From Leptolyngbya sp. (GTDB lineage: Bacteria; Cyanobacteriota; Cyanobacteriia; Phormidesmidales; Phormidesmidaceae), in contig JBEITR010000001.1 of assembly GCA_040374765.1 (NCBI GenBank), positions 25,422 through 89,421 of the forward strand: a stretch of 64,000 nucleotides of DNA, given 5' to 3'. How positions within the stretch are numbered: position 1 is the first letter of the stretch; each line of letters opens with the position of its first letter. Below are positions 1-64,000 of the stretch, piece by piece. Under the pieces are notes generated by a model. That model was not told where the DNA came from. It saw only the letters and a program-made list of their open reading frames with translations, and ran no database searches. The translations under genes were made by a program, and so were the position numbers.

Positions 1-597
1 GCCCTCAAAACCCAGGGCTTACCGGTGGTGTTTCCCTCAGAGGGAGGCCATAGCGATTTTGCTCCCCGTTCAGAACTGGAATTCCAACTGTTGCATTACC
101 TGCTGGACAAACACCGGATTTCTCGTGTTTCTGTAGAACGGGTGGTATCGGGACAGGGTATTGTAGCCATCTACCAATTTCTGCGCGATCGCCAGTTTGC
201 CACCGAATCTGCGTCGGTTGCGGAAGCCATTATTACCTGGGAGCGCCAGAGTGGATTGACGACTAAAACCGTTGACCCCGCTGCCGTTATTTCTGCTGCC
301 GCGGATGGAGGCGATCGCCTCAGCCAGAATGCCATGGACATTTTCGTTTCCGCCTACGGTGCTGAAGCTGGCAACCTGGCCCTGAAACTTCTGCCCTACG
401 GGGGGCTCTACGTAGCCGGTGGCATTGCAGCTAAAAATTTGCCCCTGATTACCAGGGGAGCCTTTATGGAAGCCTTTACCCATAAGGGTCGGGTCAGCTC
501 TCTACTGGAAAAGGTGCCGGTTTACATTGTGTTGAACCCCCAGGTTGGCCTGATTGGGGCAGCTTTGAAGGCAGCAGCCTTAATTCCGGGCCCTTAA
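1..597 (+). CDS. glk: Glucokinase, 5'-truncated by the window edge
   Basis: Frame is open from base 1. Contains EGGH, VSVERVVSGQG and GGLYVAGGIA motifs of the PF02685 glucokinase family. Confidence 0.93.
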   Translation, partial: ALKTQGLPVVFPSEGGHSDFAPRSELEFQLLHYLLDKHRISRVSVERVVSGQGIVAIYQFLRDRQFATESASVAEAIITWERQSGLTTKTVDPAAVISAAADGGDRLSQNAMDIFVSAYGAEAGNLALKLLPYGGLYVAGGIAAKNLPLITRGAFMEAFTHKGRVSSLLEKVPVYIVLNPQVGLIGAALKAAALIPGP

Positions 598-684
598 GGG
601 CTATGGCCCCTGCCCGATGGAATGGGGCTACGGCTACAACATCCAAGGCTAGAATCGAAGATGCAGTTATCCCCTTCTTAAACC

Positions 685-1452
685 ATGGCAGGTCATAGCA
701 AGTGGGCCAATATCAAGCGGCAAAAAGCTCGGGTTGATGCCGTTAAGGGTCAGGTCTTTGCCAAAATGTCCCGGGAAATTATCGTGGCCGCCCGTCTGGG
801 GGGAGCCGACCCGGCGGGTAATTTCCAACTGCGGACGGCGATCGACAAGGCCAAGGCGGCGGGGGTACCCAACGATAATATTGAACGGGCGATCGCTAAG
901 GGATCGGGCCAGTTGGGAGCTGACGATGCCTATGAGGCCATTCGCTACGAGGGCTACGGTCCAGGTGGTGTGGCTGTTTTAATTGAAGCCCTGACCAATA
1001 ACCGCAACCGCACCGCCGCCGATCTACGCGCCGCCTTTAGCAAACGTAACGGTAATCTAGGGGAAACTGGCTGTGTGGGCTGGATGTTTGACCAAAAGGG
1101 AGTGGTAACGGTAATTCAGCCAGGGGAAGAAGACCGCCTTCTGGAGGCGGCCCTGGAGGGAGGGGCAGAATCCTACGATTTGGTTGATCTAGACGAAGAC
1201 ACCCCGGCTGCGGAGGTGTTCTGTGCCCCCAGTGATCTAGAAACCTTAGACACAACCCTGAAGGCCCAGGGTTATCGGGTGCATCAGGCGGAATTGCGGT
1301 GGCTGCCAGGCAACACCGTAGTGGTGGAAGATTCGGACCAGGCCCGACTTTTATTAAAACTCATGGATGCCCTGGAGGATCTAGAGGATGTGCAGTCAGT
1401 GACAGCCAATTTTGAGGTTGGGGAAGATGTTATAACGACACTAGGGATTTAG
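685..1452 (+). CDS. yebC: YebC/PmpR family protein
   Basis: MAGHSKWANIKRQK N-terminus and YEGYGPGGVA motif. Confidence 0.96.
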   Translation: MAGHSKWANIKRQKARVDAVKGQVFAKMSREIIVAARLGGADPAGNFQLRTAIDKAKAAGVPNDNIERAIAKGSGQLGADDAYEAIRYEGYGPGGVAVLIEALTNNRNRTAADLRAAFSKRNGNLGETGCVGWMFDQKGVVTVIQPGEEDRLLEAALEGGAESYDLVDLDEDTPAAEVFCAPSDLETLDTTLKAQGYRVHQAELRWLPGNTVVVEDSDQARLLLKLMDALEDLEDVQSVTANFEVGEDVITTLGI

Positions 1453-1453
1453 G

Positions 1454-1521
1454 GCCAGAATGCCTACCCGTCCTTGACTTTCCCCACCCATTCGGTGCCC
1501 AGCGTCTTGCCCAAAACTATA
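1454..1521 (+). repeat. Family X copy I
   Basis: GCCAGAATGCCTACCC...CCCAGCGTCTTGCCCAAAACTATA. Starts 1 nt after the yebC stop and aligns to the copies at 29013 and 52000 with a 1-nt gap. Confidence 0.8.
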
Positions 1522-1534
1522 TTTTTAATTGGTA

Positions 1535-2296
1535 ATGACTAACCCTGCCGCGATCGCCACCAATCCCCTGATCCCTTCCCTCCAGGTGGGAGGGGAGCCC
1601 CTCTCCCCCTCAGACCTCATCCCCAAACTGCGGCGCTACGACTTACTGCCAGCCCTGGTCAAGGAAATTATTATTGATCAAGCTATTGTTCCTATTCACC
1701 TAACCGAGGAAGAACGGGCAACGGCCATCGATCAGTTTATTCAGGTTCAGAAAATCACTTCCCAGGATCAGCGCGATCGCTTTCTACAGCAACGAGGATT
1801 ACCGCCTGATGACTTCGACAGTCTGGCCTGCCGCGACCTTAAACTGCAAAAGTTCAAAGCCGAAACCTGGGGCCAAAAGCTAGAATCCTACTTTCTCCAA
1901 CGTAAAGCCCAGCTTGATCAGGTCCGCTATTCCCTCATTCGCACTCAGGAACCTGGTCTGGCCCAGGAGCTTTATTTCCGCATTCAAGATGATGGCCAAC
2001 CCTTTGCCGACCTAGCCCGAGAATTTTCAGCCGGGCCAGAGGCCCAGGTCGGCGGCCTAATTGGGCCAGTGGAACTATCGGTGCCCCATCCCCACCTGGC
2101 CAGGCTACTCTCCATTAGTCAACCAGGTCAGTTGTGGCCACCAAGCCGGATAGGGGATTGGTTTGTGGTGGTGCGTCTGGAGCAGTTTATCGCCGCCAGA
2201 CTAGATGACTCCACCCGACAGCGATTACTGGATGAGTTATTCCAAACCTGGCTGATGGAGCAGGTACAGGCAGTGATTCATCAAAGTAACGAGTAA
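1535..2296 (+). CDS. PpiC/parvulin-type peptidylprolyl isomerase (cyanobacterial family)
   Basis: [38 protein letters not shown] at 1535 (ORF track starts at TTG 1529). Confidence 0.88.
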
Positions 2297-2300
2297 ACCG

Positions 2301-5300
2301 GTGATGACCTCCATCACCCCGCCCTCTGGCTGGCAGTTTTGGATTGACCGGGGCGGCACCTTTACCGACATTGTTGCCCGTCGTCCCGATGGCACCTTAC
2401 AGGTCCATAAGCTGCTGTCAGAAAACCCCGACCGTTATGGCGATGCTGCCCTACAGGGCATAGGGGAAATACTTGGCCTGGCAGCCCACCAACCGATCCC
2501 CAGCGAGCGCATCGAGGCGGTAAAAATGGGCACGACGGTGGCTACCAATGCCCTGCTGGAACGCCAGGGCGATGCCACCGTCCTATTAATCACCCAGGGC
2601 TTCGGCGATGCCCTGCGGATTGGCTATCAGCAGCGTCCAGATATTTTTGCTCGCCATATTCAGTTACCCTCCATGGTTTATGAGCGGGTAATTGAGGTAC
2701 CAGAGCGCTACACAGCCGCGGGGGAGGAACTTCAGCCCCTACCCCCAGATGGGGACTGGGTAGGGGCTTTACAGGAAGCTTTTGACCAGGGCATCCGGAG
2801 CGTGGCGATTGTTTTTCTGCACGGCTACCAGTACCCCGCCCACGAACAGCAGGCAGCCGCGATCGCCCAGACCCTCGGTTTTACCCAAATTTCGGTGTCC
2901 CACCAGGTTAGCCCCCTGATCAAACTGGTCAGTCGGGGGGATACCACCGTTGTCGATGCCTATCTATCGCCGATCCTACGACGCTACGTCAATCAGGTCA
3001 GCCAATCCCTGGGGACTGTACCCCTACTGTTTATGCAGTCCAATGGCGGACTGGTGGAGGCCCAGCACTTTCAGGGCAAAGACAGTATTCTTTCAGGCCC
3101 AGCCGGGGGTATGGTGGCGGCCGTCAAAACCGCCACCGCCGCTGGTTTTAATAAAATTATTGGGTTTGATATGGGGGGCACCTCCACCGACATTTCCCAC
3201 TATAACGGCGAGGCCAACCCAGGGGATTACGAGCGCACCTTTGACACCGAGGTGGCGGGGGTGCGGCTACGGACTCCGATGCTGGCCATCCATACGATTG
3301 CCGCGGGGGGGGGATCGATCCTGGGCTTTGATGGCGGCCGTTACCGGGTAGGGCCTGAGTCGGCGGGGGCCTATCCAGGACCGGTGGCCTACCGCCAGGG
3401 CGGCCCCCTCACCCTGACGGACGCCAATCTGATGGTGGGCAAGATCCAACCGGCGTTCTTTCCAGCCCTCTTTGGTCCCCAGGGTAATCACCCCCTAGAT
3501 GGAGCCGCAGTCAGGCTAGCCTTTCAGGACCTGGCCCAGGAGATCGCCCAGGTGACCGGTGACCAACCCCAGCCGGAGGAAGTGGCAGCGGGCTTTCTGG
3601 CGATCGCCGTGGAAACCATGGCCAGTGCCATCAAGAAGGTTTCTATCCAGCGCGGCTATGACCTGGAGAACTACACCCTGTGTTGTTTTGGCGGCGCCGG
3701 TGGCCAGCACGCCTGCCTGATGGCGGAAACCCTGGGCATGGGGCGGGTCTTTCTCCATCCCCTGGCGGGGGTGCTATCGGCCTATGGCATGGGCCTGGCG
3801 GACCAACGGGTGATTAGGGAGCAAACCCTGGCCATTCCCCTCACCCCCACCTGCATGGCTAGCCTCAAGCAGTCCCTGGATCGCCTGGCGATCGCCACCC
3901 AGCGGGATCTCCACACCCAGGGCATAGGCCCTACCCCAATCCTGACCCTACGGCAGGTCCATCTCCGCTACCAGGGTAGTGATCTCCCCTTGATGTTGCC
4001 CTTTAGTGACCTGGCCAACCTGATCCGCCAGTTTGAGCAAATTCACCAACAACGTTACGGCTTTATTCAACCCGATCAGGCCCTGGTGGTGGAGGCTATC
4101 AGTGTAGAAGCCATTGCCCAAAACTCCCATCCGCCAGCTCCCGAACCCCTTCCCCAGGCATCTACGCCCCTGGTTCCGGTCACCACCGTTCCCCTCTATA
4201 GCCGCAGCCAATGGTGGGAAGCTAGGGTTTACCAGCGTTCTGACCTGCGGCCTGGAGACCAGATCGACGGGCCTGCCCTGATTGTGGAAGCCACCGCTAC
4301 CACGGTGGTAGAACCGGGCTGGCAGATGCACCTGACAGACCAGGGCAGCCTGATCGGCCAGATTACCCAGCCTGCCCCCTCAACCCTACCCACCCCACCC
4401 CAGTTGCCTAGGAAGCAGGGGGTTGCTCTACCATCAGGGGAAGATTCCACTGGAAAGGTGGATCCGGTCAAGCTGGAAATTTTCCATCATCGGTTTCGAT
4501 CCATCGCCGAGGAGATGGGCCTTACCCTACAAAACACCAGTGTTTCAGTCAATATTAAGGAACGGCTAGACTTTTCCTGCGCCCTGTTTGATCAACAGGG
4601 GCAGTTGGTAGCCAATGCTCCCCACATTCCTGTCCATTTAGGCTCCATGGGAGCAAGTGTGGCCAGTCTAATGCGCGATCGGGGAGCCACCCTAGCCCCT
4701 GGAGACGTCTATCTCTCTAACAACCCCTACAACGGTGGCACCCACCTACCGGATATCACGGTGATTACGCCGGTGTTTTTACCAGATGGCTGCCAGGGAC
4801 CCCATCTCTACGTCGCCTGCCGGGGCCACCATGCCGATATTGGCGGTCTCACCCCCGGTTCCATGCCCGCCCACAGCACCCACATCGATGAGGAGGGCAT
4901 CGGGCTGGATAATCTACTGCTGGTGCGCCAGGGAGAGTTTCTAGAGGCGGTCCTACGCGATCGGCTGCAGACGGGTCCTTACCCAGCGCGCAACATCCCC
5001 CAAAATCTGGCAGACCTGCGGGCCCAGGTGGCGGCTAACCAGCTCGGGGTGCAAGCCCTACAGCAACTGGTGGAGGAGATGGGTCTGGAACAGGTACAGG
5101 CCTATATGCAACACCTTCAGGATAACGCCGAGGCCAGTGTACGCCGGGTAATTGGGGGACTGCGGGGGGGATCCTTCAGCCTGTCGATGGACGAAGGCCC
5201 TACTATTCGGGTGGCGGTTACGGTCAACACCGTCAGCCGCTCTGCCAGGATTGATTTCACCGGTAGTTCCCCCCAGCAACCCACCAACTTTAACGCTCCC

Positions 5301-5993
5301 CTGGCGGTTTGTGAGGCGGTCGTACTCTACGTCTTTCGTACCCTGGTGGGGGACGACATTCCCCTCAATGCCGGTTGTCTGAAACCCCTGGAAATTGTGG
5401 CGCCGGTTGGTTCCCTGCTGAATCCCCAGTATCCAGCCGCCGTGGTGGGGGGCAATGTGGAAACCTCCCAGGCGATCGCCAATACCCTCTACGGAGCCCT
5501 GGGGCTGCTGGCCGCCGGTCAGGGCACCATGAACAACCTCACCTTTGGCAGCGATCGCCACCAGTACTATGAAACCATCTGCGGCGGGGCGGGGGCCGGG
5601 CCAGACTTCGACGGCGCCGATGCGGTACACACCCACATGACCAACTCCCGCCTCACCGACCCAGAGGTATTGGAATCTCGCTTTCCGGTTCTGGTGAAGG
5701 CATTTTCCCTCCGCCCCCATAGCGGCGGCGCTGGTCGGCATCGCGGCGGTAACGGCGTCATCCGGCGGCTGCAATTTCGAGAAACCATGACCGTTACCAT
5801 TCTCTCCAACCATCGCCGGGTTGCGCCCTTTGGGCTGGCGGGCGGTAAACCGGGCCAACCGGGGCAAAACTGGGTAGAACGCCGCGACGGCACAATTGAG
5901 ATGCTAGGTAGTCGAGACCAGGTCATCCTGCAGGCCGGTGACACTCTGACCATTGCCACCCCGGGCGGGGGAGGTTTCGGTACCCCCGACTAA
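2301..5993 (+). CDS. 5-oxoprolinase / hydantoinase A+B fusion
   Basis: [39 protein letters not shown] and TPGGGGFG motifs; 1230 aa. Confidence 0.95.
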
Positions 5994-6011
5994 ACCCGGC
6001 AGGATAATCAA

Positions 6012-8006
6012 TCAGCTGGGAGTAGGGAGGGCTGCCGGTTCCAGGGGCGCAGCAGGCAAGGCAGGGGCTGCGACAGTGCAGGCGGGCAGATCAAACCAGA
6101 AGGTCGTGCCCACCCCCACTTCACTCACCAGGTACACCTGGCTGTGGTGTTTTTCAATAATATTTCTCACAATGGAAAGCCCCAACCCCGTGCCCTCCAG
6201 GGTATGCACCCGATTCTCCACCCGGAAGAATCGATCAAAAATTGCCTGCTGATCCTCGGGGGCAATGCCAATGCCCGTATCCGCCACTTCGATGCGAATA
6301 CAATCGGTTTGGCCGGTCTGATCGCAGGGGCAGGGTAAACGATAGGCCCGCAGGCTGACCTTACCGCCAGACTCGGTAAATTTTAAGGCGTTACCCATCA
6401 GGTTACTAAATACCTGCAGCAGTAAATCGTAGTTACCCATCACCGGCGGCAGATTAGGCTCCACCATTTGGATCAGCTCGATTTGCTTATCTCTAGCGTT
6501 GAGCCGGTGGGTACGCAGGGTTTGCTCGATCGGTTGGGCAATGTCAACCGCATCAATGACGTACTGTCGACTCGACTCCAAGCGCGACAGATCCAGCACG
6601 TCGTTGACCAGACGGGTGAGGCGATCGGTTTCGTGGTTAGCGGTTTCTAAAAATTCTTGTCGCTCTGTATCACTCAGGTCCTCGCCGTATTCCTGCAGGG
6701 TTTCAATGAAAGACTTGATATTGAATAGGGGAGTGCGCAGTTCGTGGGATACATTACTGATGAACTGGGCCTTAGCCTCATTCAGGGCGGCTTCCCGGGT
6801 AATGTCCTGGACCGTAATGGCCAACCCTTTGACATTTTCCCGGGCCTGGTCCAGTACGGTATTGAGGAGAATACGCAGGGTGCGAGAGGTGGGCTCACTC
6901 AGGGGAATACGAAATTCCATCGCCTCCGCCTCTCCCTGGACAGCCTGAAACAGGGGACGGGTGAGCTGCACCCGAACCGGACTCGGCAAATGATCGAGGA
7001 TCAGTTCTCCGTCCAGGGACTGACTATCCCAACTAAAGATGCGTCGAGCGGTGGGGTTAACCAATACCACATGCATGTCGGTGTCCAGCAAAATTGCCCC
7101 ATCAGCAATGGTAGACACCAGGGTTTCTAACTTTGCCTTTTCGGCGGTTAGCTCCTCAATGTTTTGCTCCTCGTAGCGCTCCAGGCGCTCAGCCATGTCG
7201 TTGAAGCTGTAAATTAACTCCCCCAGTTCTCCCCCCAGGGGCAGATCAATACGCTGCTTAAAGTTGCCGGCAGCAATATTTTTAACCCCCAACAGCAGTT
7301 CCTTAATCGGTTTGGTAATGGTGAGGGCATTGAAAACTGAACCTAAAATCACCATCACCCAGATGGAAACAAACACCGCAGTGGTGACATCTCGGGTCAG
7401 ATGGGAGGAGGCAACCACCGTGGGGTTGGGGTTGATGCCCAGGGCCAGAATCCCCATTTGCTTGCCCTCATAGTTGAGGGGAACAAACACATCGGTAACC
7501 TCCCCGGCGGGGGTCAGGTGCTGGCGGACCAGGGGCAGATTGGTGTTCTGGGCGTAGCCTTCAGGCACTTGAATGCGCCGACGCAGGGTAAGGGAGTTGT
7601 CTACGGCGGCTTCCGAGAGGGGAATGCCAAAAAAGATCTCCCCATTTTCATCGGCGTAGAGCATGTAGCGCACACTGGTCGTGCTTTGATAAAAGCTGGA
7701 GGAGAATCGGGCCAGCTCGGCACGATCGCCCTCACTCACCAGGGGAGCTACATTGGCCGCCAGTAGCAGCCCCAGATCGCGGGCAAAGCGAGTGTCATTT
7801 AAGCGGGCATCGGACTGAATCGTATGGACAGCCCAAAAAGTCAGGGCACTGGTAATCAGGGACACCACCAGGGTAGCCCCGGCCATCAGCCGGGTCTGCA
7901 AGGTGAAATCGCCCCACCAGCGCCGAAAAAACTGGCGAATCTCTATAAATAGCCTGATCAAGGATATTTCGTCACTAAATACGATATTCCGCCTATATTT
8001 TGGCAC
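6012..8006 (-). CDS. nblS: Sensor histidine kinase Hik33/NblS/DspA
   Basis: WW.DFTLQTRLMA N-terminus, two TM segments, HAMP, PAS, SNVSHELRTP H-box and GTGLGL. The real start may be TTG at 7961. Confidence 0.92.
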   Translation of the reverse strand: MPKYRRNIVFSDEISLIRLFIEIRQFFRRWWGDFTLQTRLMAGATLVVSLITSALTFWAVHTIQSDARLNDTRFARDLGLLLAANVAPLVSEGDRAELARFSSSFYQSTTSVRYMLYADENGEIFFGIPLSEAAVDNSLTLRRRIQVPEGYAQNTNLPLVRQHLTPAGEVTDVFVPLNYEGKQMGILALGINPNPTVVASSHLTRDVTTAVFVSIWVMVILGSVFNALTITKPIKELLLGVKNIAAGNFKQRIDLPLGGELGELIYSFNDMAERLERYEEQNIEELTAEKAKLETLVSTIADGAILLDTDMHVVLVNPTARRIFSWDSQSLDGELILDHLPSPVRVQLTRPLFQAVQGEAEAMEFRIPLSEPTSRTLRILLNTVLDQARENVKGLAITVQDITREAALNEAKAQFISNVSHELRTPLFNIKSFIETLQEYGEDLSDTERQEFLETANHETDRLTRLVNDVLDLSRLESSRQYVIDAVDIAQPIEQTLRTHRLNARDKQIELIQMVEPNLPPVMGNYDLLLQVFSNLMGNALKFTESGGKVSLRAYRLPCPCDQTGQTDCIRIEVADTGIGIAPEDQQAIFDRFFRVENRVHTLEGTGLGLSIVRNIIEKHHSQVYLVSEVGVGTTFWFDLPACTVAAPALPAAPLEPAALPTPS

Positions 8007-8056
8007 GATTAGAAAAGTTTGGCTGGCATAGTACAGGAAAACTATCTATTCTAGCC

Positions 8057-10822
8057 CTAATTGGCCTGGCGTGCTACCTGAATAACATTCTCGGTAATTT
8101 TCTCAAAGGTGTCGTCATGACTGATGACAAACAGTTGTTCAAAGTTTCTAATGCGGCCGATGGCTTCCGCCAGTCCTTCCCGGCGAGACCGGTCCATATT
8201 GGTGGTGGGCTCATCGAAAAAAGCAATATTTAAGTCTGCCAGTACCTTCAGGAGTGCCAGCCGCACCGCCAGAGCCGCACACATTTGCTCACCCCCCGAT
8301 AGATTGGCAAAACGCCGCTGGTGGGGACCCTCCTGGACCAGAATTTCGTAATCCCGAGTCCACTGCAGGGCCACATTGGGGCGGTTGAGCAGTTCCCGAA
8401 AGAGCTGATCGGCATGGTAGGAAATATTGCGTAGATACTGCTCCGTAATCCGGGGCCCGGCTTCGTTGTAGGCCTTACGGGCAAAGTTAATAAACCGCTT
8501 CACCCGCTCTCGCCGTTGCAAATCCGCCAGGGCCTGTTGACGTCGTTGCCCGATCGCCGCCAGCCCGGTTAGCTGCTGCTGGATATCGACCAACCGCTGC
8601 TGTTGCTGGGGCAGGCTACCGGCCAGGCGATCGGCCTCCGATCGCATCTGGCCATAGGTGGCCTCCAGGCTAGCGGCTGCCGCCGGGTCAAACTGGGCCA
8701 GGGCTTCCTGGTAGGTGGTTTCTAAAGTTGTCAGTTGGGCCTGTAGGGTTTCTAGTGCCCTCTGGGCCGCCGCTAGATCAGCCTTAAACTGAGGCTGTTG
8801 ATGGGCCAGGGTTTGGTTTTGCAAATAGAGATCGTAGCCCGACTGGGACTGACGGCGGCGCTCTTGCTGGGTAGCGATCGCCGCGTCGAGGTCCTTAAAC
8901 ACCTCTAACTGCTGTTCCAGGGCGACCAGTTGCTGTTCCAGGGTGGTCTGGTCTGCCTCCAGTCGAGCCTGGTTAGCCTCCATCTGGGCTTGATCCTGCA
9001 GGGTGCGCTGCAAAATCTGGCTTTTTTCCCGGGGTCGTCCCAGACCTTCGATCTGCTGGGTCAGGGATTGCACCTGCTGTTCCACCGCCGATCGACCTGC
9101 CAATTGATCCAGACAGCGGCGGTAGGTGTGGTGCAATTGCTCCTGCTGGTGCTGAATTTGCTGTTGTTGAGTAGTTAATAGAGATTTTTGAGCCAGTTCA
9201 CCCTGCCAGGCATAGCGCTGTTGTAGATCTTTCTCGAGGGTTTTTAACTGATTTTTGAGCCCAGCCACATCGGTTTGATCGGCCAGGTCCTGCAAAATTG
9301 CCTCCAACCCCGCCATCAGGCTACCCTGGATCGCCATCGTCCCCGCTAAGCTCAGCTTCAGTTCTTCCAGTCGGGCCGCACTGATGGGCGATAGGGTGGA
9401 GAGGAGAACGGCGAGGTCCGCCAGAATGGTCTCAGTTTCCCCTTGCTGCTGGGTCCAGTCCTGCTGGGTCCGATCCACCAGGATCCGCAGGTCTGCTTCA
9501 AACTGGCGAGCCGTAGCCAGTCGGCTCAGATGCTGTTGACAGCGATCGCGATCGGCCTCCAGGTTAGCCATGGCCGCCACCGCCAGGGCCAGTTGATCCA
9601 GACGCTCCAGGCTCTGCTGTAGTTGTTGCTGCTGCTGACCCAACCGCTGTAGTTCGGCCTGGGCCTGTTGCTGTTGCAAGGTCAGGGCCTGAAATTGCTC
9701 CAGTTGCTGCTGATACTGTTTCAGGTCCGCCTCCAACTGTTCCTGAACGGTAACCTGGGGGCGGAGTTGCTCCAATTCTCGGACCGTAGCGGCAAAGGTT
9801 TCCCTTTGTCCCTGGAGGCGAGCCAGTTCAGCCTTTTTCTGGCCATAGTTAGCTTGCCAAGCCTGGTACTGTTGCTGTAAGGTCTGGCGCTGCTGCTGCT
9901 GCCGCCCCAATTGTTGGAGTTCCTGATCGGCAGCCTGGTAAGCCTGGTAGGCAGGTTGGTGTAACTGGCACTGGCTAACCGCCGCTTCAGCCAGGCTGAG
10001 GGCCTGTTGCAGGCGGTCCCGATGGGCCTGGCTAGCGGCAATTTGATGCATCAGTCCCTGACGATTCTGGTTCAGGTCCTGCAGGCGATCGGCCTCGGCC
10101 TTGAGGCGCTGCCGTTGCTCCTCCAGGGCCGTCAAATCCACCGTCAAGGTCTGGAGCCGCTGCTCCGTAGTGCCAATCTCTTCCCTCAGGGTCTGGTGTT
10201 TCTGGCTTAAATCCGGCCAGGGTAGCAGGGCCTCTTCGTACTGACTAATTTGGCCCTTAACCGCCTCCACCTGGTCCTCGGCGTAACGGCGCAGGGAGTT
10301 CATCTGCTTGAAGGCCAGCTTGTAGTCTTCTACCTTGAGAACGGCGTCAAAGACCGCCTTGCGCTGTTCGGCGGGCTGGAGGAAGTCTGCCGTCAGGGTG
10401 CCCTGGGGCACCCCGACGGTACGGGCAAATAACTGGGCCAGGTTAGTACCGACGCCCACCCCTAGGTGCTGGCGCAACCAGGGCAACACCTCATCCTTGA
10501 GACGACTGTAGGGTAGACGTTCGTTTAACTGCGGATCAAACAGGCTATAGCCCCGCTGGGTGCAGCGCTGGACCTGGTAGGTGCGACTATCCCAATGGGA
10601 GACGAAGGTAACGGTCACCTGGGCACTGCCACTACCATTGCGAATCAGGTCCTCCCTGGCGTAGTCTCCCTGGTAATTAAAGAGCACCCAGGCGATCGCC
10701 TCCAGGATGGTGGTTTTACCAGCCCCATTTTCGCCGCAAATCGCATTGATCCCCGGTTGAAACTCAAAAAAGCGATCCTGATGGGTTTTGAAGTTTTGCA
10801 GAACAACGGACAGAATCTGCAT
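8057..10822 (-). CDS. SbcC/Rad50-like SMC-family ATPase
   Basis: Walker A GENGAGKT, long Gln-rich coiled coil, LSGGE signature and FFDEPT Walker B. ATG at 10822 (MQILSV). Confidence 0.9.
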   Translation of the reverse strand: MQILSVVLQNFKTHQDRFFEFQPGINAICGENGAGKTTILEAIAWVLFNYQGDYAREDLIRNGSGSAQVTVTFVSHWDSRTYQVQRCTQRGYSLFDPQLNERLPYSRLKDEVLPWLRQHLGVGVGTNLAQLFARTVGVPQGTLTADFLQPAEQRKAVFDAVLKVEDYKLAFKQMNSLRRYAEDQVEAVKGQISQYEEALLPWPDLSQKHQTLREEIGTTEQRLQTLTVDLTALEEQRQRLKAEADRLQDLNQNRQGLMHQIAASQAHRDRLQQALSLAEAAVSQCQLHQPAYQAYQAADQELQQLGRQQQQRQTLQQQYQAWQANYGQKKAELARLQGQRETFAATVRELEQLRPQVTVQEQLEADLKQYQQQLEQFQALTLQQQQAQAELQRLGQQQQQLQQSLERLDQLALAVAAMANLEADRDRCQQHLSRLATARQFEADLRILVDRTQQDWTQQQGETETILADLAVLLSTLSPISAARLEELKLSLAGTMAIQGSLMAGLEAILQDLADQTDVAGLKNQLKTLEKDLQQRYAWQGELAQKSLLTTQQQQIQHQQEQLHHTYRRCLDQLAGRSAVEQQVQSLTQQIEGLGRPREKSQILQRTLQDQAQMEANQARLEADQTTLEQQLVALEQQLEVFKDLDAAIATQQERRRQSQSGYDLYLQNQTLAHQQPQFKADLAAAQRALETLQAQLTTLETTYQEALAQFDPAAAASLEATYGQMRSEADRLAGSLPQQQQRLVDIQQQLTGLAAIGQRRQQALADLQRRERVKRFINFARKAYNEAGPRITEQYLRNISYHADQLFRELLNRPNVALQWTRDYEILVQEGPHQRRFANLSGGEQMCAALAVRLALLKVLADLNIAFFDEPTTNMDRSRREGLAEAIGRIRNFEQLFVISHDDTFEKITENVIQVARQAN

Positions 10823-10944
10823 AGTCCTACGTACTCCCGTCAGAGACTTGAGAAAGACCATCCCCCTCCCAGCATACCCGGCCAATTTCAAGATGGGCTC
10901 TGCTGCCAAAAAACTTCAGAGAGTGTTGAAGGCTGAACATCCGG

Positions 10945-11679
10945 TTAGGCCAACCGCTGCACCCGATCTCGGGCTTGCTGCCGCAGTTGACGAGCGATGC
11001 GAAACAGTTCCTCGCCGGTGTGCAGGTAGGATTCTTCGTAGCTCAGGGTAAACCGCTCCATTTCCTCCACCCCATCATCCAGCTGTCCCAGGCAGTGGTA
11101 GAGATCAGCGGCGATGGCCGCCGTCGCCGCCGGGTTCGCCATGGAGTCAAAGCGATGGCGGGCCTGACCTAACCACAGCCGACAGTTGGCTAAATAGGTC
11201 TGAAACCCCGCCATCAAATCATCATCAAAGGGATCGGCAGCAAGGTGGTGAATCTCTCCCCGCAGGGGAGTGATCACCTTGGCCAGGAGCCGGTCCACCG
11301 GTCGGTAGGTCAGTTTCAGCCAGGCCTCTAGCTGGGCCTCGGAAGATTGACTGGCCTGGCGCTGCTGGCGATAGAGATTCTGCAGGTCAGCAGTCCGTTG
11401 GGTACGCTGCCTGGCACTGCTGGCTGGATCGCCCACAGCCATACCCTGGCGCTGACGATCGTACATCACCCGCTGTTGGGGATCCCCCAGCACCTCGTAG
11501 GCACTGTTGAGGCGAGCAATGCGATCGTGGGAGGCGATCGCAGTTTGGCTATCGGGGTGAAACTGCTTCGCCAGACGTCGGTAGGCCCGTTTAATTTCAG
11601 TCTGGCTAGCGGTTTCCGCTACCTCAAGGGTGTCGTAATGGGTTGGATCTGCCATAGAATCAGTAACCGCCATGGTCAT
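10945..11679 (-). CDS. J-domain (DnaJ type III) protein
   Basis: HYDTLEV...AYRRLAKQFHPD J-domain followed by a cyanobacterial helical C-terminal region. Confidence 0.9.
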   Translation of the reverse strand: MTMAVTDSMADPTHYDTLEVAETASQTEIKRAYRRLAKQFHPDSQTAIASHDRIARLNSAYEVLGDPQQRVMYDRQRQGMAVGDPASSARQRTQRTADLQNLYRQQRQASQSSEAQLEAWLKLTYRPVDRLLAKVITPLRGEIHHLAADPFDDDLMAGFQTYLANCRLWLGQARHRFDSMANPAATAAIAADLYHCLGQLDDGVEEMERFTLSYEESYLHTGEELFRIARQLRQQARDRVQRLA

Positions 11680-11718
11680 AGGATACCTGGATTTGTCGGT
11701 CCAGGCACCCTTTAACCA

Positions 11719-12954
11719 TTACCAGCTGCGGGTAGGGGACAGGGCCTGACCCCGCATCAGGCTACCCAGGGTTTTAGCGGTGATCTTCATTTGGACCAGG
11801 GGGTTAGCCGGTACTACGGTTTTGTACAGGTAGCTGTCAAAGGTGAGCTTCTGCACATCGATGTCAGAGCACATTTCCACAAAGGCTTCCCGGGTGGCAT
11901 CGGAGCGGTAAAACACCGTTTGCAATAGATCCAGGACCTTATAGGTCATGCCGTACTGTTTATCCCACCGCTTCAGGTAAACCTTGAGGTCGGCTTCGGT
12001 GGGGATACGCTGGCCCTGATTGGACAGTTCCACAATGGTTTCAGCACACATCCGGGCTGACTTGGCGGCGAAGTAAATGCCTTCCCCCGAAGACTTGGTG
12101 ACGGTACCAGCGGCGTCACCCACCAGGGCGACCCGTCCCACCACCCGCCGCGGACGGGGATGTTCGGGAATGGGGTGGGCTTCCACCTTAATGATTTCGC
12201 CCCCCTCCAGGCGATGGGCAGCTCGAGCCCGGATACCCGCTTGCAACTGCTTGATTTTAGCCTGGTTGACCCGCATGGTACCGGTGCCGACGGCCACATG
12301 GTCGTACTTGGGGAATACCCAGGCGTAGAAGTCGGGGGAAACATCGTTACCCACGTACATTTCCGCCAGGTCTTCGTAGTAGGCCATTTTATCGGCAGGC
12401 AGACGAATGCGCTCTTGGAAGGCGATCGCATAGTTGTAGTCACCCGCATCGATGGCCTTAGCAATGCGAGAGTTGGCCCCATCGGCCCCAATCACCACAT
12501 CCACCTGGAGGGATTTATTTTCTCCCACCAGTCCATCTTCCCGGTGGGCGGTGTAGTGCAGGGTATAGGGACCGCTATCGCCCTTGGGCATTTCCAGGGT
12601 GTGCACGGTGCCATTAATTAGTTTGGCACCCTGGCTAGCGGCCCGATCGCGAAGAAAGCCGTCGAGCACCTCACGGCGGCACATGCCAATGTATTCTTCA
12701 TCGTTCAGGGTGCTGCCGATGTTGACCTCAACGTTAGAAGGGGAGATCATTTTCATCTTACGCACCCGGCGATCGATGATCTGGGGCGGTAGGTCAAACT
12801 CATCCACCATACAGAGGGGAATTGCACCACCGCAGGGTTTGGCGTTATCCAGCTTACGCTCAAACAAATAGGTTTCAATACCAGCCTTAACCAAAGTCTC
12901 AGCGGCCGAGGAGCCCGCCGGACCCGATCCTACTACTGCTACCCGAAGTGACAC
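11719..12954 (-). CDS. chlP: Geranylgeranyl reductase
   Basis: VAVVGSGPAGS, AKPCGGAIP and GEGIYFA motifs. Confidence 0.97.
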   Translation of the reverse strand: MSLRVAVVGSGPAGSSAAETLVKAGIETYLFERKLDNAKPCGGAIPLCMVDEFDLPPQIIDRRVRKMKMISPSNVEVNIGSTLNDEEYIGMCRREVLDGFLRDRAASQGAKLINGTVHTLEMPKGDSGPYTLHYTAHREDGLVGENKSLQVDVVIGADGANSRIAKAIDAGDYNYAIAFQERIRLPADKMAYYEDLAEMYVGNDVSPDFYAWVFPKYDHVAVGTGTMRVNQAKIKQLQAGIRARAAHRLEGGEIIKVEAHPIPEHPRPRRVVGRVALVGDAAGTVTKSSGEGIYFAAKSARMCAETIVELSNQGQRIPTEADLKVYLKRWDKQYGMTYKVLDLLQTVFYRSDATREAFVEMCSDIDVQKLTFDSYLYKTVVPANPLVQMKITAKTLGSLMRGQALSPTRSW

Positions 12955-13084
12955 GGATAGTTATCCCCCATCAATAAACATTATGAAGGGCATCCTATCA
13001 TGCCGGTTTCAGGGTGATCACCCTACTTCAAGGGATGTAAAGGGATTGCAACAGTCATTTACATTAGCCGAGAAAAAATCCGTC

Positions 13085-13176
13085 GCCCTAGCCCCTGGTG
13101 GCAAGCTAGAATGCCTTCCCCCTCTGTACCCTGATCAATTAATTCATCCTATCCTCAGCGATCTGAGCAACCCGAT
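13085..13176 (+). repeat. Family X copy P
   Basis: GCCCTAGCCCCTGGTGGCAA linker, then GCTAGAATGCCTTCCC...CCTATCCTCAGCGATCTGAGCAA. The linker matches the copy at 59076-59232. Confidence 0.65.
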
Positions 13177-13213
13177 GTTTGGGGCTAGGGAGTTTTCTAG
13201 GCCAAGGCCCGGT

Positions 13214-13516
13214 CTACCCCTGGGGCGAACTGACGCAAGCTAATACCCCCTCTTGCATACCGGGGTTGCCCCCCATAGGTCGTACCGTTATGGTCGGAGC
13301 AAAGCCTGGATAACAGCGCACCAGCACCCTATCCTCGCTACGGGTGACATACAGCACGTAGGCTGGTTTGCCATTCAGGGTGGCCGGTACCAGGTTGGGT
13401 GGGGCTGGAGCCGTAGCCAGGGCAACTTGGTCTGACCAGAACCGAGACAGCAGGACAACGGCTGAAACCGCTACAGCCAAAAGAATCAAGCCCAATCTAA
13501 AAAAATGCCTTGCCAT
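13214..13516 (-). CDS. Small hypothetical exported or membrane-anchored protein
   Basis: ATG start, signal-like N-terminus (RLGLILLAVAVSAVVLLS) and a compact domain with two Cys. Confidence 0.7.
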   Translation of the reverse strand: MARHFFRLGLILLAVAVSAVVLLSRFWSDQVALATAPAPPNLVPATLNGKPAYVLYVTRSEDRVLVRCYPGFAPTITVRPMGGNPGMQEGVLACVSSPQG

Positions 13517-13908
13517 AGTTTCAAGTCCTCTCGTTCAAACTTTTCAAGTGTTCCATGCCATTGCCGTCGGTCATCAGCTTTCTAACTCAAGCCAGGGCAT
13601 AGCTAGATTTAGCTTACTGGCGATCGCGAACATGGTTCTAATGATCGAGGCCGGTCAGGAGCTTTAAAATAGATCCCACAACTATACCTAACTACCTCAA
13701 CCCATTCATAGAAAATGCTTTAACTGGTTGCAGTAAACTCAAAGAATTTCCTATCAATCCCAAGGCCATCGCTGGTTAGCAGTTTACCTTTGTGCCCCAC
13801 GCCTTGCCTGCATCAAGTACCGTCAGGCTCAACCCCGATCAACCAGGAATCCTGTAGCCTGAATTATCCCGTCAAAAAATCCGCTGACCCGTCCTAGTCC
13901 CTAGCCCC

Positions 13909-15222
13909 ATGGCCCGATCCAAACCACGACGCCAAAACTCCGGCACTGGGGAGCTTGATCTAACCCCGGAGCAGCAAGTTGCCCTGGATGCCCTACATCG
14001 GTTTGTGCAGGGGGAGGAAAAGCTGTATTTACTAACGGGCTATGCCGGTACGGGTAAAACCACTCTCCTGCAGGTGTTTATCAGCGGGCTGCGGCAGCAG
14101 GGCGACCATCGTTCCATTGTGCTCACCGCCTTCAGTAATAAGGCCACCAAGGTGCTGGCCACGATGGCAGCCCAATGGCGCTTAGAACTAGATGCCATGA
14201 CCTGCTGTAAGCTTTTGGGCCTACGGCCAGTCATTAACGAAGAAAATGGTAAACAGATATTCCAACTCGATCGCCAGCAGGCCAGTCAGATCGATCGCTA
14301 CCGCCTGGTGATTGTGGATGAATGTTCGATGGTGAACGAAGAACTCTGGCAGTTGTTGGTGAATGGGGTTTCCAATCTGTACCGCAACACCCAGATCCTG
14401 TTTGTGGGGGATCCGGCCCAGTTGCCACCGGTCAACGAACCGGAATCGGCTTGCTTTCGCCAGATCCACCAGCGAGCCGAGTTAACCCAGGTGGTACGCT
14501 ACGGCGGCGCCATTGGCCTGGTGGCCGAAGATATTCGCCGTAATCTCGATCGCCCCCAACTGCCACGCTTTTGCACCGATACCAACCCCGATCAAACCGA
14601 AGGATGTTTTGTCCTCTCCCGGCCAATTTGGGAAAAACTTTTACTGCGCGCCTTTACCAGTGAATCCTATGGCCAGAACCCAGACCAGGTCAGAGCCCTG
14701 GCCTACACCAACCAACGCGTCAATCACCTTAACCGTCTGATTCGCACGGCCATCTATGGCCCCCAGGCGCAACGCTTTGTGCCTGGAGAACGCCTAATTG
14801 CCCTCAACCCCTGCCTGGAAGGGGATAGCATCATCCTTCCCACCTCCGCCGAGTGTGAGGTGCTGGAGGTGGCCCGGGGGCGGGAGGGGGAATGGCCGGT
14901 CTGGTTACTGGAGGTAGAAACCGAGGAGTTAGAGTACAAAACCCTGAGGGTACTGCACGAGTCGGGGCAGGCAGAGTTTAAAGCCAGACTCGACTTTTTA
15001 GCCCAGGAAAAACGCTGGATGGAATTTTGGGATTTACAGCAACAACTCCACGCCGTTGACTATGCCTATAGCCTGACTATCCATAAAAGCCAGGGTTCCA
15101 CCTTTAAGGATGTATTCGTTGATGTTCCCTCCATGGTAGTTAACCGTAATGTGGTAGAACGCAACCAGCTCTGCTACGTGGCCTTTACCCGAGCCGCTAA
15201 ACGACTCTTTTTATACCAATGA
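13909..15222 (+). CDS. Stand-alone SF1B helicase (T4 Dda / RecD-like)
   Basis: GYAGTGKTT, VDECSMV, VGDPAQLPPV, TIHKSQGSTF and YVAFTRA motifs; 437 aa. Confidence 0.9.
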   Translation: MARSKPRRQNSGTGELDLTPEQQVALDALHRFVQGEEKLYLLTGYAGTGKTTLLQVFISGLRQQGDHRSIVLTAFSNKATKVLATMAAQWRLELDAMTCCKLLGLRPVINEENGKQIFQLDRQQASQIDRYRLVIVDECSMVNEELWQLLVNGVSNLYRNTQILFVGDPAQLPPVNEPESACFRQIHQRAELTQVVRYGGAIGLVAEDIRRNLDRPQLPRFCTDTNPDQTEGCFVLSRPIWEKLLLRAFTSESYGQNPDQVRALAYTNQRVNHLNRLIRTAIYGPQAQRFVPGERLIALNPCLEGDSIILPTSAECEVLEVARGREGEWPVWLLEVETEELEYKTLRVLHESGQAEFKARLDFLAQEKRWMEFWDLQQQLHAVDYAYSLTIHKSQGSTFKDVFVDVPSMVVNRNVVERNQLCYVAFTRAAKRLFLYQ

Positions 15223-15228
15223 TCCAGG

Positions 15229-15242
15229 GTAAACCTGGTTAC
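15229..15242 (+). promoter_or_regulatory. Candidate NtcA box upstream of puuE
   Basis: GTA-AACCTGGT-TAC is an exact GTA-N8-TAC, 51 nt before the puuE ATG. Confidence 0.55.
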
Positions 15243-15293
15243 TATAGGCTCCAGAGTGGTTAACAATTGGGTTGAATTGAATCGGCTGAAGGT

Positions 15294-16205
15294 ATGTCTT
15301 CCCCATCCTATCCCCGTGACTTAGTCGGCTATGGCCGGACTCCCCCCCCTCCCCAGTGGCCCGGCCAGGCTCGGATTGCGGTGCAGTTTGTGATCAACTA
15401 CGAAGAGGGTGGGGAAAACTGCATTCTCCATGGTGACCCTGCCTCCGAAGCCTTTCTGTCGGAAATCATCGGCGCCCAGCCCTGGCCGGGACAGCGGCAC
15501 ATGAATATGGAGTCTATCTACGAGTATGGATCGCGGGCCGGCTTCTGGCGGTTGTGGCGATTATTTACCGGGCGAAACATTCCCCTCACGGTCTACGGCG
15601 TAGCCACCGCCCTGGCCCGCCATCCCGAAGCGGTGGCGGCGATGCAGGAAGCCGACTGGGAAATTGCCAGCCACGGTCTGAAATGGATCGAGTACAAGGA
15701 CTTCACCTGGGAGGAGGAGCGCCATCATCTGCAGGAAGCCATTCGCCTGCATACGGAAGTGACGGGATCTCGCCCCCTGGGCTGGTATCTGGGCCGTTGT
15801 TCTACCCATACCCGGGCCCTGGTGATGGCGGAGGGGGGCTTTCTCTACGATGCCGACTCCTATGCCGATGACCTGCCCTACTGGGTGTCGGGTCCCCAGG
15901 GTCCCCACCTGGTGATTCCCTACACCCTGGATAGTAACGATATGCGCTTTGCCGTCCCCCAGGGATTTAACTGCGGTGACCAATTCTTTGCCTACCTGCG
16001 GGATAGTTTTGATATCCTCTACGCCGAGGGAAAAACCGCTCCCAAGATGTTGTCCATCGGCTTGCACTGCCGCCTCAGCGGTCGCCCTGGTCGGCTGGCC
16101 GCCCTAGCCCGCTTCCTTGACTATATAGCCACCTACGATCGGGTGTGGATTGCCCGTCGTATTGATATCGCCCGCCACTGGCATCAACACCATAAACCCC
16201 AATGA
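15294..16205 (+). CDS. puuE: Allantoinase PuuE (polysaccharide deacetylase fold)
   Basis: YPRDLVGYG, QFVINYEEGGE, ESIYEYGSRAGFWRL and MLSIGLHCRLSGRPGR motifs. Confidence 0.93.
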   Translation: MSSPSYPRDLVGYGRTPPPPQWPGQARIAVQFVINYEEGGENCILHGDPASEAFLSEIIGAQPWPGQRHMNMESIYEYGSRAGFWRLWRLFTGRNIPLTVYGVATALARHPEAVAAMQEADWEIASHGLKWIEYKDFTWEEERHHLQEAIRLHTEVTGSRPLGWYLGRCSTHTRALVMAEGGFLYDADSYADDLPYWVSGPQGPHLVIPYTLDSNDMRFAVPQGFNCGDQFFAYLRDSFDILYAEGKTAPKMLSIGLHCRLSGRPGRLAALARFLDYIATYDRVWIARRIDIARHWHQHHKPQ

Positions 16206-17050
16206 AACACCTGACCATTCGCCCCATGGCGGCACCGGAAATTTCCCTGGCTCTGGATTGGGCCGCCGCTGAGGGCTGGAATCCGGGCCTGGCGGACGCC
16301 CAATGTTTTGCCAGGGTAGACCCCCAGGGATTCTGGCGGGGGGATCTGGCGGGCGACCCCGTGGCCACCATTTCTGTGGTGAATTACGACGATCGCTTCG
16401 CCTTTTTGGGCTGCTACATTGTTCGGCCCGACCGACGGGGCCAGGGGCTGGGGTGGCAACTCTGGCAAGGGGCGATCGCCCATGCCGGGTCCCGCACCAT
16501 TGGCTTGGATGGGGTGCCAGAGCAGCAGGATAACTACCGCCGTTCTGGCTTTGTTCTGGCCCACCGCAATATCCGCTACGGCGGGGTAGTCAACCCTGCC
16601 CCCCCCGTCAACCCCCTGCCGCTGGTGGATTTACAGGCAGTTCCCTTTGACCTGATCGCCGCCGCCGACCGACAGGTCTTTCCCGCTGCTCGGCCAGCCT
16701 TTCTACGGGCCTGGATTAGCGCCCCAGGCCATCGCAGTCGGGGCTATCTAGAGGAGGAGGGAAAACTCCGGGGATGGGGCGTCCTTCGCCCCTGCCACCG
16801 GGGCTATAAGGTGGGACCTCTGGTGGCTCAGGATAGCACCATCGCCCAGGCAATTTTCACCGACCTGGTGGCGGATCTGGAGGGCGAGGAGGTGTTTTTA
16901 GATGTTCCCCAACCCCATGGTGCGGCCCTAGACCTGGCCGTCCAGCAGGGGTTGCAGCCAGTCTTTGAAACCGCCCGCATGTACCGGGGCCCTAGCCCCT
17001 CCCTCGCTCTGGAATTAATCTTTGGTATTACCACCTTTGAGCTGGGCTAA
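16202..17050 (+). CDS. Two-domain GNAT N-acetyltransferase (YitH-like)
   Basis: WAAAEGWNPG, RGQGLG, KVGPL and FETARMY motifs. ATGA overlap with puuE. Confidence 0.88.
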   Translation: MKHLTIRPMAAPEISLALDWAAAEGWNPGLADAQCFARVDPQGFWRGDLAGDPVATISVVNYDDRFAFLGCYIVRPDRRGQGLGWQLWQGAIAHAGSRTIGLDGVPEQQDNYRRSGFVLAHRNIRYGGVVNPAPPVNPLPLVDLQAVPFDLIAAADRQVFPAARPAFLRAWISAPGHRSRGYLEEEGKLRGWGVLRPCHRGYKVGPLVAQDSTIAQAIFTDLVADLEGEEVFLDVPQPHGAALDLAVQQGLQPVFETARMYRGPSPSLALELIFGITTFELG

Positions 17051-17051
17051 G

Positions 17052-17082
17052 GGTCCTCAGCGCGGCCAAAGCTATATCCCCT
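17052..17082 (+). repeat. Family X partial 3' copy J
   Basis: GTCCTCAGCG-CGGCCAAAGCTATATCCCCT. The last 19 nt (17064-17082) are identical to the reverse complement of 34550-34568. Confidence 0.7.
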
Positions 17083-17098
17083 TGACCGGGTAATTCTA

Positions 17099-17404
17099 TT
17101 AGGGCTGCGGGGGACGCCGCTGGCCATGGGTAGGACAGGGTGGGGCCGTAACCGTTTGATTTAACCAGCCGATAGCCTGCTCCAGGCGGGGGAGGGCTTC
17201 ATCCGATTGTTCCTTGAGTAAAAAAACCAGGGCGGCGGCCAGTTGTTCCTGGGCCCGTAGGCGGCGGTTGCGATTGAGACGATGCCAATCCTCTGATTTA
17301 ATCGCCAGACGCTCAGCTAATAGTTGGGCCAGTTGCAAGTCGGAAAGGGTTGCAACTGGCGGATTAGGCTGGGCTGATAGCGAAGGATGGGATGAAAAAG
17401 CCAT
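17099..17404 (-). CDS. Conserved cyanobacterial protein (DUF6439-like)
   Basis: LAERLAI...DWHRL...RAQEQLAAALVFL and C-terminal PPCPTHG; family recalled from memory. Confidence 0.7.
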   Translation of the reverse strand: MAFSSHPSLSAQPNPPVATLSDLQLAQLLAERLAIKSEDWHRLNRNRRLRAQEQLAAALVFLLKEQSDEALPRLEQAIGWLNQTVTAPPCPTHGQRRPPQP

Positions 17405-17453
17405 ACTTACTCTACAAAAATCGGGTTAACTAGAAGCGAGCACCTTTCTTCCA

Positions 17454-17837
17454 TTGTGCATGATGAAGCCCAGCGATCGCCCAAACCGGTTTCCAGGTCA
17501 CCGGGATTCAGGCTCTAAACAGCCCCAGCCTGACCTGGCTGACCTGTGGACCCAGGCTCAAGCACTAGAAACCCGTTTACACCACTTAAAGGTGGGACTG
17601 CAAAACCTGATGGACCTGGAGCAGATTGAGTCATCTCCCCCTGGCCCCTCCGATGCCCACCGGAGTCAGGCAGAAATAGCCAACCTGCAACGGGCGGTGG
17701 AGGATCTTGAACACCAGTTAGCCCACCACCTGATCCGCTGGGAATACTGGCAGGAGCCCTTCTGGCAGGCCCTTCGTTACGGTGGGCTGGGGTTGTTAAT
17801 GGGTTGGGGGCTGGCGTGGTTGGTTTATGGTAGCTAG
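17454..17837 (+). CDS. Hypothetical coiled-coil protein with a C-terminal TM anchor
   Basis: Heptad-like region followed by EPFWQALRYGGLGLLMGWGLAWL. Confidence 0.7.
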   Translation: MCMMKPSDRPNRFPGHRDSGSKQPQPDLADLWTQAQALETRLHHLKVGLQNLMDLEQIESSPPGPSDAHRSQAEIANLQRAVEDLEHQLAHHLIRWEYWQEPFWQALRYGGLGLLMGWGLAWLVYGS

Positions 17838-17843
17838 GGTATG

Positions 17844-17876
17844 GCCCTAACCAACTGCAGCGGAGTGGAAGCAGGT
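17844..17876 (+). repeat. Family X partial 5' (linker) copy S
   Basis: GCCCTAACCAACTGCAGCGGAGTGGAAGCAGGT matches the linker at 42051-42083 at 21/33 positions, ungapped. Confidence 0.4.
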
Positions 17877-17955
17877 GATCACACTGGCGTGATTTTACCT
17901 GGAATATTTTCAAACTCACTAACCCCATGGTAGGATTAAAAGCCGTGGATAGGTT

Positions 17956-18037
17956 GGGTCGGTGCCCGAGTGGTTAATGGGGGCGGACTGTAAATCCGCT
18001 GGCTACGCCTACGCTGGTTCGAATCCAGCCCGGCCCA
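17956..18037 (+). tRNA. trnY: tRNA-Tyr(GTA)
   Basis: GGGTCGG acceptor stem, anticodon arm GCGGA-CTGTAAA-TCCGC, long variable arm and GGTTCGAATCC. CCA is not encoded. Confidence 0.97.
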
Positions 18038-18049
18038 TCCACGGCCCTT

Positions 18050-18121
<72 letters not shown>

Positions 18122-18302
18122 TTTATGGTGTTTGTTGAGGGCATGGAGTTAGGGCGATCGCCCCTAACTACCCCCTAATTCGATCCTGGCCAGAATAGGG
18201 TTGGCCATAGCCGCTTCCACCTCTGCCTTGCTGGCTCCTGCATACAGGTTCAGCATCAACCCATGGTCTTGCAAGGCAGAGCTCTGCAAGACCGTAGCAA
18301 TC

Positions 18303-18337
18303 AAAAAAAGAGTCAGAGGTGATTATTCCTCTGACTC
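18303..18337 (-). terminator. Intrinsic terminator of ndhD
   Basis: 10-bp stem GAGTCAGAGG/CCTCTGACTC followed by a U-tract on the minus strand. Confidence 0.8.
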
Positions 18338-18378
18338 CTCTATAGGAAAGCCTCTAAAATCCTTTGAAAGGCTAGCAA

Positions 18379-19989
18379 TTAGTTAATCTGACCAGTGGGC
18401 AGGGTAGGAGCCACCGCCACAGTAGACTGGGGGATAGACAAAATGTAAGCGTACAACGTGCCCGGCTGATCGGCCAGCATTAGGTTGTGCTGTACCTGAT
18501 TAGCAACTTCAACGGTCTTCAGGTCGTAGACTTGAGTGGCCAATTTGGGATACAGGCCGATACCAATGATAGGCACCATCAGGCAGGCAGCCACGAAGAT
18601 CTCGCGGGGGCGAATATCGAGAATGCCGGAAACCTTGGACACCACTTCACCAGCATCACCGTAGAAAATTCGCCGTAGCATGGAGAGCAGATAGATGGGG
18701 GAAAGGATAACCCCGATCGCCGCCAAGATAATGATGGTGGTTTTGAAAATGGTGCTGTAGGTATCGCTGGTCGCGATACCCAGGAAAACCGCAATCTCGC
18801 TAACAAACCCACTCATACCAGGAAGGGCTAGGGATCCCATGGAAGCGGCGGTAAAGAAGGCAAAGGTAGTGGGCATTTTGCGTCCCATGCCCCCCATCAC
18901 CGCCATATCCAGGGTGTGGGTGCGATCATAGGTTACCCCCGAGAGGAAGAACATCAGAGCGGCAATTAACCCGTGGGAAATCATCTGCAGCATGGCCCCA
19001 CTCATCCCCAGGGTGGTGAAAGAGGCGCAACCAATCAACACAAAACCCATGTGGGCCACGGAAGAATAGGCCATGCGACGCTTCAAGTTATCCTGGGCAA
19101 AGGCGGTCAGGGAGGCATAAATAATGTTGACGACGCCAAGCATTACCAGGACGGGAGCAAAGTAAACATGGGCGTCAGGCAACATTTCAATATTCATGCG
19201 AATCAAACCGTAGCCCGCCATCTTTAGCAAAACTCCGGCCAAAATCATGGATACGGCCGCAGGCGCCTCACTGTGGGCATCGGGCAACCAGGTGTGAAAA
19301 GGAAAAATCGGCAATTTGACCGCAAAGGCAACCAAAAAGGCCGCATACATCAGCAATTGGAAGGGCAGAGAATAATGCTTCTGGGCCAGATCGGCGAGAT
19401 TAAAGGTAACCGTGTCCCCATAGAAGGCCATGGCTAGAGCCGCGACCAGAATAAAAATAGAACCAATGGCGGTGTAGAGAATAAATTTGGTAGCGGCATA
19501 AAGACGCTTCTGACCGCCCCAAATAGAAATTAATAAATAGACAGGCACCAGTTCCAGTTCCCACATCAGGAAGAACATCACTAGATCCTGGGCCAGAAAA
19601 ACTCCTACCTGGGCGCTGTACATCATCAGCAAGAGGCTGAAATAGAGGCGGGGGCGACGAGTAACGTTCCAGGAAGCGAGAATGGCCAGAGTAGTCACCA
19701 AACCGCTTAAAACTACAAGAGGCATGGCCAGACCATCGGCACCTAAGGACCAGGTGAGATTCAACTGGGATATCCAGTCGTAGCGTTCTACCAGCTGCAA
19801 TCCGGGTTGGTCAAGGTGGTAAAAGTTCGTAAAGGTGTAGAGGATCAAAGAAAACTCAATACAACCAATCCCCAGGACATACCAGCGTAAGGTTTGACCG
19901 TTGCGATCGGGAAGAATGGGAATCGGCAAAATTGCGATGAGTGGCAGTAGGACAAGGGTCGTTAGCCACGGAAATTGTTCAGTCAGCAT
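18379..19989 (-). CDS. ndhD: NDH-1 subunit 4 (NdhD1/D2 group; position next to thrB suggests D2)
   Basis: [25 protein letters not shown] and [10 protein letters not shown] motifs. Confidence 0.95.
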
Positions 19990-20407
19990 GACAATTGTCG
20001 TGTAGTAGTACAGAACAGCCAGCGCATGGAAGATTCCGGTGTTGCAAAGATGGTTCTAAAAAGGAACCAAGCCCTACTGGTTTAGTGTTCGCGGCGGCCT
20101 ACCCTGGCGGATCAGGTCGGAGGACTTAAGGGTTTAAGGAAAATACCCCTTAACGGGAAGACCAGATGATCAAACCGGACTGCAGTGCTGATAAGAATAA
20201 ATACTCATCAGTGCGCCCAGTTCAAGTATAAGAAACTTAATGTTTTTTCGGTAAGTATTTTCACTCTGCGATGGATTGATTTTTCCCTATGTCGATGGCC
20301 AAAATCGTTGACCTACTTCGATTCTGCAGTTTTATAGTGTTTTATTTATTTAGATAGATAGTTGCATTGACTAGAATCAATATTTTTGCCGCCGAGTTGG
20401 TTGGGGG

Positions 20408-21352
20408 CTACTCAGGTCCTCTGGCAGGATTGGAGGCAACCCAGGCTCCCTGGGTTTGTAGCTGCAGTACGGCAGCTCTGACGGTTTGTCCCTGCTGCTG
20501 CCAGATCAGGCGGAGCGTATCGCAAACCTGAGGGGCAATGGTGACCGGGGCCAGAGCCAGCAGGGTAGGCCCCGCCCCACTAATCACCAAGCCATAGGCA
20601 CCCGCCCCGATCGCGGCCTCGGCGACTGCCCCATAGCCAGGGATTAAGGTCTGACGGTAGGGCTGGTGCAGGCGATCGGCCAATGCTATCCGCAGCCAAT
20701 CTCCCTGGCCCGTTTCCAGGCCGCGCAAGAGTAGGCCCAGGTGAGCGGTGTTAAAAATCGCATCGGCGCGACTGTAGTGGGTCGGGAGGACCTGGCGCGC
20801 CGTAGTGGTAGACAGCTCAAAATCAGGAATAGCCACAATCGGCGCTAGGCTGGGGTGCCAGGAGACGGGGCAAACCGTAACCTGTCCCTGGTCATCGACC
20901 ACCGACAGTTGACACCCCCCAACCAGAGCGGGCACCACGTTGTCGGGATGGCCCTCCAGGGCCACGGCCATGGTAATCAGGCTGGATTGATCGAGGGGCT
21001 GAGCCCAGAGGGCATTGGCTCCCAGAATACCCCCAACGATAGCGGTAGAGGAGCTGCCCAAACCTCTCGCCAGCGGTACCTCCAGATCAATGGTGAGGGC
21101 TATGGCTGGTACCGGTTGTTGTTGCTGCTGATAAAAATGGGCAAACGCCCTGTAGGCAAGATTGGAGCTATCCCGGCTGACCCGCTCCGCCTCCAGCCCC
21201 CGTACCTCAATGCTATAGGTGCCAGGGGGTTGATCCAGGATAGTGAAATGGAAGCGATTATAAAGGGTGAGGGCGGCGCCTAAACAGTCAAATCCAGGCC
21301 CCAGGTTAGCGGTGGTTCCTGGCACGGTAACGGTAACTGACTGCAACACCAC
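20408..21352 (-). CDS. thrB: Homoserine kinase
   Basis: TTANLGPGFD, PLARGLGSSS, EGHPDNV and ISGAGPT motifs. Confidence 0.96.
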   Translation of the reverse strand: MVLQSVTVTVPGTTANLGPGFDCLGAALTLYNRFHFTILDQPPGTYSIEVRGLEAERVSRDSSNLAYRAFAHFYQQQQQPVPAIALTIDLEVPLARGLGSSSTAIVGGILGANALWAQPLDQSSLITMAVALEGHPDNVVPALVGGCQLSVVDDQGQVTVCPVSWHPSLAPIVAIPDFELSTTTARQVLPTHYSRADAIFNTAHLGLLLRGLETGQGDWLRIALADRLHQPYRQTLIPGYGAVAEAAIGAGAYGLVISGAGPTLLALAPVTIAPQVCDTLRLIWQQQGQTVRAAVLQLQTQGAWVASNPARGPE

Positions 21353-21449
21353 AGGAACCTCCGGGAAGTGAGAAACATCAAGGCCAGGATAGTAGCATTT
21401 TCTGGGCTGCCTTGAGACCCGTTGCAGAAGATGGTTAGTCAGTTAGCAG

Positions 21450-21518
21450 GGCAGAACGCCATTTACCCTAGGCTGTTGGCTAATGGACTCTGTCCTCAGG
21501 GTTGTGGTCAAAGCTATA
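21450..21518 (+). repeat. Family X copy C
   Basis: GGCAGAACGCC...GACTCTGTCCTCAGGGTTGTGGTCAAAGCTATA; 69 nt, same length as the copy at 52000. 14-nt identity with 44191-44204 (reverse complement). Confidence 0.8.
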
Positions 21519-21634
21519 GAGGCTAAAATAAAGTACTTTTCCCCTTCGACCTTACTGCCATGGCCGTCAGCTATTCCTCCCGATCGCAGTCAGATTGCTC
21601 GCCTGTGGACGGTCTGGAGGGGTCTATTCCCCAG

Positions 21635-22183
21635 ATGGGTAGACTCATAGTGTTTACTGGTCCCAGCGGTGTGGGCAAGGGGACTCTCTTGCATGCCCTC
21701 TGCGATCGCTATCCCCTTCTGCAGCTTTCGGTCTCCGCCACCACCCGATCCCCCCGGCCGGGGGAAATTGCTGGTAAGGACTATACCTTTGTCAGTCGGG
21801 CAGAGTTTGAGGCCCTGATCGCTCAGGGAGATCTGCTGGAATGGGCAGAATTTGCCGGTAACTACTACGGCACTCCTAAAGGTCCGCTGCTGGAAAAAAT
21901 CCGCACAGGGCAATGGGTGATTTTAGAAATTGAACTGGAGGGGGCTCGCCAGGTGCGGCAGAGTTTTCCCTCCGCCCTGCAGGTGTTTCTCCTACCCCCC
22001 TCCCTGACAGAACTAGAACACCGCCTCCGCCAGCGTGGTCAAGACAGTGATGCGGCGATCGCCCGCCGGTTAGCCCGAGCCCAGGAAGAAATTGCCGCCG
22101 CCACCGAATTTGATGTGCAAATCGTGAACGATCAGCTAGAAAATGCCCTACATCAGATTGAGCAGGTGATTTTTGCCGCCTAG
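21635..22183 (+). CDS. gmk: Guanylate kinase
   Basis: [22 protein letters not shown] and YYGTP motifs; ATG at 21635. Confidence 0.96.
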
Positions 22184-22285
22184 GCTCGAGGCGTGACTGG
22201 ATTGCCTCTAGCCTAAACCGGCCCCCTCCCATCACCTCTGCCCCATCCAGGTTCTTGCCCCAAGCCCCTTATTGAGATAATCCCC

Positions 22286-23356
22286 ATGACTCCAGCGACG
22301 CTGTTTTCTCCCCTTCAACTGGGAGCCCTGCATCTACCTAACCGCATTTTTATGGCGCCTTTGACCCGCTGCCGCGCCACCCTAGACTATGTCCCCACGG
22401 CCCTGATGGCAGAATACTACGGCCAGCGGGCCAGTGCCGGTCTGATCATTGCCGAGGCCACCATGGCGATGGCCGGTAACTCTGCCTTTTACACCGAGCC
22501 GGGTATCTATAACCAGGCCCAGATCGATGGCTGGCGCCTGGTCACCGATGCGGTTCACCGGCAGGGGGGCCATATCTTTCTGCAAATCTGGCACGGTGGT
22601 CGGGCCTGCCATCCCCTGTTTAACAACGGGGCCCAACCGGTGGCCCCCAGCCCCATTGCGATTACCAGTGAGGAGGTCTACACCCCCACCGGTAAGCATG
22701 CCCATGCTATTCCGCGGGAATTACCGGACGGCGAAATCCCCGCCATTGTTGAGGGCTTTCGCCAGGCGGCAGTGAATGCCAGGGAAGCAGGCTTTGATGG
22801 GGTTGAAGTGCATGGAGCGAATGGCTACCTGATCGATTCATTTCTGCGGGACGGATCCAACCATCGGACTGGCCCCTACGGTGGCTCCCTGGCAAACCGC
22901 TGCCGGTTTTTACTGGAGGTTTTAGAGGCGGTCACTGGCGTCTGGGGATCTGATCGCACCGGCCTACGGATTTCTCCCCTGAACTCCTACAACAGCATGG
23001 TAGACAGTGACCCGGTAGGCCTCTGCGAGTATCTGGCTAAGGCTATCTCTCCCCTGGGTTTGGCCTATCTGCATGTAATTCGGGCCGATCGCCTGAAACA
23101 GCAACACGGTGATGTCCTCACCCCCCTACGGCAACATTTTGACGGCAACCTGGTGACCAACCTGGGTTATTCTGCCGCCGAAGCTGAGGCCGCCATTGCC
23201 TCCCAAGCGGTGGATGCAGTGGCCTTTGGGGTTAGCTTTCTAGCCAATCCTGACCTGCCCGCCCGGATCCAGGCCGGTGCCCCCCTTAACCCACCCCGCC
23301 CTGATACCTTCTACACCCCCGGTCCCGAGGGCTACACCGACTATCCCTTTCTCTAG
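22286..23356 (+). CDS. Old Yellow Enzyme family alkene reductase (NemA-like)
   Basis: MAPLTRCRA, QIWHGGR, EVHGANGYL and FLANPDLP motifs. Confidence 0.93.
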   Translation: MTPATLFSPLQLGALHLPNRIFMAPLTRCRATLDYVPTALMAEYYGQRASAGLIIAEATMAMAGNSAFYTEPGIYNQAQIDGWRLVTDAVHRQGGHIFLQIWHGGRACHPLFNNGAQPVAPSPIAITSEEVYTPTGKHAHAIPRELPDGEIPAIVEGFRQAAVNAREAGFDGVEVHGANGYLIDSFLRDGSNHRTGPYGGSLANRCRFLLEVLEAVTGVWGSDRTGLRISPLNSYNSMVDSDPVGLCEYLAKAISPLGLAYLHVIRADRLKQQHGDVLTPLRQHFDGNLVTNLGYSAAEAEAAIASQAVDAVAFGVSFLANPDLPARIQAGAPLNPPRPDTFYTPGPEGYTDYPFL

Positions 23357-23432
23357 GTCTGGCCCTTCAAGCCTCCCTGATCAGGGGGAATTGTTACAAT
23401 TTGGGAGTTCTTCCCCACAGGTTAAACCAGCC

Positions 23433-24209
23433 ATGGGTTCTCCGCCCCCTGCTCTCCCCCCCAGGGTCAGCTATTCCCTGCCCCAGCCACGCCCTGCCTG
23501 GATGGGTCCCTTGCAAGCCCTAGGTCAGGCCCTGCTGGGAGGGGCCCTATTACTGGGAATGGGAGCGGCGGTAGGTTTCTGGCGTTCCCCTGAAACCATG
23601 GTTGCGGGGGTACGACGGTGGATTATCCCCGCTGTTTCAGCCCCCCAGGTGGATGTGCAATCCCTGATTGTGCAGCAACTGCGGGGGGCCAGCGACCTGA
23701 CCACAGCTATTTTCGCCATGGAAGCGGTGGTACCTGGCCACAGCGATCGCACCCTGGCGGGCTACGTGATTGGCTCCACCAAACTCCTCTACATTGCCTA
23801 CGGAGAAGTGCGGGCCGGAGTAGATTTATCGAAAATTACCGCCACCAATGTACAACTAGGAGAAGAGGGGGCGATTCACCTGACCCTGCCACCTCCCCAA
23901 ATTCTAGATAGCAAGCTTGACCTGGATCGATCCAGGGTCTACGACTACGATCGGGGCTTTTTAGGCCTGGGACCCGACCAGGCTCCCGAATTACAGCAGC
24001 AGGCCCAGCGCCAGGCCCTGACTACCATCGTCGCCGCCGCCTGTGATCAGGGTTTATTGGCAGAAGCAAACCGGCGAGCGGCGGTCACGGTGGAGCAACT
24101 GCTCTCCACAGGGGGCTTTAAATCGGTGACGGTCACCACCGTTCCTCCGGCTAGTTCGACCTGTGCAACCCCGACAAATAGCGATACAGTGATACCGGGT
24201 CAGCCATAG
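23433..24209 (+). CDS. DUF4230 domain membrane protein
   Basis: N-terminal TM segment, then LLYIAYGEVRAGVDLS and LPPPQIL; ATG at 23433. Confidence 0.8.
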   Translation: MGSPPPALPPRVSYSLPQPRPAWMGPLQALGQALLGGALLLGMGAAVGFWRSPETMVAGVRRWIIPAVSAPQVDVQSLIVQQLRGASDLTTAIFAMEAVVPGHSDRTLAGYVIGSTKLLYIAYGEVRAGVDLSKITATNVQLGEEGAIHLTLPPPQILDSKLDLDRSRVYDYDRGFLGLGPDQAPELQQQAQRQALTTIVAAACDQGLLAEANRRAAVTVEQLLSTGGFKSVTVTTVPPASSTCATPTNSDTVIPGQP

Positions 24210-24231
24210 CCCCTTTATTTAGAGGAAACCC

Positions 24232-25032
24232 ATGCTAGCGCTTTACCAGTTTGAAGCCTCTGCCTTTGCTGAGAAAATCCGCTTGATTCTCGACTATAAG
24301 CAATTACCCTATCGTTCCCTTGAGGTTACCCCTGGGGTAGGCCAGGTGGAGGTTTTTCAGCTGTCGGGCCAGCGGCAGGTGCCCGTACTTAAGGATGGCG
24401 ACCGGGTGATTCCTGACTCTACGGCAATTGCCCTCTACCTGGAAAGCACCTACCCCGATCACTCCTTGCTACCCACCGATCCAAAACAACGGGGGCTCTG
24501 TCTAGCCCTGGAGGATTGGGCCGACCAGGTGATCGTGACCAATGCCCGTAAAGTTATGATTGGAGCCTTTAAGCAACATCCCAACTTTCGTACCGCCCTG
24601 TTACCTGACCCGACCCCCGATCTGCTGCGCACCCTGGTGGGAGCCCTACCGGGAGAGTTGCTGAACCTGGTGGGCACAGGGGTGGGCTTTGGTCCCGACG
24701 ATATCAAAACCGCTACCCATACCCTGAAGCAGGACCTGGAAGCCCTCTGCTTGATGCTGCAAACCAGCCCCTACCTATTGGGGGATGACCCCACCCTGGC
24801 GGACTTTGCTGTAGCGGCCGCCACCCTGTACCTGAAGTTTCCCACCAGTGAGTACCTTAATCTACCCAAGGGAATTGGCGGTAAGGGGGTGCCTGGGCTA
24901 GCGGACGTGCCCGAGTACGAGGCCTTTTTTGCCTGGCGCGATCGCCTTTACACCAGCTTCCGTCGCCGCCGATCCGAACCTCCGGTGGCCTCAGACCACG
25001 GTTCTGGCCCTACCCCCATCAGTATTGACTAG
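24232..25032 (+). CDS. Glutathione S-transferase family protein
   Basis: QVPVL, DSTAIALYL and TLADFAV motifs. Confidence 0.9.
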   Translation: MLALYQFEASAFAEKIRLILDYKQLPYRSLEVTPGVGQVEVFQLSGQRQVPVLKDGDRVIPDSTAIALYLESTYPDHSLLPTDPKQRGLCLALEDWADQVIVTNARKVMIGAFKQHPNFRTALLPDPTPDLLRTLVGALPGELLNLVGTGVGFGPDDIKTATHTLKQDLEALCLMLQTSPYLLGDDPTLADFAVAAATLYLKFPTSEYLNLPKGIGGKGVPGLADVPEYEAFFAWRDRLYTSFRRRRSEPPVASDHGSGPTPISID

Positions 25033-25049
25033 TCCTACCTGGCTGCCCT

Positions 25050-26342
25050 ATGACTGACCCGGTAACTCTCCTGACCTCCCTGCTATCCGCCGATCAGGTG
25101 GTTGCTGCCGACCAGCTACCCACCTGGCTTACCCAGGTGGACCGGTCTCCTACCCTGGTTTATCCCCACAGCGAAGCGGAGCTGGCGGCGGTTATGGCCT
25201 GTGCCCACCAGCAGCAGTGGCGGCTTCTGCCCTGTGGCGGTGGCAGTAAGCTGGCTTGGGGTGGGCCCCCCGCAGCCATCGATGTGGTGGTGAGTACGGC
25301 CCGATTAAACCAGGTGATTGACCACGCGGTGGGGGATATGACCCTGACTGTGCAGGCTGGGGTGCGGCTGGCAGACCTGAAGACACCACTGGCAAACCAG
25401 CAGCAATGGCTGGCCATGGACCCGGCCTATGGCGATCGGGCTACCCTGGGGGGCATCGTGGCCACCGCCGATATCGGTGCCCTGCGGCAGCGCTACGGTA
25501 GTGTGCGCGATCGGGTCATCGGCCTTACCCTTGTGCGCCACGATGGCCAGCTTGCCAGGGCGGGGGGACGGGTGGTTAAAAACGTGGCGGGCTACGACCT
25601 GATGAAGTTGATGACCGGCTCCTACGGGACTTTGGGGGTGATTTCCCAGCTTACCCTCCGGCTCTATCCCATTCCTGACACCTCTAAAACGATGGTGGTG
25701 ACGGGTCCGGCTGAGGTCCTGACCAGCCTTACCGCCAAGGTCAGAGCCTCTACCCTCACCCCTGTGGCCCTCGATCTCTTTTCCCCCCGCCTGGTCCAGG
25801 CCCTGGAATTGCCCCCCGGCTTCGGGTTGGCCGCCCGCTTTCAATCCTTAGAGGCGGGGGTGGAAGAGCAAATAGCCCTCTTGAGGGCAATGGTTCCGGC
25901 AGAATGCCACGGGGAAATACTGGTGGCAGCCCAGGAGGAGCAATTCTGGCACGGGGCCAGTACGACCCTCTACGGAACCCCATCAGCCCCCCCCGATCTA
26001 TTGGCCAAGATAGGGGTGCCCCCCACCGCAGCCATGCCCTTACTAGAAAGCCTCACCCGTCTGCTTCCCCACCATCACCTGGCCCGCTTCCATGGCGGTA
26101 GTGGCATCGGTAGCTTGAGGCTGGAGGGGGAGAGCGTCGAACTAGGGATGGTTAAGGCTCTGCGATCGCGCTGTCACCAGGTGGGTGGCTACCTCACCCT
26201 GCACCTAGCCCCCTCCGCCCTCAAAACCGCGATCGATGTTTGGGACTACCAGGGCAAGGCCCTGGGATTAATGGGAAAGGTGAAAGCTGAGTTCGATCCC
26301 CAGCATCGCCTCAGTCCTGGACGCTTTGTGGGGGATCTTTAG
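25050..26342 (+). CDS. FAD-binding oxidoreductase (GlcE-like glycolate oxidase subunit)
   Basis: GGGSKLAWG, ATLGG, GGRVVKNVAGYDLMKL, GSYGTLG and FDP motifs. Confidence 0.85.
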   Translation: MTDPVTLLTSLLSADQVVAADQLPTWLTQVDRSPTLVYPHSEAELAAVMACAHQQQWRLLPCGGGSKLAWGGPPAAIDVVVSTARLNQVIDHAVGDMTLTVQAGVRLADLKTPLANQQQWLAMDPAYGDRATLGGIVATADIGALRQRYGSVRDRVIGLTLVRHDGQLARAGGRVVKNVAGYDLMKLMTGSYGTLGVISQLTLRLYPIPDTSKTMVVTGPAEVLTSLTAKVRASTLTPVALDLFSPRLVQALELPPGFGLAARFQSLEAGVEEQIALLRAMVPAECHGEILVAAQEEQFWHGASTTLYGTPSAPPDLLAKIGVPPTAAMPLLESLTRLLPHHHLARFHGGSGIGSLRLEGESVELGMVKALRSRCHQVGGYLTLHLAPSALKTAIDVWDYQGKALGLMGKVKAEFDPQHRLSPGRFVGDL

Positions 26343-26434
26343 GGACCATTTAGTAGGGGCAATGAACCCCCATGATGGTCTGTCCTGCCCCTAGGAAAAC
26401 CTGGTATAGTATTAACGTACCATGGCAAAATACC

Positions 26435-27631
26435 ATGCTGGATCTGGTCAAGCTATCTCAGCAGATGCCTGGCATCAGTCAGCATCTAACCCAGGAAGCC
26501 CGGGCGGTGCAGCAGCGACTGGCCATGGCCCAGACCCTGCTGCTGGCGGCCGCCAAACAGCAACCTAACCTGGTGGCCCACCTGCAGGACTATGGCGATC
26601 GCCTGGCCTTTACTACGCCCCAGCCCAATCAACCCTTAACCACCCGCACCCCCGTATCGCCAGCCTCTCCCGTCCACACGGTTATTGCCACGGACGGGTC
26701 CCAGATTGCCCCCAGCCACCACGAAATCGCCTACTGCTATCTGATCAATGTGGGACGGGTGGTTTTGCACTACGGCCAGGGTCGCGCCCCACTCCTGGAC
26801 AGTCTACCCGAGGTGGTCTTCCGGGCAGAGGATTTGGCTATCTCGCGGCCGTGGGGTATTCCTACGGAAGAATGGATGGGCTATCGTCGCACCATGGCAG
26901 AGGCTCTGGCCCTGGCCGATCTGGGGGTGGCGGTGAGCCAATTATCCCCTCCAGAGGGCCCCTCCCCCCAGGTCCTAGCCTTGGTGGATGGCTCCTTAAT
27001 TTACTGGTTCCTGGACTCCCTACCCGACCAGGCTCGAGAATTGATTCTAGCGCCGATTTTGGCGGCGTGGAATCAACTGCGTCAGCAGAGAATTCCGCTG
27101 GTGGGCTACCTCAGCGCCTCCCGGAGTGCAGAGACCCTGAATTTCTTGCGTTTGGCCGCCTGTCCCTTTCCAGCCCCTGACTGTCAGCAGCACTGTGGAG
27201 ACTCGACAGACAGGGCCCCCTGTGGTCGCTTTCTACCCCTGAGGGATGCCACCTTCTGGGGGACCCAACTAGCCCCAGGCCAGTGCAGCCCCTTCTGGCG
27301 TAGTGGAGCCCCCATTCTGCAGCGCTACGGCGATCAGTGTATTTACTTTTGCTATCTTCACGTGGGCTCAGAAGTGGCCCGGGTAGAGGTGCCCGCATGG
27401 GTCGTGACGGATTCAGACCTGTGCCAGCAGGCTCTGGCCATGGTCCTGGCCCAGGTACAAAAGGGCTATGGTTACCCCGTTTCCCTGGCGGAGGCCCACA
27501 ATCAGGCGGTGGTGCGAGGGGGCGATCGCAGCCGTTTTTTCCTGCTGCTAGAGCAGGAAATGATTCGCGCTGGACTGACTAATATTGGTACATCCTATAA
27601 GGAAACCCGCAAGCGGGGTAGCATTGCTTAA
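26435..27631 (+). CDS. nurA: NurA family nuclease
   Basis: ATDGSQI, LVDGSL and GYGYPVSLAEAHNQAVV motifs; ATG at 26435. Confidence 0.88.
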   Translation: MLDLVKLSQQMPGISQHLTQEARAVQQRLAMAQTLLLAAAKQQPNLVAHLQDYGDRLAFTTPQPNQPLTTRTPVSPASPVHTVIATDGSQIAPSHHEIAYCYLINVGRVVLHYGQGRAPLLDSLPEVVFRAEDLAISRPWGIPTEEWMGYRRTMAEALALADLGVAVSQLSPPEGPSPQVLALVDGSLIYWFLDSLPDQARELILAPILAAWNQLRQQRIPLVGYLSASRSAETLNFLRLAACPFPAPDCQQHCGDSTDRAPCGRFLPLRDATFWGTQLAPGQCSPFWRSGAPILQRYGDQCIYFCYLHVGSEVARVEVPAWVVTDSDLCQQALAMVLAQVQKGYGYPVSLAEAHNQAVVRGGDRSRFFLLLEQEMIRAGLTNIGTSYKETRKRGSIA

Positions 27632-27643
27632 CCCTGAAGCCGA

Positions 27644-27700
27644 GGCAGAAAACCCGCCCAGCCCGGACCGATCAACCCTGGACCAGCCCATCGGCCATGG
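27644..27700 (+). repeat. Family X copy Q (internally shortened)
   Basis: GGCAGAAAACCCGCCCAG...GACCGATCAAC...TCGGCCA. GACCGATCAAC is shared with the copy at 30823. Confidence 0.6.
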
Positions 27701-27770
27701 GGTTGCGGTGTCCTCCTAACCAGCCTGGGGCCTGCTGTAGTTCCTGTAGACTTTCTTAATTTCCGGAATT

Positions 27771-27797
27771 ATCCCCCCTGGAGGGATTGTAATCCCT
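27771..27797. promoter_or_regulatory. Candidate CsoR/RcnR (InrS-type) operator upstream of the ECF operon
   Basis: ATCCCCCCTGGAGGGAT (ATCCC/GGGAT inverted repeat around a C/G tract), overlapping the palindrome AGGGATT-GT-AATCCCT. Confidence 0.55.
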
Positions 27798-27934
27798 GCC
27801 GTAAGCCTATCTACTGAGGTTAGGATTTTAGGCCAGTGGTCAAGGAAATCCTCCGGTAATCCTTTCGTTTTTTGCCTATGGACACCCTCCATGCCCTCAC
27901 TGTATCGGCTGCTCCCTGCGTGCCTGGGATGCCC

Positions 27935-28621
27935 ATGTACCTGGCTATGCATATTCCCGATGGTTTCTTAAATATACCGGTGAGTTTAGGTACCTGGGGT
28001 TTAGCGATCGCCCTGGTGGGGCTGGCCCTGAATCGGGTCAAGGCAACCTATAAAGATCGAGCCGTTCCCCTGATGGGGGTTTGTGCCGCCTTTATCTTTG
28101 CTGCCCAGATGATTAACTTTCCCATTCCCGGTGGCACATCGGGCCATTTACTGGGGGGAACCCTGGCGGGAGTACTGCTCGGCCCCTGGGCTGGCACCCT
28201 GGTGATGACCGTTGTCTTCATAGTGCAGGCCCTGCTATTTCAGGATGGCGGCTTAACTGTGCTGGGAGCAAACATTTTTAACATGGGTTTGATCGGCACC
28301 TTTGGCGGCTACTATCTCTACAGAGTCCTGCGCTCCGTCCTGGGTTTCCATTCCTGGCGGGCCATGGCGATCGCTACCGGGGTAACCGCCTGGATGAGCG
28401 TGGTGGTGGGCTCCCTGTTCTGTGCCCTGGAGTTAGCCCTATCGGGCACCGTACCCTTGACGGTAGCCATCACCGCCATGCTGGTCTGGCACCTGCTGAT
28501 TGGTATTGGGGAAACCCTGATTAGTCTGCTGGCCATTAGCTATATCTGGCGGAGTCGCCCTGATCTAATTTTTGACCCCCCCGCTGTATCCCGCCCCAGG
28601 TATTCCTTCAACCGTTTTTAA
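27935..28621 (+). CDS. cbiM: ECF transporter S component CbiM/NikM
   Basis: MHIPDGFL metal-binding N-terminus (second ATG at 27947) and GGTSGHLLGG motif. Confidence 0.92.
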   Translation: MYLAMHIPDGFLNIPVSLGTWGLAIALVGLALNRVKATYKDRAVPLMGVCAAFIFAAQMINFPIPGGTSGHLLGGTLAGVLLGPWAGTLVMTVVFIVQALLFQDGGLTVLGANIFNMGLIGTFGGYYLYRVLRSVLGFHSWRAMAIATGVTAWMSVVVGSLFCALELALSGTVPLTVAITAMLVWHLLIGIGETLISLLAISYIWRSRPDLIFDPPAVSRPRYSFNRF

Positions 28622-28637
28622 GGATCCCTTACCTGCC

Positions 28638-28997
28638 ATGACCTCCTCCTCTCCCAATAAGTATCTGGCCTTCTGGCTAACCGGCTTGGGAGCATCCCTG
28701 CTGATTGCCGGATTGCTTTCTCCCTTCGCCAGCCCTAACCCCGATGGCCTAGACCGGGTCTCCCTGGACCACGGTTTTGCCAAGGTAGCCCAATCCCATC
28801 CCCCCAGTCACCACCTACCCTTCTACCAGTGGTTTGACTCCTACGCTCTACGGGGGGCGCCCTCGCCCCTTGCCACTCCCCTAGCGGGCATAGTAGGCAC
28901 CCTGGTAACCTTTGGCCTGGCCTGGGGAGTCGGTAAGTTGGTGGTCAAACCAGATCCAGGGAAGGCGGAACAGCCCCCTTCTCACCCATCCCCTTAA
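28638..28997 (+). CDS. PDGLE-domain protein (NikN-like ECF accessory component)
   Basis: TM-FASPNPDGLDRV-loop-TM architecture. Confidence 0.88.
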   Translation: MTSSSPNKYLAFWLTGLGASLLIAGLLSPFASPNPDGLDRVSLDHGFAKVAQSHPPSHHLPFYQWFDSYALRGAPSPLATPLAGIVGTLVTFGLAWGVGKLVVKPDPGKAEQPPSHPSP

Positions 28998-29012
28998 GTT
29001 GCCCGGTAACTC

Positions 29013-29087
29013 GCCAGAGCCCCTATCCGGCCTTCCCTTTGACCGCTCTATTCTATTCCTAGGGTTCTGGCCAAAGCTGTCCATACC
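29013..29087 (+). repeat. Family X copy D
   Basis: 10-bp closing stem GCCAGAGCCC/GGGTTCTGGC. GTTCTGGCCAAAGCT (29064-29078) is identical to 52051-52065. Confidence 0.88.
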
Positions 29088-29135
29088 ATCAACGTCATTG
29101 CGAACTGACCGGTCCTAGCGGAGGGGACTCAGCCT

Positions 29136-29918
29136 ATGCTTCTTCATATTGGTGCTGTACGCCTCGATCTAGACAGTCATCGCCCCACCCCCTGGCAGTC
29201 TCTAGCCCCCCAGGCTCGCCTTCTCTGTGCTCTGATGTTTGTCTTTGCCACAGCCCTGACTCCCCCCGGAGAATGGCTGGTGTGGGGAATCTACGGCCTG
29301 GGATTGGGCGGACTAATCGCCCTTAGTCGGGTTAGCCTGATGGTTTTGCTGAAGCGGGTGGCGATTGAAATGGGACTGGCCGGGGTAGTGCTGGTCGGTA
29401 CCCTCTTTCGCCAGGAAGGGACGGTACTGTGGCATTGGGGAATTTTCCAGGTGACCACGGTGGGGTTGACGGTGCTTGTCAGCGTTAGTCTGAAGGCGCT
29501 GTTATCCCTGGGGATGCTAAACCTGCTGGTATTGACCACGCCAGTATCCGATCTGTTGCAGGGGCTCACCCGTTTGAAAATGCCTCCCCTACTGGTGGCA
29601 ATTTTAGCGGCCATGCACCGCTACAGCAGTATCCTGGTGGCGGAGTTTGCTGCCATGCGGCGGGCCGCCCTGGCCCGTAACCTGATGGCTCGTCGTCAGG
29701 GGCAGCGCCGGGTGATTGGCCACATGATGGGGGCGCTGTTTTTGCGTTCCTACGATCGCGGCGATCGCATTTACCAAGCCATGGTGGCCCGGGGTTACCA
29801 GGGTACCCTGGCCAGGACGACCTTCCCCGCGATGACCTGGCCCGATCACCTGGCCCTGGGAATCATGGCGGGTTGGCTGGCGGCAGGTCAACTGATCCAG
29901 CAGGGTTGGCACGGATGA
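29136..29918 (+). CDS. cbiQ: ECF transporter T component CbiQ/NikQ
   Basis: Multi-TM protein with RSYDRGDRIYQAMVARGY. Confidence 0.92.
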   Translation: MLLHIGAVRLDLDSHRPTPWQSLAPQARLLCALMFVFATALTPPGEWLVWGIYGLGLGGLIALSRVSLMVLLKRVAIEMGLAGVVLVGTLFRQEGTVLWHWGIFQVTTVGLTVLVSVSLKALLSLGMLNLLVLTTPVSDLLQGLTRLKMPPLLVAILAAMHRYSSILVAEFAAMRRAALARNLMARRQGQRRVIGHMMGALFLRSYDRGDRIYQAMVARGYQGTLARTTFPAMTWPDHLALGIMAGWLAAGQLIQQGWHG

Positions 29919-29939
29919 ATATTGTTTCAAGCTAAGGCA

Positions 29940-30743
29940 ATGCACCATAATCCTATTACTATTGAGGACCTGAGCTACTCCTACGATGACGGCACCGTAG
30001 CCCTCAGTCAGATCAATCTGGCCATTGCTGCTGGCGAACGGGTCGCCTTGGTAGGGGCCAACGGTTCGGGTAAGTCAACGCTGTTGCTGCACCTAAATGG
30101 TATTATCTGGCCCCAGTCGGGGCAGATCACGGTGGGGGAACATCCCCTACATCCCGACCATGTCAAGACCATTCGCAATTTCGTCGGGGTAGTGTTTCAG
30201 AACCCCGACGACCAGCTATTTATGCCCACGGTGGAGGAAGATATTACCTTTGGGCCTATGAATCAGGGTCTCCGGGGTAGGGAACTGCTGCACCGCTGTC
30301 ACCATTGTCTCCATGCGGTAGGACTCAACCCAGCAGACTACTTACACCGCAGCCCCGATCACCTGTCGGGGGGTGAGAAACAGCGGGTAGCGATCGCCGG
30401 GGTGCTAGCCATGCAGCCCCAGGTGCTGGTGTTCGACGAACCCACCAGCCAGCTCGATCCCCGTTCCCGTCGTCAGTTGATTCACCTGCTGAAACACCTG
30501 CCCATGACCCAGTTGATCGCTACCCACGATTTAGATCTAGCCCTGGAACTATGCGATCGCACCATTGTCCTAAGTAAGGGCCGCATCGTTCGCCAGGGAC
30601 CCACAGCCCATGTACTCAGCGACCAGGGCTTTCTCCAGGGGCACTCCCTAGAATTACCCTTGAGCTTTAGTCGGCCCTACTGCCAGCTAGAAGATGCTCC
30701 CGTGCGGCTGGCCATGCGAGAGTCTTTGGCCCTATTGCCTTAA
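29940..30743 (+). CDS. cbiO: ECF transporter ATPase CbiO/NikO
   Basis: GANGSGKST, QNPDDQLF, LSGGEKQRV and DEPTS motifs. Confidence 0.93.
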   Translation: MHHNPITIEDLSYSYDDGTVALSQINLAIAAGERVALVGANGSGKSTLLLHLNGIIWPQSGQITVGEHPLHPDHVKTIRNFVGVVFQNPDDQLFMPTVEEDITFGPMNQGLRGRELLHRCHHCLHAVGLNPADYLHRSPDHLSGGEKQRVAIAGVLAMQPQVLVFDEPTSQLDPRSRRQLIHLLKHLPMTQLIATHDLDLALELCDRTIVLSKGRIVRQGPTAHVLSDQGFLQGHSLELPLSFSRPYCQLEDAPVRLAMRESLALLP

Positions 30744-30822
30744 TCCATGAAAGGGGTAGGGCCAGGAGGTTAATCCAAGGTTGCCTGGGGAATAGGGGTC
30801 AGAATTAAGGAGTCAGGATGTA

Positions 30823-30934
30823 GCCAGAACACCTACCTGGCCTTTGCCCTTTCGTGTCTCGTAGCTGATAGGCCTAGTGTTACGCGACATGAAATCGACC
30901 GATCAACTCTATCCCTAGGGTTCTAGCAAAAGCT
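30823..30934 (+). repeat. Family X copy E (long form with apical arm)
   Basis: GCCAGAACACCTA/TAGGGTTCTAGC closing stem, inserted hairpin TTTCGTGTC...GACATGAAA and CAAAAGCT tail. Confidence 0.85.
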
Positions 30935-30985
30935 AGGTTTTATGACCCCTATCGGAGGAAGCAAGCTCCATCTAGGGAGGGGAAC

Positions 30986-31243
30986 CTAGGCTTGATTGAG
31001 TCGGGCCCAGTCCTCGGGGGTATAGGTCTTCAGGGCCAGGGCATGGATGGCAGCAGAGGACATTGCCTCCCGCACGGCCCCGTAGACCAGTTGATGCTGC
31101 TGCACCAGGCTACATCCCGCAAAGGCAGAGGAAACTACTAAAACCTGATAATGATCGCCACCACCGGTTAGATCTTCCACCTGAACATTGGCGTCGGGTA
31201 GGCTGGTCTTAATCATAGCCGCTACCTGGTCTGAACTAATCAT
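30986..31243 (-). CDS. bolA: BolA family protein
   Basis: [15 protein letters not shown] and IHALALKT motifs; ATG at 31243. Confidence 0.93.
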
Positions 31244-31298
31244 GGGTGTGGGTCTCTCTACAACTTTATCAAGGTCAAGCAAACGCGAGCGTGGGTAG

Positions 31299-31375
31299 TA
31301 TGACTTTGGCCAGAATACTTCTGCCCCCTTACCGGGAGTCAGGGCCATACCCAAACCATCCATAGGTATTCTGCC
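31299..31375 (-). repeat. Family X copy K
   Basis: Closing stem GGCAGAATAC/GTATTCTGGC (9 of 10 pairs) plus CAAAGTCATA tail, in the bolA leader. Confidence 0.78.
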
Positions 31376-31638
31376 ACTGAATCCCATGGAAAAGGAGAAT
31401 GGGGTCAAAAGTGAGGCATTGAATCAGACTATGGTTTTCCCAGACATAATCCCTGACCTTGACCCCATCCCTATCCAGTTAGAAGAGGCCGGTTCGAGCT
31501 AAACGACCAAACTAATACCAAACTATCTGGAGAAATCTTGCCCATCCTTTGCCAGTGTGTTTTATTCTTATATAGTCAAGTGCAGTTGCGATCGGCTCTT
31601 ATACCTCTTGAGTTCGGTCTATGACTTGATAGGTTTCT

Positions 31639-31720
31639 GCGGATGTGGTGGAACCGGTAGACACGCACGCTTGAGGGGCGTGTGGCTAACGCCTTGCGAG
31701 TTCGAGTCTCGCCATCCGCA
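31639..31720 (+). tRNA. trnL: tRNA-Leu(GAG)
   Basis: GCGGATG/CATCCGC acceptor stem, CACGC-TTGAGGG-GCGTG anticodon arm and a long variable arm. Confidence 0.96.
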
Positions 31721-31727
31721 TTAATCA

Positions 31728-31783
31728 GACTTTGTCCAAACTGATGAGGACCCAGTGGATGGGTCCCTTGGATGCTTCCTAGC
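31728..31783 (-). repeat. Family X degenerate copy U
   Basis: Minus-strand GTCCTCATCAGTTTGGACAAAGTC matches the 3' half of the family without gaps. Confidence 0.5.
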
Positions 31784-31913
31784 TGACAGACCTATCTCTA
31801 TCTTCTAACTCCTCTACATCGGAGCCAGAGCGATAAAGGCTTGGTTTAAACAGACAGGTCTTGGCCAGACACCCCCTACCGTGGCAAACCAGAAGTAGGA
31901 CTCACCAGCCATT

Positions 31914-32315
31914 TCAATCCTGGTTAGGTTGAAAGTTAAGGGCGGCAGAGTTAATACAATAGCGCTGCCCGGTAGGAGCCGGACCATCATTGAATACATG
32001 GCCCAGATGGGCATCACAGCGGGCACAGAGCACCTCAGTCCGAGCCATAAAGTGGCTAAGATCCCGCTTGGTTTTAAGGTTTTCAGCCTGAGCTGGGCTC
32101 CAAAAGCTGGGCCAGCCCGTACCCGAATCGTATTTAGTATCAGAGGCGAAGAGCTCGGCACCACAACACACACAGTTGTAGGTACCGGCGGCTTTATGGT
32201 CGTAATAGGCTCCGGTGAAGGCCCGTTCCGTACCATGCTTACGGGTAATCTGATATTGCTCAGCAGTGAGTTGCTGTTGCCATTCCTGGTCAGTTTTTTC
32301 AACTTTTCCCGACAT
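31914..32315 (-). CDS. msrB: Peptide methionine sulfoxide reductase B
   Basis: [29 protein letters not shown] and RYCINS motifs. Confidence 0.97.
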
Positions 32316-32355
32316 AAATCTTAACCTGTCAATTCTTCCTCCATGATAGATGAAT

Positions 32356-32462
32356 TATGACTTTGGTCGGTAGGCTAAGGAGCCGGTTAGTCGGTCAAAA
32401 CGGAGACTAGGTAGGGGGTATGACTTACCTTGAGGGGTAGGTACAGCCTTCAGTAAAAGGCT
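32356..32462 (-). repeat. Family X copy O
   Basis: 69-nt core (32356-32424) is 44/69 identical, ungapped, to 52000-52068. It is preceded by the 5' hairpin AGCCTT/AAGGCT. Confidence 0.75.
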
Positions 32463-32502
32463 TCGCCGTTGCTCCGCCCCCTGTCTACCCCGTTGTCCAG
32501 GA

Positions 32503-33576
32503 CTAAGACCTGGTAGCGTCACCATTTACCCTCGTTCCATTAGGGATGCCAGGGGTAGAAGAGCCTGTTGGAGAAAAACCAGGTGTTTGCTCAGATAGTT
32601 CTGGCCTGCTGCCATTAGCAGGCACCAGGAACGGCTGGGTTTTCATCCCCGGGGCTGGAGTGGAAACCTCAAGTCCAGTGAGGGTAATCATGGTTTCCCC
32701 TGGGCCCCTGACCTGGGAAAGGAGTCTAGAATCCGGAACCGCCGCCTGACTGTTCAGCTCCCGGGCATGGAAGCCATCGGGTCCATTGGGGAGCTTAGTG
32801 GGCGGCGTTAGGGAAGGCAGGCCCCCCTGGCGCAGGCCATAGCTCTGGTGCTGGAGAGAAGCCTCGACTACAGAGGTAGGGGTCTGGATCGGTGCAACTT
32901 GAGCAGCACCCGTAGAGCTAACAGTAGGAGTAGAGACAGCTGCCACAGGCTGAATAGATGAAAGCTTTGGGGGACTGGCTGGGGTAGGGATGGAGGCGAC
33001 AGGTGCTGATGACCGGGAGGGAACGGATGGAGTAGCCGCCGCTCCCCCATACAAGGGCCCCACAGAGGGAACAACAGCTGGTCTAACGACGGAGCGATCG
33101 ATCCGACCTAAACTCTCAGGTAGTCTAGCCACGGTAAGGGCTTCGATTCTGGTCGGTGGAGAAGGAATGGTCACCGACCTAGACCTCATCAGGACCTCCC
33201 GTTCCTGCCGTAGTTGCTTTAATCGGGCCGTAACCTGCTCAGCGGTAGGCGAGGTAATATTCAGGGCCGTAGACTCTCCCGATTGCCCCAAACTTAGGGG
33301 TAATCGCAGTTCTGGCTTGGTGGCAGAACCTGAAGCAACCGTTGCTACCTTAGCCTTAGGCTTGACCTGGGCATGCCCCTTGTCTGCAGTGGAGGATGAG
33401 TCTACCTCAGGAGCTTGGGGCTTGTGATGGTTCCAGGCTGTCAAAGTCAGCAGGCCACCGCAGGATGCCAGGGTGCAAACACGAATGGTCGAATTGTTCA
33501 TGGTCTTAATCAGATTACTTTTACCGTTCATCAGGCTAACTACGTATAAATATAGATACAGAGATATTTGGGACAA
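32503..33576 (-). CDS. Hypothetical Pro/Ser/Thr-rich protein
   Basis: 357-codon ORF filling the gap between msrB and the DMT gene, with a hydrophobic N-terminal segment and a short coiled coil. Start uncertain. Confidence 0.65.
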   Translation of the reverse strand: MSQISLYLYLYVVSLMNGKSNLIKTMNNSTIRVCTLASCGGLLTLTAWNHHKPQAPEVDSSSTADKGHAQVKPKAKVATVASGSATKPELRLPLSLGQSGESTALNITSPTAEQVTARLKQLRQEREVLMRSRSVTIPSPPTRIEALTVARLPESLGRIDRSVVRPAVVPSVGPLYGGAAATPSVPSRSSAPVASIPTPASPPKLSSIQPVAAVSTPTVSSTGAAQVAPIQTPTSVVEASLQHQSYGLRQGGLPSLTPPTKLPNGPDGFHARELNSQAAVPDSRLLSQVRGPGETMITLTGLEVSTPAPGMKTQPFLVPANGSRPELSEQTPGFSPTGSSTPGIPNGTRVNGDATRS

Positions 33577-33659
33577 TCAGAATAATCTGGCTCGTTAAGT
33601 GTGAAGATTTCCTATAAATATGGTTCCCAGGTTTACAGATATAATTGCCAGTGATGCTC

Positions 33660-34541
33660 ATGAATGGTGAATTAGCCGCCTTAGGTGCAGCCTTTCTGTG
33701 GGCAACTGCCACAATGATGTTTGGTCAGTTGGGTAAATCCCTCTCACCCCTGTTACTGAACCTGGCCAAAGGGGCGATCGCGATCGGTCTAATTCTAGTC
33801 ACCCTGCTCCTGTTAGGGCGCCCTGCCACCGGCCTGGAACCCAGGCCCATCCTGCTATTGATCCTCAGTGGCATGGTGGGCATTGGTCTGGGGGATACGG
33901 CCTATTTCACCGCCATTAACCGGATTGGAGCACGGCAGGCCTTATTACTGGAAACCCTGGCTCCAGCCATGGCAGCCGGGTTGGCCGTGATCCTATTGGG
34001 AGAAAGCATCGGTCTACAATCCTGGGCCGGTATACTACTCACCCTGGCAGGAGTTAGCTGGGTGATCAGCCAGCGTCTCCCCCAGCCAGAAGAACGTTCT
34101 CTTCAGCCCGGTGGGGGAATTGTCTATGGTGTTCTAGCCGCCCTAGGGCAGGCTACTGGGGCAGTCCTATCGAGGGCGGCCCTGGCCCACAGTCCGATCA
34201 ATCCCCTGTGGAGTTCGCTGTTGCGGCTCATCGGAGGCGGGCTGTTAATTATCGCCATTCTGGTCCGACAAGGGGAAGTCAGACAGCAGATCAGGCCCTT
34301 GCAGAATTTTAGGATCATCGCCATGGTGGGGCTGGCAGCCCTGTTGGGCACCTATCTGGCGATTTACTTGCAGCAGGTTGCCCTCAAGCATAGCGCCGCT
34401 GGCATAGCCCAGGCCCTGACCGGTACCAGTCCTTTGTTTGTGCTGCCAATGGCGGCGGCCCTCGGCGATCGGGTGAATGGGCGCACGGTAGCAGGGGTAG
34501 TTATCGCCCTGGTGGGGATGTTTCTGCTGTTTAAGAGATAG
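33660..34541 (+). CDS. DMT/EamA family transporter
   Basis: About 10 TM segments with two EamA repeats (GIGLGDTAYF, SPLFVLP). Confidence 0.9.
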   Translation: MNGELAALGAAFLWATATMMFGQLGKSLSPLLLNLAKGAIAIGLILVTLLLLGRPATGLEPRPILLLILSGMVGIGLGDTAYFTAINRIGARQALLLETLAPAMAAGLAVILLGESIGLQSWAGILLTLAGVSWVISQRLPQPEERSLQPGGGIVYGVLAALGQATGAVLSRAALAHSPINPLWSSLLRLIGGGLLIIAILVRQGEVRQQIRPLQNFRIIAMVGLAALLGTYLAIYLQQVALKHSAAGIAQALTGTSPLFVLPMAAALGDRVNGRTVAGVVIALVGMFLLFKR

Positions 34542-34549
34542 CTAGAGCC

Positions 34550-34570
34550 AGGGGATATAGCTTTGGCCAG
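34550..34570 (-). repeat. Family X partial 3' copy F
   Basis: Minus-strand CTGGCCAAAGCTATATCCCCT, 19 nt identical to 17064-17082. Confidence 0.65.
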
Positions 34571-34617
34571 CAACTTTTCACCCGTTATCCTCAGCTCCGA
34601 CTCAACCCGTCGATCCC

Positions 34618-35961
34618 CTAAAACACAAACTCTAATACAATCTGCCAGGTTTTTTCCTGGGGGTGAGGCTGAGGATTAATCTGAATGCGGCGAATAAATT
34701 CCCGAAAGAAAAAGCGTCGCTCAGTCTCCGAGAGATCCAGCCAAAATTGGGGAAGGGCCACCGACTGGGAAAGTTCTTGCAGATTAACCGGAGGCAACTG
34801 GGCTCGTTGCCGCTCAATCTGGGCAATTTCTCCCTGGAGTTTATAGCGGCGCAGGGCAGCGGTTTCTGCATCTAGCACTCCCTCCTTAACCAAACTGGGT
34901 AACTGTTGGAGAACCCTCTGCCTTTGCTCGATTTCCCGTTGTAGCTGGGTGGTAGGAGAGATGGGATTATCTCCCTGTCGGGGAGGTTGCAATTGGGCCA
35001 CCGCCTGCGGTAGGTCCTGACAGATTTGATCAATGATGGCTTTAAGCACTTGATCGTAGGGGATGGCCCGACAGCGGGGAGAATGGGGACAATGGGCTGG
35101 TCTTAAGTAGAGGTAGGCCTGGCTCCGGCCCCGGCGGGTTGTTCTAGTAATGGTGAGGCCCCCCCCACAGCGTTGGCAATGGACCAAGCCCGCCAGCGAT
35201 CGGGGGGCTCCGGCGGTACGGGAGGGCAACTGACTGTTGCGGCGCAGTAACCGATCGATTTGGGCAGCTTCGTCCCGGCTAATGATGGCCGCATGGGTAT
35301 CCCGAATTACCTGACCATCCTGGTATTGCAGATCTCCCCGATAGACCGGATGGGTGAGCCAGCGACGCCCCGTAGAGACGGCTATGGGTTTACCAAAGCG
35401 GTTGTCCACAAACCGCACAGCTCCGCGCAGCGATCCGTACAGCAAAAATTCGTTAACAAAGGCGGTAACCACCGGGGCGGTAGTGCGATCCACGAGATAA
35501 CGATCCTGCCCGCGGCGGTAGCCGTAGGGGGCTTTACCAGGGGGTGGTAGGGCCTGCAGACGATTACGGGCATGGCCCGTACGGAGCTGCCGGCGGCGCA
35601 GGCGATCGGGTAAGGCAGCCAGGGTCTGTAAACTTCCAGCCCAGTCAGGGGCTTCTGTCGCCAGACCTGGGTCAACTGCCGCTGAAGCAACATCGACGAC
35701 ACGGCTACCCATGGCTTGCAGGGCCTGGCAGAGAGCCTCGATCTCAGCCAGGCTATCTCCCAGGGACTCCAACCCCGCCACCAATACCAGATCGGCCGGA
35801 TGATGCTGGTTATCAGCCATAAGTTGGGCCAATTGGGGGCGGTAGCTGGGTTCGGCAGGCAACCGGGTATCTTCGTAGAGTCGTTCAAGAACATAGCCCC
35901 AGTTGGTGAGGGGCGGCTGAGGCTGGGAGGACTCCAGGTAGCAATAGGCAACTACGCGCAT
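34618..35961 (-). CDS. Large serine recombinase-like protein with degenerate catalytic motifs
   Basis: Resolvase-like N-domain, recombinase domain (PPGKAPYGY), zinc ribbon (HCQRCGG...CPHSPRC) and coiled coil. Confidence 0.85.
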   Translation of the reverse strand: MRVVAYCYLESSQPQPPLTNWGYVLERLYEDTRLPAEPSYRPQLAQLMADNQHHPADLVLVAGLESLGDSLAEIEALCQALQAMGSRVVDVASAAVDPGLATEAPDWAGSLQTLAALPDRLRRRQLRTGHARNRLQALPPPGKAPYGYRRGQDRYLVDRTTAPVVTAFVNEFLLYGSLRGAVRFVDNRFGKPIAVSTGRRWLTHPVYRGDLQYQDGQVIRDTHAAIISRDEAAQIDRLLRRNSQLPSRTAGAPRSLAGLVHCQRCGGGLTITRTTRRGRSQAYLYLRPAHCPHSPRCRAIPYDQVLKAIIDQICQDLPQAVAQLQPPRQGDNPISPTTQLQREIEQRQRVLQQLPSLVKEGVLDAETAALRRYKLQGEIAQIERQRAQLPPVNLQELSQSVALPQFWLDLSETERRFFFREFIRRIQINPQPHPQEKTWQIVLEFVF

Positions 35962-35963
35962 AG

Positions 35964-36013
35964 TTTAGAACGCCTGCTGAAGGGACTCTCGCAAGGCCAG
36001 AGCTATCCATACC
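35964..36013 (+). repeat. Family X collapsed copy V
   Basis: TTTAGAACGCCTGC...ACTCT...GGCCAGAGCTATCCATACC. The tail differs from that of copy D at only 2 of 19 positions. Confidence 0.6.
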
Positions 36014-36188
36014 CCGGTGTGAGCAGCCAGTTAGGTAGGAATCTAATCCCTTTTCCTCTCACTATAGCTGGAGCTACGGGTAAGGGATCAGCAAGGGGGG
36101 TGGCCGTAGGGATTTAATCTAAAGCAGAGATTACCCTACTACCTCGTGACCATGGCAAGATAGGGAAGTAGGTTAGGGGACATCTCTG

Positions 36189-37151
36189 GTGCAGATTACA
36201 TTTCTAGGAACCAGCTCTGGCGTACCAACCCGGTCTCGCAACGTCTCCAGTGTGGCTTTGCGGTTACCCCAGCGAAGTGAAGTTTGGTTGTTTGACTGCG
36301 GCGAGGGTACCCAGCACCAATTTCTGCGCAGTGAGTTTAAATCCAGCCAGATTCGCCGTATTTTTATTACCCACATGCACGGCGACCATATTTTTGGTCT
36401 GATGGGGTTACTGGCCAGTTGTGGGTTGGCGGGTAATCGCCAGCAATGCATCGATATCTATGGTCCCAAGCCTCTGAATGATTATTTACAGGCCTGTCGA
36501 CGGTATTCCCATACCCACTTTAGCCTGCCCATTAAGGTCCATGGGGTGGAGCCTGGCCTGGTTTTTGAGGATAGGGAATATCGGGTGATGTGCGATCGCC
36601 TGGAGCACCGCATTCCTGCCTACGGCTATCGGGTAGAGGAGCGGGATCGACCTGGTCACTTCGATGTTAAACGGGCCGAGGCTTTGGGCATTCCCCCCGG
36701 TCCCATCTATGGTCAACTCAAGCAGGGTCTACAGGTAACCCTGCCCAATGGGCGTAAAGTAAATGGGGCCGACCTCTGTGGGCCTGACCTGGTGGGGCGT
36801 AAACTGGTCTACTGTACCGATACCATTTACTGCGATCGCTCCGTTGCCCTGGCCCACCAGGCTGATGTTTTAATTCACGAAGCCACCTTTGCCCACCAGG
36901 ATGCTGGATTGGCCTACGAGCGCCTCCATTCCACTTCCACCATGGCTGCCCAGGTAGCCCTTGGGGCTCAGGTGAGGCAGCTAATTATGACCCACTTCAG
37001 TCCCCGCTACGCCCCTGGCAACGATATTCAACTGAGCGATCTACTGACGGAAGCCCAGGCAATTTTTCCCAGTACCACCATGGCCCACGACTTTATGATC
37101 TATAACATTTTGCGCCAGGAGGAAAAAACCTTGCTATCTTCAGCTTCGTAG
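36189..37151 (+). CDS. rnz: Ribonuclease Z
   Basis: [34 protein letters not shown] and THFSPRY motifs. Confidence 0.96.
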
Positions 37152-37594
37152 GAGCTTCTAGGAGTCGGGATAGATTGACCTTGAATACGGCTGAGGCGTT
37201 GCCGAACCTGGCTGAGTTGACGTTGGTCATCAACGGCGCCACGGGGGACTGGAATATCCTGATTAGGCCAGGTCAGCAGATCATGGCAGGGACAGGGAAA
37301 GGAACTTAGTCCCAAGGTCGGGATAGACACCGGCATGGTGCAGCGGGCGCAGTCCTTGACATCCCAAGCAGGGGAGAGCATGGCGGCAATGGTCTGGATC
37401 GTACCCTTGAGGTAGCAATCTTTACCCTGGGTAACCATGATTTGATCCCAGCAATTTTCAAAGTCTTGACTGTAACCACCCTGGGAAAAAACCGGGCAGG
37501 GCAAGTAATCTCCCCGATCTCCAGGCAGTACCACAGGCTTACCTAACTGAAACCAATGGGCTAAAAAATCCCGGACCTGCGCTTCAGATGCCAT
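37100..37594 (-). CDS. Conserved cyanobacterial hypothetical protein with Cys motifs
   Basis: [19 protein letters not shown] and PCPC motifs. 3' end overlaps rnz by 52 nt. Confidence 0.75.
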
Positions 37595-37863
37595 AGTTGT
37601 ATACCGTAGGTGAGGAGAGGGTTTCTATTGATGGCCCCATCCTAGCCTGTTTAATAACTGGCGGGTTCTATCTATACCCATTCTTTCTAAAGTCTCCAGG
37701 TTTGGCCCCTAAGACCCTGTTGTCCCGAATCGGCAGGTTAAAATAATGTAGGATTTTGGTCAAAACTGCGAAGATTCAGTTAACGAATCAACTCCCAGGT
37801 CTGGGTAGCCTCCCTTGCTACCCCTTACCTATAGCTTCAAGAATTTCCTAATCTTTCCCAGCC

Positions 37864-38265
37864 ATGAGTGAAAACACTGTCACCGTCAATCGGGCTGAGT
37901 TGCAAGCCCTAAACGACCAACTTTCTAAACGCTTTATCAAGCTTGATCCAGGAGGCTACTTTCTAATTTACCTGGATGAGCAGCGGGGCCTAATTTGCGC
38001 CAAGCATTTTACCAACACCATTAACGATCTAGGACTGGCCTGCGATCCCACCACCGGTCAACCCTTACCGGTGCGTGGTACTGTCCAACGAGAGGCTACT
38101 CGAGTCTACAGCGGCCGAACCGCTAAGGAACTTTGCATCGCTATTTTTGAAGATCCCCAGCAGCCCTGTCCCATTACCTTACTGGACCATGCCGCCTACC
38201 TGGGACGGGAGTTTATGCGGGCAGAGGCGGCCCTGGTAACTGGAACCGCCTACGTGCAGGATTAA
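37864..38265 (+). CDS. DUF4346 domain protein
   Basis: IKLDPGGYFLIY and DHAAYLGREF motifs. Confidence 0.8.
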   Translation: MSENTVTVNRAELQALNDQLSKRFIKLDPGGYFLIYLDEQRGLICAKHFTNTINDLGLACDPTTGQPLPVRGTVQREATRVYSGRTAKELCIAIFEDPQQPCPITLLDHAAYLGREFMRAEAALVTGTAYVQD

Positions 38266-38271
38266 AAAAAC

Positions 38272-39945
38272 CTAGGTCTGGGGCCATTCCTCCTGGGCCT
38301 CTTCCCGGGTGTTGGTGCGGCGATCGGGAGTTTGGCGATCGAAGGTCATATGAATGGAGCGATTTTGCTCCCCGTCCACGGCCACCGCCATAATCGGATA
38401 CTCTAGGTGACCATCGGGGAAGGCAGCCTGAAACCGGAAGGTGCCCTCAGAGGTCAACTGGATGGGCTCACCCCTAACGGTGACTGTGGCATCGGGCTCA
38501 GTGGCGCCGTAGACGATCAGTTCAGCATCCGCCACCAACCAAAATTGCCGGGGACGAAGGGGGGGCATGGAGGCGGCGAGGCCTACCCCAGACAGGGTAA
38601 GACCGGAAACATTTAGGCCGACTCCCGACAAGTTAGGGCCGACTCCGGACAGGGTGGGTAGGGCCGCCATCCCTACACCAGAGGCAAAGACGTAGGAGCT
38701 GACGCCCTGACCCGGAGCCATGGAGGCCGGAACATGCTGCATGGAACCAAACACAGAACCCGCTATGCGTTCCCATTCCGCCAGCTGGGAGAGGGCGTAG
38801 AGCTGCTCATGGAGTCCGACCCCATACCCCTTCGAACGAGGCTTAACCAGGGTCATCAGGGTCTTATCCCGCAGATTTTCTTCCCAGTTAATCGTCATAA
38901 AATGGTCTTCATTCCAGTCGGAGGGATAGACCGGGGGAACCCGCACCGTATTGGACCGGGCCAGAACCAGCCAGCGACCATCCGCCGCCAGGTAACCAAT
39001 TTCCACCTGGTAATCGCGATCGCTGATGGGAATGGATAGATACCACTGCCGGGCCAGTTCGTCACAGTCAAACTGTTGCATGCTGTGGGGAGCCTGCTGG
39101 GTCAGGTCAACATCAGTGACATCAAACAGCCGCAGAGCCAATCGCTCTCCCCCCTGACGGCGCAGTTCCTCTTTATGGCCGTTAGAGATATCCCAGTAGA
39201 CATAGGCCCACTGAGGATCGCGGGGCATGAGAATAATGCGGCTTTCACTATAGCCGTCGGGCAAGGGCGGTAGCCCATCATCCAGGGTAGAGAGGTCAAG
39301 GTTTCTATCTACCGGATGGCCAACCACATTAAACTTAGCAGCCTCAATGGCGGATTGGTCTTCTGTGCCGGCCAGGGAGGCCGCCGCCCTGGCGGCCAAC
39401 TGATCGACTGTGGCGGAGGGCGAATCTAAAGTGCCAGGGAATTCAGTAGTGGTGATCGGGGCAGATTCCAGGATGGGCTCGGGAGAAGGAGTCTCTGCGG
39501 TAGTCGGATAATCGGAGCTAACCACTGGCTCGGTGGAGGACGGGGATGGCGAGTCAGTGCCTGACCGACGGGCTAGCCACCAGGCTAGAGCGCCGGAGGA
39601 ACCAGCCACAGGAAGCAGCCACCACCAGGGAAAGCCAGGCGGCGGGGATGGCGATGGGGCGGGTGTTTGAGCCACCAGGGGAAAGGCTTGAGAAGGAGGG
39701 GATATCGCCACCCATGGTCCAGGGCCAGAACCCAATCTATGCTCTAGGGCCTGAATATCAACCGCCAGGGCAGGAGCAGCTGCCATAGCCAGGGTGGGGC
39801 TAACCGGGATCACCTGGGACGCTGCTCGGTTAGGGGAAGGCTGGGCTACCAGACTCAATAGGGGCGATGCCAGTGCCTTAGTACTGGTCTGGGCGCTACC
39901 CACAAGGATAACTGCGGCAAGGAAGATTCTGGCGGAATACGGCAT
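38272..39945 (-). CDS. DUF4912 domain protein with N-terminal signal and TM extension
   Basis: LPDGYSESRIILMPRDPQWAYVYW and RQFWLVADAELIVYGATEP motifs. Confidence 0.85.
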   Translation of the reverse strand: MPYSARIFLAAVILVGSAQTSTKALASPLLSLVAQPSPNRAASQVIPVSPTLAMAAAPALAVDIQALEHRLGSGPGPWVAISPPSQAFPLVAQTPAPSPSPPPGFPWWWLLPVAGSSGALAWWLARRSGTDSPSPSSTEPVVSSDYPTTAETPSPEPILESAPITTTEFPGTLDSPSATVDQLAARAAASLAGTEDQSAIEAAKFNVVGHPVDRNLDLSTLDDGLPPLPDGYSESRIILMPRDPQWAYVYWDISNGHKEELRRQGGERLALRLFDVTDVDLTQQAPHSMQQFDCDELARQWYLSIPISDRDYQVEIGYLAADGRWLVLARSNTVRVPPVYPSDWNEDHFMTINWEENLRDKTLMTLVKPRSKGYGVGLHEQLYALSQLAEWERIAGSVFGSMQHVPASMAPGQGVSSYVFASGVGMAALPTLSGVGPNLSGVGLNVSGLTLSGVGLAASMPPLRPRQFWLVADAELIVYGATEPDATVTVRGEPIQLTSEGTFRFQAAFPDGHLEYPIMAVAVDGEQNRSIHMTFDRQTPDRRTNTREEAQEEWPQT

Positions 39946-40044
39946 CGTATCGATTACATCAAAGGGACTTCTTCAGGGATAAGCCAATTATCAGTAATGA
40001 ACATAGATAATTACGCTCAACTATCGCAGTATTTGCCGGGGGAG

Positions 40045-41799
40045 TCAATAATTCTGGTGGAAGCCATGGTTGACTTCCACTAGGGTTGGGGAGAGGGGCT
40101 GACCCAGTTGATCAAGGCGATTGGCGGGCATGGTGAGGTAGAGAATATCTCCCTCTACCAGAGTAACTTCCAGCAGATCATAGCCATGCAAGGTACGGCC
40201 ATGGGTCTCGATATAGAGGGGGACCAGGTGGGCAGTTTGGGCTACGGTTTGAATAGATTGGTTGACAAAGGGATGGTGAGGGGTAATCAGCGTCGCGATC
40301 GCCACCCAGAGTAAATCTCCGGACAGGCCGTTGCCCAGGATTCGCCCCCCTAGGGCTGCCGCCGCAAAAGCAGGGGCGGCCAGATCCATAGGACTCAAAA
40401 CCTGATCAAACTCAAACACCTGTTGCACCTGCTGGGCAAATTCAGCATCGTAAATCCGCACCACCGCCGGCACCCTGGCCGTAATACTGCGAGCGGTGAG
40501 GGCAATTTCCAGGTTCACCGTATCATCGCTGGTAACTACCAAAATCGCCTGAGCCGAAGCCAGGTTAACCGCTTCTAAGGTGGAAGCCAGGGTAGCATCA
40601 CCCACAATAACCGGTATTTTCAAGCCCTGCACGGCAGGTAAAAACCGGTTATGACTATCCTGTTCCACCACCACCACCTGGTGTCCGGTCTCCTGCAAAT
40701 GGGTAGCAATCCGGTATCCGACTCCGCCTAAACCACAAATAATAAAATGGTGCTGCCGGGGCATGCGGGCTACGCTCCACAGGCTCTGTAAATGGGACCC
40801 CAGGATAAAGTCGTTAAGCAGGGCGTAGCAAATACCAATCACCCCTGCCCCGACCAACATCATAATTACCGTAAATACCTTGATGGTTCCAGGTGCTTTT
40901 TCCGCTATCTGCTCCTGTCCCCCAGCTCCGGTAATCATACCCACGGAAAAATAGAGAGCATCCACCCAACTGGTGCTGAGGTCCTGCCCCAGATAGGTGA
41001 AGGTAGCAATGGTAATGGTAACCAGCAAGGCTAGAATCACCAGCAAGGTAGCCTGAGCCCGGCGGCGACCATGGTCCAGGGCCACCAGTAATCGCTGCCA
41101 GAACTGAAGGATCTGGCGCGACGGTAGCATGGGCTTTTGGGGTTGGAGAGCCAGCACCAGGCGATCGCCGGATTTCAGCACCTCTCCGGTAACCACCGCC
41201 GTCACCAGATCTACCGTACTCTGGGCCGATTGGTAGTAAATCAGTAGTTGGGAGCGATTGTCCCAGAGGTTTTTTAGGGGCTTACCATACCAAGGGTGGG
41301 TAACATCAATCACCTCTTCGTACATGGGCCAGGTCAGATCAAACAGCCGTAGTTGGCCAATCGCTGGATTACCCTTGGCGGCAAAGGTAAACAGGGGGGC
41401 CGCCAAGGCGGCGGCACTGAGGGTAATGTGGTCCGGTAGGGTGTGATCCAGTCGTTCCCCCAAGCTGATATTAAACAGCCGGTTAATAATTCGCAGGTTG
41501 GGATTGAGCACGCGGGCCTGGGTCAGAATGGCCAGGTTGAGGGCGTCGTCGGAGGTGCTCAAGACCAGGGTATGGGCGTGGTGAATACCAGCCTGCAAGA
41601 GGGTGGCGGGGGATCGCAAATCCCCCACCACCACATCCTCCACATCCATGGCTAAGGGATGATAGCTAATCCCCACCACATGGGCTCCCTGCTGACGTAG
41701 CAAGGCTAGAATCCGTAAGCCAGTCCGTCCCAAACCACAAACAATAATTTGGGGTTGGCAAGTATTTTCTGTAGCAACTAACGGGGACGTTAAAGTCAT
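40045..41799 (-). CDS. Channel-like protein with two TrkA-N/RCK domains
   Basis: GLGRTG and GLGGVG Rossmann motifs flanking a TM-pore-TM module (DALYFSVGMITGAGG). Confidence 0.87.
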   Translation of the reverse strand: MTLTSPLVATENTCQPQIIVCGLGRTGLRILALLRQQGAHVVGISYHPLAMDVEDVVVGDLRSPATLLQAGIHHAHTLVLSTSDDALNLAILTQARVLNPNLRIINRLFNISLGERLDHTLPDHITLSAAALAAPLFTFAAKGNPAIGQLRLFDLTWPMYEEVIDVTHPWYGKPLKNLWDNRSQLLIYYQSAQSTVDLVTAVVTGEVLKSGDRLVLALQPQKPMLPSRQILQFWQRLLVALDHGRRRAQATLLVILALLVTITIATFTYLGQDLSTSWVDALYFSVGMITGAGGQEQIAEKAPGTIKVFTVIMMLVGAGVIGICYALLNDFILGSHLQSLWSVARMPRQHHFIICGLGGVGYRIATHLQETGHQVVVVEQDSHNRFLPAVQGLKIPVIVGDATLASTLEAVNLASAQAILVVTSDDTVNLEIALTARSITARVPAVVRIYDAEFAQQVQQVFEFDQVLSPMDLAAPAFAAAALGGRILGNGLSGDLLWVAIATLITPHHPFVNQSIQTVAQTAHLVPLYIETHGRTLHGYDLLEVTLVEGDILYLTMPANRLDQLGQPLSPTLVEVNHGFHQNY

Positions 41800-42011
41800 A
41801 GCTATAGAAATAGCAATAGTCTCACCAAGACTGTTGTAGTAACAGATGCCTTGTTGTAAAAATTAGTCTTTATTTCTGGCTGAGTCCAGAATTCAAAGTT
41901 AAATATCATTACGGAAAAAATCGTTAACCTCCACCGGTAAAAGCGCGATCTGGCAGGGGAATAGCTAGGTCCAGGACTGGAGATGCAGTCCTGACTGAAC
42001 CCGTTAGCTTC

Positions 42012-42196
42012 ACGGCTTTCCATAACTACAGCCCCCGAGGCTGGTGGATAGCCGTAGCCACGGTCAACGGAGCGGAGGCGAGCAGGAGTGCCCCCCTGGT
42101 ATTACCGTTTTCATAGGTCGTCACAGAAAATCTGTCAGTTACCAGCCATGCAATTAATCGGTTAACTCTGTCCTTAGCCTTCTGGGCAAAGCTATC
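42012..42196 (+). repeat. Family X copy R1 (longest form)
   Basis: 5' hairpin ACGGCT...AGCCGT; linker 42055-42082 is 24/28 identical to the reverse complement of 60104-60131; 42138-42173 is 26/36 identical to 30879-30914. Confidence 0.85.
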
Positions 42197-42230
42197 TATT
42201 TCCCAAGGTGCTTGCTAAGGATTTCAAATC

Positions 42231-42299
42231 CCCTGCATGGGAAGCCAGGACAGCTCTTAACCGATTGACTCTGTCCTAAGCAGACTGGCCAAGGCTACA
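42231..42299 (+). repeat. Family X copy R2 (tandem with R1)
   Basis: CCGATTGACTCTGTCCTAAGCAGACTGGCCAAGGCT, 103 nt downstream of the same segment in R1. Confidence 0.8.
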
Positions 42300-42303
42300 C
42301 AAA

Positions 42304-42342
42304 GAAATGACATGGCCTTTACTGCTAAAGCCATGTCATTTC
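42304..42342 (-). terminator. Intrinsic terminator of ndhCKJ
   Basis: 13-bp perfect stem GAAATGACATGGC/GCCATGTCATTTC followed by a U-rich tail on the minus strand. Confidence 0.75.
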
Positions 42343-42490
42343 CTAATCACCTCAACCAACTAATAAGAAACTTTTAAGCTGAGTTAGCTGAACTCAAAAA
42401 GATTCCTATGAATCTTAAGGCGCTAGCTGTTAGCCTGAACTCACTCACCACAACCGGCTGGGGTTAATCAAATTCAGTACAGATGGATCC

Positions 42491-43036
42491 TTAATAGGCA
42501 TCCTGTAACTCGTAAAAGTCAGGAGAGATATAGTCTTTACGCAAGGGCCAACCGATCCAATCTTCAGGCATTAACAAGCGCTTCAAATTGGGATGGCCTT
42601 CGTAGATAATCCCGTACATGTCGTAGCTTTCTCTTTCCTGCCAATCAGCCGCTTTCCAAATCCAATAGACTGAAGCCACCCGTGGATCTTGCCGGGGCAA
42701 GAAAACCTTGACCCGCACTTCCTCAGGGCGATCAGCATTATCGCTAACCTTAATCAGATGATAAAAGCTAACTAAAGATAGACCTGGCCCCTCATCATAG
42801 GCACCTTGGCACTGGAGATAATTAAACCCGTAGGCAAAGAGAGCGGTAGCGATGGGAATTAGAAACTGGGGGTCAACCCTAATGACCTCTATTCCTTGAT
42901 GATCGGGGGGGGCCAATTCGTGGGCGAAGCCATTATCGGTCAACCAAGTGGAAATGGCTCCAGCTTCCACCAGAGGGGCTGAAGTAGACTCTCCCTCGGC
43001 TTGGAGAGAAACCTCCTTAGATTCATCTGCAGCCAT
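42491..43036 (-). CDS. ndhJ: NDH-1 subunit J
   Basis: [14 protein letters not shown] and [10 protein letters not shown] motifs. Confidence 0.97.
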
Positions 43037-43780
43037 TTAAACCATCTCCTCGGCAGGGGCTTTTTCCAGGGTTTCGGGCAAGGGCACCCCCATGGCCTCC
43101 ATCAATTCGCGGGGAGGGGTGCTATGGCCGCCAGTTTGCAGGTACTGCCCTGTCAAAATCGGCGGCACAGGCTTGAGGGCGTGAGTACGCTCATAAAAAC
43201 GATGGGTCTGCATAGTATAGGCCCGATCCTGCATCGATTCTGTGGCTACCTTTTTACGTAATTTAACGATGGCATCAATAATAGCCTCAGGCCGGGGTGG
43301 GCAACCAGGAATATAAACATCGACAGGGATAAGCTTATCCACCCCGCGCACAGCAGAGGGGGAATCACTACTAAACATACCCCCAGTAATGGTACAAGCT
43401 CCCATAGCAATCACATACTTCGGATCGGGCATCTGTTCGTAGAGACGCACCAAAGCAGGAGCCATCTTCATAGTGACGGTTCCGGCGGTGATCAGGAGAT
43501 CGGCTTGGCGAGGACTGGCCCGGGGAAGGAGTCCAAAGCGGTCAAAGTCGAAGCGGGAACCAATTAGGGCGGCAAATTCAATAAAACAACAGGCTGTTCC
43601 GTACAGCAGAGGAAACAGGCTGGAAAGCCGACACCAGTTATAGAGATCATCCACGGTGGTGAGAATGACATTCTCCGAAAGATCGTGGGTCACAGTGGGG
43701 TGAGCCGCCGGATTCATGAGTGCCTCATTATCTGCCAGCAAACCACTACTATTTGCGGCTGAGGTTGGATTTAGGACCAT
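43037..43780 (-). CDS. ndhK: NDH-1 subunit K
   Basis: [17 protein letters not shown] and [10 protein letters not shown] motifs. Confidence 0.97.
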
Positions 43781-44133
43781 TCCAGAGCTCCCTTACGCCA
43801 AGCGTATACAAGACCAATCACCAAGATGCCAATGAAAATTAACGCCTCGACAAAGGCTAGCAAGCCCAATTGATTAAAGGCGACTGCCCAGGGATAGAGA
43901 AATACGGTTTCTACGTCAAAAATGACGAAAACAAGGGCAAACATATAGTAACGAATGTTGAACTGAATCCAGGCGCCGCCGATGGGCTCCATACCGGATT
44001 CGTAGGTAGTTCTGCGGGCGGGGCCGCGCCCCACCGGTCGTAACAACCGGGATGCGCCTAGGGCCGCCACGGGCACTAGACAGGAGATCATCAAAAATAG
44101 AAGAAAATATTCGTAGCCGGAGAGAACAAACAC
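43771..44133 (-). CDS. ndhC: NDH-1 subunit 3
   Basis: [20 protein letters not shown] and KGALEWS motifs. Confidence 0.97.
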
Positions 44134-44186
44134 AGCTTAACCACCACAGATAATAAGGCTGAATCAACCAGGCAATCCTAAGGTAC

Positions 44187-44344
44187 AAACTTGACCACAA
44201 CCCTAAAGAGAGAGCCGACAGACAGTACGAAAGCCTCGTAACTGACCAGCTAGTCTCGGATTACGAGCCATTGATAAGATGAAGCCTGGATAGGCATTCT
44301 GGCTAACCTCCGTCCCGTTACCCGGAACTACGGCTTTAAAGGCC
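44187..44344 (-). repeat. Family X copy N (long form)
   Basis: First 50 nt are 37/50 identical, ungapped, to the copy at 60036-60145. Apical stem CTCGTAA/TTACGAG and AGGGTTGTGGTCAA 3' arm. Confidence 0.88.
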
Positions 44345-44608
44345 AGTTTAGGGCATCTGCTTAACCCTAAATGTAATTTTAGGCCACATTCAGAAGAAAG
44401 TCAGGAAGAAATTCATTGGAGAGACTGATGCAATCCATAGGTTTCCTGCAGGCATTGATCAGGAATCGACGATCGGTCCTAGACCCAACCATGTCATAAT
44501 TATTTACAACTAGTGACAATCTCAGAAAACCTCCAGCCCTATGGGGCTGATCATGGTGGGTAGACTGAGTTGCTTTAGTGATTATTTGAATCTTACTTGT
44601 TTAAGGCT

Positions 44609-45019
44609 ATGAGTTCTGAACCTGATACTTCCGCCGAGCTTTCATCATTACCTGTTGAGGTTGAGTCAGCAGTGGAGCAGACGGTTACTCCAGCCCCCCT
44701 TTCCCCAGAGGAAATGGATTGCTACGAATGCCTTGCCTGTGGTTATTCCTACGAACCAGTGAAGGGTGATAGTGTAGCTAAAATAGGTCCTGGTGTTTCC
44801 TTTGAAGAGTTACCAGTAAATTGGCGCTGCCCAGTCTGTAGTGCTCCCAAAAAGCGATTTTCCAACATTGGTCCAGTGGGGGCGCCTTCAGGGTTTAAAG
44901 ACAATTTAAACTATGGTTTGGGCGTTAACCGGCTCACCCCAGGGCAGAAAAATCTTTTGATTTTTGGAGCCTTGGCCCTGTTTTTCCTGTTCTTCCTGAG
45001 TCTCTATGGCTTACGGTAG
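44609..45019 (+). CDS. rubA: PSII-associated rubredoxin with C-terminal TM helix
   Basis: CLACGY...WRCPVC; lies upstream of ycf48. Confidence 0.94.
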   Translation: MSSEPDTSAELSSLPVEVESAVEQTVTPAPLSPEEMDCYECLACGYSYEPVKGDSVAKIGPGVSFEELPVNWRCPVCSAPKKRFSNIGPVGAPSGFKDNLNYGLGVNRLTPGQKNLLIFGALALFFLFFLSLYGLR

Positions 45020-45154
45020 GGCCTTGGTTCAGGCACCCAAGCTTTTCTGGCTCAACCTTAGCGTTATGGGGCCAGTTTGATCCCAGATAATCAAGCCCCT
45101 AACGCCTTCAATCTACTAAATGTTTAGTTATCAAACTTACCCTCTGGATGTCCT

Positions 45155-46159
45155 ATGCACGCTGCGTTGAACTGGTTAAGACGGATGATGATTGTCCTGG
45201 TTGCCCTAGGTTTGGGAACTGGCTGTTCAAACTATTTTTTACCAGATGCGACGGTACATCCATGGCGAGCTGTGCAACTGCCAACGGAGGCGACTCTCTC
45301 AGATATTGCCTTTACGGGTGATCCTAACCACGGATGGATCGCGGGTAATCGCAATACCCTTTTAGAAACCCAAGATGGGGGGGATTCGTGGACCGTTCAT
45401 CCCCTAAACCTGGGGGAACAGTCCCATACCTTTACCTCTATTGACTTTGTCGGTGATGAGGGCTGGGTCACGGGTATCCCCTCAATTCTTTTACATACGG
45501 CCAATGGTGGAAAAACCTGGGAAAATGTTCCCCTCAGTAATGAGTTGCCCGGTACACCCTTTTTAGTCACTGCCCTGGCATCAAAGACGGCAGAAATGGC
45601 CACAGATATCGGTGCCATTTATCGGACTGAAGATGGGGGCCGTACCTGGAAAGCCATGGTTCAAGCTGCGGTAGGTGTGGTTCGGAATATGACCCGGTCC
45701 AGTGATGGTCGCTACGTAGCCGTATCCTCTCGGGGTAACTTTTACTCCACCTGGGCACCGGGGCAGGATGAATGGATTCCCCACAACCGTCAAAATTCCC
45801 GTCGTCTCCAGAATATGGGCTTTGATAAGGCTGGTAAACTCTGGGCGATCGCTCGGGGTGGTCAAGTCAGGTTTTCTAACTCCCGCGCCGCCGACGATTT
45901 TGCCGCCGCCTTAAGTCCTGAATTTGGTACCAGCTGGGGTTTACTGGATATAGCCTTCCGCACCGATGATGAAGTTTGGATCACTGGTGGCGGTGGAAAT
46001 TTGCTGTGCAGCTTTGACGGCGGCCAAACCTGGTTGAAGGACAAGGCTGTGAATGACGTCCCTTCCAACTTTTACCGGATTGTCTTTGCGGGACCTGATC
46101 GGGGCTTTATTTTGGGGCAACGGGGAACTATTCTAAAGTATGACCCGACAACGGTTTAA
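45155..46159 (+). CDS. ycf48: PSII assembly factor Ycf48/HCF136
   Basis: Lipoprotein-like signal (GTGCS), repeated TxDGGxTW motifs and VSSRGNFY. Confidence 0.95.
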   Translation: MHAALNWLRRMMIVLVALGLGTGCSNYFLPDATVHPWRAVQLPTEATLSDIAFTGDPNHGWIAGNRNTLLETQDGGDSWTVHPLNLGEQSHTFTSIDFVGDEGWVTGIPSILLHTANGGKTWENVPLSNELPGTPFLVTALASKTAEMATDIGAIYRTEDGGRTWKAMVQAAVGVVRNMTRSSDGRYVAVSSRGNFYSTWAPGQDEWIPHNRQNSRRLQNMGFDKAGKLWAIARGGQVRFSNSRAADDFAAALSPEFGTSWGLLDIAFRTDDEVWITGGGGNLLCSFDGGQTWLKDKAVNDVPSNFYRIVFAGPDRGFILGQRGTILKYDPTTV

Positions 46160-46254
46160 ACCCGGGTGCCAAATTGGTCATCAGAAACCTTGTTAGGGTT
46201 TACAGCATTCTCTATGATTAAATTAGATTCTTTGCTTTAGAGAGGAAAGTTGAC

Positions 46255-46503
46255 ATGGCAGGTACTACTGGAGAGCGCCCCTTCGGCGATATTGTGACCA
46301 GTATTCGCTACTGGATTATCCACAGCATTACCATTCCGATGCTGTTTATTGCAGGTTGGTTGTTTGTTAGCACGGGTCTGGCCTACGATGCCTTTGGTAC
46401 CCCCCGCCCCAATGACTATTATCCAGATAACCAAATGCAGTTGCCAATTCTTAGCGATCGCTTTGAAGCTAAGCAGCAAATTGATACCTTTTCAGGCCAG
46501 TAG
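46255..46503 (+). CDS. psbE: Cytochrome b559 alpha subunit
   Basis: [23 protein letters not shown]. Confidence 0.98.
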
Positions 46504-46547
46504 TTAAGGCCCCTAGACTCTTAATTTTTGTTTTTTTTCTGAGAGCC

Positions 46548-46682
46548 ATGCAAAGTAATTCTCCCAACCAACAAATTACCTATCCCATCTTTACAGTCCG
46601 ATGGTTAGCCGTTCACACCCTGGGGGTTCCCAGCGTCTTTTTCCTGGGCGCGATCGCCGCCATGCAGTTTATTCAACGGTAA
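46548..46682 (+). CDS. psbF: Cytochrome b559 beta subunit (44 aa; not in the ORF track)
   Basis: [44 protein letters not shown]. Confidence 0.97.
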
Positions 46683-46691
46683 TTTTTTCCC

Positions 46692-46811
46692 ATGGAACGT
46701 ACTCCCAATCCCAATAAGCAGCCTGTTGAATTAAACCGTACTTCCCTGTATCTGGGACTGTTGTTGGTATTTGTTCTAGGTCTGCTGTTTTCCAGCTACT
46801 TTTTCAATTAG
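46692..46811 (+). CDS. psbL: PSII protein L (39 aa; not in the ORF track)
   Basis: [39 protein letters not shown]. Confidence 0.97.
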
Positions 46812-46985
46812 GTTACGGCAAGTCCGTTTTAGACCTAGGTTTTATACCAAATTGGCCGATTCAATGAGGCCAAATCGGTGGAATCTTAGTACTGTGACTG
46901 ACTCAGCTTTATTAGGGGTAAGTGTACTACCCCATCCCCTTTGAAAAAATCAATTAATCAACCAGGCTAGTTAGGAGATCAAAAA

Positions 46986-47105
46986 ATGCTTCAGAGTGGG
47001 CGAATTCCCCTGTGGATTGTGGCAACCGTAGCCGGTACGGGGGTTTTAGTTGTGGTCGGCTTATTTTTCTATGGAGCCTACGCCGGCGTAGGTTCCTCGA
47101 TGTAA
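46986..47105 (+). CDS. psbJ: PSII protein J (39 aa; not in the ORF track)
   Basis: [39 protein letters not shown]. Confidence 0.97.
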
Positions 47106-47142
47106 GTCAGCTCCACAGTAGAAATTAGTAACCTAGCCTGGG

Positions 47143-47172
47143 GGTCAGAGGTTAATTGCTCTGGCCCAGGCT
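47143..47172 (+). repeat. Hairpin after psbJ, possibly a minimal family X copy (W)
   Basis: GGTCAGAG/CTCTGGCC stem followed by CAGGCT. Confidence 0.4.
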
Positions 47173-47196
47173 TTAGGTTAAGAGGGTATTTAGGTA

Positions 47197-48123
47197 TTGG
47201 AGTTGTATAGTCCTAGTCTTCCTGAGGTTCAGGTTCATACATGGTTCTGGCAGGACTTGCCAATTCGCTATCAGCGATCGGGAAACAGGGGCAGCAATCT
47301 CGTGCTGATTCACGGCTTCGGGGCTAGTAGCGACCACTGGCGCCACAACCTACCGGTGCTAGCCCAGTATCATCAAGTCTTTGCCATTGATCTGTTAGGC
47401 TTTGGCTTTTCCGCCAAGCCGACCCCTGGCCCCCAGCGTACCTCTGACCAGGTGCCCTATACCTTTGCCACCTGGGGTGAGCAGTTGGTGACCTTCTGTA
47501 GGGAAGTGGTGGGTGGACCAGCCTTTTTAGTGGGAAACTCCATTGGTTGTGTGGTCGCCTTACAAACAGCCGTCCTCGATCCCCCATTAGTTCAGGGATT
47601 GGCTCTGCTGAATTGTTCCCTGCGTCAGTTCCACGAGCGCAAGCAGCCGGGTCTGGCCTGGCATGAACGCATAGCTGTGCCCTGGATACAGGGTTTACTC
47701 GGCAATCCGATCGTGAGTCGACTTTTCTTCTCTGCCATTGCTCGACCAGGTACGCTGAGGACCATTCTCAAACAGGCCTATGTCAATCCCGACGCCGTTA
47801 CCGATGACTTAGTTAACCTACTGCTGGCCCCTGCGCGGGAACCGGGTGCGGCAGAGGTATTTACCGCCTTTCTATGTTATTCCCAGGGACCGCTGGCCGA
47901 GGATCTCCTACCCCAGATACAGGTTCCCGTGCTGATTGCCTGGGGTGAGGCCGATCCCTGGGAACCGATTGCTCTAGGACGGGAACTGGCTAACTTTCCC
48001 GTAGTAGAGGAATTTGTCACCCTGCCAGGAGTGGGACATTGCCCCCAAGACGAAGTCCCCCAACAGGTTAACCCACTGTTGTTAAGGTGGCTGGAACGCC
48101 ATGGAGAGAGGGCGATCCCTTAG
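47197..48123 (+). CDS. Alpha/beta fold hydrolase
   Basis: LIHGFGAS, GNSIG nucleophile elbow and GHCPQDE. Confidence 0.9.
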   Translation: MELYSPSLPEVQVHTWFWQDLPIRYQRSGNRGSNLVLIHGFGASSDHWRHNLPVLAQYHQVFAIDLLGFGFSAKPTPGPQRTSDQVPYTFATWGEQLVTFCREVVGGPAFLVGNSIGCVVALQTAVLDPPLVQGLALLNCSLRQFHERKQPGLAWHERIAVPWIQGLLGNPIVSRLFFSAIARPGTLRTILKQAYVNPDAVTDDLVNLLLAPAREPGAAEVFTAFLCYSQGPLAEDLLPQIQVPVLIAWGEADPWEPIALGRELANFPVVEEFVTLPGVGHCPQDEVPQQVNPLLLRWLERHGERAIP

Positions 48124-48235
48124 AGTCCTTGACCCTTTCTATGATTTTGGCCAGAGTTGAGGCACTTGACTGAGCTACCCTTTCAAGGCATGGTAGAACA
48201 ACTTGCTTCTTCAATCAAAAGGCCTACCACTGCCT

Positions 48236-49108
48236 ATGCCTTGGTCTCGGATTATTAGCGGCATAGTCGCTATTGGGATGGCCTTGGCCATGATTATCTT
48301 GGGGGGTTGGTACTTTACCCTGGCTTTTGGGGTGATTGTATTATTGGGTCAATTAGAGATTTTTCGATTAGTGCAGGCGAAGGGAATTCTGCCCGCTACC
48401 AAAACCACCCTGGTGGTCAGTCAACTAGTCCTGATTACTGCCCATCTAGCCCCGCCCGTGGCCGATGCCCTATTACCCCTGGCGGGCACCTTTATTTGCT
48501 TTTACCTGCTATTTCAACCCCAGGTAGCCACCATTGCCGATGTAGCTGCTTCGATTTTGGGTCTTTTCTACGGCGGCTATCTACCCAGCTTTTGGATTCG
48601 CCTACGGGATCTGGATCAATCCCATCTGGTCAATCTTCCTTTGGGGGGCTACTGGCCAGAAAGTTGGCCCCTGGACTGGCATAATTTGCCCAGAGGCCTG
48701 ACCCTGACCCTATTAGCCTTTGCCTGCATCTGGGCCGCCGATATTGGAGCCTATACCGCAGGCAAGGTGATTGGTCGCACACCCCTATCTAACATCAGCC
48801 CCAAGAAGACAGTGGAGGGAGCCGTATTTGGCATGGTGGCCAGTACGATTGTGGCGGTAGTGGGTAGCTACGGCTTGAGGTGGCCCATGGCACCCCTATC
48901 GGGCATTGCTCTCGGGGTCATGGTAGGTACCTCTAGCTTGCTGGGAGATTTGACCGAGTCCCTGATGAAACGGGATGCCGGTGTCAAGGACTCAGGGGAT
49001 CTCATACCCGGCCATGGAGGCATTCTAGACCGCACCGATAGTTACGTATTTACAGGGGCCCTGGTGTTTTACTTTGTCACCTTACTATTGCCCCTGGTGA
49101 AGTCCTAG
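48236..49108 (+). CDS. cdsA: Phosphatidate cytidylyltransferase
   Basis: ISPKKTVEG and KRDAGVKDSGDLIPGHGGILDRTDS motifs. Confidence 0.96.
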   Translation: MPWSRIISGIVAIGMALAMIILGGWYFTLAFGVIVLLGQLEIFRLVQAKGILPATKTTLVVSQLVLITAHLAPPVADALLPLAGTFICFYLLFQPQVATIADVAASILGLFYGGYLPSFWIRLRDLDQSHLVNLPLGGYWPESWPLDWHNLPRGLTLTLLAFACIWAADIGAYTAGKVIGRTPLSNISPKKTVEGAVFGMVASTIVAVVGSYGLRWPMAPLSGIALGVMVGTSSLLGDLTESLMKRDAGVKDSGDLIPGHGGILDRTDSYVFTGALVFYFVTLLLPLVKS

Positions 49109-49464
49109 GTGGTTGGAGTAGCGTCTTCAACTGATGCTATTAGGGCCTCTAACTTCTCTGCCAAATCATCCTTAGATGCCACTCCTTCAATGGTTTCCCG
49201 CCGCTCTCCCTGGGTAAAGAAAATTAAGGTAGGGATAGCGTTGACATGGTATTTCAGGGCCAGATCGTTCTGCTCATCAACATTGAGTTTGGCAATCTTT
49301 GCCCTACCTTCAAAGGCCGCCGCCAGATCATCAATAATCGGATTCATAATTCGACAGGGACCACACCAGGCCGCCCAAAAATCTACCAAAACGGGCACCT
49401 GGCTGGCTAAAACTTCGCTAGCAAAGTTGGCAGCGGTGAGGGTCAAGTACTTTTCGTCTGCCAT
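49105..49464 (-). CDS. trxA: Thioredoxin
   Basis: VDFWAAWCGPC and IPTL motifs; ATG at 49464. Confidence 0.92.
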   Translation of the reverse strand: MADEKYLTLTAANFASEVLASQVPVLVDFWAAWCGPCRIMNPIIDDLAAAFEGRAKIAKLNVDEQNDLALKYHVNAIPTLIFFTQGERRETIEGVASKDDLAEKLEALIASVEDATPTT

Positions 49465-49589
49465 AGGTCTAGGTCTCCTCACTGAACGTGGTTTGGGAAC
49501 AGGATTTTATGCTCTACAGTACTCTACCCTATTCATCTGGAGAGGCAAGGATAGTTTAATCCCAAATCCATAAACAATTCCTATAGCAA

Positions 49590-50246
49590 TCACCAGCCAT
49601 CCCTAGGGGAAACGGAGGCTGCCCTGGCGAGCTGGCGCAGATGGCGGCGATGCAAAATCTCTAGCTTGCCAGCGGCCTCTTGGAGAAAGGCGCGCTGGCG
49701 GCGGTAGAGGCCCTGAAACAAATTGGCAAAGAGGAGGGCCGCGATCGCCACCACCAATCCCGCCGCAGTGGAGGTCAGGGCCTCCCCCACTCCCAGGGTC
49801 ACCCCCGTACTGGAAGCCAGACCTCCCTCCCCAATCCGGATGGAGGAGAGCACCTGCATCAATCCCAGCACAGTGCCCAGTAACCCGAGCAGGGGAGCTA
49901 CTCCCACTACGGTTTCAAACAGGGTGTGGAACCGTTTCAGTAAAGGCAGTTCGGCCTGGGCAGCACTTTCCAGAGCCAGGGTGAACTCCTCTGGGGTAGC
50001 CTCACCAAGGCTAAGGGCCGCCAGGAAGATACGGGCCAGCGGCAGGTGGGGATACTGCTTCAGCTTCGGGATGGCCCATTCCGGGTGCTGCTGATAGGTC
50101 GTGAGGATATCGCCCACCAGGCTACGCTGCTGACGGCTGAGACGGAGCCAAAACCAACTGCGTTCGATCACCAGGGCCAGGGTGACCAGGGAAAATATGA
50201 GTAGGGGCCACATGACAACTCCCCCAGCGGTAAACCAATTACCCAT
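49590..50246 (-). CDS. exbB: MotA/TolQ/ExbB proton channel family protein
   Basis: GGVVMWPL, APLLGLLGTVLG and EALTSTAAGL motifs. Confidence 0.88.
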   Translation of the reverse strand: MGNWFTAGGVVMWPLLIFSLVTLALVIERSWFWLRLSRQQRSLVGDILTTYQQHPEWAIPKLKQYPHLPLARIFLAALSLGEATPEEFTLALESAAQAELPLLKRFHTLFETVVGVAPLLGLLGTVLGLMQVLSSIRIGEGGLASSTGVTLGVGEALTSTAAGLVVAIAALLFANLFQGLYRRQRAFLQEAAGKLEILHRRHLRQLARAASVSPRDGW

Positions 50247-50311
50247 CGATCAATAGTCTCTACCGGATTGCTGTTCCATCATAGGTCAGGCAAGCACAAA
50301 TCATTTACATA

Positions 50312-50377
50312 TCCAGTCAGGCTGCAGCTCTCAGCCTATAGCCTATGGCACTGCCATCTTGTCCTAACCGGACTGGT
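50312..50377 (+). repeat. Family X copy X
   Basis: Closing stem CCAGTCAGG/CCGGACTGG (8 of 9 pairs). TGTCCTAACCGGACTGG closely matches copy R2. Confidence 0.55.
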
Positions 50378-50425
50378 GACTGCCATACACCCCCGGTTAA
50401 CCCCGTTGAGTTTGCTATAGTTACT

Positions 50426-50457
50426 ATTTAGAAATATTGCAATATCATTTAGAAATA
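50426..50457. promoter_or_regulatory. AT-rich operator-like site (Fur-like) between exbB and the PHP gene
   Basis: Perfect palindrome ATATTGCAATAT (50434-50445) flanked by two ATTTAGAAATA direct repeats 21 bp apart. Confidence 0.5.
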
Positions 50458-50673
50458 GGTTGATCAACTCCAGGATAGATTGAAAGGGCTATTGAAATAC
50501 TTCGAAGTTCCTAGAAGTACAAAAGGTCTGATTGGGAACCTGAAATTTGTACCGATTTAGTCCAAATCCTGAATATTTGGTAGAACTGATTGCACTGATT
50601 ACCATTGAGCTATGCCAAGATAGCTTTTATTCAGTAACCTCTCCCTCAATCAAACCCCTCAACTGTGGCTGCT

Positions 50674-51408
50674 ATGGCAGATTCTCTATCACTGACTCAA
50701 CGAAAGATAACGGGCGAAGCTCAGGCATTGAGTCAGATTCTTAAATCTGTCGATTGGAACAGTTGCCCAAGCATCTACAACTTTCATATGCATACGATCT
50801 GCTCTGATGGAAAACTAACCCCATCAGCCTTAATGGAGCAGGTGATTGATATCGGGTTAGAAGCCTTTGCCATTACCGATCACCACACCTTAGAGGGATT
50901 TTACCAGGCGAAGACCTGGTTGGAGGATTGGCGCTGGTGTCATCCTACTCCCCTACGGCGATCGGCAAATGATCGACAATCGGGAAGAGGAGTTCCCCGA
51001 CTATTCACAGGTATAGAAATTACAGCAATTTTAGAAAACCTGGAGATTCATATCTTAGGTTACGGGTTTTATCCCAACCATGCCGCCATGGTTCCCTACT
51101 TACAGGGCTACGGAGCTAGGGATGATCTACACCAGGCAGAGGTAGTAATTGAGGCAATTCAAAAAGCAGGAGGGCTGGCGGTGCTGGCCCATCCGGCCCG
51201 TTATCGGCTTGAGCTAGAAACGATGGTTGCCCAAGCCGCTGCTTCTGGTATCGATGGGATTGAAGCCTATTACGCCTATAGTAATCCCAGCTGCTGGCGA
51301 CCCTGTGCCAGCTCTACGCCTGTAGCAATTGACCTGGCTCATCAGTATAATCTTTTGACTACCTGTGGTACTGATACCCATGGGCAAAGTTTATTGAGAC
51401 GCCTTTAA
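50674..51408 (+). CDS. PHP-domain metal-dependent phosphoesterase
   Basis: HMHTICSDG, ITDHH, LAHPARY and GTDTHG motifs. Confidence 0.88.
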   Translation: MADSLSLTQRKITGEAQALSQILKSVDWNSCPSIYNFHMHTICSDGKLTPSALMEQVIDIGLEAFAITDHHTLEGFYQAKTWLEDWRWCHPTPLRRSANDRQSGRGVPRLFTGIEITAILENLEIHILGYGFYPNHAAMVPYLQGYGARDDLHQAEVVIEAIQKAGGLAVLAHPARYRLELETMVAQAAASGIDGIEAYYAYSNPSCWRPCASSTPVAIDLAHQYNLLTTCGTDTHGQSLLRRL

Positions 51409-51422
51409 CCTAGGAAACCTGA

Positions 51423-51824
51423 ATGATTCCTGCTGTTGATCCTGCCTTTGGCAGACTAAGGGAACTGCGTCCTTTACTCTTAAAGTCCCATCTAATTTTG
51501 ATGGAGGCTGAGAAGACTGACTACGAATTGATTTACTCACCCATTGCTACGAAGGGTGAGTATCTGCACTTGGTGCTACATCATGAGCACTTCAGCTGGC
51601 TGCGGCCAATCTCGCAACTAATCGTGCAAATTGATGAGGTACTGATGGCCAAACAACCCCAATCCAGCCAGCGAGCCACAGAACTGATCAGTGAAACTCG
51701 CTACCTGCTAAAAGCCACGGAAATTGGTGAAGTCTTTCAAGCCCGTAGTCAGCGATCGGCGGAGAGCAACCCCGAGATGGCAACCGTGATTATCAAGCTG
51801 ACAGAATTGCTAGAGGATGACTAA
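51423..51824 (+). CDS. Conserved hypothetical protein
   Basis: 133 aa, ATG start, FSWLRPISQLIVQIDE. Operon-like spacing after the PHP gene. Confidence 0.75.
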   Translation: MIPAVDPAFGRLRELRPLLLKSHLILMEAEKTDYELIYSPIATKGEYLHLVLHHEHFSWLRPISQLIVQIDEVLMAKQPQSSQRATELISETRYLLKATEIGEVFQARSQRSAESNPEMATVIIKLTELLEDD

Positions 51825-51984
51825 CCCGGTCATGCGGAGGCGAAATGTTTCTCTATAGACTCAAGCCTTGTTGTATAGGGATAGCCAGAATCCTTCGCTG
51901 CCAGGGATAGTTGAGGATTGGGACAAACGCCCTTTGATAAAAGAGCTATTTAAGGACATCCTTTCGGCCCCATGGCTCAGGGTT

Positions 51985-52070
51985 ACGGCGGGAAGGTGCG
52001 TCAGCACGCCTACCCAGTCTTCGCTTTTGCCGATAAACTCTGTACTAAACGTTCTGGCCAAAGCTCTATA
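51985..52070 (+). repeat. Family X copy A
   Basis: 59-nt stem-loop at 52000-52058 is 46/59 identical, ungapped, to the reverse complement of 60046-60104. Confidence 0.9.
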
Positions 52071-52091
52071 TCATCTCCCTACCCTGACACC

Positions 52092-53432
52092 ATGGCATCA
52101 ATTTATTTTGAAATTCTGATCATCTTTTTACTGATTATTGCAAACGGCATCTTTTCAGGATCAGAAATTGCAGTGGTATCTGCTCGCAAAGTTCGACTAG
52201 AGCAACTGGTAGAACGGGGGAATCACCGAGCTAACGCAGCTTTAAAGCTGGCCAACTCGCCCAATAATTTTTTAGCCACAGTACAAATTGGTATTACCCT
52301 AATTGGCATTCTCAGTGGAGCTGTAGGCGGAGCAACCATCGCCCAGAGACTTAAACCCGTTCTCAACAGCATTCCGCCTCTACAGCCCTACAGTGAAGGT
52401 ATTAGCGTGGCGGTGGTGGTGTCAATTATTACCTATCTTTCTCTAGTGGTTGGTGAACTGGTACCCAAACGCATTGCCCTCAATGACCCGGAGCAAATTG
52501 CCTGCATTGTTGCCCCTCCCATGCGATACCTGGCCCGGCTCACCGCCCCCTTCGTTCATATTCTCGGACTTTCCACCGATACCCTACTGAAGGCTATGGC
52601 TATTCAGGCCTCTCAGGAACCTGATATTACCGAGGAAGAAATTAAGGTTCTGATTCGGCAAGGAGCGGAATCAGGCATGTTTGAGGAAGCGGAGCACGAA
52701 ATGGTAGAACGGGTCTTTCGCCTGGGAGATCGCCCCATCAAGGCAATGATGACCCCTCGTACTGAAATCACCTGGCTGGATACGGAAGCTACCCTGGAGG
52801 AAAACCTGCAGGAGGTCATGACCAGTAACCACTCGCGCTTTCCGGTGGGCCGGGGTACCCTGGACGACTGTGTTGGCATCATTCGGGGCAGCAATATCCT
52901 GATAGCTCAACTATCGACCCAAACCTTTAATCTGGAAGCCATGACCCAGCCCCCCCTCTATGTGGCTGAAAATGCGCGTGCCCTCAGCATCATCGAACAG
53001 TTCAAGCAAACCGGTATTCACATTGCCCTGGTGATTGATGAGTATGGCGGTATTGAGGGTTTGGTAACCCTCAATGATCTAATGGAAGCCATTGTTGGTG
53101 ACCTGCCCTCCGTGGAAGACCAGGAAGAGCCCTTGGTGATTCAGCGGGAGGATGGTTCCTGGCTATTGGACGGTTCCCTCGACATCAACGATCTAAAGGA
53201 CTTATTCAGGAAACGAGTTCTGCCGGAGGAGGAAACCGGTAACTTCCATACCCTGGGAGGGTTTATTATGCATTACTTGGGCTATATTCCCCAATCCGGT
53301 GAGCACTTTGAGTGGGAGGGACTGCGCTTTGAGGTTATGGATATGGATGGCCCCAGGGTGGATAAAATTCTAGTAACGCTCTTTCCTCCTCCCCAAGTGA
53401 CCAGCGATCGCCAGCCCAAGTCAACCCTCTGA
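52092..53432 (+). CDS. Hemolysin/CorC family protein (DUF21 + CBS + CorC)
   Basis: NGIFSGSEIAVVS, GELVPKRIAL, MTPR, SRFPV and VIDEYGG motifs; ATG at 52092. Confidence 0.92.
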   Translation: MASIYFEILIIFLLIIANGIFSGSEIAVVSARKVRLEQLVERGNHRANAALKLANSPNNFLATVQIGITLIGILSGAVGGATIAQRLKPVLNSIPPLQPYSEGISVAVVVSIITYLSLVVGELVPKRIALNDPEQIACIVAPPMRYLARLTAPFVHILGLSTDTLLKAMAIQASQEPDITEEEIKVLIRQGAESGMFEEAEHEMVERVFRLGDRPIKAMMTPRTEITWLDTEATLEENLQEVMTSNHSRFPVGRGTLDDCVGIIRGSNILIAQLSTQTFNLEAMTQPPLYVAENARALSIIEQFKQTGIHIALVIDEYGGIEGLVTLNDLMEAIVGDLPSVEDQEEPLVIQREDGSWLLDGSLDINDLKDLFRKRVLPEEETGNFHTLGGFIMHYLGYIPQSGEHFEWEGLRFEVMDMDGPRVDKILVTLFPPPQVTSDRQPKSTL

Positions 53433-53552
53433 GCGGTGAGTTACAAGGTAGATCTCCAGTTCCTAAGCCGGACGAAGGTGATTAACCCTGGAAAAATTTT
53501 TCTGCAGAAATCAAGGTAACGTGGTCCGGATGGAGGCGCACTATTAGTCCCT

Positions 53553-54491
53553 ATGGTTATGGCTAACTTTAACAGTCCAGGCGATCGCCCCCTACTGATT
53601 ACTGGTGTGAGTGGCTTTCTGGGCTGGCATCTGAGTCGCTTAGCAAAAACCACAGGGCTGGTACAGGGTACCTACCACCGCCATCCGGTGGACCAGCCAG
53701 GAGTTGCGGTGGCCAAAATCGACCTTACCGCCAGGGTCGGGCTATGGTCCTGGCTGGTGGATCTAAACCCAACGGCGGTAATTCATACAGCTGCCCTCTC
53801 CCAACCCAACCACTGTGAACAAAAGCCCGACCAATCCTACGCCATCAATGTGATCGCTACCCGTACCCTGGCGGAGTTTTGTGGTAGCCGGTCTATTCCC
53901 TTTGTGTTTACCTCCACCGAACAGGTCTTCGATGGAGAAGCCGCTCCCTACTCAGAAGTCAGTACTCCCCACCCCATTAATACCTATGGCCATCACAAGT
54001 TAGAAGCCGAGGGTATGATTCGGGAAGTACATCCCAACCCCATCATTTGTCGGTTACCCCTGCTCTATGGACCGGCCACCCCGATGGCCGGATCTTTTCT
54101 TCAAGGCTTTTTGCAGACCTTAGCCGCGGGCCAACCCCTGTCTCTGTTTGTTGACGAATTTCGTAGTCCCGCCTACGTCGAAGATGTGGCCTATGGTCTG
54201 CTGTTAGCCCTGAAAATCGGAGTAGATCTAATCCATCTAGGGGGACCCGAGCGGATCAGCCGCTATGAATTTGGCTTGCGGATGGCAGAGGTATTTGACT
54301 TACCGCAAGACTTGCTGATTCCCAGCTATCAACGGGATGTAACCATGCCCGCCCGCCGACCCGCCGATGTCTCTACCGATAACCGTCGAGCCCTAGCCCT
54401 GGGGTACCATCCCCGCGGGGTAGGGGCCGGGCTCCAGGCTGTTAAGCAATGGCAGGCGATCGATGGTAGTAACCCGGCCCAGTTCCATTAA
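53553..54491 (+). CDS. RmlD-like NAD(P)-dependent oxidoreductase
   Basis: ITGVSGFLG, STEQVFDG, YGHHKLEAE and DEFRSP motifs. Confidence 0.87.
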   Translation: MVMANFNSPGDRPLLITGVSGFLGWHLSRLAKTTGLVQGTYHRHPVDQPGVAVAKIDLTARVGLWSWLVDLNPTAVIHTAALSQPNHCEQKPDQSYAINVIATRTLAEFCGSRSIPFVFTSTEQVFDGEAAPYSEVSTPHPINTYGHHKLEAEGMIREVHPNPIICRLPLLYGPATPMAGSFLQGFLQTLAAGQPLSLFVDEFRSPAYVEDVAYGLLLALKIGVDLIHLGGPERISRYEFGLRMAEVFDLPQDLLIPSYQRDVTMPARRPADVSTDNRRALALGYHPRGVGAGLQAVKQWQAIDGSNPAQFH

Positions 54492-54517
54492 AATGATAAG
54501 GCTATCCCGTAGGCAGA

Positions 54518-55759
54518 ATGGCCATTCCTTCCCTCGACCTTGACTATGTACGCCAGCAGTTTCCCGCCCTGGGTCAGGGCTGGACTTTTTTTGATAATGC
54601 TGGTGGCTCCCAGGTACTGAGGGGCGTGGTGGACCGCATCAGCGAGTTTCTGTACGGATCTAATGTCCAGTTAGGGGCTTCCTATGCCCTTTCCCAGTTG
54701 GCGGCGGAACGGGTCGCCGCTGGCACCCAAGCCATGGCCACCCTGATCAATGCCGCTGACCCTGGCGAGGTGGTGTTAGGCTCCAGCACCTCGGCTCTGT
54801 TGCGAATGCTGGCGCAGTGTCTGGGGGCTACCCTGGCTGCAGGGGACGAGATTATTGTTACCAATAGCGATCATGAGGCTAATCTGAGTCCCTGGCGGTC
54901 TCTAGCCTGCATCGGTATAACGGTAAAGACCTGGGCCGTTAACCCCACTACCTTTGAGCTGGATCTGGCCGATCTAGAGGCCTTGCTGACTCCCCGCACC
55001 CGCCTGGTGACGGTGACCCATACCTCTAACGTGTTGGGCACCCTAAACCCAATTCGGGCCATCGCCGATCGGGTCCATGCCCAAGGAGCCTTAGTTTGTG
55101 TTGATGGGGTAGCCTTTGCTCCCCACCGTCAGATAGATGTCCAGGCGCTGGATGTGGACTTCTATAGCTTCAGCCTCTATAAGGTCTACGGCCCCCACAT
55201 TGCCCTCCTCTACGGCAAGCGCGATCGCCTGTTGGCCTTGCCGGGCTACAATCACGATTTCATCGAAGCCAGCGCCATTCCCTACAAGTTTCAGCCGGGG
55301 GGCACCTGTTACGAGTTGAGCTATAGCCTGGTGGCGATCACGGAGTATTTACAAAACCTGGCCCAGCACCACTGGGGAGCGGCGATCGGAGTGACCCCAG
55401 CCGATCAACTAGGTCAGGCCTTTGCCCTGATTGAGGCCCACGAAGCCCAATTGGGGGACCGCCTGTTGAGCTTTCTGAACTCCAGATCGGGGGTACGGGT
55501 AATCGGTTCTACAAGTGCCGACGGCAACCAACGCGTCCCCACCATTTCCTTTGTGGTAGAAGGCTTGGGGAGCGATCAAATACCGCCCCACCTGGATAGC
55601 CAAAGGATCGGTCTGCGCTCTGGCCACTTCTATGCCCCCCGCTTAATCGAGGCGTTGGGCCTGCTACCCCACCAAGGAGTTGTCCGGGTTAGTATGGTGC
55701 ATTACAACACCCTGGAGGAGTGCGATCGCCTGATTGATCACCTCAGTCCCATACTGTAG
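54518..55759 (+). CDS. Class V PLP aminotransferase, cysteine desulfurase-like but lacking the catalytic Cys
   Basis: FDNAGGSQ, FSLYKVYGPH (PLP Lys) and RSGHFYA in place of RxGHHCA. Confidence 0.85.
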   Translation: MAIPSLDLDYVRQQFPALGQGWTFFDNAGGSQVLRGVVDRISEFLYGSNVQLGASYALSQLAAERVAAGTQAMATLINAADPGEVVLGSSTSALLRMLAQCLGATLAAGDEIIVTNSDHEANLSPWRSLACIGITVKTWAVNPTTFELDLADLEALLTPRTRLVTVTHTSNVLGTLNPIRAIADRVHAQGALVCVDGVAFAPHRQIDVQALDVDFYSFSLYKVYGPHIALLYGKRDRLLALPGYNHDFIEASAIPYKFQPGGTCYELSYSLVAITEYLQNLAQHHWGAAIGVTPADQLGQAFALIEAHEAQLGDRLLSFLNSRSGVRVIGSTSADGNQRVPTISFVVEGLGSDQIPPHLDSQRIGLRSGHFYAPRLIEALGLLPHQGVVRVSMVHYNTLEECDRLIDHLSPIL

Positions 55760-55781
55760 AAATTCCCCTGCTTATCTGCCT

Positions 55782-58700
55782 ATGTCCCTCTCCTCACTGC
55801 AAGCCCAGCTCGACCGCTACTATCGCCAGATCAAAACTACGATTCTGGTACGCCAGCATCCCGTCAGTGGATTGATGCCCGCTAGTACGGCAGTGAATAG
55901 CCACGGTAACTACACCGATGCCTGGGTGCGCGACAATGTCTACAGCATTCTGGCCGTATGGGGTCTGGCCCTGGCCTATCGCCGCCTGGATGACGACCAG
56001 GGCCGCACCGTAGAGCTGGAACAAAGCGTGGTCAAGTTGATGCGGGGATTACTCCTAGCGATGCTGCGTCAAGCCGCTAAAGTCGAGCGCTTTAAGGAGC
56101 GGCAGGACCCCCTGGAAGCCCTCCACGCCAAGTATGACACCGCCACCGGTACTCCCGTAGTGGGAGACGGCGAATGGGGGCATCTGCAAATTGATGCCAC
56201 CTCTGTGTTTCTGCTGATGCTGGCCCAAATGACCGCCTCCGGGCTTCAGATTATCTATACCCTGGATGAAGTTAACTTTGTCCAGAACCTGGTGTACTAC
56301 ATTGGTCGCGCCTACCGGACCCCCGACTATGGGATTTGGGAACGGGGAAACAAAATTAACCACGGCAAGCCAGAGCTCAACGCCAGTTCCGTGGGCATGG
56401 CTAAGGCGGCCCTGGAAGCTATGCGGGGGATGAACCTCTTTGGTATGCGAGGAGGACAGGCTTCCATGATCCACGTACTCCCCGATGAAATTGCCCGGGC
56501 CCGTATTACCCTAGAATCCCTCTTACCTCGGGAGTCAGGATCGAAGGAGGTAGATGCGGCTCTGCTAAGTGTGATTGGCTTCCCGGCCTTTGCCATGGAG
56601 AATGCCGATGTGGTGCGCCAGACCCGTCAGAAAATTATCGATAAACTACAGGGTCGCTATGGCTGTAAGCGCTTTCTTCGGGACGGTCACCAGACCGTTA
56701 TTGAAGACACCAGTCGCCTGCATTACGAACCCGAAGAGCTGAAACAGTTCGAGCATATCGAGTGTGAGTGGCCCCTATTTTTTACCTATCTGTGGCTCGA
56801 TAGTCTGTTTAGCGGCGATCGCGACGCTATTGCTGACTATCGAGAACGTCTGGCGGACCTGGCGATCGATGATGATGGCCAGGCTCTCTTACCCGAACTC
56901 TACTACGTCCCCGCCGACAAGCTAGAACTGGAACGCCAACAGCCCGGTAGTCAAAACCGCCAACCCAACGATAACCTGCCCCTAATCTGGGCTCAAAGCC
57001 TCTACCTGCTGGGCCAACTGATCGACGATGGTCTGCTCAAACCCGAGGATCTAGACCCCCTGGGCCGCCACCGTCTGGTGGGAGAGCAACGCTACCCAGT
57101 ACTTCAGTTAGCCCTGCTGGCCGAAGATAGGGCCCTGCGGGAGGAACTCAGTACCTATGGCCTGACTACCCAAACCCCTGCGGAAATTGCTCCTATTCAG
57201 GTATTTCCGGCCACCGAGTTATCGGCTATTTACGCCGAAATTGGCAAAAATCCAACCCTGGGCCTGAGTGGACGCCCCATCCGTCGGCTGCGGAGCTTAA
57301 CCACCTCGCGCATCTTTCGCATTCAAAACAGTCAGGTGGTCTTCCTGCCCTCTTTCCTAGACCAAGAGCGGTTTTACCTCACCCTTGACTACCACTTTCT
57401 GGTAGCCCAAATCCGTAGTGAACTGGCCTACATCTACGACCATTGGCGGGAACCTGGTCGCCCCACCCTGACCCTACTACTCACCCATGCCATGTTTCAA
57501 CTGGGCCATAAGCCCATCCATGAATCCCCCCTGTTGGCTCTGATGCAGGAACTAATGACCGGGCGTTGTGACCATGTACCGGTCAAACTCGCCCCCCTAC
57601 ACCAGCTGATCATGACCACCAGCCTAGAGCGGGTAGATAATCTCAACAACTACCAGTTGGGTAGTAGCGCCATGATCTATCCTTCGCCCTGGACTGCCTA
57701 CCTGGGCTTTGAACCCAATCGAGATGGGCCGCTATCGGTGGTAGAAGAATTTGACCTGGAACGAGAAACTAATCTGGAACGGCTGCTGGCCCAACTCCAG
57801 GCCTCTAACAATGTCTATGCACAGGTGGAACTGCTCAGTACCCTCAAACACCTCAAAGGTCTGGGTTTTGATACAGGCCTAGGGGGTCCCCAGCGTCGGG
57901 TAACTGTCACCGATCTACTAGATGAGATCTATGCTAAGGCCAGCCAGCTAGAACAGTGGGATATTTTGCGGCGGACAGCGGGTCTACTGGAAAAAACCGA
58001 CATCAGTCTATCGGATGCGGTGACGGAGTTACTCGTCAGACAAAAGCAAATTTCCGTGGGCAAGGCCTACAGCGAAGATTCCCTGATTACCGAGCCCATG
58101 GCCCATGGGGAAATTATTGAGAAAATTCGCACCTTCTGCGGCGACGATGTACGCGATCATGTCCTCACCCAGGAGGTCTTAATTGACTTGAGTTTGCTAA
58201 TGAAGGCCGAACCCAGCCTTTTTAAGGGTCTCCTCACCCTACGGGTAGGCTACCTACTGCTGCTGCTGACCAGCGAACTAGCTCGAGAGCGACAACTTCC
58301 CCAGGACGAAGCCTACGGGGAACTGCTCAGCCTCAGTCCCTTTGAACTAAAAACTCGCCTGCGTCAGGTACTGGCCGGGTTTAGTGGACTAAACCAATCG
58401 ATTTTTCAGCGGGAGTCTTTGCGCGTTAAACCCCTCACCGATATCAACTGGGAGGTGCTTCCAGCCGAAGTTGAAAAAGCGCCAGTCGAGACCGCTACCA
58501 GCCCTCAGGATTGGTGGCGCAAGCGGGTAATTGATGGGGAGATTACCCGTATTCCCTCAGAGTTTTATACCCAATTGTGGGAAGTACTTAAACACTGCAA
58601 AGGCATTGTGATTGGTAACAAGCTAGATCGTAAGAATCGCCTGGATAGCGCTTCCATTCTGTCGGAGATGACTCCCGGCGAACAAAATTTCGAGCGTCGG

Positions 58701-59015
58701 ATTACCCACTTGCTTAGTAAGATCGAAGCTCCTGAGTATCGCCATGTCAATTTGGAGGCACTACGGGAGATGGGAGAAATCTTGAAGGTTAATCCCGATC
58801 TCTACTTTGAAGACTATCTCTATCTAGATGTATTGATTGGCCACGCCGTGCGTATAGGTTGGCTAGACCACCAGCCTCAACGAGCATCAACCTACGAAAG
58901 TGATAAAGCAGCGGCCTGGCAACGCTTTTATCAACTCTCCCCCAGCCAGTGCGCCACCTACATTGCCAGAGCCCTAGAATTTCTAACCGAATTGGGGGAA
59001 CCAGAGGCTGCTTAA
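55782..59015 (+). CDS. GH15-like phosphorylase kinase alpha/beta subunit homolog
   Basis: DAWVRDNVYS, WGHLQIDA, PDYGIWERG, YGCKRFLRDG and EWPLF motifs; about 1077 aa. Confidence 0.9.
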   Translation: MSLSSLQAQLDRYYRQIKTTILVRQHPVSGLMPASTAVNSHGNYTDAWVRDNVYSILAVWGLALAYRRLDDDQGRTVELEQSVVKLMRGLLLAMLRQAAKVERFKERQDPLEALHAKYDTATGTPVVGDGEWGHLQIDATSVFLLMLAQMTASGLQIIYTLDEVNFVQNLVYYIGRAYRTPDYGIWERGNKINHGKPELNASSVGMAKAALEAMRGMNLFGMRGGQASMIHVLPDEIARARITLESLLPRESGSKEVDAALLSVIGFPAFAMENADVVRQTRQKIIDKLQGRYGCKRFLRDGHQTVIEDTSRLHYEPEELKQFEHIECEWPLFFTYLWLDSLFSGDRDAIADYRERLADLAIDDDGQALLPELYYVPADKLELERQQPGSQNRQPNDNLPLIWAQSLYLLGQLIDDGLLKPEDLDPLGRHRLVGEQRYPVLQLALLAEDRALREELSTYGLTTQTPAEIAPIQVFPATELSAIYAEIGKNPTLGLSGRPIRRLRSLTTSRIFRIQNSQVVFLPSFLDQERFYLTLDYHFLVAQIRSELAYIYDHWREPGRPTLTLLLTHAMFQLGHKPIHESPLLALMQELMTGRCDHVPVKLAPLHQLIMTTSLERVDNLNNYQLGSSAMIYPSPWTAYLGFEPNRDGPLSVVEEFDLERETNLERLLAQLQASNNVYAQVELLSTLKHLKGLGFDTGLGGPQRRVTVTDLLDEIYAKASQLEQWDILRRTAGLLEKTDISLSDAVTELLVRQKQISVGKAYSEDSLITEPMAHGEIIEKIRTFCGDDVRDHVLTQEVLIDLSLLMKAEPSLFKGLLTLRVGYLLLLLTSELARERQLPQDEAYGELLSLSPFELKTRLRQVLAGFSGLNQSIFQRESLRVKPLTDINWEVLPAEVEKAPVETATSPQDWWRKRVIDGEITRIPSEFYTQLWEVLKHCKGIVIGNKLDRKNRLDSASILSEMTPGEQNFERRITHLLSKIEAPEYRHVNLEALREMGEILKVNPDLYFEDYLYLDVLIGHAVRIGWLDHQPQRASTYESDKAAAWQRFYQLSPSQCATYIARALEFLTELGEPEAA

Positions 59016-59018
59016 AAT

Positions 59019-59038
59019 CCCCTGAAAGAGGGGCTTTT
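59019..59038 (+). terminator. Probable terminator of the GH15 gene
   Basis: CCCCT-GAAAG-AGGGG followed by CTTTT, 3 nt after the stop. Confidence 0.55.
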
Positions 59039-59075
59039 CAAACATCTCACCAGCGTGGAGTAAAACCCCATCGAC

Positions 59076-59232
59076 AGTTTTAGCCAGAATAGTTCGAACA
59101 GGGCTAGTCAATCAATTAAATGTCCCGGCATTGATCTATGGCGAGCCCCAAAGGGAATCCTGGATAGGTGTTCTGGTTTGCCCCAAGGGCTGTTTGAAAA
59201 AGCTATTGAATCCAAAGAGCTTTCAAACAGCC
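59076..59232 (-). repeat. Family X copy G with an expanded 5' hairpin
   Basis: Minus strand reads GGCTGTTTGAAA...TTTCAAACAGCC hairpin, GCCCTTGGGGCAA linker, ACCAGAACACCTATCCAGG...ATTCTGGCTAAAACT. Confidence 0.78.
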
Positions 59233-59322
59233 TTACCGCCCTGTTAAACCTGTCTAACGCTATAGACTGTTGTCAGTCCTGTGCTATCGGTTAGAGCTTC
59301 TCGGCAACCCCAGTATTTTTCT

Positions 59323-59733
59323 CTAGAGGATTGGAACCTCTCCAATGGTTGGGAGGCCGGACTGACGGTCACTGAGGTAGTAGCTCCACCGTGCAACGTA
59401 GGGGGCCTTAGCCACCAGATCTTCGGGAAGCTTTAAATTCTTATTGGCAAGGGAGAAGTCGGGATTAGCCGATCTAATTTCAACCTGCTGTCCGGACCGG
59501 ACCGGGATCTGAGGTGTTGAATCAATATTTCCTATAGTTCGCCCCGACCAGGGGTCTACGTCTTGAGGGTAAAAAGAATTAGAGCGATTAGGCGCAGCAA
59601 TAATGGCTATAAGGGTGGTGACAATCACCACAACTAAAGCATCAAAACGGTTTAGTTCAATCGATCTACCAGGAGACCAGGGGGTAAAGTCTTTCATAGT
59701 AAAAGTGGTTAAAACCACAGGATTGGGGGTCAT
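59323..59733 (-). CDS. Hypothetical single-TM protein with a pilin-like helix
   Basis: DALVVVIVTTLIAIIAAP resembles the type IV pilin N-terminal helix; start uncertain. Confidence 0.55.
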   Translation of the reverse strand: MTPNPVVLTTFTMKDFTPWSPGRSIELNRFDALVVVIVTTLIAIIAAPNRSNSFYPQDVDPWSGRTIGNIDSTPQIPVRSGQQVEIRSANPDFSLANKNLKLPEDLVAKAPYVARWSYYLSDRQSGLPTIGEVPIL

Positions 59734-59989
59734 TTAGTCTGAGTCTGTCTCCAGACTTATGTCGTATAGGTTAGCTACAAATCCTGGGTCCAGCTATTGG
59801 GCTGTCGCACTCTTGACAAGCAATCGGCTATGTATTAAAACTCTTAAGTTTTGAATTTTTCCAGGGCTAAATTAACCAATAAAAAAGGGGTCTGACCCCT
59901 CTTTCGATACCCTTTTGACACTTTTGACAGAAGATATTGTGGCAATCGGTAGACAAGCTAACCGGCAGAAAACTCAGGGAGTAAGGGTG

Positions 59990-60021
59990 AAAAAAAAAGC
60001 TACCTGCTGGGGGAGGTAGCT
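59990..60021 (-). terminator. Intrinsic terminator of groESL
   Basis: 8-bp stem AGCTACCT/AGGTAGCT followed by a run of about 8 T on the minus strand. Confidence 0.8.
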
Positions 60022-60035
60022 GCGAAGAATATTGG

Positions 60036-60145
60036 TATAACTTGGGTCAGGACGCTGAGTACAGAACTTATCGACAAAAGCAAAAGCTGAGTAAGCGTTC
60101 TGACTCGCCTCCATACCGTTGAGCGTGGCTAGGGCTTTAAAGGCC
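60036..60145 (-). repeat. Family X copy B
   Basis: GGCCTTTAAAGCC 5' hairpin, linker, GTCAGAACG...CGTCCTGAC stem and tail. Lies between the groEL stop and its terminator. Confidence 0.9.
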
Positions 60146-60210
60146 GCGCTACTAGACTACGGGGATTGACCCATACCCTGTCGGTCGGGAAGGATCTACC
60201 AGGTCAGCCG

Positions 60211-61851
<1,641 letters not shown>

Positions 61852-61922
61852 TTAACTAATCTCCTTATAGGGTTGTGGTAGTCGTCAATTGAATGGAAAC
61901 CGCTATCGTTGCAACCGACCGA

Positions 61923-62234
61923 TTAGGCCAGGGCCGCCAGGATATCGGCCTCCCGCAGCAGCACGTACTCTTCGCTGCCAAGTTTGATATCGGTGCCAGC
62001 GTACTTGGAATAGAGCACCCGATCGCCCACCTTCACTTCCAGAACCTGGTAGGCACCATCATCGTTGCGTTTACCAGGACCCACCTGTACCACCTCTCCC
62101 ACCTGGGGTTTTTCCTTGGCGGTATCGGGCAAAAGAATGCCGCCAGCGGTTTTCTCTTCGGCTTCGCTGACTTTGACTAAAATGCGATCGCCAAGGGGCT
62201 TCACCGTTGACACACTCAGGGTGACAGCTGCCAT
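61923..62234 (-). CDS. groS: Co-chaperonin GroES
   Basis: [19 protein letters not shown] and SKYAGT motifs; ATG at 62234. Confidence 0.98.
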
Positions 62235-62286
62235 AATCGTCCTCCAAAACTCTAGGTAATTAGTACACACAGGAGATGGACAAAAA

Positions 62287-62313
62287 TTAGCACTCTCATC
62301 TCCCGAGTGCTAA
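62287..62313. promoter_or_regulatory. CIRCE element (HrcA operator)
   Basis: Exact TTAGCACTC-N9-GAGTGCTAA. Confidence 0.97.
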
Positions 62314-62341
62314 TCTAGCCAACTCCAGGGGTTACAGACAA
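62312..62341 (-). promoter_or_regulatory. Probable sigma70-type groESL promoter
   Basis: Minus-strand TTGTCT-18 nt-TAGATT, abutting CIRCE. Confidence 0.6.
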
Positions 62342-62352
62342 TTCTTCAGCAG

Positions 62353-62368
62353 GTGTGGGTTGCCGAAC
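62353..62368 (-). promoter_or_regulatory. K-box of cyanobacterial groESL
   Basis: Minus-strand GTTCGG-CAAC-CCACAC matches GTTCGG-NNAN-CCNNAC. Confidence 0.85.
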
Positions 62369-62431
62369 TTCTCCCCCCAGGCCCTACACTATGTAAGAGG
62401 AATATCTAAGAAGGATTTTCAATAAACCACC

Positions 62432-63259
62432 GTGATTAAAGCCATTGCCAAGCCAGATCAACCTTCCCAGGTCAATTTACCCCTACGTACCCTCTGGGTC
62501 GATACCCTGACAGTTTTCTGGGGAGACTGGTTGGACCTGCGGGTGCGTATTCCCCAGGTGGCCGCATCGGGGTTAGTATCGCCCCTGATCTACATTTTGG
62601 CCTTTGGTCTGGGTTTAGGTAGCGCCATTGACCAGGTGGCTACCCCCTCGGCGGGGGACACCTACCTGGAATTTATTTTGCCGGGGATGGTGGCCCTCTC
62701 CTCCATGGTAATCAGCTTTGGCGGCACTACCTTTTCGATTTGCGGAGATCGCCTATTCACTAAAACCTTCGAAGAAATGCTGCTTTACCCGGTCCACCCC
62801 CTGGCGCTGCATTTGGGTAAGATGCTGGCGGGTATTGTACGGGGTCTCATGACTGCTTCCACCGTGATTTTGGTGGCGGTCATTTTTACCCATCGGATTT
62901 GGAGCTTTGTCAATCCCCTGTTTCTGCTGCTAGTGGTGCTGAACTGCGCCGTATTTGCTGGCCTGGGAGTGATCGTAGGACTGAATGTAAAGTCCCTCGA
63001 AAGTGTGGGGTTGTTTAATAACTTTTTAATTGTGCCCATGTCCTTTCTGGGTGGCACCTTTTTTGACCCCACTCCCCTGCCAGTGGCCCTGAAGACGATT
63101 GTTTACCTGCTGCCCCTGACCTATACCACCCTAGGACTGCGGGCCGCCGCCTATAAACCCCTGGCCGATTTTCCCTGGTATAGCTTGCCAGTCTTATTGG
63201 CTGCGGCTATTGCCCTGGCCTTTATTGGGGCTTACCAGTTTTCCCATCAACAGGACTAG
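62432..63259 (+). CDS. ABC-2 type transporter permease
   Basis: Six TM segments, YLEFILPGMVA, FLGGTFF and LPLTY motifs. Confidence 0.88.
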   Translation: MIKAIAKPDQPSQVNLPLRTLWVDTLTVFWGDWLDLRVRIPQVAASGLVSPLIYILAFGLGLGSAIDQVATPSAGDTYLEFILPGMVALSSMVISFGGTTFSICGDRLFTKTFEEMLLYPVHPLALHLGKMLAGIVRGLMTASTVILVAVIFTHRIWSFVNPLFLLLVVLNCAVFAGLGVIVGLNVKSLESVGLFNNFLIVPMSFLGGTFFDPTPLPVALKTIVYLLPLTYTTLGLRAAAYKPLADFPWYSLPVLLAAAIALAFIGAYQFSHQQD

Positions 63260-63899
63260 CCTTTTCCCGAGCTGCCAGGGCAATGGCGGCGGGATAAATG
63301 CAATATTCCTGGGCCTGGATTCGGGCTTGTAGAGTATCTACGTCGTCCTGTGGTTGGACTGGCACCACCGCCTGCATAATAATTGGGCCACTATCCACCT
63401 GTAACTCGACGTGGTGTACCGTACACCCCGATAGTTTCACCCCTGCCGCCAGAGCCTGATCCACGGCGTGGGTACCTGGAAAACTGGGTAATAGGCTGGG
63501 ATGAATATTTAACACCTGGCGGGGAAAGGCTTCAATCAGGACCTGGGTAACACACCGCATCCAGCCAGCCATGATCACCCAGGTCGCACCATAGTCGTGC
63601 AGGGTTTGAATGATTGCTCGATCCAGGGCTTCGCGACTGGGATAATGACGATGGTTAAGCAGGACTTTGGGCAGGCCCAGGTGATCGGCCCGGTCGGCCA
63701 CTCCAGCCCCAGGGTTGTTGTAAATCACCACCTGGATGGTGGCATGCAGCTCTTGGCGCTGAATTGAAGCGGCGATCGCTTCCAGGTTGGTGCCCCGACC
63801 AGAGGCCAACACCCCCAGTTTCAGCGGCTGGCTGAAGCGGGGCCAGGCTGTGGGTAAGCTCGGAGAAATCAAAACAGAGTCAGTATTCAAAATGGCCAT
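63222..63899 (-). CDS. purN: Phosphoribosylglycinamide formyltransferase
   Basis: ASGRGTN, LNIHPSLLP, SGCTVH and DSGPII motifs. Confidence 0.95.
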   Translation of the reverse strand: MAILNTDSVLISPSLPTAWPRFSQPLKLGVLASGRGTNLEAIAASIQRQELHATIQVVIYNNPGAGVADRADHLGLPKVLLNHRHYPSREALDRAIIQTLHDYGATWVIMAGWMRCVTQVLIEAFPRQVLNIHPSLLPSFPGTHAVDQALAAGVKLSGCTVHHVELQVDSGPIIMQAVVPVQPQDDVDTLQARIQAQEYCIYPAAIALAAREKASPVDGKTGKPQ

Positions 63900-64000
63900 A
63901 CATTAGTCACTAATACTGGTCACTACTACAGGTCGCTGGGGTTATCCTAGCTGGAGAAGCACTCCCCGCCGCCAATGGGGGCGTTTTTTCTGAAGAGATC

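Follow-up and report, generated by a model that had tools for sequence, protein, structure and literature searches.

The 64-kb window (the whole stretch of DNA that was analysed) carries many diverged copies of a short non-coding repeat, here called family X, of which a full copy measures 104 nt. Full copies lie at 28969..29081 on the plus strand [covariance model (CM) 52 bits, E 9e-14; nhmmer 41.7 bits], 32356..32458 on the minus strand (CM 39.7 bits; nhmmer 35 bits), 51963..52068 on the plus strand (CM 63 bits; nhmmer 68.7 bits) and 60036..60139 on the minus strand, the best of the window (CM 78.4 bits, E 6e-22; nhmmer 71.1 bits). At the first of these, listed earlier as 29013, the nhmmer alignment starts at HMM position 33 and the CM matches the full copy. 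The plus-strand copy at 13081..13177 is full-length and diverged (nhmmer 23.2 bits, HMM 5-97; CM 26.6 bits). Long variants occur at 30805..30937 (+; extra internal hairpin; two collinear nhmmer pieces of 13.4 and 21.7 bits; CM 18.9 bits), at 42047..42195 (+; complete, about 150 nt; nhmmer 33.7 bits over HMM 2-66 and 29.8 bits over HMM 50-103) and at 44187..44340 (-; right part decayed; nhmmer 40.3 bits, HMM 4-67; CM 39.5 bits). The second of these adjoins a partial copy at 42210..42299 (+), which retains the right part (HMM 60-102; nhmmer 27.5 bits; CM 18.4 bits). Two further plus-strand copies are incomplete on the left: 1431..1521 is 5'-truncated (HMM 34-104; nhmmer 25.8 bits; CM 28.1 bits), and 21420..21518 has a degraded left third (HMM 33-104; nhmmer 27.6 bits; CM 24 bits).

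These models clearly support 11 of the 15 copies that the preliminary description had called near-complete (1454, 13085, 21450, 29013, 30823, 32356, 42012, 42231, 44187, 51985 and 60036), although the label itself is too generous for several that are 5'-truncated and lie within HMM positions 33-104 (1454, 21450). A twelfth, 59076, also holds up: the models match a diverged long copy at 59076..59264 (-) in three collinear stretches (7.0, 14.4 and 6.6 bits at HMM 1-29, 30-65 and 61-101, 14.4 bits being the best). The element at 31299..31349 (-; CM 24.4 bits, E 3.3e-5) is a copy of 51 nt that keeps both ends around an internal deletion of the main-hairpin loop. Of the remaining two, the sequence at 27644 scores 6.0 bits, below the best nhmmer score in 20 shuffled windows (8.2 bits), and the membership of 50312 is unsupported. 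Four of the six listed fragments just exceed every shuffle (9.0-11.9 bits). They are a 3'-terminal piece at 17051..17076 (+; HMM 76-104; 9.4 bits), a left half at 17840..17947 (+; HMM 1-48; nhmmer 11.9 bits; CM 16.4 bits) just upstream of two tRNA genes, a weak internal piece at 31730..31765 (-; 9.0 bits) and a 17-nt right end, CTGGCCAAAGCTATA, at 34556..34572 (-; 9.6 bits). Those at 35964 and 47143 are unsupported. Two copies had been overlooked: a solo left-end fragment (TGTAGCCGTAGCCCC...GGGGC) at 605..640 (-; CM 21.0 bits, E 3.9e-4; nhmmer 8.2 bits) and a strongly decayed copy at 37755..37850 (-; nhmmer 11.3 bits; CM 13 bits, E 0.11).

Family X is real, abundant and far beyond chance. An HMM built from 48 full copies found 458 nhmmer matches at E<=1e-3 in the 3.49-Mb genome, amounting to ~1% of the DNA; 189 are near full length, and 86% are intergenic by crude ORF calls. 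The sequence GGCCAAAGCTAT alone occurs 52 times in the genome against ~0.4 expected, and the mean pairwise identity among copies is 64%. The earlier view of a MITE-like, dispersed intergenic repeat with hundreds of copies per genome was borne out, and its ungapped match counts (46/59, 37/50 and 24/28) were reproduced exactly. Its density of one copy per 3-4 kb was not, the genome-wide value being one per 7.6 kb, so that the window is richer than the genome average.

A full copy runs from TAGCCGTAGCC to GGCCAAAGCTA, with a TA outside each end. The terminal inverted repeats (TIRs) are 13-14 nt long, and TATAGCCGTAGCC agrees with the reverse-complemented right end, TATAGCTTTGGCC, at 10/13 consensus positions. 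Homology between copies ceases at the end sequences TATAGCYNTAGCC and, on the opposite side, GGCCAAAGCTATA. In the left hairpin, the left end pairs with its own inverted copy, and the main hairpin is formed by GCCAGAACGC...GCGTTCTGGC. A long subfamily of ~150 nt contains an additional internal hairpin of ~45 nt. The layout first proposed (hairpin, linker, main stem-loop, tail) is accurate for the consensus; the accompanying statement that clear TIRs and target duplications were lacking is not. In the homologues of two other cyanobacterial genomes, G003 and G224, a 2-bp TA duplication is visible at paralogous empty sites. The G003 empty site reads GAGTTT-TA-TTGAATCC and the filled site GGGTTT-TA[TAGCC..GCTA]TA-TTTCATCC, while in G224 three uninterrupted paralogues read CACTTT-TA-ATTTTAC and the filled site CTTT-TA[...]TA-ATTTTAC; at two more G224 sites the junction holds exactly 2 nt. 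From these G003 and G224 homologues, we infer that the duplication extends to the copies of the present genome.

The element is visibly younger in these relatives. G003 has about 28 near-identical copies of a 130-nt form, and G224 at least 10 copies of 103 nt that do not differ from one another and are 82.5% identical to the consensus of the present genome. Conservation reaches beyond the ends, the whole 100-nt sequence being kept across at least nine cyanobacterial families.

The preliminary description had seen no cognate transposase and had matched the repeat to no named family, but the ends match ISY100-like elements of the IS630 family. A congener, G016, carries a 958-bp IS (NCBIfam IS630, 121.6 bits) that encodes the domains HTH_Tnp_IS630 and DDE_3 and is located at a single TA within an EAL-type gene whose reading frame resumes across the insertion. 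Family X ends align with the ends of this IS and of IS630 elements on Nostoc plasmids (TATAGCYRTRGCCA, six bases, TTAGGAC), and over its first 14 nt the left end is identical (14/14) to the right inverted repeat of the Nostoc plasmid elements. In the G003 MITE subfamily the TTAGGAC box is in register with that of the IS630 elements, its spacing being the same; the left end of the consensus for the present genome has no recognisable TTAGGAC box. The MITE interior beyond about 28 nt has no similarity to the IS, so family X is not a simple deletion derivative. The present genome holds only relics of such a partner: the catalytic (DDE) ORF survives as 33-34-aa remnants, the DNA-binding ORF as one 35%-identical match, and no kb-sized element bearing family X ends was found. 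Nor was an IS with these ends found in G003, or in the draft assembly of G224, which yielded a transposase fragment only.

The copies of the present genome are old. In a comparison of orthologous sites with a sister species (about 94% identity), 62 of 77 sister copies also score here, and most of the remainder align as well. Family X elements are 88.2% identical to the sister, third codon positions 89.1% and other spacer DNA 92.3%. The copies thus diverge at a neutral rate and, as a class, faster than other spacer DNA. One fragment here corresponds to a copy that is intact in the sister and has undergone a 130-nt deletion between short repeats, and no excision joints were found in strain-level metagenome contigs. 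In this genome, family X is a MITE family of a known kind; it is old and immobile, and no intact transposase is left.

The hairpins raise the question of whether each copy is maintained for its fold, as a structured non-coding RNA gene or a cis-regulatory RNA. The consensus can indeed form two hairpins and a closing stem. However, base-paired cells make up 77.5% against 77.0% in shuffles, covariation is likewise not above shuffles for either candidate structure, and RNAalifold returned no consensus structure. The family's absence from Rfam, asserted earlier, was confirmed: only two tRNAs in the window pass the gathering threshold, and the best copy, scanned at E<=10, matched nothing but a miRNA family, by chance, at 18.5 bits where the threshold is 90. 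The copies also diverge neutrally, lie on either strand relative to neighbouring genes, and bear the transposon marks of a TA duplication and IS630-type ends, which leaves this reading highly improbable and already close to refuted. Without covariation and with neutral divergence, the shared layout is the fossil of one master sequence and not a structure kept by selection. It is harder still to credit a REP/BIME-like or IS200/IS605-derived palindrome mobilised in single-stranded form by a Y1 (RAYT/TnpA) transposase, a reading that we regard as barely conceivable. The left end does contain GTAG with a small palindrome after it, three Y1_Tnp proteins are encoded in the genome, and GTAG-tagged REPs have been reported in cyanobacteria (PMC3733652). 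Against this, the right end has no GTAG, the three Y1_Tnp genes all lack a copy within 3 kb, and the unit is 104 nt long where REPs have 20-40 nt; the 2-bp TA duplication contradicts such a mechanism, and the TIRs are genuine and homologous to IS630 ends. REP/BIME systems with RAYT, defined by 20-40-nt tagged palindromes, a Y1 gene flanked by repeats and no target duplication, were rejected on this comparison.

Use by the host is of a different order, as it is compatible with a MITE origin: some copies could have been co-opted as promoter, 5'-UTR or transcript-stability elements, making the family partly a regulatory module. In spacers between co-oriented genes, 126 copies run with the genes and 82 against them (p = 0.003; crude ORF calls), the 3' end faces a gene start in 217 cases against 154, and each end together with its TA gives TATAnn, resembling a -10 box. 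Functional motifs are known in the Correia elements of Neisseria (PMC2229807). Yet the consensus has no -35-like box at a usable distance, the copies occupy all four spacer types (72 of them convergent), and as a class they evolve neutrally, diverging faster than other spacer DNA. Since TATA is present at both ends, it does not explain the orientation bias. We consider co-option unlikely. Passive decay does not account for the bias of 126 to 82 either.

Family X is very probably a MITE, or non-autonomous DNA transposon, of the IS630/Tc1-mariner type that was formerly moved in trans. The presumed mover is an ISY100-like DDE transposase of the IS630 family, as judged from the shared ends. Such an enzyme would recognise the two-part ends (TAGCYRTRGCCA, six bases, TTAGGAC), excise the element and paste it into a TA. 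The burst in this Nodosilinea-like genome is old and has left ~450 copies as immobile fossils that decay through point mutation and deletion between short repeats.

More tentatively, and with the odds rather against it, the entire 100-nt element, interior included, may be a single long-lived lineage, with ~80% identity across at least nine cyanobacterial families and present-day activity in some (the identical copies in G224). If so, a non-coding passenger would have spread horizontally again and again together with ISY100-like elements, or else transposition would depend on the interior; in the latter case, the transposase could bind a second time at the inverted internal copy of the end, or the hairpins could be indispensable. 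The orientation bias seen here could, in addition, reflect host selection on inserted copies.

Family X reveals no new kind of system. Its value lies in annotation, as a single label, that of a MITE family with defined ends, can now be given to ~1% of this genome and to many spacers in Nodosilinea and in other cyanobacteria. The label keeps its hairpins from being taken for riboswitches, terminators or small RNAs and accounts for assembly breaks at its sites. The family also offers a natural series: a genome with ~450 fossils and no transposase stands at one end, intact ISY100-like partners at the other, and congeners with young bursts lie between them. ISY100 itself is already functional in vitro.

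Among described cyanobacterial elements, Nezha of Anabaena and Nostoc is a MITE of 130-170 bp that shares its TIRs with ISNpu3, which is absent from the host genome (PMC3184786). Family X resembles it in being a cyanobacterial MITE whose TIRs are common to an IS that the host genome lacks. Nezha has a direct repeat of about 10 bp (in its reference copy, CATTATCTAC; PMC6042816), where family X has a 2-bp TA duplication. This described repeat points to a different transposase family, and identity with Nezha was rejected. ISY100 (ISTcSa) of Synechocystis PCC 6803 has 24-bp imperfect inverted repeats bound by an N-terminal HTH domain and leaves a TATATA excision junction, from which it follows that ISY100 too begins and ends with TA (PMC2170065). 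It resembles the G016 element in length (947 vs 958, about 950 bp) and shares with the elements described here the duplicated TA and the TA at both ends. Its 24-bp repeats compare with ends that are alike over about 27 nt here, the sequence match being to the G016 and Nostoc-plasmid elements and the likeness to ISY100 being by description. Family X differs from ISY100-type elements in carrying no transposase and in having only about 28 nt in common with them at each end.

The closest parallels in kind lie outside the cyanobacteria. RUP, non-coding and about 107 bp long, occurs between genes in roughly a hundred copies or more, has IS630-like TIRs, inserts at TA and is thought to be moved in trans (PMC2229807). 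Like RUP with IS630-Spn1, family X is a short, non-coding intergenic element with IS630-type TIRs inserted at TA. It differs in its unrelated sequence and host phylum, in the absence of a partner-type IS from the genome, in the antiquity of its copies (64% mean pairwise identity), and in a copy number about four times higher at a similar genome size. Correia/NEMIS elements have a terminal TA, a target duplication, ~24-bp TIRs, hundreds of copies and size classes of about 107 and 155 bp, set apart by a ~50-bp internal segment (PMC2229807). This architecture recurs in the 104-nt and ~150-nt forms of family X, which differ by the ~45-nt internal hairpin. An apparent resemblance of family X ends to those of Correia (TATAG..., followed some 20 nt inward by a CAGGAC box) is a lead. 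Correia differs in its host and in its documented promoter, IHF and RNase III roles. The TIRs, the TA duplication and the ends matching ISY100-like IS630 elements place family X in this known class, alongside RUP and Correia; it appears to be unnamed, and is their cyanobacterial counterpart, down to the split into short and long forms.

Family X, an intergenic repeat of about 104 nt, is an old, immobile IS630-type MITE. Full copies start with TATAGCCGTAGCC and finish with GGCCAAAGCTATA (the right end reads TATAGCTTTGGCC when reverse-complemented), and similarity between copies breaks off exactly at these ends. The preliminary description gave a correct account of the interior and overlooked the ends. 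The consensus is TATAGCCGTAGCCACGTGTAACGGGGCGGAGGCGAGCCAGAACGCCTACCCAGTCTTAGCTTTGACCGATCAACCCTGTCCTCAGCGTTCTGGCCAAAGCTATA. The motif GGCCAAAGCTAT is present 52 times in the genome where about 0.4 occurrences are expected, and all of its near-matches, listed with their left flanks, have a layout of ~104 nt in common. No family X copy was found nested within another, an arrangement that would have fixed the exact boundaries. Copies of a second size class, ~150 nt long, carry an additional hairpin of ~45 nt (CATGTCTCGTAAC...GTTACGAGACATG) at a single fixed internal position; this hairpin was considered as an independent mini-element and rejected, its convincing copies being confined to family X. 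In a few copies (C95:~1728, C82:~50259, C95:120475-120577 and C82:84644-84746 of the window's genome, G000) the stretch flanked by the arms GCCAGAAC and GTTCTGGC is reversed relative to the ends, which looks like an inversion across these hairpin arms.

The window's genome is a 3.49 Mb draft of 120 contigs with 53.7% G+C and 2,492 HIP1 sites, which mark it as cyanobacterial. An nhmmer profile (HMM) built from 48 full copies gave 458 matches genome-wide (E ≤ 1e-3), 189 of them near full length. The matches total 36.7 kb, or 1.05% of the genome, at one match per 7.6 kb, and 86% lie outside ORFs by crude ORF calling.

Within the window, copies were scored using the HMM at window-level E-values and a covariance model (CM) run without filters, with 20 shuffled windows (best score 8.2 bits) as the control. 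The three ungapped match counts reported earlier were reproduced exactly on recomputation. Eleven of the 15 copies that had been described as near-complete are solid. Of the rest, the copy at 59076 is long and diverged and matches as three collinear pieces, that at 31299 is a 51-nt derivative retaining both ends, that at 27644 is indistinguishable from chance, and 50312 is not a member. Six fragments had also been proposed, of which four narrowly outscore the shuffles and two lack support; the fragment at 34556-34572 is weak at 9.6 bits, just above the shuffles, and that at 35964-36010 has no HMM support and a CM score of 7.6 bits (E 5.4). Two further copies in the window were absent from the original list. 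Two neighboring tRNA genes (17956-18121) lie directly downstream of a left-half fragment of family X at 17840-17947.

Two other repeats were observed in the window. At 50339-50420 lies an element of ~82 nt (TATAGCCTATGGCAC...GGTTAACCCCGTTGAGTTTGCTATAG) with TATAGC ends and a GGTTAACC palindrome; it has no family X match by HMM or CM and may be a second TA-type MITE. The segment at 30353-30460, within an ORF at 29922-30743, has many separate matches per genome in four congeneric genomes at 70-80% identity, and is a conserved multi-copy segment with no relation to family X.

Target duplication was read from young copies, which are often inserted within other dispersed repeats, so that uninterrupted paralogues of the host repeat served as empty sites. 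In a congeneric genome, G003, the filled locus L139 reads GGGTTT-TA[TAGCC...GCTA]TA-TTTCATCC and its empty paralogues GAGTTT-TA-TTGAATCC, and the copy at L137 adjoins a repeat whose remaining copies end ...GATTGG-TA. In G224, a genome from another family, three paralogues of L179 read CACTTT-TA-ATTTTAC against the filled CTTT-TA[...]TA-ATTTTAC. The paralogues of two more G224 loci, L183 and L185, have a junction of exactly two bases (TG or TT; CA), single substitutions away from TA, in paralogues that are 6-12% diverged. Comparison of filled and empty sites in the two genomes therefore defines the element proper as TAGCC...GCTA plus a 2-bp TA duplication, as is characteristic of the IS630/Tc1-mariner superfamily. 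The host repeats at L137, L139, L179 and L183 belong to dispersed families with multiple copies across the genus; one in G003 ends ...GGCATGGACGATTGGTA and may also be a TA-targeting element, and one in G224 is AT-rich and includes AAAAATGAAAAGTTAAAAGTTCAAAATGG.

A DDE_3 domain search found intact IS630-family genes in three other genomes (G003, G016 and G028) and short relics only in the window's genome. One G016 element (L164 820-1781, G016:C137) is ISY100-like and 958 bp long, with ends TATAGCTATGGCCAAGATAGTTAGGACG and, reverse-complemented from the other side, TATAGCTGTGGCCATCTAAGTTAGGACG. It has two ORFs, orfA and orfB, with HTH_Tnp_IS630 and DDE_3 domains; the break between them falls at an A8 run, a possible programmed frameshift. 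The element is freshly inserted into a single TA of a GGDEF/EAL-type gene, whose protein continues past the insertion (...TVYA|INLSGASL...). Full-length relatives at ~68% identity, annotated as IS630 family transposase, occur on Nostoc plasmids and have the ends TATAGCCGTAGCCATTTCAGTTAGGACG. The left end of family X, TATAGCCGTAGCCA, has a 14-nt identity to these IS630 element ends, and its right end, TATAGCTTTGGCCAGAACGCTGAGGAC, has the terminal block and AGGAC box common to them; in the G003 subfamily the left end is GTTAGGAC, in register, and the right end CTTAGGAC. Past ~28 nt the interior of the MITE has no relation to the IS. An ISY100-like transposase would bind two-part ends composed of TAGCYRTRGCCA, six bases and TTAGGAC. 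The cyanobacterial member that has been studied, ISY100, has a length of 947 bp, 24-bp imperfect IRs and a duplicated TA (PMC2170065). Its excision leaves a TATATA junction (PMC2170065), and therefore ISY100 likewise begins and finishes with TA. When kb-sized elements bounded by the left and right ends of family X were sought, the window's genome yielded only the ~150-nt long variants, and in G003 all ~28 left ends belonged to MITE copies.

When species-representative genomes were scanned for an exact 17-mer, the carriers were Nodosilinea and 'Leptolyngbya' MAGs, along with several unclassified cyanobacterial MAGs. Of 31 relatives, 15 gave a match to the CM, which was built from copies; when the class was sampled evenly, 26 of 301 genomes did, and these represent 20 of 143 genera and no fewer than nine families. 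The family is young in G003 (~28 copies of a 130-nt form, visibly near-identical) and in G224, where at least 10 identical 103-nt copies have 82.5% identity over their full length to the consensus of the window's genome. Such full-length conservation across distant cyanobacteria exceeds what the ends alone would need. A plasmid BLAST search with the G224 master copy gave no match.

The window's genome holds no intact partner transposase; tblastn with the G016 ORFs recovered catalytic-ORF relics of 33-34 aa, along with a single match to the HTH ORF at 35% identity. Age was gauged against a sister species, Nodosilinea sp. Deming_bin.353 (~94% aligned identity over ~260 kb of loci), in which 62 of 77 element matches have an orthologous position in the window's genome that scores too, and most of the other 15 can likewise be aligned. 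The two genomes share 95.0% identity in ORFs, with 97.4%, 98.4% and 89.1% at the first, second and third codon positions; other spacer DNA has 92.3% and the elements 88.2%. The elements thus drift approximately neutrally and faster than the remaining spacers. Selected full copies are on average 64% identical in pairwise comparison, which places the burst long before the split from the sister. No clean empty site was seen against the sister, the differences being one deletion within an element and unrelated indels; one 'left-only' fragment in the window's genome results from a 130-nt deletion between short repeats of a long copy, which the sister keeps intact. Related-strain contigs from several metagenomes, covering 20 kb of the window, contain the elements and break at them, and no joint skipping an element was found. 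In congeners of 75-78% identity, orthologous spacers are too diverged for alignment, and the CM had no match at any orthologous locus sampled, among them the spacer that faces the copy at 44187.

A conserved RNA family was considered as an explanation for the hairpins. An obvious three-helix model has 77.5% of cells paired, vs 77.0% after partners are shuffled among sequences, and an alternative right-hand hairpin has 78.6% vs 79.1%. Covariation measures did not exceed shuffled controls for either of two hand-drawn structures, RNAalifold gave no consensus structure for 46 full copies, and the Rfam scan that the preliminary description proposed, run on the whole window at the gathering threshold and on the best copy at E ≤ 10, returned nothing for family X. 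These results speak against a conserved RNA structure; because neither paired cells nor covariation rise above the shuffles, the pairing must stem from the ancestral master sequence, and single copies have mutated without compensation. GTAG in the left end suggested a REP/RAYT system (GTAG-tagged REPs: PMC3733652), which was rejected; the three Y1_Tnp (IS200/RAYT-type) genes of the genome, at C18:33962-34318, C16:864-1208 and C4:517-651, have no family X copy within 3 kb. An orientation bias was also seen with crude gene calls: in spacers between co-oriented genes 126 copies run along the gene direction vs 82 against it (p = 0.003), and the right end points to a gene start in 217 cases vs 154. 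The bias could come from a preference at insertion, from the replication strand or from weak selection; simple promoter donation does not account for it, since TATA occurs at both ends and no -35 box is suitably spaced.

The IS630-type MITE described here appears to be unnamed but of a kind already known, neither a new class of element nor an RNA family. A literature search with its end sequences returned chance primer matches only. Nezha, the best-known cyanobacterial MITE, is another family because of its 10-bp direct repeat (PMC6042816, PMC3184786). The closest analogues of family X are RUP of pneumococcus, which is 107 bp long, targets TA and has ends like those of IS630-Spn1 (PMC2229807), and Correia/NEMIS of Neisseria, which has TA termini and exists in two sizes, 107 and 155 bp, with an internal 50 bp making the difference (PMC2229807).

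Follow-up and report, generated by a model that had tools for sequence, protein, structure and literature searches.

A dispersed repeat with IS630-type ends in a Nodosilinea-like cyanobacterium and the probable origin of its covarying stem

The RUP elements of pneumococcus are reportedly linked to IS630-Spn1 and are said to duplicate a TA target. They are listed as a MITE of 107 bp (PMC3184786). The Correia elements of Neisseria (CREE or NEMIS) have termini that begin with TATAG[CT], duplicate their target, and fall into size classes of 104-108 and 153-157 bp (PMC2649163). These elements are present in hundreds of mostly intergenic copies, hairpins form from their inverted repeats when they are transcribed in read-through RNA, and promoter, IHF, and RNase III functions have been shown for them (PMC2649163). 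Among cyanobacteria, Nezha, MaeMITE, and Muzha are MITEs of 130-435 bp that share TIRs with insertion sequences, have flanking direct repeats, and are predicted to form stable hairpins (PMC3184786). ISY100 (ISTcSa) of Synechocystis belongs to the IS630/Tc1-mariner family, and its transposase, which has two helix-turn-helix motifs, leaves a footprint over the entire imperfect inverted repeat of about 24 bp; 30 bp per end suffices for transposition, and insertion duplicates the TA target (PMC2170065).

Here we report on family X, a repeat with an internal stem that is apparently an ordinary, undescribed mobile-element family. A literature search that was not exhaustive found no paper on a MITE in Leptolyngbya or Nodosilinea. 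The original prediction for this DNA held that matched changes in the stem point to selection on an RNA or single-stranded DNA structure rather than to simple decay. Based on the analyses described below, we conclude that family X is probably a MITE that is mobilised in trans by an IS630-family transposase, and that its stem is formed by the paired inner halves of its two ends.

Organization and abundance of family X

Family X is a dispersed repeat with a modal length of 102-103 nt. The 3.49-Mb Nodosilinea-like genome analysed here (G000) contains ~500 copies, which account for ~1.5% of its DNA, and the repeat is found across Leptolyngbyaceae-type cyanobacteria. A whole-genome search with nhmmer yielded 470-503 matches at E<1e-3, and 462 of 470 copies are intergenic. 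Likewise, the 18-mer GTTCTGGCCAAAGCTATA occurs 159 times in the genome when at most two mismatches are allowed, compared to 0 occurrences of the reversed control. This excess over chance is the mark of a repeat family and not of a lone 9-41-9 hairpin geometry. Indeed, at least eight of nine pairs in the 9-41-9 layout can be formed at 217 positions on the plus strand of the window (the entire 64,000-nucleotide stretch of DNA that was analysed), so the geometry alone is not rare.

The element carries no gene. Its layout between the flanking TA dinucleotides is TAGCC-GTAGCCAC...GGCGA-GCCAGAACG-(41-nt middle)-CGTTCTGGC-CAAAGCTA, with inverted ends (TATAGCC... on the left and ...GCTATA on the right) and an internal stem of 9-10 bp. 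The inner blocks GYCAGAACG and CGTTCTGRC are inverted relative to each other. At the left end, an inserted hairpin of ~22 nt separates the terminal TATAGCC.. block from the inner GYCAGAACG block. The right end has no such insertion, and this asymmetry in spacing counts against reading the element as a MITE. Two size classes exist, one of 102-103 nt and another of about 150-175 nt, and the element has an optional apical arm.

Copies in G000 have a mean identity of 74% to the consensus, and conservation within the genome is highest in the 3′ tail. The 3′ boundary is sharp and lies ~9-10 nt beyond the foot of the stem. Copies that retain only the 3′ part are numerous, and the 3′-only matches in other genomes have no upstream homology in common. 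Retroposition was ruled out as the source of 5′-truncated copies because truncated and 3′-only copies arise by internal deletion, as is evident from a comparison with the sister genome G044, where presence/absence differences of family X are mostly internal deletions. Family X occurs in both orientations and in every type of spacer, with a mild sense bias between co-directional genes (157 vs 98).

Copies in the window

Five hairpins had been proposed in the window, starting at positions 52000, 29013, 60046, 50312, and 31375. We examined 59 nt from each start on the plus strand, matching base i with base 60-i. Three of these hairpins lie within copies that are recognized by nhmmer. The copy at 51981..52076 (plus strand, E=1e-21), whose 3′ end reads ...CAAAGCTCTATA, has arms at 52000-52008 and 52050-52058 (GTCAGCACG/CGTTCTGGC) that form eight of nine pairs, with T.G at pair 2, a C x T mismatch at pair 6, and G-C at pair 9. 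All nine pairs form in the copy at 29005..29089 (plus strand, E=2.6e-14), where the arms at 29013-29021 and 29063-29071 (GCCAGAGCC/GGTTCTGGC) have C-G at pair 2, G.T at pair 7, and C-G at pair 9. The copy at 60030..60136 (E=6e-19) is on the minus strand. Its arms at 60046-60054 and 60096-60104 (GTCAGGACG/CGTTCTGAC) likewise form nine of nine pairs when read on the plus strand, with T-A at pair 2, G.T at pair 6, and G-C at pair 9; pair 6 is A x C when read along the strand of the element itself.

The remaining two hairpins are largely unpaired in this register and have no match to the family HMM at E<10. Only two of nine pairs form from 50312, where a 9-45-9 hairpin beginning at 50313 (50313..50375, plus strand, eight of nine pairs) is present instead; its 3′ half resembles ...GTCCTAAGCGTTCTGG... 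by alignment only. At 31375..31433 (no strand assigned), four of nine pairs form, the only hairpin available is a 7-37-7 structure with six of seven pairs, the predicted fold (z=-0.34) does not contain the stem, and membership in the family is unsupported. Judged by sequence, both loci may at best be very degenerate relics of family X. As a result, the proposed series of base changes holds in part. The C-G, T.G, and T-A series at pair 2 is present, as are G-C and C-G at pair 9 and G.T at pair 7. However, A-T at pair 9, T-A at pair 8, C-G at pair 7, and T-A at pair 6 all depend on the two doubtful loci.

Additional copies were found that the original prediction did not include, such as one at 32348..32431 (minus strand, E=7.3e-11, fold z=-0.91) and another that precedes the region it covered, at 1452..1529 (plus strand, E=3.8e-9, z=+0.22). 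A copy at 21446..21523 (plus strand, E=6.4e-10, z=-0.58) has a degraded stem. Two long variants are on the plus strand. One, at 30809..30941 (HMM segments 30809-30852 and 30897-30941), carries the extra apical arm, and the segment between its arms is deleted in G044. The other, of ~148 nt at 42049..42206 (segments 42049-42110 and 42142-42206), starts with gATAGCCGTAGCCAC, ends with CAAAGCTATC, and is followed in tandem by the 3′ part of a further copy at 42252..42304 (plus strand, E=3.2e-7). A copy represented by its 5′ part (model positions 10-73) is located at 44273..44335 (minus strand, E=6e-9; repeat partner 60087-60145), and diverged copies are present at 59070..59186 (minus strand, E=8.7e-5) and 13090..13170 (plus strand, E=6.6e-5). 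The window copies fold no better than shuffled sequences. For example, the copies that begin at 29005 and 60030 have z-scores of -1.53 and -1.90, and for the copy at 51981 (z=-0.27) the minimum free energy structure lacks the stem.

Stem pairing within and between genomes

Covariation of the stem is nearly absent within the genome. Among ~360 copies, 73.4% of stem positions are paired, compared to 71.9% expected from the composition of the columns. An excess exists only at pairs 2 and 9, where 159 compensated cells were counted and 126 were expected; the ratio is 1.27 compared to 1.02 ± 0.09 for background column pairs. Age heterogeneity among copies was ruled out as the source of this small excess, given that background columns with a complementary consensus give 1.02. 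Across the element, no column pair in the genome copies has a complementarity excess above z=2.6.

Orthologous copies were examined using 135 copies held in common with G044 (94% identical). The element has diverged by 12.05%, compared to 8.9% (range 7-11%) for flanking non-coding DNA and 4.9% for flanking coding DNA. The two stem arms (12.4% and 11.6%) change as fast as the loop (12.7%), and the slowest change is seen in the 3′ tail (9.2% vs 11-15% elsewhere in the element). The orthologues retain 650 paired cells, where the null expectation is 654 ± 4, and they include five pair-preserving double changes where 3.1 are expected. Because stems change at the same rate as loops and outpace the non-coding flank, and because no excess of pairing is kept, the copies in this genome decay neutrally. 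Thus, the claim of selection rather than decay largely fails for the copies in the window and the genome.

A different pattern emerges among other cyanobacterial lineages. Consensus sequences from other genomes differ by compensatory double changes at three pairs: C-G alternates with T-A at pair 2 and with A-T at pair 8, and G-C alternates with A-T at pair 9, where G.T intermediates also occur. In the cross-lineage alignment, 94% of cells are paired compared to 88.9% in shuffles, and 32 cells are changed on both sides compared to 10.9 (0 of 500 shuffles). This set was gathered with a 17-mer that left little of the 3′ arm free to differ, so these counts reflect pairs 2, 8, 9, and 10, which alone were free to vary. 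Consensus sequences of active lineages fold strongly, with z-scores of -4.8, -4.0, and -3.2. Judged from these consensus sequences, the arms stay complementary in active lineages of family X, and to this extent the proposed resistance to decay is borne out. Paired TIRs would be expected to covary just as well.

The 5′ hairpin covaries by itself, and its pair 16-22 is GC in 15 cases, CG in five, AU in three, and GU in two. This covariation is not explained by TIR symmetry and counts against a reading based on a MITE alone. Moreover, cross-lineage intermediates are more often of the G.U type than of the A.C type, and single changes in G000 show a slight bias in the same direction (256 vs 212). 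This bias would fit either a strand-specific structure or strand-biased mutation.

IS630-type ends and target site

A link to IS630-family elements emerged only when a short terminal pattern was used as the query. An insertion sequence of 967 bp (locus L135 in D1_MAG_00067) is flanked by TA and has TIRs of the form TATAGCTGTCGCCAAGAC..TTAGGAC that match each other at 25 of 29 positions. Its transposase is of the IS630 family (NF033545 at 134.8 bits, cutoff 100; PF13358 at E=1.9e-39), and the reading frame is split by a stop. The right end of the element in D1 matches this TIR at 22 of 30 positions, and its left end agrees with the TIR at 13 of the first 14 nt. The 30 nt of the right end that match IS630 TIRs include the 3′ stem arm. 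Similarly, the TIR of an insertion sequence remnant (L220) in genome C42 matches the right end of the element in C42 at 23 of 30 positions. It counts against the MITE reading that insertion sequences with matching ends are intact in only one genome and present as a remnant in one other. It likewise counts against it that C42, whose copies of family X are nearly identical, yielded no insertion sequence with these ends apart from the remnant. These ends were not found at other DDE_3 loci in C42 or in ULC077, and no homology to the element was seen when the first IS630 (PF13358) loci were scanned with an HMM. No cognate transposase was found in G000 or G044, and G000 has only short DDE_3 fragments. 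A parent element in the same genome was sought as 5′-only and 3′-only matches less than 4 kb apart, and the sole candidate (on C32) proved to be two unrelated partial copies around ordinary genes.

Insertion at TA is evident from a filled and empty pair of sites. At C60:31520-31710 of G000, the sequence GTTA[TGGCC...AACCA]TAATTGG corresponds to ..CTTAATTGG.. in G044, and TA is duplicated around the element. This is the only clean empty site, which makes support for TA duplication thin. An uninterrupted target for the L135 element was searched for and not found, and no orthologous empty sites were found for the C42 copies, whose relatives are only ~70% identical. Mobility is also indicated by near-identical copies that reside at unrelated sites in C42, each flanked by TA, and by copies that are 85-92% identical between genomes in which the adjoining genes are ~70% identical. 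Family X is therefore short, non-coding, and dispersed, with inverted ends, a TA duplication, and termini homologous to those of an insertion sequence, as is typical of MITEs of the IS630/Tc1-mariner type.

Interpretation of the stem and relation to known elements

We propose that family X targets a TA dinucleotide, which is duplicated upon insertion. The last ~30 nt of the right end would constitute one complete TIR and thus one putative transposase-binding site, and the main stem would arise when the inner halves of the left and right ends pair. Since one protein would need to recognize both ends, active elements would keep their arms alike, and between lineages a change in one arm would be matched in the other. 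The few compensated pairs within this genome would be mostly inherited from variant source copies, and the copies themselves, which are old, decay neutrally by substitution and internal deletion. We infer that the arms are kept alike by transposase binding and not by the folding of an RNA or DNA strand. Selection on RNA or single-stranded DNA is not required to explain the stem because its arms are halves of IS630-type TIRs, which are double-stranded and alike at both ends.

Several other explanations were weighed. Perhaps the folded single strand is itself under structural selection in active lineages, as DNA or as read-through RNA, beyond what the binding of two like ends demands. We regard this as rather unlikely. 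The structure in question would comprise a terminal helix, the 5′ hairpin (with GC, CG, or AU as closing pair), a 10-bp stem, and the optional apical arm, which has matched changes of its own. It is also unlikely, though deserving of some weight, that certain copies have been co-opted and that a subset is under weak selection, for example because the TATA-rich 3′ end supplies an outward -10 box or because the hairpin, when present in read-through transcripts, is a target of RNase III or RNase E, as has been shown for Correia and ERIC elements. This possibility is compatible with the MITE explanation. The sense bias, the slow evolution and conservation of the 3′ tail, and the properties of Correia elements (PMC2649163; PMC3184786) are in its favor, but even the 3′ tail keeps pace with the flanking non-coding DNA in its divergence.

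A structured RNA, either a cis-regulatory module in a 5′ or 3′ UTR or a small RNA whose stem is selected at the RNA level, is very unlikely. This reading, which could draw on the cross-lineage covariation of the main stem and 5′ hairpin, the strong folding of active-lineage consensus sequences, the sense bias, and the slight G.U excess, is already weakened by the neutral divergence of orthologues. In addition, no copy has an Rfam match at the gathering score and none was found at E<=5 in 28000-61000, copies are present in both orientations and all spacer types, those in the window fold like shuffles, and the ends are homologous to IS630-family TIRs, with a TA duplication. More improbable still is that the stem serves as a single-stranded DNA hairpin for a Y1 (HUH) transposase, as in IS200/IS605-derived or REP/RAYT elements. 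Inverted ends (TATAGC/GCTATA), the TA duplication at one empty site, and termini homologous to those of an IS630-family (DDE) element do not fit REP/REPIN-RAYT or IS200/IS605 systems, which have subterminal hairpins and an associated Y1 transposase but lack terminal inverted repeats and target duplication. The sharp 3′ boundary and the hairpin covariation would be consistent with such an element, as would the many 3′-only copies, except that these fragments are deletion remnants. A TnpB reRNA or IS200-IS605 right end was dropped given the same inverted ends, TA duplication, and IS630 homology.

Matched stem changes in a dispersed repeat do not by themselves demonstrate RNA structure, because paired transposon ends mimic them in active lineages, while those copies that a particular genome carries may be neutral fossils. 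Family X, now linked to an IS630-family partner, should help in annotating genomes and in dating insertions, and it can mark horizontal transfer.

As a MITE with IS630-type ends, family X may be understood by analogy to ISY100, which could serve as a mechanistic model for how its ends are read; the likeness is one of mechanism. ISY100 is autonomous, whereas family X is non-autonomous and its likely partner is the 967-bp L135-type element with the split transposase frame. The cyanobacterial MITEs described previously reside in different hosts (Nostocales and Microcystis), and the partner of Nezha is ISNpu3. Correia elements have size classes comparable to those of family X (102-103 and about 150-175 nt). 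However, only TATAG[CT] of the 26-bp Correia repeat (TATAG[CT]GGATTAA...) is shared, and from the seventh base on the ends are unlike (GGATTAAC... in Correia elements and CGTAGCCA... in family X). Furthermore, an IS630-family element with matching ends exists for family X, whereas the enzyme that mobilises Correia elements is not known. RUP resembles family X in being ~100 nt long, non-coding, intergenic, and present in high copy number with TIRs related to the IS630 family. The two have no sequence similarity and occur in different phyla, and family X is distinguished from RUP by its optional apical arm and by its left end, which an inserted hairpin makes asymmetric.

Hairpins in the window and the extent of family X

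The original prediction held that compensatory base changes in the main stem of family X, a dispersed repeat that we read as an IS630-type miniature transposon (MITE), reflect selection on an RNA or single-stranded DNA structure rather than simple decay. In the 9-41-9 register, where base i pairs with base 60-i and pairs 1-9 are counted from the stem foot, the underlying observation stands for three of the five copies cited. Copies 60046 and 29013 form all nine pairs and copy 52000 forms eight of nine. For copies 52000, 60046, and 29013, in that order, the states described are correct at pair 2 (T.G, T-A, C-G), pair 9 (G-C, G-C, C-G), and pair 7 (A-T, A-T, G.T). Copies 50312 and 31375 form two and four of the nine pairs, respectively. 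Hairpins are present near both (9-45-9 from 50313 and 7-37-7 around 31377), but their geometry is unlike that of the family stem, and the family profile matches neither at E<10. In alignment, these sites appear at best to be very degenerate relics. The more striking swaps, namely A-T at pair 9, C-G at pair 7, and T-A at both pair 6 and pair 8, all depend on these two copies. A hairpin by itself means little, because 217 positions in the window have at least eight of nine pairs in the 9-41-9 geometry.

Family X is a genuine dispersed repeat of its host (G000), whose draft genome spans 3.49 Mb in 120 contigs (53.7% G+C), includes the window as C107:25422-89421, and contains 2,492 GCGATCGC sites, the HIP1 signature of cyanobacteria. 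A first profile made from five window copies gave 295 matches at E<1e-3, and two rounds of rebuilding raised this number to 470-503. The 18-mer GTTCTGGCCAAAGCTATA occurs 159 times with up to two mismatches, compared to zero for its reversed control. Alignment of the best copies defines a full element of 102-103 nt with a sharp border at both TATA ends and the layout (T)ATAGCC-NTAGCCAC-..GGGGCGGAGGCGA-GCCAGAACG-CCTACCCAGYCTTRGCTTTSACCGATCAACCCKGTCCTCAG-CGTTCTGGC-CAAAGCTATA. An Rfam search over family X returned no family match. By our own crude gene calls, 462 of 470 copies are intergenic, and they occupy every spacer type in either orientation, with 157 sense versus 98 antisense copies between co-directional genes. 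Identity to the consensus averages 74% (range 61-89%), and no copy exceeds 90%. Family alignments were taken from the profile HMM, and the genomes used for comparison are mostly MAGs.

Other features were noted in the window. A permissive Rfam run over positions 28000-61000 reported a tRNA at 31639-31720 (+; 51.6 bits, gathering score 29), whereas the default run over the whole window listed tRNAs at 17956-18037 and 18050-18121 without this one. A weak family X 3′-end fragment at 34548-34572 (-; E=0.086) adjoins a 447-aa ORF at 34618-35961 (-).

Element ends and a probable IS630-family partner

A sister genome, the Nodosilinea MAG Deming_bin.353 (G044), was recovered by pattern scan of public genomes. 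At a single locus, it provides a clean empty site (..CTTAATTGG...) for a site filled in the host at C60:31520-31710 (..GTTA[TGGCCCTAGCC...CAAAACCA]TAATTGG...), with TA duplicated around an element that has its own ends, TAGCC...GCTA. In Leptolyngbyaceae C42_A2020_001 (C42), the copies are nearly identical to each other and each is flanked by TA at unrelated sites; thus, the family was recently active there.

IS630-type transposases were sought in six genomes using the Pfam DDE_3 model. The family profile matches none of the DDE_3 loci found, but one of these, locus L135 of Cyanobacteriota D1_MAG_00067 (D1), contains a 13-nt terminal pattern twice, in inverted orientation. This locus carries a 967-bp IS630-family element (L135 1016-1982; G042:C214) with TA flanks and 27-nt terminal inverted repeats (TIRs), whose ends TATAGCTGTCGCCAAGACACTTAGGAC and TATAGCTGTCGCCAAGACTGTTAGGAC agree at 25 of 29 positions. 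Its transposase scores 134.8 bits against the IS630-family model NF033545 (cut-off 100), and a stop splits the frame, leaving a helix-turn-helix part at 1085-1315 that terminates with TAG and a DDE part at 1486-1962. The element itself sits within an IS21-like transposase gene.

The right end of the D1 MITE, read inwards (TATAGCTTTGGTCAGAACACTTAGGAC), matches the end of this insertion sequence (IS) at 22 of 30 positions, and the first 14 nt of the MITE left end match it at 13. C42 carries a related transposase remnant (77% identity over 52 residues) whose terminus, TATAGCTATGGACAGAACTATTAAGACA, agrees with the right end of the C42 MITE at 23 of 30 positions. These matches place the 3′ stem arm within an IS630-type TIR of ~27-30 nt. 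The 5′ arm is the matching inner segment at the left end, pushed inwards by a hairpin of ~22 nt. In ISY100, a cyanobacterial IS630-family element, the transposase uses two helix-turn-helix motifs to protect the entire 24-bp repeat, 30 bp of each end are enough for transposition, and TA is targeted and duplicated (PMC2170065). No match to the L135 transposase was found in the host or in G044, and DDE_3 occurs in the host as short fragments only. These results fit a family that is no longer mobile in either genome.

Decay of the copies in the host genome

For pairs 1 and 3-8, pairing among 266 host copies with ungapped stems is about the product of the column frequencies, and only pairs 2 (0.82 observed versus 0.77 expected) and 9 (0.48 versus 0.42) show a slight excess. 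Among ~5,000 column pairs ranked by corrected mutual information, pair 9 is 26th and pair 2 is 100th, with the other stem pairs unremarkable, and no column pair of the element exceeds z=2.6 for excess complementarity. Over the whole stem, 73.4% of 3,250 cells are paired versus 71.9 +- 0.4% after shuffling, and 159 cells carry compensated doubles versus 125.7 expected (ratio 1.27). The corresponding ratio is 1.02 +- 0.09 for control column pairs elsewhere in the element with complementary consensus, and the excess in the stem is therefore real (about p=0.005). It is also small, amounting to ~33 cells at pairs 2 and 9 only, and its simplest explanation is inheritance from variant source copies. 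Single changes on the element strand lead slightly more often to G.U (256) than to A.C (212), a surplus to which strand-biased mutation may contribute. The predicted fold of window copies is no more stable than that of shuffled controls (z from +0.2 to -1.9), with z=-1.3 for the host majority consensus.

Comparison with G044 bears on selection more directly. The two genomes are syntenic across the window at 93-94% identity, and the 1.18-Mb sample of G044 contains 207 family X copies. Among 174 host copies with both flanks located in this sample, 135 have an orthologue of similar length, and therefore nearly all insertions are older than the split. The element diverges by 12.05% overall, compared to 8.9% for non-coding flank (7.0-10.7% in 30-nt bins) and 4.9% for coding flank. 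Within the element, the 5′ stem arm (12.4%) and 3′ stem arm (11.6%) resemble the loop (12.7%), while the 5′ hairpin and linker reach 14.7% and the 3′ tail 9.2%; this order is unchanged when A/T, G/C, and CpG sites are taken separately. Single stem changes between orthologues break 44 pairs, create 60, and preserve 54. Paired stem cells in G044 number 650, versus 654 +- 4 with 3′-arm changes randomised, and there are five pair-preserving doubles versus 3.1 +- 1.5 expected. Family X copies are thus the least constrained DNA of their neighbourhood and are undergoing simple decay. For the copies in this genome, the proposed selection is largely refuted, because stems diverge like the loop and pairing among the orthologues is close to the random expectation.

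Mutation alone can also produce some of the exchanged pairs. Both arms have a CpG at pairs 8 and 9, such that parallel transitions yield A-T or T-A pairs. In orthologous spacers of the two genomes, CpG sites diverge at ~1.5 times the rate of other G/C sites (17.5% versus 11.8% in the element; 14.5% versus 9.4% in flanks). Length differences between orthologues are mostly internal deletions, which account for the many 5′-truncated and 3′-only fragments. In two related MAGs (loci L095 and L101), 3′-only fragments occupy orthologous positions and the DNA downstream is conserved (GCTATACTATCRACACAGGTTTT...); some remnants therefore survive across species. No part of the element is better conserved or evolves more slowly than its 3′ tail, ...CAAAGCTATA (9.2%), and the junction of this tail with the flank is often TATAAT-like, a candidate outward promoter.

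Covariation across lineages and its possible causes

A different picture emerges among other genomes, where consensus sequences differ in a matched manner at pair 2 (GCCAG...CTGGC versus GTCAG...CTGAC), pair 8 (AACG...CGTT versus AAAG...CTTT), and pair 9 (...ACG/CGT... versus ...ACA/TGT..., with G.T intermediates). With 30 aligned sequences, drawn from 15 genomes, RNAalifold predicts a main stem of 10 bp together with a 5′ hairpin domain. Paired cells make up 94.0%, versus 88.9 +- 0.6% in shuffles (0/500), and the covariation score is 0.261, versus at most 0.088 for slid partners. Cells changed on both sides number 32, versus 10.9 +- 2.5 in shuffles (0/500), although these reflect few compensatory events, each inherited by many rows. 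Moreover, the sequences were collected with a 17-mer that kept most of the 3′ arm constant and allowed variation only at pairs 2, 8, 9, and 10 and in the 5′ hairpin. Consensus sequences of active lineages fold with z=-4.8, -4.0, and -3.2. Therefore, the part of the original interpretation that survives is that the arms stay complementary in active lineages; this does not require an RNA.

Matched arm change would be expected for paired binding sites of one transposase, and also for elements that arose anew from IS variants whose ends are alike. One lineage-specific state, the A of pair 9 in D1, occurs in the MITE of that genome as well as in its IS end. Copies of the MITE share 85-92% identity where neighbouring genes are ~70% identical (locus L049 versus genomes G045, G046, and G047), which suggests either horizontal spread of the element or its partner IS or strong constraint acting on copies that are still active.

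TIR symmetry accounts for neither the variation of the 5′ hairpin nor the matched changes in the apical arm. The 5′ hairpin, GCCAY-N7-RTGGC, is part of the left end, at about positions 11-27 of the element (columns 11-27 of alignment A1), and is missing from the IS630-family TIR. Its innermost, closing pair across lineages is GC (15), CG (5), AU (3), or GU (2). The apical arm changes in a matched way between copies and lineages (CTCG/CGAG versus TTTC/GAAA in locus L058). In addition, G.U-type intermediates outnumber A.C-type ones, a surplus that strand-biased mutation may explain. We nevertheless consider a structural role for the folded strand improbable.

Longer variants of ~150-190 nt carry an extra arm mid-element. 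They occur in the window (42049-42206 and 30809-30941), elsewhere in the host (C47:24726-24899 and C63:23661-23805), and at loci L126, L073, L058, and L121. Their insertion, 45-70 nt long, always lies between GCTTT and GACCGATCAAC and makes its own hairpin (e.g., ATGGCTCGTAAC...GTTACGAGCCAT). This insertion may be either a small palindromic element nested in the MITE or a structural arm that is optional.

Our literature search for a MITE in Leptolyngbya or Nodosilinea found no paper. Family X belongs to a well-known kind of MITE and is itself a new member. Small TA-duplicating MITEs include RUP, ERIC, and Correia elements, and cyanobacterial MITEs include Nezha (PMC3184786). Correia elements differ from family X in the remaining end sequence, and the transposase that mobilises them is unknown, but like family X they have a TATAG[CT] terminus, a target duplication, and two size classes (PMC2649163).
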